Below are positions 1 to 24,908 of a stretch of 24,908 bases of DNA, piece by piece. Every line of letters starts with the position of its first letter. Positions within the stretch are counted from its first letter, which is position 1. The notes beneath the pieces were generated by a model that ran no database searches, had not been told where the DNA came from, and was given only the letters and a program-made list of their open reading frames with translations. Origin of the DNA: Gammaproteobacteria bacterium (GTDB taxonomy: Bacteria; Pseudomonadota; Gammaproteobacteria; HTCC5015). The position numbers and the translations under genes were made by a program. Location of the stretch: assembly GCA_036381555.1 (NCBI GenBank), contig DASVCP010000330.1:1-24908 (forward strand). The letters are read 5' to 3'.

Positions 1-1
1 A

Positions 2-1009
2 TCCCGCGTTGTACTGTTTGTGCTGGGTGTGATGCTTCTCAATCCGTTGCACGCGGAAACAGTATTGAAGATTGCCACGCTGGCGCCGGATTCAACATCC
101 TGGATGAAGATCATGCGTGAGGGCGCCGACGAGATCGAGCAGCAAACGCAAGGACGGGTAAAGATCAAGTTTTATCCGGGCGGCGTTATGGGTAACGACA
201 AGGTGGTGCTGCGCAAGATTCGTGTCGGTCAGTTGCACGGGGGGGCATTGATGAGCGGTTCGTTGGCCGCAATTTATCCCGACGCACAATTGTACAGTTT
301 GCCGTTTTTGTTCAAGAACATCGAGGAAATAAATTATGTGCGCAAGCATATGGATGCTGTCATTCGCGACGGGCTGGAACAAAACGGGCTGGTCGGGCTG
401 GGGCTCATTAACGGAGGTTTCGCTTATATCGCCAGTACCGGTCCCGCCGCCAATTTGCAGGATATAAGGCGACAAAAAGTCTGGTTGCCTCAGGGAGACA
501 AGGTAGGTGCGACCATGTTTAAAGCCGCCGATATTTCGCCGGTACCGTTGCCGATATCGGACGTATACACTGCCCTGCAAACCGGGTTGCTGGATACGGT
601 GGTTTCCAATCCGTCGAGTATTATCGCATTTCAATGGCACACAAAAGTGCAATACATGACTGACGCGCCTATCGTTTTCCTCATAGGCATGTTGGTTGTG
701 GATAAAAAAATATTTGACAAGCTAAGCGTCGACGACCGGCAGACTGTGCGCAGCGTGATGGGAGAAAAGAGTTTGAAGCTCGACAGTTTAAGCCAGCGGG
801 ATAATGAGGCGGCCCTCCAAGTATTGCGCGACAACGGCATAAAATTCCTGGCGTCAACGGAAGAGGAGCAGACAAGCTGGAGCAATATCGCCGCCAGCAC
901 CTGGAGCCAACTACAGGAGAAAGGCGCCTACACGAGCCGTAATTTCGGCTTGCTGCGCAAGTATCTGGATGCTTACAGGAACGGCAAGGTGGCGCTGCAT
1001 GACAAATAG
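2..1009 (+). CDS. dctP: TRAP transporter periplasmic substrate-binding protein (DctP family), probably 5'-truncated by the window edge
   Basis: The frame is open from base 2 and reads as a signal peptide (SRVVLFVLGVMLLNPLHA/ET). It has DctP motifs LKIATLAP, KFYPGGVMG, VYTALQTGLLD and precedes dctQ/dctM. Confidence 0.9.
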   Translation, partial: SRVVLFVLGVMLLNPLHAETVLKIATLAPDSTSWMKIMREGADEIEQQTQGRVKIKFYPGGVMGNDKVVLRKIRVGQLHGGALMSGSLAAIYPDAQLYSLPFLFKNIEEINYVRKHMDAVIRDGLEQNGLVGLGLINGGFAYIASTGPAANLQDIRRQKVWLPQGDKVGATMFKAADISPVPLPISDVYTALQTGLLDTVVSNPSSIIAFQWHTKVQYMTDAPIVFLIGMLVVDKKIFDKLSVDDRQTVRSVMGEKSLKLDSLSQRDNEAALQVLRDNGIKFLASTEEEQTSWSNIAASTWSQLQEKGAYTSRNFGLLRKYLDAYRNGKVALHDK

Positions 1010-1508
1010 CGGGAGCCTGCCGGCCAGGCTCATCAGGCTGCTGCATGCTGTGGAAGACGGCATATTGATACTGCTGCTCACCGCCATGCTGCTGCTGGGG
1101 GTTACGCAGATTCTGTTACGCAATGTATTCGACTCGGGTCTGCTGTGGGCCGGCCCGCTGCTTCGCGTCATGCTGTTATGGGTGGGTTTGCTGGGCGCGA
1201 TGGTGGCCAGCCGCTACGACAAGCATATCGGCATCGACGTTCTGTCGAGGCTGGCCGGAGAGAAGTGGCGGCCATGGCTGCGAATCGCCACCGATTTGTT
1301 TGCCGGCTTGGTTTGCGTGATCGTCGCTTTTTATGCGGGCCGCTTTGTGCTCGATGAATTCACTTACGCGACGCCCGGGTTCGCGGGCATTCCGGCGTGG
1401 ATGCTGGAAATCGTCATTCCCCTGGCGTTCGGGGTAATTGCATTGCGTTATTTGATATCGAGTGGCATGCAGTTGCAGCGTGGGTTGAAAGGCTCCATCC
1501 GAGTATGA
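999..1508 (+). CDS. dctQ: TRAP transporter small permease
   Basis: About 170 aa with 4 hydrophobic segments and the motif HIGIDVL. It overlaps the dctP stop. ATG at 999 is preferred over the ORF-track start at 969. Confidence 0.9.
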   Translation: MTNSGSLPARLIRLLHAVEDGILILLLTAMLLLGVTQILLRNVFDSGLLWAGPLLRVMLLWVGLLGAMVASRYDKHIGIDVLSRLAGEKWRPWLRIATDLFAGLVCVIVAFYAGRFVLDEFTYATPGFAGIPAWMLEIVIPLAFGVIALRYLISSGMQLQRGLKGSIRV

Positions 1509-2785
1509 GCGCTCTGGCCGGTCTCGGATTGTTGCTGCTTGCATTGTTGGGCGCGCCGCTGTTTGCGGTGATCGTCGCCGGCGCCATGCTCGGCTTCCTT
1601 CGGCAGGATATCGATTTGTCCGTGATCGGGATTGAAATTTACCGGCTGGCCGAGATGCCGGTGCTGCTGGCGATCCCGATGTTCACGCTGGCCGGCTACA
1701 TACTGGGCGAAAGCCAAGCACCCCGCCGGCTGGTTCGTATCAGCAATCTGCTGCTGGGATGGCTGCCGGGCGGCCTGGCGATCGTGGCACTGGCCGCCTG
1801 CGCGTTGTTTACCGCGTTCACCGGCGCGTCCGGGGTTACCATCGTCGCTTTGGGAGCGTTGCTTTACCCCGCTTTGAAGCAAGCGGGTTATCCTGAGAAA
1901 TTCAACCTGGGATTGATTACCACGGCGGGCAGCCTGGGGTTGCTGTTCGCGCCTTCGTTGCCGTTGATTTTATACGCGGTGGTGGCTCAGCAGATGACGC
2001 TGGAACGTCCCGTCAATATCGATGACCTGTTTATTGCCGGCATTCTGCCGGGCATACTGATGGTGGTGTTGCTGTCGGTTTGGAGCGGCTGGAAGCACCG
2101 GCATTCCTGGAAACGGCAGGCGAATTTTCAGTCGTGGCGGGAAGCCAAGGCGGCCGTCATGGACGCCGCCTGGGAGATTCCGTTGCCGTTTCTGGTACTG
2201 GGCGGTATTTACGGCGGCTATATTGCCGTCTCGGAAGCGGCGGCGCTGACCGCGTTTTATGTGCTGGTTGTCGAGGTGTTCATTCGCCGCGAAATTCCCC
2301 TGGGCCGGCTGCCCGGTCTGATGCGCGAGGCCATGATCATGGTCGGCGGCATCATCATTATCCTCGGCGTGTCCTTGGCCTCGACCAATTATATGATCGA
2401 CGCCGAAATACCGACGCGCGTGTTTGAAACGATTCGCGAGCATATCGACAGCCGGCTTGCGTTCCTGATACTGCTGAACATTTTTCTGCTCGGCCTGGGC
2501 ATGATGCTCGATATCTTCTCGGCCATTGTCATCATGATTCCCCTGATTCTTCCGATCGCCATGGGCTATGGTATAGATCCGTTACACCTGGGCATCATTT
2601 TCCTGGCCAACATGCAACTGGGCTATTTCACCCCGCCGGTCGGCATGAATTTGTTCATCGCCAGCTACCGCTTCGAAAAACCCGTCTGGGACATCTACAA
2701 ATCCACCCTGCCGTTCTTCTTCATCCTCCTGGCCGCGGTACTGATCATCACCTACTGGCCTGCTTTGAGCTTGGCTTTGCTTTAA
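1505..2785 (+). CDS. dctM: TRAP transporter large permease
   Basis: 426 aa polytopic membrane protein with DctM motifs LLAIPMFTLAG, FTGASG, GSLGLLFAPS and TPPVGMNLF. It has an ATGA overlap with dctQ. Confidence 0.93.
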   Translation: MSALAGLGLLLLALLGAPLFAVIVAGAMLGFLRQDIDLSVIGIEIYRLAEMPVLLAIPMFTLAGYILGESQAPRRLVRISNLLLGWLPGGLAIVALAACALFTAFTGASGVTIVALGALLYPALKQAGYPEKFNLGLITTAGSLGLLFAPSLPLILYAVVAQQMTLERPVNIDDLFIAGILPGILMVVLLSVWSGWKHRHSWKRQANFQSWREAKAAVMDAAWEIPLPFLVLGGIYGGYIAVSEAAALTAFYVLVVEVFIRREIPLGRLPGLMREAMIMVGGIIIILGVSLASTNYMIDAEIPTRVFETIREHIDSRLAFLILLNIFLLGLGMMLDIFSAIVIMIPLILPIAMGYGIDPLHLGIIFLANMQLGYFTPPVGMNLFIASYRFEKPVWDIYKSTLPFFFILLAAVLIITYWPALSLALL

Positions 2786-2792
2786 AAGCATC

Positions 2793-2940
2793 TAACCACA
2801 GAGCACACAGAGAGCACTGAGAATAATTAAAAAAGGATTTAAGAACAAATTATATACTCGAATAAGCTTCGAGGATTTTTAATAATGTCTCTTACATACA
2901 GTCTTTTTTGGCTCTGTGTTCTCTATGCGCTCCGTGGTTA
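2793..2940. repeat. Palindromic intergenic cassette, CACGGAG-arm family, copy A (148 bp)
   Basis: Left arm 2793-2821 TAACCACAGAGCACACAGAGAGCACTGAG and right arm 2912-2940 are inverted repeats (24/29). The 90-nt interior is about 24% GC with a central CTCGAA/TTCGAG hairpin. Confidence 0.9.
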
Positions 2941-4068
2941 ATTTGAGATTGTAAGATTTGACTGTTGTTTGTGCAGGAACCAGCGGTTGATGATGAAGTG
3001 CCGGGCGAACCAGCGGCTGCGCATCAGCCTTGCGGCGACGCGTTGTTTGAGAGCGGGGGGCAGCAGGCCTCTTTTCGATTTCCTTGTCTCGGATCGCGGA
3101 CCGTAGCGTTCGATTATCTTCGCTTCGTACGTTTTCAGCGCCTTCAAACTGTAATCGCCCTGTAGCTGCAGAATGGTCTCGGCGGCCAGAATACCGGATT
3201 CGACCGCCGGTCGAATGCCTTCGCCGCTTTGTGGATAGGCCAGCCCCGCGGCATCGCCGATGAACATGACGCGTTCGCCGATCATGCGTCTGGGCGTATG
3301 ACCGTACAGCAGGTAGGCGTGGCCTTTGAACTTCTCGTCGATGTCGGGCGGAACTTTCCCGCGGCTCTTCAGAAACTCAAAGAAAGCATCGAGATGCGCG
3401 GGCAGATGGTGTTTGTCTTCTCTGCCCAGGCCAATGTTCAGGTATTCACCCTTGCGGAAGATCCAGCCGTAGCCCGTCAGATCCTTGCAGAAAAAGAGTT
3501 CCGGAATCTGTGAGTTCACGTTGCACTGCTGCATCTGCCGCGCACTCATTTGAAATTCGATTTCCCGGGCTGCTACTACCGATTCACCGTCCGTCCGTTT
3601 ACTGTCCAACGCTCGAACAACGGGACAGAAATGTCCGCCGGCGCCTATCAGTAACGTTGCATGATATTGACCGTTGATTACCCAGCCATTGCTGCCGCGT
3701 TCGAGGGTGTCCAGGGCTTCGTTCATGTGTAACCGCGCACCGCAACGGCGTAGGAGATAGTTGTCGAACTCGCAACGCCGGATACCGTAGCTGACGATTT
3801 CCGTGTAATCGGTGTCAACTGAAGGCTGCTCCATCATCGAGGTGCGAAAGCCGGTGATGGGTTGCAGCACGTGCCGTTCGGCATAGTTTTCCAGATCGAT
3901 TTGCAGCATGTGCATCACCGCCGGCGTAACCCAGCCGGCGCAGACCTTGTCGCGCGGGAAGTGCGCCTTATCCAGGATGGCAACGTCCAGGCCGCTGTTC
4001 CGCAACCGCCAGGCACACGAAGACCCCGCCGGACCGCCGCCTACAATCAACACGTCATAATGCTGCAT
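2938..4068 (-). CDS. FAD-dependent oxidoreductase, geranylgeranyl reductase family
   Basis: N-terminal Rossmann motif DVLIVGGGPAGS, GGR-family signature FPRDKVCAG, GYGWIF and GDAAG...GEGI motifs. Confidence 0.88.
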   Translation of the reverse strand: MQHYDVLIVGGGPAGSSCAWRLRNSGLDVAILDKAHFPRDKVCAGWVTPAVMHMLQIDLENYAERHVLQPITGFRTSMMEQPSVDTDYTEIVSYGIRRCEFDNYLLRRCGARLHMNEALDTLERGSNGWVINGQYHATLLIGAGGHFCPVVRALDSKRTDGESVVAAREIEFQMSARQMQQCNVNSQIPELFFCKDLTGYGWIFRKGEYLNIGLGREDKHHLPAHLDAFFEFLKSRGKVPPDIDEKFKGHAYLLYGHTPRRMIGERVMFIGDAAGLAYPQSGEGIRPAVESGILAAETILQLQGDYSLKALKTYEAKIIERYGPRSETRKSKRGLLPPALKQRVAARLMRSRWFARHFIINRWFLHKQQSNLTISN

Positions 4069-4089
4069 GGCTGACCTTTTATAAATATT

Positions 4090-4240
4090 TAACCACGGAG
4101 GACACGGAGCGCACAGAGTTTAAAACCGTTGAAAAAATTAATGTCAAAGAGACCTTAAAAAATACGGGAACATGTTGGAAGCATATAGCCCTTCACTTGG
4201 GTTCTTAACTTCTCTGTGATCTCCGTGTTCTCCGTGGTTA
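4090..4240. repeat. Palindromic intergenic cassette, CACGGAG-arm family, copy B (151 bp)
   Basis: Left arm 4090-4118 TAACCACGGAGGACACGGAGCGCACAGAG and right arm 4212-4240 are inverted repeats (26/29), around a 93-nt AT-rich interior. Confidence 0.92.
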
Positions 4241-4251
4241 GATTTGTTTTT

Positions 4252-5556
4252 TCATAAATACAAATGCTCGCGGTTCCAGGGGATATCGTTGTTGCGTTTG
4301 CGGGTGAAGACAACCTGGAACAGTTGCAACTCGCCGATGTGGAACGCGAGGATCGAGCCGGCCAGGTACAGCCGCCAGGCACGCAGGAAGTGCTCGTCGA
4401 ACATGTTTTCCACCTGCTCATGCGCCGTCTCGTAGCGGGACAGCCAGGCACTGAGGGTTTTTTCGTAATGCAGCCGCAGGTTTTCGAGGTCGAGTATTGA
4501 AAATTCGGCCTCTTCAAAGATTTGCATCATCTCGCTGATTGCGGGAGGACGCGCGCCGGGAAAAATGCGGCGTTCAATCCAGGAATTCATGGGTCTGGGC
4601 CGGTTGCGACCGATGGTGTGAATCAGGCCCCGGCCGTTGGGTTTAAGACAGCGGTCTATTAGTCCGCCGAGTTCCGGGTAATTCTCAACGCCGACATGTT
4701 CAAGCATGCCGACCGAGACGAATACATCGTATTGGCCGCTAATCGTGCGATAGTCATCTTCTATGTACTGTACCCGTTCCTGCAAGCCTTCCCGCAGAGC
4801 ACATTCACGGGCGAACTTAACCTGTTCACTTGAAATATTGTAAGCCTTGACAGTGACGCCGTAGTTTTTGGCCATGTAACGGGACAGGCCGCCCCAGCCG
4901 CAGCCGGCTTCCACGACAGTCTGACCGGGCCTGAGTTGTAGCTTGCGGCATATATGTTCCATCTTTGCCAGTTGAGCGTCTTCCAGGTTCATGCCCTCCC
5001 GCGGGAAGTAAGCGCAGGTATACTGCATTTCCTTGTCCAGCCAGAGCCGGTAGAAATCGTTGCCAATGTCGTAATGGTGGTGAATATTTTCCCGGGAGCC
5101 TTTGAGGGTGTTGCGCCTGGCGCGAGGCTTGGACAGTCGGAAACCGTTCCTGCCAGTTTCCCGCCAGGCGCTTCCAGCGCCGTTCTTTTCGTAAATTGCC
5201 AGCAAGAGCGTGAGCAGATCACCTTCAACCACATCGAGCAGCTTGTCGGTATAGCAATCGCCAAAATAACGTTCCGGGTTGCGAAGTACTTTGATCAGCG
5301 CCTGCCGGTTGTTGAAGCGAAGGCAGGCGCGTGGTTTTTGCACACAGGTGTGGATTTTTTCGCCGTTCCACAATTCGCAGGCAATTGGGGGATCGCCGAT
5401 GGCTTTGAGCATGCGTGTAAGCAGCCAGCGATCGATAGCCCCGGCTTTGATAGGGCGTGCTATAGGAGGTATTCTCTTCCCGGCGGACAAGCCTCTTCTT
5501 AAGCGGGCTTCCGAAGAGCTGCTGTACGACAGGCTGTCGGCCCGTGGTTCATGCAT
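4252..5556 (-). CDS. cfa: Cyclopropane-fatty-acyl-phospholipid synthase family SAM-dependent lipid methyltransferase
   Basis: Motifs HHYDIGNDFY, MQYTCAYF, EAGCGWGG, VSVGMLEHVG, IHTIG, IFPG and RAWRLYL. Start 5556 has a GGAG ribosome-binding site; the alternative is 5577. The symbol denotes family only. Confidence 0.88.
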   Translation of the reverse strand: MHEPRADSLSYSSSSEARLRRGLSAGKRIPPIARPIKAGAIDRWLLTRMLKAIGDPPIACELWNGEKIHTCVQKPRACLRFNNRQALIKVLRNPERYFGDCYTDKLLDVVEGDLLTLLLAIYEKNGAGSAWRETGRNGFRLSKPRARRNTLKGSRENIHHHYDIGNDFYRLWLDKEMQYTCAYFPREGMNLEDAQLAKMEHICRKLQLRPGQTVVEAGCGWGGLSRYMAKNYGVTVKAYNISSEQVKFARECALREGLQERVQYIEDDYRTISGQYDVFVSVGMLEHVGVENYPELGGLIDRCLKPNGRGLIHTIGRNRPRPMNSWIERRIFPGARPPAISEMMQIFEEAEFSILDLENLRLHYEKTLSAWLSRYETAHEQVENMFDEHFLRAWRLYLAGSILAFHIGELQLFQVVFTRKRNNDIPWNREHLYL

Positions 5557-5826
5557 GATTAAATTGTCTCCGTCCATGTATTTGCAGTTAGTGCTAATAG
5601 GGGCAGCGACTGGTTTTTCAAGTCAAAACTCGTTACCTTACTTGAACCCAGATTGTCTAGGTTATTGATATTTTAGTGCGAGGGCAAGCGGGTTTTGGCG
5701 TTAGAAATGCTGCGTGGTTTGGATAAACCGGGCCGCTAGACAATAGGACGCTCCTTCACGGGGGCGATCGACATGTAGACAACATTAACTACTGTTTGAG
5801 TTGTAACTTCTTAAAATATTTTCAGC

Positions 5827-6831
5827 ATGAAAAGTGTCGCCGACAAAATGCAAATTGTAGAGGTTGCAGGGGAGGGCGATATCGCCAGGTTAGTGCCCGC
5901 TACTCGTGCGCTACCGGTGCCGGAAACGGGCGAAGTACTTATCAAAGTGGAAGTCGCCGGCGTTAATCGCCCCGATGTTTTTCAGCGTCGCGGGCTTTAT
6001 CCGCCGCCTCGGGGTGCTACGGATATACCCGGACTGGAGGTGGCGGGACGTATCGTTGCGCTGGGTGACTCGGTATCACGATGGAAAGGTGGCGAGCGGG
6101 TTTGCGCGTTGTTGGCCGGCGGAGGGTACGCTGAATATGTTTCCGTACCTGCTGCCTTATGTTTGCCGGTACCGTCAACCTTGACAATGAAGGAAGCCGC
6201 GGCGATTCCGGAAACGTTCTGCACCGTCTGGTCCAATGTGTTCATGCGGGCGAAACTGAGAACCGGCGAGAACTTTCTGGTTCACGGCGGATCCGGCGGC
6301 ATTGGCACAACCGCCATACAACTGACGGCGGCTTTCGGCGCCAGGGTGTTTACATCCGCCGGCAGCGATGAGAAATGCCGCGCTTGTGAGCGGCTGGGGG
6401 CCGAGAAAGCCGTTAATTATCGCGATGAGGATTTTGTGGCCGTTTTTAAAGACGCGACTGATGGCTACGGTATGGACGTGATTCTCGATATGGTGGGGGG
6501 CTCTTATATCGGCCGTAACATCGAGTTGGCGGCTGTTGAGGGTCGTATTATGTTCATTGCGTTTTTGGAAGGCGCCAGGGCGGAAATCAATTTCAGCAGG
6601 CTGATGTTCAAGCGGCTGATGCTGGGCGGGTCGACTTTGAGGTCACGATCACTGGAGTTCAAAAGCAGGCTGATGCAGGATTTGTATCGCCATATCTGGC
6701 CCTTGTTCGAATCCGGCCAAGTAAAGCCGCAGGTGTCCGCTGAGTATCCGTTGCACGAAGCGCAACGGGCTCATGAATTGATGGAGGCGGGCGGACATTT
6801 CGGCAAAATCGTGTTGACCGTCGACGGATAA
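5827..6831 (+). CDS. NAD(P)H:quinone oxidoreductase, PIG3-like medium-chain reductase
   Basis: Motifs AGVNRPD...R.G.YPPP.GA..IPGLE, GGGYAEY, A.IPE.F.TVWSN, LVHGGSGGIGT and HFGKIVL. Confidence 0.92.
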   Translation: MKSVADKMQIVEVAGEGDIARLVPATRALPVPETGEVLIKVEVAGVNRPDVFQRRGLYPPPRGATDIPGLEVAGRIVALGDSVSRWKGGERVCALLAGGGYAEYVSVPAALCLPVPSTLTMKEAAAIPETFCTVWSNVFMRAKLRTGENFLVHGGSGGIGTTAIQLTAAFGARVFTSAGSDEKCRACERLGAEKAVNYRDEDFVAVFKDATDGYGMDVILDMVGGSYIGRNIELAAVEGRIMFIAFLEGARAEINFSRLMFKRLMLGGSTLRSRSLEFKSRLMQDLYRHIWPLFESGQVKPQVSAEYPLHEAQRAHELMEAGGHFGKIVLTVDG

Positions 6832-6877
6832 GGTATGCTTGAGAAGCGGAACCGGAATGGAAAACAGAGGGATTCGA

Positions 6878-8155
6878 ATGAACTTGAGTTTTAAAACAGC
6901 CGGATCACCGGATGCCGGAGGATTGAAGTCGCGCTACTTGCAGGTGCGGGCGGCCACCGAAGCTTTATGCGCCGGATTGCATCCGGAAGACACGGTCGCC
7001 CAGTCCATGGATGACGCCAGTCCGGTAAAATGGCACCTTGCGCACACCGGCTGGTTTTTTGAAGCGCTGGTGCTGGAGAAAGCGTTTGGCGGTTACCGGC
7101 ATTTTCGCGATGAGTACCGGGTGTTGTTCAATTCGTATTACAACAGCGTCGGCGAGCAGTATACGCGCCGCAACCGGGGATTGCTTACACGCCCGACCTT
7201 GCGGGAAGTTTATGAATATCGCCAGCATGTTGATCGGTGTATCTGCGATTTGTTGGACGGTTCGTCGGCGGACGGACTGGAAAGCGTCATCGAAGTGGGA
7301 TTGCACCACGAGCAGCAACACCAGGAACTGATCCTGACGGATATCAAGCATCTCTTTTCTTATAATCCCGCCTGTCCCGTGTTCCGGGAACAGGATCGGC
7401 AACCGCCGCAGTGTGAGTCGACTGAACCGCGCTGGCTGCCGTTTCCCGAGGGGTTGTATACGATCGGTCATGCCGGCGGGGATTTCGCTTTCGACAACGA
7501 AACGCCGGCGCACCGCGCCTGGCTGGCGTCATTCGAGTTGGCGTCCCGGCCGGTTACCAACAGGGAATACCTGGCGTTCATGACCGACGGCGGTTATCGG
7601 CGGCCGGAGTTGTGGCTGTCCGACGGTTGGGCCGTACTCCGGCAACAAAACTGGAACGCCCCGCTATACTGGCGGCAATGCAACGACACATGGGTTACGC
7701 TGACACTATCGGGGTTGCAGCCGGTGCGCGAGGATGAGCCAGTTGTGCATGTCAGTTACTACGAGGCGGATGCTTATGCCCGCTGGGCCGGCGCCCGCCT
7801 GCCGACGGAACAGGAATGGGAAGTCGCGGCGAAGAGCGCGCCGATCGAGGGTAACTTCGTCGAAAGCGGTTGGTTACACCCTGTGCCCGTAGCGCGGGAC
7901 GGCGACAACGTGCAACAGATATTCGGCGATGTTTGGGAATGGACGCAAAGCCCGTATGGTTCCTATCCCGGTTACCGCCCCTTGAACGGCGAACTGGCCG
8001 AATACAACGGCAAATTCATGTGCAACCAGATGGTATTGCGTGGCGGTTCGTGTGCGACACCGCTATCACATATTCGTCCCACCTATCGTAATTTTTTCCC
8101 GCCTCAGGCCCGCTGGCAGTTCAGTGGACTTCGATTGGCGCGTGATGCGCGATAA
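6878..8155 (+). CDS. egtB: Ergothioneine biosynthesis sulfoxide synthase EgtB (DinB-like plus FGE-sulfatase domains)
   Basis: Motifs SPVKWHLAHT.WFFE, iron ligands HHEQQHQE, FAFDNE.P.H, RLPTEQEWE, EYNGKFM and YRNFF. ATG at 6878 has a GAGGGA ribosome-binding site. Confidence 0.9.
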   Translation: MNLSFKTAGSPDAGGLKSRYLQVRAATEALCAGLHPEDTVAQSMDDASPVKWHLAHTGWFFEALVLEKAFGGYRHFRDEYRVLFNSYYNSVGEQYTRRNRGLLTRPTLREVYEYRQHVDRCICDLLDGSSADGLESVIEVGLHHEQQHQELILTDIKHLFSYNPACPVFREQDRQPPQCESTEPRWLPFPEGLYTIGHAGGDFAFDNETPAHRAWLASFELASRPVTNREYLAFMTDGGYRRPELWLSDGWAVLRQQNWNAPLYWRQCNDTWVTLTLSGLQPVREDEPVVHVSYYEADAYARWAGARLPTEQEWEVAAKSAPIEGNFVESGWLHPVPVARDGDNVQQIFGDVWEWTQSPYGSYPGYRPLNGELAEYNGKFMCNQMVLRGGSCATPLSHIRPTYRNFFPPQARWQFSGLRLARDAR

Positions 8156-8162
8156 CCCGGGC

Positions 8163-9152
8163 ATGGTGTTCGACCCTTCGCCATACTACTCCGGATTGGA
8201 ATTGATTGAAGGTAACGAAGCCTTCAATCGGTGGCGGAGTGGGTTGCCGGATCTGATCGCGCGGGAACTTGCGCCCGACAGGCATGGAAACTTTCCGGAA
8301 TGGCAGGACGTCTTGCGGGATTTGCCGCTATTGCCAACCACATGTATCGATTGTAACGCGGCGGCTGTGAAGGCCGGGGCGGCGTACCCTCCGGATCCGG
8401 CGGAAAATGCGAAGCTGGAACAGCGGTTGCGCCGGTTTATGCCATGGCGAAAAGGGCCGTTCGACATGCACGGGGTTTTTATCGACAGCGAATGGCGCTC
8501 CGATTGGAAGTGGGACCGCCTCAAGGACCATATTCAGCCGCTGCGGGACCGCCTGGTGCTGGATGTGGGCTGCGGCAACGGTTACCACTGCTGGCGGATG
8601 GCTGGCGCCGGGGCCCGGGCTGTGCTGGGCATCGATCCGACGGCGCTATATGTTATGCAATATCTGGCGGTCCAGCACTTTATACGTTCTTCCGGGGTGT
8701 TTGTTTTGCCGCTTGCCCTGGAAAGCCTGCCGCCCAACCTGCGCGCCTTTGATACGGTATTTTCCATGGGTGTCCTGTACCACCGCCGTTCACCTCTCGA
8801 CCATCTGCTGGATTTGCGCGGCTGCCTGGCGCCGGGCGGGGAGCTGGTGTTGGAGACTCTGGTCGTCGACGGGGGAGCAGGCGTCACCCTGATGCCCCGG
8901 AGCCGCTACGCCCGCATGCGGAATGTCTGGTTCATTCCATCATGTCCCACTCTGGAAATCTGGTTGCAACGTTGTGGTTTCACCGACATCCGTCTGGTCG
9001 ACGTGGCCGCCACCTCAATCATGGAACAGCGGGTCACTTCCTGGTCGGGCACCGCCTCGTTGCGGGACTTTCTCGACCCCCTTGATTCCAGCCGTACTGT
9101 GGAGGGTTATCCTGCCCCCAGACGGGCCATTTTCCTGGCGATCAGTTCTTAA
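8163..9152 (+). CDS. cmoB: tRNA 5-methoxyuridine(34)/uridine-5-oxyacetic acid(34) synthase CmoB
   Basis: Motifs PWRKGPF, IDSEWRSDWKWDR, VLDVGCGNGYH, FDTVFSMGVLYHRRSP, RYARMRNVWF and EGYPAP. The start is 8163 or 8145. Confidence 0.93.
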   Translation: MVFDPSPYYSGLELIEGNEAFNRWRSGLPDLIARELAPDRHGNFPEWQDVLRDLPLLPTTCIDCNAAAVKAGAAYPPDPAENAKLEQRLRRFMPWRKGPFDMHGVFIDSEWRSDWKWDRLKDHIQPLRDRLVLDVGCGNGYHCWRMAGAGARAVLGIDPTALYVMQYLAVQHFIRSSGVFVLPLALESLPPNLRAFDTVFSMGVLYHRRSPLDHLLDLRGCLAPGGELVLETLVVDGGAGVTLMPRSRYARMRNVWFIPSCPTLEIWLQRCGFTDIRLVDVAATSIMEQRVTSWSGTASLRDFLDPLDSSRTVEGYPAPRRAIFLAISS

Positions 9153-9363
9153 GCACGAACGGCTGATATTCAACCGGTTGATATTCCTAACAGTTTGTTT
9201 TTTCAAGATTTTTTTGGAAATTTCGAACTTCGGTCGCCGGGTCTTCTCATACCAATGGCTGATACCTATCTCGGGATAGTGCGGGTAGTATTCTTTCTCG
9301 GCCTCCTGTTAATGCAAATGGGGGCGGGTTCTGGGGGTAGCTAGGATGAGATATGGTGAGCTT

Positions 9364-9780
9364 ATGGCAAGCAAACAATCCATACAAAAGCAGGAGCAAA
9401 TATTAATTCAGGGATACGATGCCGTGTTGAAGCAGGTGGCCGAGACGACCACGGCGGTGAGCGAAGCCGGGTATTCCATTCGCATGGTTTTTAAGCCCAG
9501 AGTGCTGCGCGAAGCCACGGAAAACCTGGACGCCTGTGCGGAGCGTCTTCGCAAACTGGACCAGCGGTTGAGCAGCATCACCCGCCTGCAGGGAGATATT
9601 GACGGCAAATTGAGAGCAATAAGAACTTTCTCGACCTTGTTCGACAAGGGTAACGTTGCCTGCATATCCCTGTGTCAGGGTTACCGGGCCATTCATCAAC
9701 TCAAGAATCGTCAGAATCTTTACGTTATCCTTGGAATCGTCGTGTTGGTGATTGCAGGCACGATTTTCTCCCTGCTTTAA
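9364..9780 (+). CDS. Hypothetical protein, helical/coiled-coil with a C-terminal transmembrane segment
   Basis: Clean 138-144 aa ORF filling the intergenic gap, with a hydrophobic tail LYVILGIVVLVIAGTIFSLL. The alternative start is 9346. I recognise no family. Confidence 0.65.
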   Translation: MASKQSIQKQEQILIQGYDAVLKQVAETTTAVSEAGYSIRMVFKPRVLREATENLDACAERLRKLDQRLSSITRLQGDIDGKLRAIRTFSTLFDKGNVACISLCQGYRAIHQLKNRQNLYVILGIVVLVIAGTIFSLL

Positions 9781-9786
9781 TACAAC

Positions 9787-9952
9787 TAGAACCTATCTCA
9801 AAATGTCGCGAGCGCCGTGTGCAGCGCACGCGGTAGACCTCGGTGGAGGCAAAAATGTCCGGAAAAGCGGAGTTCACACGCTAGTAAATGAGCATTCTGA
9901 GGACATTTTTAACGATGTATCAGCAAGCGCAGCAATTTTGAGATAGGTTCTA
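9787..9952. mobile_element. MITE-like non-autonomous element with TA ends
   Basis: Perfect 18-bp terminal inverted repeat TAGAACCTATCTCAAAAT / ATTTTGAGATAGGTTCTA (16 bp plus flanking TA), and an internal 10-bp inverted repeat AAAAATGTCC/GGACATTTTT. There is no transposase ORF. Confidence 0.8.
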
Positions 9953-9957
9953 ACAAA

Positions 9958-10062
9958 AGTATGAAGTATATGAGTATTGAAGTATGAGTATGTGAGTTCA
10001 AAAGTAGCGATTGATCTTTCCCGGCTTGAATAACTCTCATACTCAAATACTTTTATACTTCA
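9958..10062. repeat. Palindromic element with AGTAT-based 6-8 nt subrepeat arms
   Basis: Left AGTATGAAGTATATGAGTATTGAAGTATGAGTATGTGAG; right CTCATACTCAAATACTTTTATACTTCA. Positions 9962-9988 and 10036-10062 pair at 23/27. Confidence 0.75.
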
Positions 10063-10063
10063 A

Positions 10064-10312
10064 TTACCGTTCCGTTTCGTTTTCCTCCGGCGTCAGCGCC
10101 TGGATCGACAGTGCGTGCAGGGCGCCGCTGGCAATGGCGTCATTCAGGGCGGCATAAATATTCTGGTGGCGTTTCACTTTGGACATGCCGGCAAACAGTT
10201 TACTGATAACCGTCACCCGGTACTTGTAACCGTCGCCGTTGACCTCGATCCAGGCGCCGGGAAACCGGGTTGACAGCCGGTTCTGGATATCTTCGTTGCT
10301 GATCGCTTCCAT
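10064..10312 (-). CDS. bolA: BolA/IbaG family protein
   Basis: 82 aa with GDGYKY..TVIS..F.G.SKVKRHQ.IY and LHALSI.A.TPEE. The symbol denotes family only. Confidence 0.92.
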   Translation of the reverse strand: MEAISNEDIQNRLSTRFPGAWIEVNGDGYKYRVTVISKLFAGMSKVKRHQNIYAALNDAIASGALHALSIQALTPEENETER

Positions 10313-10320
10313 AAAATTCC

Positions 10321-11208
10321 TTACGTTGGTGCTTTTACTGAGGGAATATCCGCTGAAGTCAGTTCCAGGCTTTCCTCAATACCGATAAACGTGGCGATTA
10401 ACGGCATGATCCGTTGAAAGAGCCCATTCAGTTCGTCGCTGTAGAGCAGGCCGCGGTCTATACCTTCTGTCCAACCATAAATCGAATTTTTCAGATCTTC
10501 GGCGGAATGTACGTGTCGACCGATATCGTGAAGAATTTTTTTATATTCGGAGTGAGTCGGGAAAACATTCAACTGCTGGAAAAGCTCGTGCAAACCGGCC
10601 ATTAAGGGTTCGGCTTCCGGTCCGAGTTGAAAGTCGACCGGCTTGAAAGGCGCATCCCGTAGCGAACCGGCTTTCACCCAGACTTTAAAGCTGTGTTTTT
10701 GCAGGGAGTGATACAGCGGTTCCTCCGAAATCAAAAACACCAGCAGATTTTTGCGATTGGCGTAAAACGCGGTGTCGCGGTAATGCCATTCGTGTTCGAT
10801 CAGAAACCGGTAGATCCGTATATGATCCTTAAAGTCGGCGGCCTGCAGTTGGTCGAGAATCAGGATGGTTTTATCGGCTTCACTGAAGGCACAGGCGTCG
10901 TTCATAATCCGGTCAAACAGGCCGGCGGGAGGTTCTTCCTTGCCGTTTTGCTCCTCGCCACCTGGGTTGACCGGTTTTGGGGCCGGCAGCGGTTCTTCCT
11001 GAGTGAAATCATGGTAAAGGATATGCACAGCGTCCATTGAATTGGCCAGGGCGTTGGCGAACGCGGTTTTACGGCGCCCGGGTTCGCCCTCCACGTTCAG
11101 GCAACGCAAAGCGGGGCCGGGAATGCTTTGCAGGCAGCGAACGATATAGTCGTAGCGCTCATTCGACTCGAAACCGTGTTCCGCCATTTTTTGCTGCAAA
11201 GTGATCAT
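10321..11208 (-). CDS. Degenerate AAA+ (MoxR/CoxD-like) protein
   Basis: P-loop-like LNVEGEPGRRKTAFANALA and Walker-B-like ILILDQ. The order of motifs matches CoxD-type MoxR ATPases. Confidence 0.65.
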   Translation of the reverse strand: MITLQQKMAEHGFESNERYDYIVRCLQSIPGPALRCLNVEGEPGRRKTAFANALANSMDAVHILYHDFTQEEPLPAPKPVNPGGEEQNGKEEPPAGLFDRIMNDACAFSEADKTILILDQLQAADFKDHIRIYRFLIEHEWHYRDTAFYANRKNLLVFLISEEPLYHSLQKHSFKVWVKAGSLRDAPFKPVDFQLGPEAEPLMAGLHELFQQLNVFPTHSEYKKILHDIGRHVHSAEDLKNSIYGWTEGIDRGLLYSDELNGLFQRIMPLIATFIGIEESLELTSADIPSVKAPT

Positions 11209-11236
11209 GTGCTTTTCCCTATCCCATATCGGCGGG

Positions 11237-11737
11237 TTACCAGCGATATTTATTCCACAGCTCCGGATTGGCCCAGTTTTTGGCGTTCAGCCAGTCAGGC
11301 ACGTTCTTGTAACTGAGAATATTGTATTCATAAAGGTGGCGACCGTCAGGATATGCCGCCAACTGTGTCATGCCGTAAGCAATCAGTTCGGCGTCTTGCC
11401 ACTTGCTTTGCACGCAATCCCCGGTTTGACCCGGATCAACAGCCACCAGCGCTAACAGGCGCCGGCTGTACAAATCGCGGAGCCGGGAAATAACGATTCC
11501 CGCCAGGGTTTTCTCCAGGTACTCGAGAGTGTTACACAAAACGGCGACATCGTGTTGACCCGAGGAAGCGATTTCCTCAAGCAGATCCCCGCCGTGTATG
11601 CGCCGGACTTTCCATTGCGGATGCTGGCGCAAATGTAAATCGAGGCTGTGCGGCTCCTTAAGATCGATCACCAGCAGGTTTTCCGGCGCAATTTCCTCGA
11701 TCAGTTGGACAATGTCTGTTTCGGCGGGATAAGGCAT
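11237..11737 (-). CDS. DUF6231-like protein (methyltransferase-like fold)
   Basis: The C-terminus YKNVPDWLNAKNWANPELWNKYRW matches the family's conserved tail as I recall it. DVAVLCNTLEYL resembles a class I methyltransferase motif. Confidence 0.75.
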   Translation of the reverse strand: MPYPAETDIVQLIEEIAPENLLVIDLKEPHSLDLHLRQHPQWKVRRIHGGDLLEEIASSGQHDVAVLCNTLEYLEKTLAGIVISRLRDLYSRRLLALVAVDPGQTGDCVQSKWQDAELIAYGMTQLAAYPDGRHLYEYNILSYKNVPDWLNAKNWANPELWNKYRW

Positions 11738-11889
11738 ATCATCAGCAGTAGCTTTTATGGGATGAAGAATAATTGTGCCATGTTTTAATGGAAACGGTTT
11801 ATTAACCGACGCTCAAAAAAGAGATTCCGGACGATTTTAAAGAGGTTTGTGTTTATAGTATGAAAAGTTATGGCGGGAAACCAAAGGTT

Positions 11890-12870
11890 ATGAAGTCTTA
11901 CCGAGCGCTGGTTGTGCACGAATCGGGCAATCGCCTGGAAGAACGTCCTGTGCCGCAGGCGGCACCGGGTGAAATATTGATCGAGGTTCATTACTCCAGC
12001 TTGAACTACAAAGATGCTCTGGCGTTGTCCGGCAAGGGAGGCATTATGCGCAAGTTGCCTCTGGTGGCGGGAATTGACGCGGCCGGACAGGTGACGGCAA
12101 CCGGAGACGAACGTTTTGCCATAGGCGATGCGGTGCTGGTAACGGGATACGAACTCAGCCAGGCGCACGACGGCGGGTACGCCGAATATCTATGCGTGCC
12201 CGCCGACTGGGTGGTGCCTTTGCCGCAAACTCTCAGTTTGTTCGAGGCGATGGCATTGGGTACGGCGGGCTTCACCGCCGGTCTTGCAATCCAGCGTCTG
12301 TTGGATAACGGCCAGGACCCGGACCTGGGCTCTGTCGTAGTGACCGGTGCGACCGGCGGCGTGGGCAGTATCGCCATCGATTTGCTCGCCGGGCTGGGGT
12401 ACAAGGTTACCGCGATTACCGGGAAAGCCGACAGCGGCAAAAACTATCTGACGGCTCTGGGTGTCGCCGGGTTGATCGACCGGCATGATCTGGAAATGGG
12501 CATGCGACCCTTGGAGAAGGGAATGTGGGGCGGCGCCGTAGACACGGTGGGCGGCAAAATTTTGTCCTGGTTGACGCGCACGACCCGGGCTCACGGCAAT
12601 ATCGCCTGCTGTGGACTGGCCGGCGGCGTTGAAATCGAAACGACCGTGATGCCTTTTATTCTGCGCGGGATCGCGTTGCTGGGGGTGGATTCCGCCACTT
12701 GCCCCATGTCGTTGCGGCGGCACTTATGGAACCGGCTGGCCGGCGACATGCGGCCGCGGCATTTGCGGCAAATTGTTGCCGGTACTGTCCCTTTGACGGA
12801 TGTGGAGGCTGTGGCCGAAATGATGCTGGCCGGTAAGATACAGGGGCGTTATGTTGTGGCAATCAGATAA
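11890..12870 (+). CDS. acuI: YhdH/AcuI family oxidoreductase (acryloyl-CoA reductase-like)
   Basis: Motifs YSSLNYKDALA, GIDAAG, AMALGTAGFTA, VVTGATGGVGS, FILRGIALLGVDS and GRYVV. ATG at 11890 has an AAAGG ribosome-binding site; the alternative is 11860. Confidence 0.88.
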   Translation: MKSYRALVVHESGNRLEERPVPQAAPGEILIEVHYSSLNYKDALALSGKGGIMRKLPLVAGIDAAGQVTATGDERFAIGDAVLVTGYELSQAHDGGYAEYLCVPADWVVPLPQTLSLFEAMALGTAGFTAGLAIQRLLDNGQDPDLGSVVVTGATGGVGSIAIDLLAGLGYKVTAITGKADSGKNYLTALGVAGLIDRHDLEMGMRPLEKGMWGGAVDTVGGKILSWLTRTTRAHGNIACCGLAGGVEIETTVMPFILRGIALLGVDSATCPMSLRRHLWNRLAGDMRPRHLRQIVAGTVPLTDVEAVAEMMLAGKIQGRYVVAIR

Positions 12871-12886
12871 AGGGGAGCACTGAAGG

Positions 12887-13087
12887 TCATTTTCGGAAAA
12901 ACCAAAGAATAACCGAGACTACGACACTGACGAGAATCATCGTGGTGATGGGAATATAAACCTTCAGCCCGGGCTTATCGATAATAATGTCACCCGGCAG
13001 TTTACCCAATGGCAACTTGCCGAGTATCGGCCAGGCGATACCCGCCATTAAAATGACAAGACCCAGAATGATTAGAATTTTCTGCAT
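12887..13087 (-). CDS. DUF2905 family small membrane protein
   Basis: 66 aa with two hydrophobic helices flanking LGKLPGDI...YIPITT. Confidence 0.85.
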   Translation of the reverse strand: MQKILIILGLVILMAGIAWPILGKLPLGKLPGDIIIDKPGLKVYIPITTMILVSVVVSVILWFFRK

Positions 13088-13147
13088 AGGTTTATTGTTA
13101 CAATATTGAAAAAGCAATAGCAACTTTATAAGTGGGGGAATGAAAAG

Positions 13148-13642
13148 ATGTCTGTATGCCCGTGCGGTTCCGGCGTTGCCTTGGTCGAATGCTGCGAACC
13201 TTATCTGAAAGGGACCGCCAAAGCGCCTACCGCCGAAGCCTTGCTGCGTTCACGCTACACGGCTTTCACGCAGGCCGATATCGATTATATAGCCCGTTCG
13301 CACCATCCCAGTACTCGAGGTCAGCTCGATATTGCCGGAACCGAGCAGTGGGCAAAAAACGCCGAATGGCAGGGGTTGGAGCTGTTGCAGGTTACCGACG
13401 GGCAGGCCGGCGATCAGCATGGGGAAATTGAATTCAAGGCGCGCTACCGTATCAAGGGCAAGGACTGCGTATTGCACGAACTCAGTCAGTTCACGCAGAA
13501 GCAGGGTGAATGGCTGTATGTTGACAGCCGCCTTCCGGAGATTCAGCAGTACATCCGGGAAGCGCCCAAGGCCGGCCGCAACGACCCTTGCGCTTGCGGC
13601 AGCGGCAGGAAGTATAAGAAGTGTTGCGGGGCAAGAGCCTGA
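13148..13642 (+). CDS. ychJ: YchJ family SEC-C motif protein
   Basis: N-terminal CPCGSG...CC, the motif [12 protein letters not shown], and a C-terminal [18 protein letters not shown]. Confidence 0.93.
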
Positions 13643-13649
13643 ATGTGAT

Positions 13650-14024
13650 TCAGGCTTTCCAGACAGCAACCGCCAGCAGCAGCCAGCCGGCGATAAAACA
13701 CAGTCCGCCGACGGGCGTAATCGCGCCAAGTATTCGCAGGCCGGTGACCGACAACAGGTACAGGCTGCCCGAAAAAAGCACGATCCCCGCCAGCATGGCG
13801 CCGCCGCTGTACTTCAATAACGGGCTTGAGGGTATTTGCAGCATCAACACGCCAACCGCCAGTAATCCCAGTGAGTGGTAGAAATGGTACTGCGAGGCGG
13901 TTTGATAGACTGCCAATAGTTCCGGGTTTAACTTTGCTTTAAGCGCATGCGCGCCGAACGCGCCGAGGATAACGGCGAGCATCGCGTTAAGGCTGCCGAG
14001 TAACAAAAAGGTTTTTGCAGACAT
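13650..14024 (-). CDS. DUF423 (YgdD/TMEM256) family membrane protein
   Basis: Motifs AVILGAFGAH, TASQYHFYH, FSGSLY and GAITPVGG. Confidence 0.92.
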   Translation of the reverse strand: MSAKTFLLLGSLNAMLAVILGAFGAHALKAKLNPELLAVYQTASQYHFYHSLGLLAVGVLMLQIPSSPLLKYSGGAMLAGIVLFSGSLYLLSVTGLRILGAITPVGGLCFIAGWLLLAVAVWKA

Positions 14025-14067
14025 GTGCTTTCATCCACGGTTAAGAGCCAACTCAAATCCTGATAAT

Positions 14068-14333
14068 CTCACGCAAAGGCGCGAAGGCGCAAAGGAAATA
14101 AAAAATGAGTTGCTATTCTATTCATGACTGCCGGAAATGAAGTGAAGAGCGCTCTGTGTGAAGGAAGGATACTTTAGGAATGATTAGATATGTATTCGAC
14201 AGGTAAGAAGATTTTGCTTCCTGGTTTTACCTTTCAATGCTCTGCCAGCTTTTAACCCTTCGCGACTTAGCGCCAACGTTCAGGGACGAACTAATGCCGC
14301 GTAGGCAGGAGCCGAGAGCGGTATTTGCGTGAG
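14068..14333. repeat. Palindromic intergenic cassette, CGCAAAG-arm variant, copy C (right arm interrupted)
   Basis: Left arm 14068-14095 is CTCACGCAAAGGCGCGAAGGCGCAAAGG. The right arm is split into 14257-14274 (15/18) and 14324-14333 (10/10) by a 49-bp insert. Confidence 0.82.
14275..14323. repeat. 49-bp insertion with a GGA-loop hairpin inside the right arm of copy C
   Basis: Removing 14275-14323 restores a contiguous 28-bp arm. The insert has ATGCCGC...GCGGTA(T) and GGC-AGGA-GCC stems. Confidence 0.65.
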
Positions 14334-14352
14334 GCCATTTTATAAATTCAGC

Positions 14353-15132
14353 TCAGATAAACAGCTTGGTCACGTAAATATCGTAACGTGTATTTTTGCT
14401 CTCGATTGCCACCGTCGGCTTAGGTCCGGCCAGGGGTTTGGCGGAACGGGGGCGTTTGACCACCACGCGTTCCTTCGCGGTTTTCAAGGCGGTGGCCAGC
14501 AGGGCCGGCGCTTCCTCGTCGTCACCGACTATGGCGCGCGCGTAGCGCATTTCTTTTTTGACCAGCGCGGACTTGCTGCGATGAGGGTACATGGGATCCA
14601 GGTAAACGACGTCAGGCCGGTCGGCTTCGGCGGGTTGCTGAAAGTAAATTTTGCTGTCGGCATGCACCAGTTGCATGTGGTCGATGATCGGCGCGATTCT
14701 TACGTTGAGCCTGGCGCGCGCCAAGCCGTCTTCTAGCAGTGCAGCGAAAACCGTTGAGCGCTCCACCAGTGTGATTCGGCAGCCCAGCGCAGCCAGCACG
14801 AATGCATCCCGTCCCAGTCCGGCCGTGGCATCGATAACATAGGGCGGATGGCCGGTTTTAATGCCGACTGCCCTGGGTAACGGTTGTTGTTTGCCGGTGG
14901 TGGCGCGCCGATGGGCGGCCTTGCCGCCGGTAAAGTCGACGAATACCGGTCCGGGGGCCCCGGGATTCAAATCCTGAAGTTCCAGGTACTCCGGTCCCAG
15001 GTACAGACGGTAAGGCGTTTCGCTCTTCTTTTCCGCGAGTGACAGATTAAATCGCTTTGCCAGCGCTTCCGCATCGCGTAGTCGTGAAGGATGGGCGGTC
15101 AGCGGAAAAGGCGTGCCATCAGTTGCGTGCAT
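14353..15132 (-). CDS. rsmJ: 16S rRNA m2G1516 methyltransferase RsmJ (YhiQ)
   Basis: Motifs VFVDF, VIDATAGLGRDAFVLA, DVVYLDPMYPHR.KSALVKKEM, RVVVKRP and RYDIY. Confidence 0.93.
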   Translation of the reverse strand: MHATDGTPFPLTAHPSRLRDAEALAKRFNLSLAEKKSETPYRLYLGPEYLELQDLNPGAPGPVFVDFTGGKAAHRRATTGKQQPLPRAVGIKTGHPPYVIDATAGLGRDAFVLAALGCRITLVERSTVFAALLEDGLARARLNVRIAPIIDHMQLVHADSKIYFQQPAEADRPDVVYLDPMYPHRSKSALVKKEMRYARAIVGDDEEAPALLATALKTAKERVVVKRPRSAKPLAGPKPTVAIESKNTRYDIYVTKLFI

Positions 15133-15167
15133 AACGTCAGTAACGATGAAAAACCGGTGTGTTTTTC

Positions 15168-15342
15168 CTCGCGCTGAGACGCAGAGAAAGGAAGCTTTGT
15201 ACGTGATGGGCTAAATAAAGCCTGACCTTTGCTGACCGCGTTCCGGTCCGGGGCTGTTTTGCCTCTTGGAAACCGACCTGTCAGAGGCCTCTTTATTTTT
15301 CTAACTCTCATGGATGCCGGCGTCTCCGCGTCTCAGCGCGAG
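15168..15342. repeat. Palindromic intergenic cassette, CGCWGAG-arm variant, copy D (175 bp)
   Basis: Left arm 15168-15187 CTCGCGCTGAGACGCAGAGA and right arm 15323-15342 are inverted repeats (19/20). Confidence 0.82.
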
Positions 15343-15353
15343 ATAATGCTTTT

Positions 15354-15551
15354 TTAATAATGAGGCGGTTTTTCGTGTTTGGGGTCAATGTTCGAGTCAT
15401 ACATTTCCCGCAGATGCTGCTTGAACAACGCCAGTTGATTCTCCAGCGCGGTGATCTGCCGCTGTTGCTCAACAACCGCATTGTTCAACGTTTCGTGCGC
15501 CGCCTCCAGGTGGGCGAGCTTGATTTCCACTTCGGTCAGCCGGTCGTCCAT
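15354..15551 (-). CDS. slyX: SlyX family protein
   Basis: 65 aa coiled coil with RLTEVEIKLAH.E...E.LN..VVEQQ.QI and the C-terminal EKPPHY. Confidence 0.93.
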   Translation of the reverse strand: MDDRLTEVEIKLAHLEAAHETLNNAVVEQQRQITALENQLALFKQHLREMYDSNIDPKHEKPPHY

Positions 15552-16045
15552 CAGCGAAATGCAGGCAGGAAGCGATAGTGTATGTCACGCATGATGGCGG
15601 CCACCCATGGCCACAGGATCATGCTGATGAAGGACGGCATAAAGTAAATAAACAGGCTGGCCGGCGCACGGTTGGTGATACCGTAGATCCATAAAAACAG
15701 CAGTTGTTTTGCCAGCAGCACAAACATAACGATGATGCTTTGCTGGATGGGCGGATAAATCCGGAAGCGCTGATGGTTTTTCAGGATGATGAAAGTCAGC
15801 AAGGTCAACCCCAGGGCGTGCTGCCCCAGCAGGGTTCCCATGGCCACATCCAGCAGCAGTCCGAGTGCCAAGCCGGTGCCGAGGCCGGCATGGAACGGCA
15901 GCGCCATGCACCAGTATATGAGTATCAGCGACACCCAGTCCGGTCTGAACGGCTCCGCCCAGTCAGGTAGCGGGAAAATCATCAGCATCAGGCCGACCAG
16001 CAAAGAGAAGTGGATTACCCAAAAAATACGCAGCCGGTTATTCAT
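15551..16045 (-). CDS. mreD: Rod shape-determining protein MreD
   Basis: Motifs PLPDWAEPFRPDW..L..IYW, GLLLDVAMGTLLG.HAL and WPW. It follows mreC. The start is 16045; the ORF-track extension is spurious. Confidence 0.93.
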   Translation of the reverse strand: MNNRLRIFWVIHFSLLVGLMLMIFPLPDWAEPFRPDWVSLILIYWCMALPFHAGLGTGLALGLLLDVAMGTLLGQHALGLTLLTFIILKNHQRFRIYPPIQQSIIVMFVLLAKQLLFLWIYGITNRAPASLFIYFMPSFISMILWPWVAAIMRDIHYRFLPAFR

Positions 16046-16880
16046 GGTATTCCGGCTGTTGGTTGGGCCAGACCAGCAGTACTTCGCGGCTGCGATCCAG
16101 TTCGGCGGTGGGCGTGGCGGTAACTTTGGCGAAGGGTAATCCGGGCTGAATGACGACTTCGGCGATGACGGCAACCGGATAGTTGGGCGGAAAGCGCCCG
16201 CCCAGCCCCGACGAGATCAGCAGGTCGCCCGGCTTCAGGTCGGTATTGTTGGGAATATGCAGCAGGTCCAATTCGTTGGGGTTACCCTTTCCCTGGGAGA
16301 TGGTGCGCACACCGTTGCGATTATTTTGTACGGGCAGGGCGTGACTTGGGTCGGAAATCAACAGTACGTCGGCGGTGTATTGATAGACTTCAACGACTTG
16401 CCCCAAAACGCCTTTCGCATCAATCACGGGTTGCCCGGGGTATACATGGTGAACCTTGCCTTTATTGATCACGATCTGTTGCTTGTAGTAATCCTGGTCG
16501 ACCCGCACGACTTCCGCAATCAGAATATCTTCGCCAACCTGGGATGAGGCCCGTAACAGTTCCCGCAGCCGCGAATTTTCCTGTTGCAGGCTCAGCAACT
16601 TTAGTTGTTGCGCCTTCAGTTGCAGGTTTTCATCGTACAGGCGGGCGTTCTCCTCCATAATCGATTGATGAGCGGCCATGGAATTGCCGGACCATTCCAG
16701 GAACCGCGAGGGCAGGGAGACGATGTACTGCATGGGATAAACAAGATAGGAGCCAAGCGTGCTGCGAAAGCCTTTCAGCGCATCGTTGCGGTGATCGATG
16801 GTCATCAGCACAAGGCACAATACGCTGATGACAACCAGGCGAAATGTCAGGCTGAGGTTTTGTTGGAATAGCGACTGCAT
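16038..16880 (-). CDS. mreC: Rod shape-determining protein MreC
   Basis: N-terminal transmembrane segment, coiled coil ENSRLRELL, GVLGQV, and GDLLISSGLGGRFPPNYPVA. Confidence 0.95.
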   Translation of the reverse strand: MQSLFQQNLSLTFRLVVISVLCLVLMTIDHRNDALKGFRSTLGSYLVYPMQYIVSLPSRFLEWSGNSMAAHQSIMEENARLYDENLQLKAQQLKLLSLQQENSRLRELLRASSQVGEDILIAEVVRVDQDYYKQQIVINKGKVHHVYPGQPVIDAKGVLGQVVEVYQYTADVLLISDPSHALPVQNNRNGVRTISQGKGNPNELDLLHIPNNTDLKPGDLLISSGLGGRFPPNYPVAVIAEVVIQPGLPFAKVTATPTAELDRSREVLLVWPNQQPEYHE

Positions 16881-16907
16881 CGCTCCTCCGGCCCGCCCAG
16901 GCGGGGA

Positions 16908-18463
<1,556 letters not shown>

Positions 18464-18464
<1 letters not shown>

Positions 18465-19918
18465 TGCACGATAAAACATTGACCGAATTGGCCGCCGGGC
18501 TTCATGCCGGCGAATTCTCCAGTGTCGAGTTGACCCGGCATTTCCTGGATCGGATCAGGCGGTATAACCCCGATCTCAACAGTTTCATTACCGTCACCGA
18601 AGAGCGGGCCCTGGCGGCGGCAAAACAGGCCGATGAACGTCTGGCGCGCGGTGAAGCGGGACCCCTGGAAGGGCTGCCGGTCGCGCACAAAGATATTTTC
18701 TGTACGCAAGGCGTAAAGACCACTTGCGGCTCGCGAATGCTGGATAACTTCATTGCTCCTTACGAATCGACCGTTACCGCCAGAATGGCGGCGGCCGGCA
18801 TGATCACGCTTGGCAAAACCAATATGGACGAGTTCGCCATGGGCTCGTCGAACGAAACCAGCTATTACGGTCCGGTCAAAAACCCGTGGGACACCACACG
18901 CGTGCCCGGCGGCTCGTCCGGCGGTTCGGCCGCCGCGATGGCGGCGCGACTGGCGCCGGCCGCGACCGGCACGGATACCGGCGGTTCGATCCGACAACCC
19001 GCGGCGTTATGCAACGTGACCGGGTTGAAACCGACTTATGGCCGCGTATCCCGTTACGGCATGATCGCTTTCGCATCCAGTCTTGACCAGGCCGGCCCGA
19101 TGGCGGCCACCGCCGAAGACTGCGCCCTGCTGCTGAACGTTATGGCCGGCTTCGACGAGCGCGATTCCACTTCGGTGGACCGGCCGGTACCTGATTACAC
19201 GGCCGCGCTAAATAAGGACATTAAAGGGCTGAAGATCGGGTTGCCCAAACCGTTTTTTGACTCGGGTCTGGATTCGAAGGTCGCAAAAATCATTGGCGCC
19301 GTGATAGAGGAATACACGGGGGCCGGCGCGGAATTTATCGAAATCGATTTGCCGCATATGCACCTGTCCGTGCCGGTTTACTACGTGGTCGCGCCCGCCG
19401 AATGCTCGTCCAACCTGTCCCGTTTCGACGGCGTGCGTTACGGCTACCGGGCCGGGAATCCGAAAGACCTGGAAGACCTGTTCAAGCGCTCTCGCGGCGA
19501 AGGCTTCGGCGCCGAAGTGCAGCGGCGTATCATGATAGGTACTTACGCTTTATCCGCGGGCTACTACGACGCTTATTATAAGAAAGCCCAACAGGTCCGG
19601 CGGCTGATCGCCGACGACTTTAAGCGGGCTTTTGAACAGGTGGACGTAATCATGGGGCCGACCTCGCCGTCCACCGCGTTTAAAATCGGCGAAAAGGCCG
19701 ACGACCCGGTGGCGATGTATTTGTCAGATATCTACACCATCGCGGTGAACCTGGCGGGCCTGCCCGGCATCTCCATACCCGCCGGGATGGCCGACGGCCT
19801 GCCGGTCGGCGTGCAGATCATCGGCAACTACTTCGACGAAGCCCGTTTGCTCAACGTCGCGCACCAGTACCAGCAACGCACCGACTGGCACCGGCAGATG
19901 CCTGAAAGTTTTAAATAA
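18464..19918 (+). CDS. gatA: Asp-tRNA(Asn)/Glu-tRNA(Gln) amidotransferase subunit A
   Basis: Amidase signature [31 protein letters not shown] and [11 protein letters not shown]. It has a TGATG overlap with gatC. Confidence 0.98.
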
Positions 19919-19925
19919 AACCATT

Positions 19926-20079
19926 TAACCACGGAGGACACGGAGATCACTGAGAAAGAAAAGTAAAAGATCTTCAGGAAATGCTTAATGCCCGTGATTA
20001 TTTGCCGTTCTCGGATGAGCTTGATCTTTTGTTTAACGTAAATGTTTTTACTCTGTGAGCTCCGTGTCCTCCGTGGTTA
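19926..20079. repeat. Palindromic intergenic cassette, CACGGAG-arm family, copy E (154 bp)
   Basis: Left arm 19926-19954 TAACCACGGAGGACACGGAGATCACTGAG and right arm 20051-20079 are inverted repeats (27/29), around a 96-nt interior. Confidence 0.92.
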
Positions 20080-20103
20080 GAAAGCTTTTTTAAAGAGGTA
20101 AAA

Positions 20104-21540
20104 ATGGAATGGGAAACGGTTATCGGGCTTGAGGTTCATGCCCAGCTGGCCACCAAGAGCAAGATTTTCTCGGGGGCGCCGACGGCTTACGGCGCCGCGC
20201 CGAATACGCAGGCCTGCGCGGTCGACCTGGGGTTTCCCGGTGTGCTGCCCGTGCTGAACAAAGAAGCCGTGCGGATGGCGGCCAAGTTCGGGTTGGCGAT
20301 CGATGCGACGGTGGCCGAGACGTCCATTTTCGCCCGCAAAAATTACTTTTATCCCGACCTGCCCAAGGGTTACCAGATCTCACAGTACGAGCAGCCGGTG
20401 GTGGCCAACGGCCATCTCGACATCGAACTGGAAGACGGCGCCGTGAAGCGCATCAGGATTACCCGCGCGCACCTGGAAGAGGATGCCGGCAAATCGCTGC
20501 ACGAGGATTTCCACGGCATGAGCGGCATCGACTTGAACCGCGCCGGCACGCCTTTGCTGGAAATCGTCTCCGAACCCGATTTGCGCTCGGCCAAGGAAGC
20601 GGTGGCCTATCTGAAGAAACTGCATTCACTGGTGCGATACCTGGAGATTTGCGACGGTAACATGCAGGAAGGATCATTTCGCTGCGACGCCAACGTCTCG
20701 GTGCGGCCGAAAGGACAGGCGGAATTCGGTACGCGCGCCGAAATCAAGAACCTCAACTCGTTCCGGTTTGTCGAGAAAGCCATCAATTTCGAAGTCGAGC
20801 GGCAGATCGACCTGCTGGAGGGTGGCGGCAGGATCGTCCAGGAGACGCGGCTTTACGACGCCGACAAGGACGAAACCCGCTCCATGCGCACCAAGGAGGA
20901 AGCCAACGATTACCGTTATTTCCCCGATCCGGACTTGCTGCCGCTCAAACTGGACCGCGCGTTTATCGAGGACGTGCGTAAAACCCTGCCCGAACTGCCG
21001 GATGCGAAAAGGCAGCGTTTCCAGACCGAATACGGGTTGTCATCCTACGATGCCGGCGTACTGACCGCCAGTCGTGAAATGGCGGATTACTTTGAAATCG
21101 CAGTCAAAGCCGGTCAGGCGGAAGCGAAGCTGGTCGCCAACTGGGTGATCGGCGAACTGTCCGGAGCGCTCAACAAGGCAGGCCTCGAAATTGCGGCCAG
21201 CCCGATCGGTCCGGCACAACTGGCGCAGTTGCTTGACCGCATTGCGGACAACACCATTTCCGGCAAGATCGCCAAGGACGTCTTCGAGGCCATATGGCAG
21301 GGCGAGGGAAGCGCGGACGCGATTATCGACCGCAAAGGCCTGAAACAGATTACCGACAGCAGCGCAATCGAGCCGATTATCGACGAAATCATCGCCGCCA
21401 ATCCCGGCCAGGTCGAACAGTACCGGGCCGGAAAAGACAAGGTGTTCGGCTTTTTTGTTGGCCAGGTGATGAAAGCCACGCAGGGGAAGGCCAATCCGGG
21501 CCAGGTGAACGAACTGCTCAAACGGAAACTGCAAAAATGA
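20104..21540 (+). CDS. gatB: Asp-tRNA(Asn)/Glu-tRNA(Gln) amidotransferase subunit B
   Basis: Motifs [52 protein letters not shown] and [10 protein letters not shown]. Confidence 0.98.
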
Positions 21541-21638
21541 GGCGTTATACGCCTCGGTACCCTCGGGCGGGGCTTGTTCCCATCCGGGATGGCTTTGTGA
21601 TACCCTAGCCAGCCACCGAATTTAGCGGGGATACAAAA

Positions 21639-22067
21639 ATGCGCAAGGCTTCGGCCGCAGACCGGATAGAAGACGAATCCGATATCGATATGACACCCAT
21701 GCTCGACGTGGTGTTTATCATGTTGATTTTCTTCATTGTGACGGCCTCGTTTGTCAAAGAATTCGGCCTGGACATGAACAGCCCCGATGATAACAATGAG
21801 CCGCCTCCGACCCAGCAGGACAACACTATCCTGATACGCATCGAAGAAAGCGGCCGTATCTGGGTGGAAGACAGCCCGACCGACGTCGGCGGTATCCAGC
21901 CCAATGTCAAGCGCCTGCATGCCCAGAATCCGAAAGCCAAAGTGGTTATTCAACCGGATGCCAAGGCCAAGACTGACCTGATGATACAGGTGCTGGATCA
22001 ATCGCGCGCCGCGGGCGTGGATGCTTCGATTGCCCAGATCGTCCAGGAACTGGAGAATACGTTATAA
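21639..22067 (+). CDS. exbD: ExbD/TolR family biopolymer transport protein
   Basis: Motif IDMTPMLDVVFIMLIFFIVTASF, plus VVIQPD...T...IQVLD in the periplasmic domain. Confidence 0.92.
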   Translation: MRKASAADRIEDESDIDMTPMLDVVFIMLIFFIVTASFVKEFGLDMNSPDDNNEPPPTQQDNTILIRIEESGRIWVEDSPTDVGGIQPNVKRLHAQNPKAKVVIQPDAKAKTDLMIQVLDQSRAAGVDASIAQIVQELENTL

Positions 22068-22094
22068 CTTGGCTTTGTTTCGCCTCAGGTTCCA

Positions 22095-22127
22095 CAAAGA
22101 AGCCGGCCTCTGGGCCGGCTTTTTGTT
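22095..22127. terminator. Bidirectional intrinsic terminator between the convergent exbD and JAB genes
   Basis: AAGCCGGCC-TCTG-GGCCGGCTT stem-loop with a T tract on the right and an A-rich tract on the left. Confidence 0.85.
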
Positions 22128-22132
22128 GACCG

Positions 22133-22546
22133 CTAAACGGTAAGTGTGATCTCCCGCATCCCTTCGGCGGTCAGCCGAAATGCGCGCATTTCCAATACTC
22201 CCTTGGTGTTCAGGGAAATGATCAACTGGTAAGTATCCGGATAGCCGATGTTTTCCAGGTCACGCATCGATGGTTCGGCGGGACTGGCCGGGTGCGAATG
22301 GTAGATGGCGAACAGGTTTTCATGTTTGGTCCGCATGGTTTTCAGAGCGTGAATCTGGTCCTGCGGGTCCATCTCGAAAGCGTCTTCGGGACTGGCGGCG
22401 ACGTTTTTGACCGGGTACACCGTGCTCGGCCGGTCGCCGATCGCACCCACCAGCCCGCAAATCTCCCGTTCCGGCGACTGCTGCGCCAGCGCCAACAAGT
22501 GGGTCGCCAGAGGACGGGTGATTTTGATTTCCGATCTTGCCTGCAT
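22133..22546 (-). CDS. JAB/MPN (Mov34) metallopeptidase, CysO-cysteine peptidase-like
   Basis: N-terminal REICGLV glutamate and JAMM motif YHSHP.S...PS..D. The start is 22546 or 22573. Confidence 0.9.
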   Translation of the reverse strand: MQARSEIKITRPLATHLLALAQQSPEREICGLVGAIGDRPSTVYPVKNVAASPEDAFEMDPQDQIHALKTMRTKHENLFAIYHSHPASPAEPSMRDLENIGYPDTYQLIISLNTKGVLEMRAFRLTAEGMREITLTV

Positions 22547-22606
22547 AACAAACCCGGTTGAAAGGACGTGCATTAAACCAAAAAAACAAAAAAATCAAAA
22601 CCTAAT

Positions 22607-22759
22607 TAACCACGGAGGGCACGGAGAGCACAGAGGATAAAAACATTTAAAACTAAAAACAGTATATGCAAAGAGCTAAAAATTAATGAAAGTGGGAAAA
22701 AATTCCTAAAAGATCTTCAATTCATTTTTTCTCCGTGTTCTCCGTGCCCTCTGTGGTTA
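22607..22759. repeat. Palindromic cassette, CACGGAG-arm family, copy F (153 bp), overlapping the moeB 3' end
   Basis: Left arm 22607-22635 TAACCACGGAGGGCACGGAGAGCACAGAG and right arm 22731-22759 are inverted repeats (26/29), around a 95-nt A-rich interior. Confidence 0.92.
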
Positions 22760-23507
22760 AATTTTTTAAATCCCCGCAAACGGCACAGCCCGGGTCTTTG
22801 TTGAGTTTCAGGTTGCGCCATTGCAGGGTCGCGGCGTCCAGCAATAACAGACGGCTGTCGAGCGGTTCGCCGATACCGGTAATCAGTTTGATCGCTTCCA
22901 GCGCCTGCATGCTGCCGATGATCCCCACCAGCGGACCGATGACGCCCACATCGCTGCAACGTTCGCCGACGTCGGTCGCGTCAGGATAAAGGCAGGCGTA
23001 GCACGGGCTGCGGGGCGTGTTGTTGAAGACGGCGATCTGGCCTTCCAGACGGATGGCCGCGCCCGAGATCAACGGCTTGCCTTTATCGACGCAGGCCTGG
23101 TTGACAGCGTAACGCGTGGCGAAGTTGTCCGTGCAATCCAGGACGATATCCACGCCGTCGATTGCCGTGACGATATGGTCAACCGTGATCTTTTTATCGA
23201 GGCTGTGAATTAGCAGGGTCCGGTTGATTTCCTGCAAGCGCCCGGCGGCAGCCGCGGTTTTTTTATGACCGAGATCGTGATCGTCGTACAGTATTTGCCG
23301 ATGCAGGTTGGAGAGGGCGACCCGGTCGAAGTCGGCCAGCGTCAGCTCGCCGATGCCCGCCGCCGCCAGGTAGATGGCCGCCGGTGAACCCAACCCGCCG
23401 AGCCCGACGATCATCACATGCGCATCGCGCAACGCTTCCTGGCCTTCGTAACCGAAGTCCGGCAGCACCATCTGGCGCGTATAACGATTAAGCGTTTCGT
23501 CGTCCAC
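22722..23507 (-). CDS. moeB: MoeB/ThiF family adenylyltransferase (E1-like)
   Basis: Motifs RYTRQ, GLGGLGS, DFD.V..SNLHRQ, DCTDNF, zinc motifs CYAC and CAVC, and the catalytic Cys in ERCSDVG. GTG start. Confidence 0.92.
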   Translation of the reverse strand: MDDETLNRYTRQMVLPDFGYEGQEALRDAHVMIVGLGGLGSPAAIYLAAAGIGELTLADFDRVALSNLHRQILYDDHDLGHKKTAAAAGRLQEINRTLLIHSLDKKITVDHIVTAIDGVDIVLDCTDNFATRYAVNQACVDKGKPLISGAAIRLEGQIAVFNNTPRSPCYACLYPDATDVGERCSDVGVIGPLVGIIGSMQALEAIKLITGIGEPLDSRLLLLDAATLQWRNLKLNKDPGCAVCGDLKNLTTEGTENTEKK

Positions 23508-23525
23508 TTGTTTCTAACTGATATT

Positions 23526-23675
23526 TAGCCACGGAACCCACGGAAAAACACGGAAGATAGGAAGGTTTAATAAAACGTTTAGCTTTATCTTTTACTTTAG
23601 CAAATCGAGCATGATAATGAATAATCATGTTTTACTATAAACAATTTCCATGTTTTTCCGTGGGTTCCGTGGCTA
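23526..23675. repeat. Palindromic intergenic cassette, CACGGAA-arm variant, copy G (150 bp)
   Basis: Left arm 23526-23555 TAGCCACGGAACCCACGGAAAAACACGGAA and right arm 23646-23675 are inverted repeats (29/30), around a 90-nt AT-rich interior. Confidence 0.92.
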
Positions 23676-23682
23676 TTTTTTA

Positions 23683-24513
23683 CTACCTCGCCCAGCCAGC
23701 ACATACCCGCGGTATACCGGCCAAATCACGTTTGAACTGGATGCCCGTATAACCGGCGGCTTGAATTAAGTTGTTCACCGCTTCCGACTGGTCGTGGCCG
23801 ATTTCCAGCAGCAGCAGGCCGTTTGGTTTCAGGCAGGTTTTTGCTTCGGCAATGATGCGGCGCAACGCGTCCAGGCCGTCGGGACCCGCGACCAGTGCGG
23901 TTTGTGGTTCGTGCCGAATATCATGCAGGTGCGGATCGCCGGCGCGAATGTAGGGCGGGTTGGAGACGATGATATCGAAAGTATTTGCACTAAAACCTGA
24001 CAGCCAGTCGTTCCACAGGAATTCGACATTGTCGATTCCCAGCCGTCGCGCATTGCGTTGCGCCATTTGCAGCGCATCGTCCGAGACATCGACAGCGGTG
24101 ATTTGCCAGCGCGGTCGTTCGTGCGCCAGCGCCAGCGCGATGCACCCCGAGCCGGTACCCAGATCGGCCAGCCGCAAGCCATACGATCCGATAGGGTCGG
24201 CCAGTTGCAGGGCGGTTTCCACCAGCAATTCGGTTTCGGGGCGCGGGATGAGCGTAGCTCGATTGACGTCGAAAGTTAGCGACCAGAATTCCTGCCGACC
24301 AGTAATATAGGCGATCGGTTCGCCCGCCCGCCGGCGGCGTATCAGGCTCATAAATCTCGACTGTTCGCCGGGGGTCAGCGGCCGTTCCGGCCAGGCGTGT
24401 AAATAGCTGCGTGGCCGGTCGAGGACATGGCTGAGCAGAACTTCCGCGTCCAACCGCTCCGTCCCCAGTGCAGCGTCGAGGAAATGTTTAATCGTTGCCG
24501 GCGTATCGTTCAT
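23683..24513 (-). CDS. prmC: Release factor glutamine methyltransferase PrmC (HemK)
   Basis: Motifs GEPIAYI.G..EFW, LIPRPETE, DLGTGSGCIA, SNPPY and LLEIG. It follows prfA. The start is ATG 24513, or TTG 24540. Confidence 0.96.
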   Translation of the reverse strand: MNDTPATIKHFLDAALGTERLDAEVLLSHVLDRPRSYLHAWPERPLTPGEQSRFMSLIRRRRAGEPIAYITGRQEFWSLTFDVNRATLIPRPETELLVETALQLADPIGSYGLRLADLGTGSGCIALALAHERPRWQITAVDVSDDALQMAQRNARRLGIDNVEFLWNDWLSGFSANTFDIIVSNPPYIRAGDPHLHDIRHEPQTALVAGPDGLDALRRIIAEAKTCLKPNGLLLLEIGHDQSEAVNNLIQAAGYTGIQFKRDLAGIPRVCAGWAR

Positions 24514-24536
24514 GCGGGCGATGCTGGGAACGATGC

Positions 24537-24908
24537 TCAATGTCCGCCACTCAGTGCCGCCAACTGGTCGGCCTGGTATTCCTGGATCAGCGGCTCGATA
24601 ACCGGGTCCAGATCGCCGGCGACGAATTCCTCGAGTTTGTAGAGGGTCAGGTTGATACGGTGATCGGTCACCCGCCCTTGCGGAAAGTTATAGGTCCGTA
24701 TCCGTTCGGAACGGTCGCCGCTGCCGACCAGGGTTTTGCGGGTCTGGGCCTGCGCCTGTCGCTGCTTGTCCTGTTCCATCTGCAGCAGTTTGGCCTGCAG
24801 GAGGCTCATGGCGCGCGCCCGGTTTTTGTGTTGCGAGCGTTCGTCCTGGCATTCAACGACGATGCCGGTGGGCAGGTGCGTCATGCGAATGGCGGAGTCG
24901 GTTTTGTT
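24537..24908 (-). CDS. prfA: Peptide chain release factor 1, 3' part (truncated by the window edge)
   Basis: Motifs [25 protein letters not shown] and [27 protein letters not shown]. Confidence 0.97.

Follow-up and report, generated by a model that had tools for sequence, protein, structure and literature searches.

Palindromes with tandem-heptamer arms at gene junctions of a soil Pseudomonadota genome: candidate gene-less members of a GxxExxY nuclease and repeat system

Hairpins that combine conserved arms with unrelated interiors raise the question of where such elements come from, and five of them are located in the window analysed here, a 24,908-nucleotide stretch of DNA from a soil Pseudomonadota MAG with a G+C content of 55%. 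All five were recovered where an earlier note on this DNA had placed them (Table 1), and their arms have the build it had described, being 29-30 nt in length and composed of three CACRGAR units that follow a TAAC or TAGC end with a period of 9 nt. The units are of the CACGGAG/CACAGAG type in four copies and of the CACGGAA type in the fifth, cassette G. Matches to the pattern CACRGARNNCACRGAR number 18 in the window where 0.13 are expected, an approximately 140-fold excess, and none of 100 shuffled sequences contains as many. Each copy is predicted to fold into one long hairpin (-51 to -65 kcal/mol, z-scores -6.9 to -11.7), and the stems of the folded elements measure 30-45 bp and enclose loops of about 90-110 nt. 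The proposed placement at gene junctions holds for all five, one junction being convergent and four co-directional, and so does the proposed lack of a mobiliser, in that the contig of the window has no match to GxxExxY or to Y1 transposases, the two types searched. Comparison of the window with the Rfam families gave no match. The ThiF reading frame traverses the right arm of cassette F and reaches its stop at 22722.

Table 1. Positions, unit types and neighbourhoods of the cassettes in the window.
Cassette	Positions	Unit type	Arms	Neighbouring genes or remark
A	2793-2940	CACAGAG/CACGGAG	2793-2823 and 2910-2940	Between convergent DctM and FAD-oxidoreductase genes
B	4090-4240	CACGGAG	4090-4118 and 4212-4240	cfa-type methyltransferase > FAD-oxidoreductase junction, both genes on the minus strand
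Other dialect, first	14066-14333	CGCRRAG, 8-nt period		Right arm split by an insert of about 50 nt
Other dialect, second	15167-15343	CGCRRAG/CGCTGAG		
E	19926-20079	CACGGAG	19926-19954 and 20051-20079	gatA > gatB junction, co-directional
F	22607-22759	CACGGAG	22607-22635 and 22731-22759	ThiF/MoeB > JAB junction, co-directional
G	23526-23675	CACGGAA	23526-23555 and 23646-23675 (97% complementary)	PrmC > ThiF/MoeB, co-directional

A scan for inverted pairs beyond the window revealed hundreds of copies, and the refuting case of few copies elsewhere does not apply. The genome contains 454 motif matches against about 0.5 expected, and 314 arms form at least 127 convergent pairs of the CACGGAG/CACGGAA type, with further dialects besides. 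The repeat class makes up about 1% of this genome and is probably one reason why the assembly is broken. The genome-wide consensus of the arm is TTTAAC-CACGGAGnnCACGGAGnnCACAGAG, and in general terms each of the two inverted arms is made of two to five tandem C-R-C-R-R-A-K heptamers with a period of 8-9 nt and has an (A/G)CC outer end, a grammar to which all five copies conform. Arm identity is 0.79 within one copy compared to 0.73 between copies, and covariation within copies is weak genome-wide. The interiors are about 100 nt long with a G+C content of 32% and are mostly unrelated; few matches were obtained among 126 of them, and no coding remnants are detectable in the gene-less copies of this genome. 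They are therefore not explained by a simple copying of whole elements. None of 120 cassettes lies inside an ORF. Most are found directly after stop codons, within strings of co-directional genes and at operon junctions, and convergent junctions are enriched twofold.

Small, high-copy, intergenic elements with terminal inverted repeats could be conventional MITEs or REPINs mobilised by a DDE or RAYT (Y1 HUH) transposase encoded elsewhere, and the genome does contain three Y1_Tnp-type genes (PF01797). However, none of the three has these arms on its contig, and a REP-like palindrome of another kind flanks one of them. Direct repeats are not in excess at k = 3-8 and offsets of 0-25 among 118 elements, which speaks against target-site duplication, with a 2-nt TA duplication possible. 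As the earlier note had recognised, the elements differ from MITEs in their unshared interiors and from GTAG-type REPs in their arms, which are non-palindromic tandem arrays with a TAAC or TAGC start. GxxExxY is moreover the only gene consistently found between them, and no described MITE or REP family with a known transposase matches. A conventional transposon origin of this kind is thus very unlikely. Like MITEs and the Correia and ERIC elements, the cassettes are short, hairpin-forming, high-copy and presumably co-transcribed with their neighbours, but they have no target duplication, common interior or DDE parent element. There is also a likeness to the REP/REPIN-RAYT system, in which one or a few enzyme genes are likewise bracketed by repeats that are also dispersed as gene-less inverted doublets, without target duplication and in extragenic positions near 3' ends, and in which the enzyme gene keeps its locus throughout a genus. 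The differences are that GxxExxY is not a Y1 HUH protein and that its arms have neither a GTAG head nor the short imperfect palindrome of the 20-40-nt REP unit.

The earlier note had proposed that arms of this type flank GxxExxY genes (TIGR04256/PF13366), and this link holds in the present genome, in its relatives and in a sample of the phylum. Two intact GxxExxY genes are present in the genome, both located exactly between arms, which are of the CACGGAA type on contig C95 (protein P0001) and of the CACGGAG type on contig C197 (protein P0002) and are nearly identical to the consensus of the gene-less copies. Cassette G shares its arm and spacer pattern with the arms that surround the gene on C95. 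Both proteins score about 1e-40 against TIGR04256/PF13366, and the enclosed proteins match PF13366 only. A third, degraded GxxExxY gene (C428) has CGCAGAG arms. The full-length form of the element appears as a pair of arms around a gene for a putative PD-(D/E)XK nuclease of about 125 residues, in which the catalytic residues E31, D71, E81 and K83 are invariant. The AlphaFold model has a pLDDT of 95 and its fold matches are PD-(D/E)XK enzymes only. A sequence search retrieved no solved structure of a relative, and biochemistry of any GxxExxY protein was not found in the literature. Gene-bearing copies have the same orientation as both neighbours in a ratio of 14:1, which suggests expression by read-through.

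GxxExxY genes are situated between arms in 8/8 cases in the relatives and, with the same unit grammar, in 27/28 cases in a protein-anchored phylum sample. Among the relatives the gene is present in six of seven arm-rich genomes compared to two of 34 arm-poor genomes, and in the phylum sample in 30 of 36 compared to 22 of 265 (odds ratio 55); both sets of counts are uncorrected for kinship. One genome (G010) combines a single GxxExxY gene with 362 arm matches, and in the well-assembled genomes G029 (about 100 matches), G012, G084 and G193 the arms are abundant and the gene was not detected. The arms are absent from most sister genera and their distribution is sporadic, and an exact 28-nt arm is present in MAGs of many unrelated phyla. 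The type of unit clusters on the GxxExxY protein tree, and in one close pair of proteins all six units differ together (CGCAGAG versus CACAGAG); physical linkage would by itself be expected to make arms and gene diverge in parallel in this way.

The heptamer arrays that form the arms in the window also enclose GxxExxY genes in this genome and in many phyla, and the five palindromes accordingly look like gene-less copies of a widespread element. The favoured explanation, to which a probability of about 60% is assigned, is that they are gene-less members of a system consisting of the GxxExxY nuclease and its cognate repeat, in which the nuclease acts on the arms in trans. By analogy with Ssn/NTS and RAYT/REP, the nuclease would read the heptamer arrays in a sequence-specific manner and cut at or near them. 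Its activity may seed, homogenise or maintain the arms in trans, presumably by break repair or recombination and not by classic cut-and-paste, and the elements could be tolerated because they are carried on host transcripts as long hairpins and leave genes unbroken. Ssn is a GIY-YIG nuclease whose gene is flanked by the NTS/SRM repeats that it cuts (Chenal et al. 2025, PMC11893778). The two systems are alike in organisation only, which does not imply membership: a gene for a single-domain nuclease of about 100-130 residues has a hairpin-forming repeat on both sides, the repeat also exists in hundreds of gene-less copies per genome, and repeat variants accompany protein variants. The proportion of repeat-rich genomes that carry the gene is likewise comparable, at 81% for Ssn (PMC11893778) and 83% for GxxExxY, and the association is strong across phyla. 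In contrast, the GxxExxY fold is PD-(D/E)XK (PF13366) and that of Ssn is GIY-YIG (cd10448), and the distant arms of two to five tandem heptamers around an AT-rich interior of about 100 nt differ from the compact 20-50-nt hairpin of the NTS. Cutting specific for ssDNA would be attributed to GxxExxY by analogy only.

The same sequence object was described in Geobacter metallireducens as 'Class 2 predicted global regulator (IHF/HU) binding sites', which occur as pairs on opposite strands at variable distance, each with three tandem copies of TCTCCGTS[Y], and of which 21 pairs lie at gene junctions, some of them within operons (Aklujkar et al. 2009, PMC2700814). TCTCCGTS[Y] is the reverse complement of CACGGAGA, and the sites were read as host regulator sites with no link drawn to a nuclease gene, other phyla or mobility (PMC2700814); no printed link between the heptamer repeat and GxxExxY was found in the literature. 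Along these lines the elements could serve the host as protein-binding sites of the IHF/HU type, as terminators or as mRNA-stabilising hairpins under selection, in which GxxExxY has merely lodged. The tendency to lie at the 3' ends of genes and at convergent junctions, the great stability of the hairpins, their flanking pattern of A-tract, stem and T-tract and the retention of arms in genomes without the gene are all compatible with such a role. However, a single host factor cannot explain a 28-nt arm common to unrelated phyla, and orthologous junctions function without arms in a distribution that is sporadic. The long loops are unlike those of terminators, and a terminator consensus scan yielded a single small arm-internal hairpin, at 23658, the outer flanks being A- or T-rich. 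Lastly, the type of arm tracks the enclosed gene family, with CRCRRAK units around GxxExxY and different units around IVP genes. A role in the service of the host is on balance unlikely.

The same architecture surrounds IVP genes, which encode four-helix-bundle proteins and are known as the ORFs carried by 23S rRNA intervening sequences. The IVP gene of this genome (C341) has tandem-unit arms, as do about 24 of 29 sampled IVP genes, and gene-less copies exist here too. Since IVP has no nuclease fold, a nuclease inside is not needed for this design. The 23S intervening sequences (IVP/S23p, PF05635) resemble the cassettes in their sporadic occurrence and in the small ORF or empty loop held within a long transcript stem, but all five copies in the window lie between protein genes and not in rRNA helices (helix 25/45), and the enclosed family and the units differ. 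It is conceivable on these grounds that pairing of the arms within transcripts of the host gives a long duplex and that an enzyme such as RNase III processes it, so that the cassette RNA is released or silenced and insertion into operons becomes harmless, the DNA having spread by an unrelated route. This role at the RNA level would be compatible with the main explanation. The length of the stems, the position inside co-directional operons and the co-orientation of gene-bearing copies agree with it, and tandem units would permit the arms to pair in several registers. A constraint on the stem alone predicts compensated drift, however, and not the conservation of heptamers across phyla or the concerted change of six units, which leaves it improbable as the main cause.

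Orthologous junctions were compared as the earlier note had suggested, and at the gatA|gatB junction, the site of cassette E, most relatives have no element. A full GxxExxY gene lies there in G004 and G010, at one fixed locus within the genus, and other arm dialects occupy the junction in G005 and G029 and in a number of metagenome lineages. One junction with different dialects by lineage, together with the variable interiors and the few longer arm pairs that enclose other small ORFs, could be taken as a sign of integron-like cassette exchange, in which the arms are sites for a trans-acting site-specific recombinase and GxxExxY is the commonest cargo. Such exchange is most improbable, since the elements are scattered singly and not in arrays of the kind that adjoin an integrase, nearly all gene-bearing cases examined have GxxExxY as their cargo and the arm dialect follows the clade of the cargo protein. 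The only tandem run of arms seen, on contig C197, surrounds one gene. The proposal that the palindromes are empty members of a cassette system thus stands in that they are gene-less and arm-flanked coding copies exist, and finds no support in its integron sense.

The PF13366/TIGR04256 family is very large, with at least 8,000 candidates, and its function was given as 'Unknown' in the 2012 census of PD-(D/E)XK proteins. The tie to the motif provides the family with a testable substrate, as every protein is accompanied by a candidate site that it would recognise. It also accounts for a repeat class that elsewhere was annotated as regulator binding sites. Natural variants in specificity exist in the form of GAG, GAA, GAT and CGC-type units, and a comparable situation made the Ssn nucleases useful tools.

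Eukaryotic foldback (FB) transposons have long inverted arms built from variable short tandem subrepeats, with a variable or coding centre. The cassettes resemble them in form only, FB elements being eukaryotic, far larger and associated with unrelated proteins. A wider proposal, which is possible but should be considered tentative, is that GxxExxY is a nuclease specific for heptamer arrays and that gene and arms constitute an undescribed, self-propagating PD-(D/E)XK element of foldback shape without target duplications, which would seed hundreds of gene-less hairpins at operon junctions, cross phyla, perhaps carried by phages, and have a parallel in the IVP system. As to movement, no pair of occupied and empty sites was encountered among near-identical sequences, the nearest relatives being only about 80% identical. 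A gene-less cassette in L133 retains about 70 nt that repeat the 3' end of the gene next to it.

The five dispersed cassettes that the earlier note described in the window are recovered on re-reading of its sequence, and annotation of the neighbouring genes, which are ordinary housekeeping genes, places every one of them at a gene junction as had been claimed. Each cassette consists of two inverted arms of 29-30 nt that start with TAAC or TAGC and continue with three CACRGAR heptamers at 9-nt spacing. The heptamer units are CACGGAG or CACAGAG in four of the five cassettes and CACGGAA in the fifth (cassette G), the arms of which are complementary at 97%. A two-unit pattern is matched 18 times in the window where 0.13 matches would be expected, and each cassette is predicted to fold into one long hairpin (-51 to -65 kcal/mol, z-scores -6.9 to -11.7). 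A minus-strand ThiF/MoeB reading frame (22722-23507) extends across the right-hand arm of cassette F to a stop codon within the cassette, so that about its last dozen residues derive from arm sequence; in the protein, of 261 residues, the Pfam domain reaches residue 242. The window also contains two cassettes of another unit type, or dialect, and an AGTAT-type palindrome. GAAGTAT repeated within 3 nt, the sole unit pattern scanned for this palindrome, has a single match genome-wide, so that in this form the palindrome does not belong to an abundant family. A search of the window against Rfam returned no family match.

Repeat elements of the window and GxxExxY (TIGR04256) genes of the host genome, with their settings
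Feature	Contig	Position	Setting
Cassette A	window	2793-2940	DctM / FAD-oxidoreductase junction, convergent
Cassette B	window	4090-4240	cfa-type methyltransferase>oxidoreductase junction
Cassette E	window	19926-20079	gatA>gatB junction
Cassette F	window	22607-22759	ThiF/MoeB>JAB junction
Cassette G	window	23526-23675	PrmC>ThiF junction
CGCRRAG-dialect cassette, 8-nt period	window	14066-14333	right arm split by an insert of about 50 nt
CGCRRAG-dialect cassette, 8-nt period	window	15167-15343	
AGTAT-type palindrome, GAAGTAT/AGTATGA units	window	9958-10062	
Gene of P0001, 121 aa	C95		exactly between CACGGAA-type arms; unit and spacer pattern as in cassette G
Gene of P0002, 127 aa	C197		between CACGGAG-type arms, tandemly repeated on both sides
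Degraded GxxExxY copy	C428		between CGCAGAG/CGCGGAG arms
Fourth TIGR04256 match			cut by a contig end

The cassettes had been taken for members of a larger family, and inverted pairs of arms indeed recur throughout the host genome, a soil assembly of 3.58 Mb in 563 contigs with 55% G+C and 84% completeness, in which the window is contig C330. The GatB of this assembly resembles that of Pseudomonadota. The arm motif has 454 matches genome-wide where approximately 0.5 would be expected, and the matches to a looser motif merge into 314 arms that form 127 convergent pairs, most of them spanning 110-250 nt. The arm consensus is composed of an A-rich stretch, TTTAAC, three units and an A-rich inner flank that often starts with TTAAAA. 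Comparison of the interiors, which average 32% G+C, with one another bears out the proposed contrast to MITEs, as they are mutually dissimilar with few exceptions. They are slightly more structured than shuffled sequences (mean z-score -1, a weak palindrome signal), and a search for GxxExxY coding remnants in the interiors of the host genome found nothing above noise. Arm identity is 0.79 within a copy and 0.73 between copies. None of 120 elements lies within a long ORF, and the upstream stop codon precedes the element by a median of 22 nt. The 106 elements flanked on either side by a called ORF occupy 59 co-directional, 36 convergent and 11 divergent junctions, which differs (p = 3e-5) from the background shares of 65%, 17.5% and 17.6%, respectively. 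No target-site duplication is detectable at the elements of the host genome and the interiors are not common to the copies, and on these grounds the MITE reading is rejected. The same arm design is also abundant in other dialects, including CGCRRAG with an 8-nt period (160 matches, 14 in the control), CRCRGAT (137), CACGGAA (50) and CAGAAT (41), and all dialects together amount to approximately 520 arms.

The earlier note had put forward an association of such arms with GxxExxY genes, and this holds in the host genome, in its relatives and in a sample of the phylum. A profile search finds TIGR04256 matches at four places in the host genome, and the two intact proteins, P0001 and P0002, match PF13366 and TIGR04256 at about 1e-40. 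All eight GxxExxY genes found in 40 relatives have inverted arms of tandem CACGGAG, CACAGAG, CGCAGAG, CGCCAAG or AATCCTG units on their flanks. In the phylum sample of 301 genomes, which used the protein rather than the arms as its anchor, 27 of the 28 GxxExxY genes with both flanks available have arms of this kind, and all units fit C-R-C-R-R-A-K. The exact 28-nt arm pattern is present in more than 117 MAG stretches labelled as Acidobacteria, Verrucomicrobia, Planctomycetes, Beta- and Gammaproteobacteria, Spirochaetes, Bacteroidota, Chloroflexi, Actinobacteria, Chlamydiae and others, where the arms either make short hairpins or bracket a GxxExxY gene, and the 26-nt pattern without the leading AA is present in at least 120 viral contigs. 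The window elements are gene-less members of the repeat family found around GxxExxY genes, a family both widespread and patchy. Gene-bearing cassettes are oriented like both neighbours in 14 cases and opposite to them in one (p = 0.001), which agrees with read-through expression from host operons.

Arms and gene also co-occur across genomes. Among 41 relatives the gene is found in six of the seven genomes with at least 10 arm matches versus two of the 34 others (p = 4e-5, kinship ignored), and both gene-holding genomes among these arm-poor 34 use another dialect. In the phylum sample the gene is present in 30 of the 36 genomes that have at least two triple-unit arms and in 22 of the 265 that have no arms (odds ratio 55, p = 2e-21, kinship again ignored and the sample dominated by one family, f63). 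The comparison genome G010 has one GxxExxY gene alongside 362 arm matches. The gene is not detected in G029, which is assembled as one contig and has about 100 CGC-type matches, nor in G012, G084 and G193, in all of which arms are present.

Orthologous junctions were compared for empty sites between gatA and gatB, which in most relatives are separated by 0-45 nt with no cassette. At this junction the closest relative (G005, about 80% identity) has a CACAGAG cassette that is shorter and whose interior is unrelated, G029 carries a CGC-type cassette, and the two congeners G004 and G010 carry a full arm-flanked GxxExxY gene. On metagenome contigs, further lineages with CACGGAG, CGCCAAG, CGCAGAG or CAAGTGA cassettes are scattered among empty junctions. 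Read from these alignments, all of which are between distant genomes and thus date no event and fix no boundary, the junction displays presence/absence variation with repeated, independent occupation. An empty allele of the host species was not found in metagenomes, where no match to a looser gatB anchor exceeded 82% identity. In a search for occupied and empty sites between the congeners G010 and G004 (157 kb versus 200 kb) the flanks are 65-85% identical, so that element boundaries could not be set. Four soil metagenome runs were compared with the window for insertion or excision at the population level; their contigs end at the arms, and the joints reported come from other cassettes. In G004 a gene-less cassette (L133:2590-2760) has as its interior about 70 nt copied from the 3' end and trailer of the GxxExxY gene next to it, which itself has lost its left arm. 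Some gene-less copies at least therefore derive from gene-bearing ones by internal loss. In the comparison genome G021 (L144, contig C263) a full GxxExxY cassette lies between two co-directional, unannotated genes taken by eye for nuoE and nuoF, which if right would be another insertion within an essential operon.

An alignment of 40 GxxExxY homologues has G26, E31, Y34, E35, D71, E81 and K83 as invariant residues, which by sequence correspond to a complete predicted PD-(D/E)XK site and the motif that names the family. The AlphaFold model (pLDDT 95) has weak Foldseek matches in the PDB with TM-scores of 0.3-0.5, all of PD-(D/E)XK type, including Cas4 SSO0001, archaeal tRNA-splicing endonuclease and lambda exonuclease; a sequence search found no solved structure of a relative. 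The searchable literature mentions the name GxxExxY in passing only and yielded no function, and a 2012 census lists PF13366 as 'Unknown' while noting multiple transfers. Homologues of P0002 at 60-67% identity carry, among the matches listed, the names of Betaproteobacteria, Gammaproteobacteria, Hydrogenedentes and Armatimonadota, and in the protein tree one acidobacterial and one planctomycete protein are nested among proteobacterial ones. On a tree of 40 proteins the arm unit type appears clustered, with 22 changes versus 28 for shuffled labels (one of 200 shuffles reached 22), which is suggestive, and not proof, of arms following the protein since the types would also cluster through linkage alone. 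All units that end in GAT or GAA fall in one well-supported clade, which also includes the lone AATCCTG-armed gene. The close proteins of loci L167 and L177 have the same spacers and differ in all six units (CGCAGAG versus CACAGAG); as the stem constraint requires only pairwise compensation, a change of all units points to a single unit reader or to homogenisation by slippage or conversion.

The elements resemble RAYT/REPIN in organisation but do not group with them: the three Y1_Tnp genes of the host are without these arms and one has REP-like palindromes of its own, and the RAYT reading is rejected. In the stretch C145:365-1100 of the same genome, a GGTGGGC(R)(S)TGCCCACC palindrome comes, in several copies, after a Y1_Tnp (RAYT-like) gene, an arrangement that looks like a separate, ordinary REP/RAYT system. 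Among published systems, Ssn is the nearest functional precedent, a small GIY-YIG nuclease that cuts, as ssDNA, the hairpin repeats (NTS/SRM) flanking its own gene; these repeats have hundreds of gene-less copies, and the Ssn gene is present in 81% of repeat-rich genomes (PMC11893778). The repeat itself is also already in print, as Aklujkar et al. 2009 listed, for Geobacter metallireducens, 21 site pairs in which the two sites are on opposite strands and at variable distance from each other; every site consists of three tandem TCTCCGTS[Y] units (PMC2700814), the reverse complement of CACGGAGA. Those sites lie at junctions such as that of the pyruvate dehydrogenase E1 alpha/beta genes, are absent from G. 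sulfurreducens and were read as IHF/HU sites, no connection to a nuclease gene being drawn (PMC2700814).

A parallel family is formed by P0003, a four-helix-bundle protein of the 23S rRNA IVS protein family (IVP, PF05635), whose gene lies between CAGAAT-unit arms in the host genome, where gene-less CAGAAT arms are also present. Inverted arms of tandem units surround approximately 24 of the 29 TIGR02436 genes sampled; their unit families (GTAGGCA, GTGAYTG, GGCATTAG, AGTGAGT and others) differ from those of GxxExxY genes. The IVP arms weaken the need for a nuclease inside the cassette and strengthen the notion that each gene family has its own repeat grammar. By analogy to Ssn and RAYT, the GxxExxY nuclease would recognise its own heptamer arrays as they do theirs, which would be the most likely mechanism, with a probability of roughly 0.5 to 0.6. 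That nuclease recognition would also drive the spread of the arms is less certain and rather doubtful; a self-mobilising reading is unproven given the unrelated interiors, the lack of target duplications, the genomes with arms and no gene, the parallel IVP family and the fact that no movement was observed. What this window adds is a genome that has gene-less copies of several dialects together with their matching genes, one junction seen empty, gene-less and gene-bearing, a remnant-bearing intermediate and the 2009 Geobacter precedent.

Several minor observations concern the arms themselves. The CRCRGAT dialect comprises 95 arms with the consensus CTATC-CGCAGATnnnCGCAGATnnnCACAGAT; no intact GxxExxY gene matching it is present in the assembled part of the host genome, and a partial GxxExxY gene at the end of contig C77 has CGCCGAT-like units close by. 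At C197:2190-3350 (L002) the GAG-type GxxExxY gene is bracketed by a tandem series of whole arms, three on the left, each with the same inner flank of about 35 nt, and several on the right. Copies of a second repeated module (GGAGCAAATTTCTG...), which adjoins arms at other places of the genome too, are interspersed among these arms. Arms of different dialects are nested or abut one another at L015:5045-5393, L022:6207-6330 and L014:3500-3705, CRTAGGG and TCACGAAT arrays are found inside CACGGAG arms, and a CGCGAAG pair directly follows a lone CACGGAG arm; the elements thus appear to insert into one another. Two cassette interiors of G010 (L218; C4:145862-146091 and 155356-155889) have small repeats in common, TTCCGGATAAGCGC...GCGCTTTCCGGAATGACC and a GC-rich REP-like unit, and interiors may serve as landing sites for other repeats. 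In G012, which has no detectable GxxExxY gene, C55:17055-17187 holds about 15 perfect tandem CACGGAAGT units; the arm unit can undergo minisatellite-like expansion.

Follow-up and report, generated by a model that had tools for sequence, protein, structure and literature searches.

Short heptamer-armed elements in a gammaproteobacterial genome as probable gene-less members of a GxxExxY nuclease cassette family

The window, a stretch of 24,908 nucleotides from a Gammaproteobacteria bacterium (GCA_036381555.1 DASVCP010000330.1:1-24908), contains five short elements, here called copies A, B, E, F and G, all of which are placed between protein-coding ORFs. Each consists of two inverted arms around an AT-rich interior, and each arm has at least three tandem heptamer units of the form C[AG]CN[AG]A[AGT] at an 8–10-nt period. 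The right arm of copy A overlaps the stop codon of a cfa-like ORF (2938-4068, minus strand), copy B is found between two co-directional minus-strand genes, copy E separates the gatA stop (19918) from the gatB start (20104), and copy F is downstream of moeB (minus strand). The elements are arranged as follows:

2793..2821, plus strand, left arm of copy A: TAAC, then heptamers CACAGAG, CACAGAG and CACTGAG at a 9-nt period
2822..2911, interior of copy A: 90 nt, GC 0.24
2912..2940, minus strand, right arm of copy A, with one degenerate heptamer, CTCTATG
4090..4240, copy B, with arms at 4090-4118 and 4212-4240
4119-4211, interior of copy B: 93 nt, GC 0.33, fold z +0.21
19926..20079, copy E, with arms at 19926-19954 and 20051-20079
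19955-20050, interior of copy E: 96 nt, GC 0.33
22607..22759, copy F, with arms at 22607-22635 and 22731-22759
22636-22730, interior of copy F: 95 nt, GC 0.22
23526..23675, copy G, of the CACGGAA dialect, with arms at 23526-23555 and 23646-23675 that are 29/30 complementary
23556-23645, interior of copy G: 90 nt, GC 0.26

Arms of this kind recur throughout the 3.58-Mb genome, in which there are 196 strict arms, the source of the arm consensus, and about 130 paired elements. Two arm types, with three heptamers per array, are distinguished by the words CACGGAG and CACGGAA. The elements are scattered singly between housekeeping genes and are never arrayed; their distance to neighbouring stop codons has a median of 14 nt, and they often sit between co-directional genes. 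At least 117 contigs, spread over many phyla, have the exact arm pattern, and arms are also carried by replicons of cultured Gemmatirosa, Pseudoalteromonas and Bacteroides. An assembly artefact is ruled out by the presence of the arms in the replicons of isolates and in independent runs. Among contigs from four soil runs, the same interior of copy E recurred in independent samples; these contigs are few and short for judging strain presence or absence, and no movement between strains was seen in these thin read data.

Strong constraint is confined to the heptamers. Divergence is 4.0% at heptamer sites versus 43% at the 2-nt spacer sites, a tenfold contrast, and arms of the CACGGAA type differ from one another by only 2.9% per site. 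The idea, raised in a companion note, that the arms covary failed when tested at the spacer positions, where the two arms of one copy show no covariation; A/G differences between arms show no strand preference for G-U over A-C (60 vs 59). The elements have conserved TAAC...GTTA ends and, outside these, AAAA/TTTT flanks, which are indistinguishable from a target preference. Readings of CACGGAG as a CsrA-type site (CANGGANG) or as a Shine-Dalgarno-like sequence were both dropped, since the other dialects (CGCAAAG, CACAGAG, CGCCAAG and CAGAAT) are without GGA or GGAG.

The preliminary description of this DNA rightly held the interiors to be AT-rich: the five GC values listed above compare with 0.55 for the genome, and interiors across the genome have 30% GC. 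It had also called them largely unrelated, which is true of their central cores but not of the first 10–20 nt beside each arm, where common motifs occur at a fixed position. BLAST matched none of the five window interiors to one another or to the rest of the genome, whilst an all-against-all BLAST of the elements yielded mostly singletons, and local scores between all pairs of cores averaged 8.45 versus 8.15 for shuffled cores, with 1.1% above the 99th percentile of the shuffles. All that the interiors have in common is an A-rich subterminal consensus of 10–20 nt and a mirrored A-rich/T-rich gradient. A strand-specific subterminal motif, TTAAAAGATT, was found in 19 of 132 halves (1.8 expected), and the 13-mer TAAAAACATTTA, which had been noticed at the outset, occupies an equal arm-proximal position in copies E and F.

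The inverted sub-repeats named earlier (CTCGAA/TTCGAG, AAAAGATC/GATCTTTT and GTTTA../..TAAAC) are present, and the self-complementarity attributed to the interiors proved to be weak. Only in copy A does the interior itself fold significantly (z −3.17 relative to shuffles), whereas copy G (−1.41) and copies B, E and F (+0.2 to +0.5) do not beat their shuffles; the genome-wide mean is −0.77. Left halves scored 8.11 against the reverse-complemented right half of the same copy and 8.29 against those of other copies (p = 0.68). The suggestion that the interiors are degenerate extensions of a hairpin survives to the extent that the inverted-repeat consensus continues for about 8–20 A/T-rich nt inside the arms, but there is no copy-specific pairing beyond composition. 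The interiors hold no ORFs, a search for small ones starting near the arms giving a median of 10.5 codons, and a promoter and terminator scan gave no enrichment, with 3 promoter-like sites versus 2.4 expected. The AT-rich middles are non-coding, unique, unconstrained filler, the length of which varies and is not set by any measure.

Arms of the same kind also bracket genes. In full-length members the sole gene between the arms is a GxxExxY gene (TIGR04256/PF13366), encoding a PD-(D/E)XK nuclease of about 120 aa, and the gene-bearing cassettes mostly span about 430–620 nt. This genome has four gene-bearing copies. At C95 (G000:C95:5307-5744) a GxxExxY gene is bracketed by CACGGAA arms, the type found in copy G, and at C197 by CACGGAG arms. 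GxxExxY genes are likewise flanked at loci L033, L053 and L099 (TIGR04256, E 1e-39 to 1e-44), and when the genome was sampled together with its class, 30 of 31 GxxExxY loci were bracketed by inverted arrays of 3–4 heptamer units. A model of the protein (pLDDT 96.8) comes closest to Cas4, to nucleases of the lambda-exonuclease type and to Hjc, and residues D69, E79 and K81 are conserved; we know of no biochemistry on any GxxExxY nuclease. Arms of like design also flank a TIGR02436 four-helix-bundle gene of this genome, and the nuclease may thus be cargo, not an enzyme acting on the arms. For remnants in the 129 short elements of this genome, window copies included, tblastn was run with GxxExxY proteins and with four-helix-bundle proteins, and HMMs covering either the whole GxxExxY protein or its C-terminus were applied. 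Nothing rose above shuffled controls; the elements thus show no GxxExxY remnant, and the window copies were therefore filed as gene-less derivatives. In a global alignment of copy G with the C95 cassette, only ATCATGTTTWAC beside one arm was common to both, an unconvincing match.

Presence and absence vary at orthologous sites among relatives, both at gatA|gatB and at the sites of copies F and G, the last two being empty in relative G005. The gatA-gatB spacer is about 35 nt long and element-free in G036, G038 and G006; the site is occupied by a mini element in the genome studied here (G000) and likewise in G005; G004 and G010 have a full cassette there. A gene-less element at gatA|gatB in G004 (G004:C28:126177-126348) has retained about 75 nt that take in the final 14 codons of the GxxExxY gene next to it, with an identity of about 88% as judged by eye. 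As no such remnant could be detected in the short elements of the present genome, a deletion origin is directly visible only in relative G004. Exact-protein look-ups for the neighbouring genes returned no further assemblies.

Several known systems resemble these elements in part. The intervening sequences (IVS) of 23S rRNA in Coxiella and Leptospira, which carry an S23p (four-helix-bundle) ORF (PMC4990558), are similarly small (428–444 nt, near the size of the gene-bearing cassettes), have terminal inverted repeats with a stem of about 28 bp, contain one small ORF, are AT-richer than their host and are sporadically distributed; the TIGR02436 gene with its arms of like design adds to the likeness. 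The elements described here differ in lying between protein-coding genes, not in rRNA helices (23S helix 9, 25 or 45 for the IVS), in that the window copies are ORF-free and the usual cargo of the family is a PD-(D/E)XK nuclease, and perhaps in having arms of tandem heptamers. REP/REPIN-RAYT systems also have short palindromic repeats in hundreds of dispersed intergenic copies, most of them gene-less, and a single-copy gene flanked by its own repeats. Here, however, the gene encodes a GxxExxY nuclease instead of a Y1 transposase, and triple heptamer arrays about 90 nt apart replace REP doublets; none of the three Y1_Tnp genes (PF01797) in this genome has heptamer arms nearby. In the Ssn/NTS systems, small GIY-YIG ssDNA nucleases are flanked by hairpin repeats that they cut (PMC11893778). 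These share with the present family a small nuclease gene bracketed by a repeat with many gene-less copies, and a nuclease–repeat association across phyla, but the fold is GIY-YIG rather than PD-(D/E)XK, and the repeat a 30-bp hairpin rather than heptamer arrays with a long interior. Finally, MITEs such as Correia of Neisseria and ERIC of enterobacteria are alike in their size of about 150 bp, terminal inverted repeats, intergenic location, presence within operons and capacity to form long RNA hairpins. MITE copies have their entire sequence in common, whereas the present copies agree at their ends alone; no clear target-site duplication was evident, and to our knowledge no transposase is known for the heptamer-armed family. 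A MITE recently amplified from one master was rejected, as the elements are mostly BLAST singletons with core similarity at the shuffled level.

Taken together, the five copies are probably miniature, gene-less members of a family of heptamer-armed GxxExxY cassettes, given that arms of the same kind bracket GxxExxY genes and that the G004 copy keeps 14 codons of such a gene. Gene-less copies would arise from gene-bearing cassettes by internal deletion, as directly seen in a relative, after which their middles may drift towards AT-richness and/or gain nested insertions; nested repeats do occur in long interiors. The arms would be able to pair as a stem of 25–31 bp in single-stranded DNA or RNA, and may be retained because their heptamers are recognised by a protein; the most economical candidate is the nuclease encoded by the family itself, which the four gene-bearing copies would provide in trans. 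The contrast between heptamers and spacers, the lack of pairing covariation and the orthologous series point to sequence-specific recognition of the heptamers. Near-identical CACGGAA arms (2.9%) enclose unrelated interiors of 27–188 nt, which counts against simple copy-and-paste from one master. A more speculative extension, to which we give a minor chance, is that the arms are not relics but sites that a protein reads by sequence and that are actively maintained or restored in place, for example through cutting by the GxxExxY nuclease and repair templated from other copies. Such renewal would produce near-identical arms around unrelated DNA of any length, and would amount to a new type of nuclease-plus-repeat system, with family inheritance confined to the ends.

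A role at the RNA level would be compatible with a cassette origin. Transcribed operon elements might form long stems that are cut by RNase III, the cut uncoupling or stabilising neighbouring mRNAs and the interior being a mere loop. The fold of the whole of copy E (−66.5 kcal/mol, z −7.06) and the short distance to stop codons between co-directional genes are in keeping with this, as is the Coxiella IVS, which is AT-rich, ends in a stem of 28 bp and is cut out by RNase III (PMC4990558). The arms, however, lack covariation at their spacers and any G-U over A-C strand preference, and the heptamer sequence itself, beyond its pairing, is conserved across phyla, so that such a role appears rather unlikely.

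It is also doubtful that the loop serves as a landing pad, the mobile unit being a minimal hairpin (arm, short loop, arm) into which a gene, REP-like modules, other elements or AT-rich DNA were inserted later. This would accommodate the near-identical CACGGAA arms around unrelated DNA, four of which enclose whole CACNGAG-type elements; the interiors of G010 are GC-rich mosaics of REP-like modules common to several copies, and in other phyla many copies consist of the hairpin alone. Yet 54 of 67 interiors have no match elsewhere in the genome, and most of those of about 90 nt are thus not known mobile modules; heptamer words are not in excess inside interiors (4 vs 3.6 expected), and the G004 copy clearly arose by deletion rather than by insertion into a loop.

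The lengths first given for the window interiors (90, 93, 96, 95 and 90 nt) are correct, but the length ruler read into them does not extend to the genome, where interior lengths are broad and right-skewed. The 66 clean CACGGAG-type interiors run from 72 to 306 nt (median 109.5, IQR 95–140, mode about 95 within 93–99, floor near 72 nt), and only 12 of them fall within 90–96 nt; gene-less interiors of the CACGGAA type (n=14) cover 27–188 nt in spite of their near-identical arms. Ranges in relatives are 14–90 nt (G005), 78–138 nt (G004) and 78–236 nt (G010), and in other phyla the contents of the identical arm type range from a short loop up to a gene (65–960 nt in total). Four random draws would fall within a 7-nt range with a P of about 0.002–0.003, so the four CACGGAG copies of the window are tighter than expected, yet they lie on the mode of a skewed, lineage-specific distribution. 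A true length preference, with the AT-rich middle acting as a functional spacer of about 90–100 nt (such as an easily melted segment for cruciform extrusion or a fixed-size loop around a protein), could appeal to this clustering, to the mode and floor, to the low GC of the interiors and to one G005 element that also has a 90-nt interior. It is nonetheless improbable in view of the IQR and tail, the spread of the CACGGAA type, the ranges in G005 and G010, the latter with GC-rich REP-like modules, and arms that close on short loops in other phyla (totals 65–100 nt). With the ruler set aside, nothing points to a new mechanism of measuring or capture.

That the interiors are captured spacer- or guide-like pieces of foreign DNA, as their unique content between conserved repeats had suggested, is close to refuted: phage, plasmid and own-genome searches gave only arm matches or chance AT-rich matches (E of 0.1 or more), no Rfam family matched in the window at gathering thresholds, and the copies are single and dispersed, variable in length (27–306 nt), and share a mirrored A/T gradient and a subterminal motif. 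A CRISPR-like system was rejected on the dispersal, the lengths and the lack of foreign matches.

The roughly 130 gene-less copies in one soil genome provide a case study of an element family that is apparently unpublished, a literature search having found no published description of a heptamer-armed element, and a single site offers an orthologous series of empty site, mini element and full cassette. The repeats are also relevant to annotation, as they fragment metagenome assemblies and are located inside essential operons, and some genes take their last codons from them.

Five gene-less palindromic elements of about 150 nt, here called copies A, B, E, F and G, were located in the window by repeat finding and direct reading, each consisting of inverted arms around a stretch of interior DNA.

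Gene-less palindromic elements of the window
Copy A: positions 2793-2940, interior of 90 nt
Copy B: positions 4090-4240, interior of 93 nt
Copy E: positions 19926-20079, interior of 96 nt
Copy F: positions 22607-22759, interior of 95 nt
Copy G: positions 23526-23675, interior of 90 nt

These interior lengths match the preliminary description exactly, and the interiors have a GC content of 0.22-0.33 (versus 0.55 for the genome). All five copies share one arm layout, in which TAAC precedes three heptamers spaced at a period of 9 nt, the heptamers being CACGGAG, CACAGAG or CACTGAG in copies A, B, E and F (the CACGGAG dialect) and CACGGAA in copy G. No Rfam family was found for the window elements, which fit tightly into intergenic gaps: a single element separates gatA from gatB, moeB has one at each end, and so does a cfa-like gene. 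The cfa-like ORF and copy A overlap at 2938-2940, where the stop codon of the former coincides with the outer end of the latter, whilst the moeB-like ORF (22722-23507, minus strand) traverses the right arm of copy F, within 22722-22759, and stops at the inner edge of the arm; the last codons of both ORFs have therefore been supplied by the insertions.

The membership of these copies in a family of nuclease gene cassettes is well supported. The exact arm pattern was found across many phyla (at least 117 contigs), including Acidobacteria, Verrucomicrobia, Planctomycetes, Spirochaetes, Chloroflexi and Burkholderiales among others, and also on replicons of cultured Gemmatirosa, Pseudoalteromonas and Bacteroides. 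Paired arms in other phyla lie 65-960 nt apart, and each of three of the longer pairs (L033, L053 and L099) holds a gene for a protein of 123-154 aa that matches TIGR04256 (GxxExxY) and PF13366 (PDDEXK_3) with E values of 1e-39 to 1e-44. The source genome (G000) has four GxxExxY matches: the gene on contig C95 sits between perfect CACGGAA arms, the type carried by copy G, and that on contig C197 sits amid several CACGGAG arms. Among 31 GxxExxY loci sampled from the source genome and its class, 30 had inverted arrays on both sides, each array comprising 3-4 units that fit C[AG]CN[AG]A[AGT] in one of many dialects; most of these cassettes span about 430-620 nt. Structural modelling (pLDDT 96.8) predicts the GxxExxY protein to be a minimal PD-(D/E)XK nuclease, nearest to Cas4, lambda-exonuclease and MGME1, and archaeal Hjc, with conserved residues D69, E79 and K81. 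The three Y1-transposase genes of the source genome showed no association with the arms. The C197 locus (L131:1240-2420) is complex: a minus-strand GxxExxY gene is preceded by three left arms in tandem, with GTTAAAAGAYYAAATTCAAAAAA after each of them, and followed by several right arms between which another repeat is interspersed. On contig C341 (L134:1445-2114) a TIGR02436 four-helix-bundle (S23p-like) gene lies between inverted arms of the same design built of CAGAAT-type units, and a second partial copy lies alongside.

Comparison of the gatA-gatB spacer between relatives adds a series of states to what is known of the family: empty, mini element and full cassette. In G036, G038 and G006 the spacer measures about 35 nt, and it holds a 154-nt element in the source genome, one of about 100 nt (interior 36 nt) in G005, and a full GxxExxY cassette in G004 and G010; the sites of copies F and G are empty in G005. 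Adjoining the GxxExxY cassette of G004 is a gene-less copy (interior 122 nt) whose first ~75 nt, compared by eye, share about 88% identity with the 3' end of that cassette, the last 14 codons (...NHRLLKDGVRRYKL*) among them; this copy is a true internal-deletion derivative. GxxExxY remnants were not detectable in the gene-less elements of the source genome, and a deletion origin of the window copies is therefore something we infer.

The near-constant interior length in the window had been taken to indicate a length ruler acting on variable content. Across the source assembly (3.58 Mb, 563 contigs, 84% complete, the window being contig C330), 196 strict arms were found, and an arm HMM defined about 130 paired elements. 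The interiors of the 66 CACGGAG-type elements with two strong arms range over 72-306 nt (median 109.5, IQR 95-140), with a mode around 93-99 nt and a lower bound near 72 nt, and only 12 of the 66 fall at 90-96 nt; gene-less interiors of the CACGGAA dialect measure 27, 38, 44, 58, 83, 90, 90, 98, 103, 111, 145, 150, 159 and 188 nt. The absence of a length ruler is thus well supported, the lengths having a mode but no ruler. Four random draws would have a probability of about 0.002-0.003 of lying inside one 7-nt range, and the unusually tight spread in the window has no explanation here beyond the earlier reader having chosen a striking pattern. Interiors longer than about 180 nt usually contain other genome repeats or have entire elements of the sister dialect nested within them. 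Such nesting can be onion-like, with a CACNGAG-type element, whole or remnant, within CACGGAA-type arms (G000:C556:18623-18866; also C191, C63 and C308). The same arms are present in relatives of the same family, where the pattern read backwards, as a control, gave 0 matches: G010 has 208 strict arms (interiors 78-236 nt), G005 has 44 (14-90 nt) and G004 has 31 (78-138 nt). In G010 the interiors are rich in GC and are mosaics assembled from REP-like palindromic modules common to several copies. In the CACAGAG-armed G010 elements (L177-L195), an interior hairpin module, GTCATTCCGGAAAGCGC...GGAATCTCC, is similar to the NTS/SRM motif associated with the Ssn nuclease (PMC11893778).

In content, the interiors are largely unrelated, as had been described: central cores resemble one another no more than shuffled sequences do (similarity 8.45 versus 8.15, with 1.1% exceeding the 99th percentile of the shuffles), and most interiors stay singletons in all-against-all BLAST. 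The suggestion that they are captured segments found no backing, since the window interiors had no match elsewhere in the source genome, and in comparisons with phages and plasmids the matches were confined to the arms or the moeB gene, with interior matches at E >= 0.1. The interiors also lack ORFs (median 10.5 codons), show no excess of promoter-like sites and contain no excess of decayed heptamers (4 versus 3.6 expected). Self-complementarity held for copy A, whose interior alone folds better than shuffles (z -3.17), but not in general: copy G scored -1.41, copies B, E and F about 0, and the genome-wide mean was -0.77. What the interiors do share lies next to the arms, where about 30 nt inward of each arm are A-rich and C-poor and carry strand-specific motifs whose position is fixed; of 132 halves, 19 contain TTAAAAGATT (1.8 expected) and 9 contain TTAAAAGATTTTTATGTTAAA (0.2 expected). 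The single 13-mer noticed earlier, TAAAAACATTTA, is one such subterminal motif and directly adjoins the arm in copies E and F. From these motifs it follows that the inverted-repeat consensus continues weakly for 10-20 nt inside the arms, leaving the middle free. The idea of a degenerate hairpin extension is therefore retained for this margin only, as left and right halves were no more complementary within a copy than between copies (8.11 versus 8.29, p = 0.68).

The arms are constrained differently. In 119 CACGGAG-type arms, divergence is 4.0% at heptamer sites and 43% in the 2-nt spacers, and spacers do not covary between the two arms of a copy (matching of 0.41, 0.49, 0.44 and 0.29, versus 0.40, 0.48, 0.51 and 0.37 in shuffled pairings); at A/G differences between arms, G-U was not preferred over A-C by strand. 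Heptamer sequence, and not merely pairing, is thus conserved, which on sequence grounds points to a protein that reads the heptamers. The stem is still computed to form (element E, -66.5 kcal/mol, z -7.06), and RNase III cuts comparable stems in the intervening sequences of 23S rRNA (PMC4990558). CACGGAA arms differ by just 2.9% per site, spacers included, around unrelated DNA of 27-188 nt, a combination that copy-and-paste from one master does not predict. Candidate explanations are that every arm position is under strong selection, that the hairpin loop serves as a landing pad, or that arms are renewed in place. In the mechanism proposed here, the window copies would be non-autonomous family members whose arms may be recognised in trans by the GxxExxY nuclease of the family, a role that we infer, and whose interior would be unconstrained filler. 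The nearest published parallel is Ssn/NTS (PMC11893778), in which a small nuclease is flanked by a repeat of its own; new here are the length distributions of the interiors, the differing divergence of heptamers and spacers, and the absence of arm covariation.

Contigs of run X1, the probable source of the assembly, end at arms (window 4089, 22634, 22729 and 23554), so these repeats probably contribute to its fragmentation into 563 pieces. Two more palindromic elements (14072-14340 and 15168-15342) lie either side of a small gene, with arms of CGCAAAG/CGCGAAG and CGCTGAG/CGCAGAG units repeating every 8 nt; GxxExxY genes of other genomes are also bracketed by CGCAAAG- and CGCAGAG-type units. 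The first of the two holds a nested ~78-nt repeat (14259-14335) that shares 91% identity with a portion of the C117:960-1234 interior. A further palindrome at 9958-10062 has arms of tandem (G)AGTAT units with the complement opposite; the design is the same but the unit is unrelated.

Follow-up and report, generated by a model that had tools for sequence, protein, structure and literature searches.

The inverted repeats of this contig are probably gene-less hairpin cassettes whose arms would be recognised by a cognate protein. The variants that one arm mirrors in its partner are best explained as a chance identity of common spacers in copies E and F, and in copy G as the mark of a repeat dialect that is common to both arms and to many other copies. 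An earlier note on this DNA had concluded that arm variants co-vary inside single copies and not from one copy to another, and had offered selection on pairing or the copying of one arm onto the other as the cause. For the copies it cited this interpretation was not sustained, and what stood of it is a concerted change of arms and units across the wider family.

The window, i.e., the whole 24,908-nt stretch that was analysed, is contig C330 of a draft genome of 3.58 Mb (563 contigs, 55% G+C). Its copies are listed in Table 1, together with the three gene-carrying cassettes discussed below. A main-type arm is built of TAAC followed by three CACNGAG units with 2-nt spacers and a 9-nt period, and the two arms enclose an AT-rich interior. 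The letters quoted in the earlier note were found as given for spacer 1 of copies F (GG in both arms) and E (GA in both arms), and for copy G, whose arms are complementary at 29/30 positions (97%). The mirrored GAGCRCA reported for copy A is a near-match, but the letter R hides a mismatch, since spacer 1 reads CA in one arm and CG in the other. Spacer 2 was unequal between the arms in all four main-type copies of the window (F, AG/AA; E, AT/CT; A, AG/AA; B, CG/AT), and so was spacer 1 of copy B (GA/AA). The heptamer variants of copy F, G,G,A on the left and A,G,G on the right, were not mirrored either. Across the genome GA is the most frequent spacer 1, and GG takes second to fourth place according to which set of arms is counted. 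With the match rate of 0.20 that holds genome-wide, the probability that at least two of four copies agree at spacer 1 is 0.18.

Table 1. Repeat copies and associated genes in the window (contig C330), and gene-carrying cassettes on other contigs.
Feature	Contig	Position	Strand	Description
Copy A	C330	2793..2940		main type; CACAGAG/CACTGAG units; spacers CA,AG and CG,AA
Copy B	C330	4090..4240		main type; spacers GA,CG and AA,AT; zero spacers mirrored
Copy C	C330	~14072..14335		CGC dialect, TCA sub-type; 8-nt period; insert breaks right arm
Copy D	C330	15172..15338		CGC dialect, TCG sub-type; CGCTGAG A CGCRGAG in both arms
Copy E	C330	19926..20079		main type; arms 19926-19954 and 20051-20079; spacers GA,AT and GA,CT; between gatA and gatB
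Copy F	C330	22607-22759	+ and -	main type; two arms
Copy F left arm	C330	22607..22635	+	TAAC then three CACNGAG units, 9-nt period; spacers GG, AG
Copy F right arm	C330	22731..22759	-	spacers GG, AA; units CACAGAG, CACGGAG, CACGGAG
MoeB/ThiF-like gene	C330	22722..23507	-	between copies G and F; reading frame continues into F
Copy G	C330	23526-23675		CACGGAA dialect; arms 30 nt
Copy G left arm	C330	23526..23555	+	CACGGAA dialect; TAGC end; spacers CC and AAA
Copy G right arm	C330	23646..23675	-	CACGGAA dialect; one unit is CATGGAA
Cassette with GxxExxY gene	C197			main-type arms, multiple tandem units; gene intact
Cassette with GxxExxY gene	C95			G-type arms, 28/28 identical; gene intact
Cassette with GxxExxY gene	C428			CGC-type arms; gene broken by stop

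A pattern scan of the genome gave 223 good main-type arms, with exactly three units in 211, and 67 clean inverted pairs that measured 122-267 bp outer end-to-end; a further 59 main-type arms had a less perfect partner. The pattern used to pick the arms demands near-consensus units, which narrows unit variation and cannot bias the spacers. Over the 29-nt arm of the 67 pairs, left arms were 85.5% identical to their own right arm and 84.9% identical to the right arms of other copies (z 1.3, p 0.10), with left-left identity at 83.6% and right-right identity at 85.9%. Spacer 1 matched that of its own partner in 18 pairs against 13.2 expected (p 0.08), and spacer 2 in 11 against 11.5.

Similar results were obtained with the sub-family of copy G, which has CACGGAA units, a TAGC or TGGC end and the spacers [T/C]C and AAA, and comprises at least 21 complete copies. 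Among the 15 pairs with full 28-nt arms, identity was 95.7% to the own arm and 95.5% to the arms of others (p 0.39). The single common polymorphic site was concordant in 9/15 pairs (6 TT, 3 CC), which is about chance, and the left arm of copy G itself was identical to 7/28 arms of other G-type copies. This comparison of each left arm with its own right arm was the check proposed in the earlier note, and run genome-wide it turned out negative in both types. Variants thus co-vary within copies only at the level of the dialect. Since own arms were no closer than foreign arms, no copying process acts on the gene-less copies, and the idea of ongoing copying in the copies cited lost its footing, their arms being equally close to those of other copies.

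The dialect level is where the two arms do agree. Both arms of every copy share one unit type, i.e., CACGGAG, CACGGAA or CGCRRAG. The CGC type, with 40 inverted pairs in the genome, splits by end motif and spacer into the sub-types TCA (G spacers), TGA (A spacers), TCG and TCT, and the arms agreed in sub-type in 28 of the 30 pairs (out of 40) that were classified by hand, against 9.4 expected. In the family at large, a single dialect runs through the six units of each cassette, and dialects differ at up to 4/7 positions. Arms and units therefore change in concert over long times, for which pairing, copying or recognition by one protein are candidate drivers. The dialect concordance is real, and it is best read as membership of a sub-family tied to a cognate cargo protein.

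A candidate for such a protein is found in the family. Some arm pairs enclose a gene for a protein of ~125 residues that belongs to Pfam PF13366 (PD-(D/E)XK, 'GxxExxY'). In this genome each of the three dialects has a GxxExxY gene of its own between its arms (Table 1), and the D...E-x-K motif is kept in all three. The class was sampled more widely through 150 further genomes, in which some 22 of 28 PF13366 genes were tightly framed by inverted sub-repeat arms; this sample held more than 10 dialects, several of which may coexist in one genome. The distance between the proteins rose steadily with the Hamming distance between the unit consensus sequences, from a p-distance of 0.53 at 0 to 0.65 at 4 (Mantel r 0.47, p<1e-4, n=19 cassettes), a co-divergence of gene and arm that would equally follow from simple co-inheritance. 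A label of CAC or CGC placed on the protein tree gave no significant result (5 changes, where shuffled labels most often gave 6-7), and the distance test was used instead.

On one side of the GxxExxY gene of C197 (C197:2200-3350, L120) there were three tandem 65-bp units of the main-type arm, and on the other side units of ~172 bp that combine the arm with a further module of hairpin-like form (CCGCCATCCGTGGCGG). Tandem multiplication of arms is thus possible. On another contig (C341:3600-4140, L118), a PF05635 four-helix-bundle gene lay beside a truncated second copy, and both genes stood between arms made of CAGAAT/CTGAAT sub-repeats, within an AT-rich stretch.

We propose that the small, nuclease-like GxxExxY protein recognises the three-unit array. 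Each arm would be a composite recognition site, so that both arms and all units stay within the dialect of the cognate protein; the units would remain conserved, the spacers would wander among allowed states, and the interior or loop would drift or be replaced. The constraint on the arms is consistent with this reading. The units were strongly conserved in sequence, beyond mere complementarity, and the 2-nt spacers were loosely constrained, position-specific and purine-rich, with a T content of 3% at spacer 1 of main-type arms vs 34% in interiors. Interiors had 31% G+C vs 55% for the genome. Homogenisation of an arm by slippage was also considered for this genome, and was rejected: the two spacers of an arm were equal in 13 cases where 24.3 were expected, a shortfall that argues against recent slippage.

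The alternative that survives best, although we consider it unlikely, is that one arm is copied onto the other by fold-back repair, hairpin-templated synthesis or template switching, perhaps only at the birth of a lineage or when a cassette is active. In its favour, several gene-carrying cassettes of other genomes had arms that were alike even at the spacers (28/28, 29/29, 29/29, 42/43 and 30/31), values that refer to the best-matching stretch reported and so flatter the identity. The single dialect of all six units of a cassette would also be expected from copying, despite the extent to which dialects differ, as would the unit-specific mirrored variants of copy D and of the CACTGAG sub-group. 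In that sub-group, the copies with CACTGAG as the first unit had T in both outer units in 3/3 cases; we attribute these variants and those of copy D to shared descent, short of proof. Against copying stand the 67 main-type and 15 G-type pairs in which own arms were no closer than foreign ones, and the perfect arms of intact cassettes can simply mean youth. Occasional arm-to-arm copying is a possible candidate for the intact cassettes with spacer-identical arms, and it enters a broader scenario that we put forward tentatively and hold to be doubtful. One genome may harbour at least three orthogonal dialects of nuclease plus repeat, with sub-types, each protein reading its own array. New dialects would arise by a concerted change of six units and the protein. 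Within a lineage the two arms would begin as copies of each other, made by hairpin-templated synthesis or repair, and would then persist as the DNA between them is continually replaced.

Selection on base pairing, in an RNA stem or a DNA cruciform, which would offset each change in one arm by a matching change in its partner, is a very improbable explanation of the mirrored variants. The copies do fold into long hairpins far more stably than shuffled sequences, with -60.8 kcal/mol for the RNA of the whole copy F (z -8.3) and -41.8 kcal/mol for the DNA of copy G (z -10.5), and a search of the whole window against Rfam at gathering thresholds returned zero matching families. The variable positions, however, were paired no more than in shuffled partners, and the pairing selection claimed for the cited copies was not borne out. 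Watson-Crick pairs were found at 110/268 spacer positions (41%), equal to shuffled partners, and the 31 co-directional copies had 50 such pairs vs 57.5±5.1. Only G-U pairs in the sense transcript were slightly in excess, with 24 vs 18.6±2.3. A mutual-information matrix of all variable positions contained no spacer signal on the pairing diagonal; the cells that stood out were h1-h1, h1-h2 and h2-h1, plus a stray off-diagonal cell (s1a-h2). Moreover, the conservation of the units in sequence exceeds what complementarity alone would maintain.

The one genuine signal came from position 4 of the units (G, A or T), where own-partner matches were above expectation in the two outer units, unit 1 (57 vs 44.9) and unit 2 (51 vs 43.6). 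In unit 3, where this position is the most variable unit site, partners matched in 31% vs 38% expected. Moreover, the correlations of the non-G state were as high between units that do not pair (L1-R2 0.58, L1-L2 0.49, L2-R1 0.56) as between those that do (L1-R1 0.53, L2-R2 0.34). Because the correlation is equally strong across non-pairing units, it is a property of the whole cassette rather than base-pair compensation; it is the CACAGAG/CACTGAG sub-dialect, or CpG decay inside the unit. Cassettes from other phyla were also considered as evidence of pairing. Their spacer-1 matches exceeded expectation (22 vs 11.9; 68 cross-phylum pairs), but the non-pairing control, in which the left spacer 1 is compared with the right spacer 2, was raised too (19 vs 12.6). 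This excess was therefore rejected as a sign of pairing, and the raised control points to lineage-specific sub-families. In two short cross-phylum cassettes the spacers were swapped between the arms (L014:1049-1142, AA,GT vs GT,AA; L062:6055-6130, GG,AA vs AA,GG), and thus these arms are direct-order, not mirror-order, copies.

The interiors bear on how the copies spread. Across the family, 27-220 nt of AT-rich DNA lies between the arms, and its sequence is unrelated from copy to copy. When the main-type interiors were compared all-against-all by BLAST, only 15/67 showed any similarity, and this consisted of a short arm-adjacent motif or nested repeats. The G-type interiors (27-188 nt) were likewise unrelated by BLAST, except for one tandem duplicate and five composite copies. 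These interior comparisons, whose G-type set included the gene-bearing interior of C95, revealed no similarity indicative of cargo-gene remnants. Cassettes on contigs from four soil metagenomes had the same arms and different interiors, and none of these short, mixed-organism contigs held a readable orthologous copy. In the composite cassettes, a CACAGAG cassette or arm of the main type lies inside or next to outer arms of the CACGGAA type (C63:6786-7000, C191:6770-6975, C195:226-458, C308:7240-7353 and C556:18623-18866). The linker and inner arms of the five composites were 80-88% alike, and G-type arms across the sub-family ~96% alike, a comparison that suggests constraint on the outer G-type arms. 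To judge from these alignments, plain copy-and-paste from a master would fail to explain unrelated interiors between G-type arms that are so similar; near-identical arms with unrelated interiors need strong constraint on the arm together with fast turnover of the loop, or another way of spreading. The earlier note had named as its own counter-case a few sub-families, each with near-identical arms and interiors. Sub-families do exist (main, CACGGAA and the four CGC sub-types), but their interiors are not alike.

An ordinary MITE family, spread by a conventional transposase from one or a few masters that the mirrored variants would mark, is the least probable of the explanations. It has in its favour the terminal inverted repeats, the intergenic positions, the empty sites at the same junctions in related genomes and the existence of sub-families, but the interiors of main and G types are not homologous, and the sole cargo seen between such arms is the gene for the PD-(D/E)XK protein and not for a transposase. 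No target duplication could be demonstrated. The variable base before TAAC showed no left-right dependence (mutual information 0.01); the TTAA/TAAC ends are palindromes that belong to the conserved arm itself, and the empty sites are too diverged to align.

The arm pattern was present in genomes labelled as many phyla (more than 117 matches), mostly as inverted pairs. The density of the repeat family corresponded to about one intergenic gap per 20 kb of genome, and the copies lay between convergent genes in 24 cases, co-directional genes in 31 and divergent genes in 8. Junctions in relatives show the cassettes to be insertions. At the gatA-gatB junction, which is occupied by copy E in the window, most relatives searched had a gap of 25-66 nt without such a cassette. 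In other relatives the junction contained a short cassette in a different dialect (G005), inserts that include GxxExxY (G004 and G010) or other inserts; the nearest genome in this comparison was only ~80% identical in gatA/gatB.

The junction between moeB and the JAB gene was empty and 9 nt long in a relative with 70% protein identity (L146). It reads TGA-CGCAGAG-AAATG (L146:3240-3256), i.e., a single unit of the CGC dialect between stop and start, and this lone unit may be chance, a footprint or the seed of an array. In relatives near 80% identity, the same junction held a full CGC-type cassette in one case (L144:1830-1960, 81%) and a degenerate CACGG cassette in another. The MoeB/ThiF-like protein of the window has 261 aa vs about 247 aa in relatives; the flank and right arm of copy F (22722-22805, minus strand) encode the 16 residues at its end (DLKNLTTEGTENTEKK). 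The original stop codon was thus replaced when the copy inserted. In the relative L145 (80% protein identity), the MoeB/ThiF-like protein also extends into a degenerate arm.

Published literature on TIGR02436, PF05635, GxxExxY and PF13366 yielded no description of the arms, and a full-text search for the heptamers returned primer and guide noise only; the cassette family thus appears to be undescribed in the searchable literature. Several known systems resemble it in part. Integron attC sites have RYYYAAC ... GTTRRRY ends and a variable centre, and form cassette arrays beside an integrase. The main-type ends, ATTTAAC ... GTTAAAT, fit this motif; the G-type ends (TAGCC) do not. The present copies lie between housekeeping genes on more than 100 contigs, in both orientations. 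The closest published parallels are the Ssn/NTS and REP/RAYT systems. In Ssn/NTS the gene of a GIY-YIG single-strand nuclease is flanked by its own dispersed hairpin repeat and the enzyme acts on it (PMC11893778). The cassettes and Ssn/NTS share a small nuclease gene with its own repeat on both sides, the dispersal of the same repeat in hundreds of copies around ordinary genes, and the pairing of variant repeats with variant nuclease homologues (NTS vs NTSvar) (PMC11893778). They differ in that the cargo here belongs to PF13366 (PD-(D/E)XK) instead of GIY-YIG and is a putative nuclease, and in that the NTS repeat is a compact hairpin of ~30 nt, whereas the present cassettes are paired three-unit arrays 27-220 nt apart.

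The REP/REPIN-RAYT systems are also made of dispersed intergenic repeats, found alone, in tandem or as inverted pairs, with several repeat families per genome that are each linked to a particular small gene, and with enrichment after gene ends (in the present genome, 24 convergent vs 8 divergent). A single arm here, however, consists of direct sub-repeats and is not a palindrome, and the cassette copies do not share a loop, as REPIN copies do. Three matches to a Y1-transposase-like protein (PF01797; C472, C17 and C145) lay on contigs without arms. The ORF-bearing intervening sequences of 23S rRNA (S23p, PF05635) are likewise small AT-rich cassettes with inverted ends and one tiny gene, a likeness that extends in this genome to the PF05635 gene of C341 with its CAGAAT-like arms. 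They differ from the window copies, which sit between protein-coding genes and have no ORF, and from the full-length relatives of these copies, which carry PF13366. Correia/NEMIS and ERIC elements are comparable as inverted-repeat elements of ~150 bp that lie inside operons and form long transcript hairpins, but they have conserved interiors and ordinary ends; here only the sub-repeat arms are common to the copies.

The structural RNA or hairpin-acting DNA repair that the claim of mirrored variants had implied falls with that claim, and what comes in its place is a repeat family linked to a family of small, uncharacterised PD-(D/E)XK proteins. If the protein reads the arms, it would join Ssn as a second type of small site-specific nuclease, with a simple, modular recognition code, and would account for the thousands of intergenic hairpins that metagenome-assembled genomes contain without annotation. 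The repeats probably add to the fragmentation of such assemblies, as in the 563 contigs of this genome. The window also contains, at 9958-10062, a palindrome of short AGTAT-containing sub-repeats that abuts a gene end; its unit is unrelated to those of the cassettes, and its design is alike.
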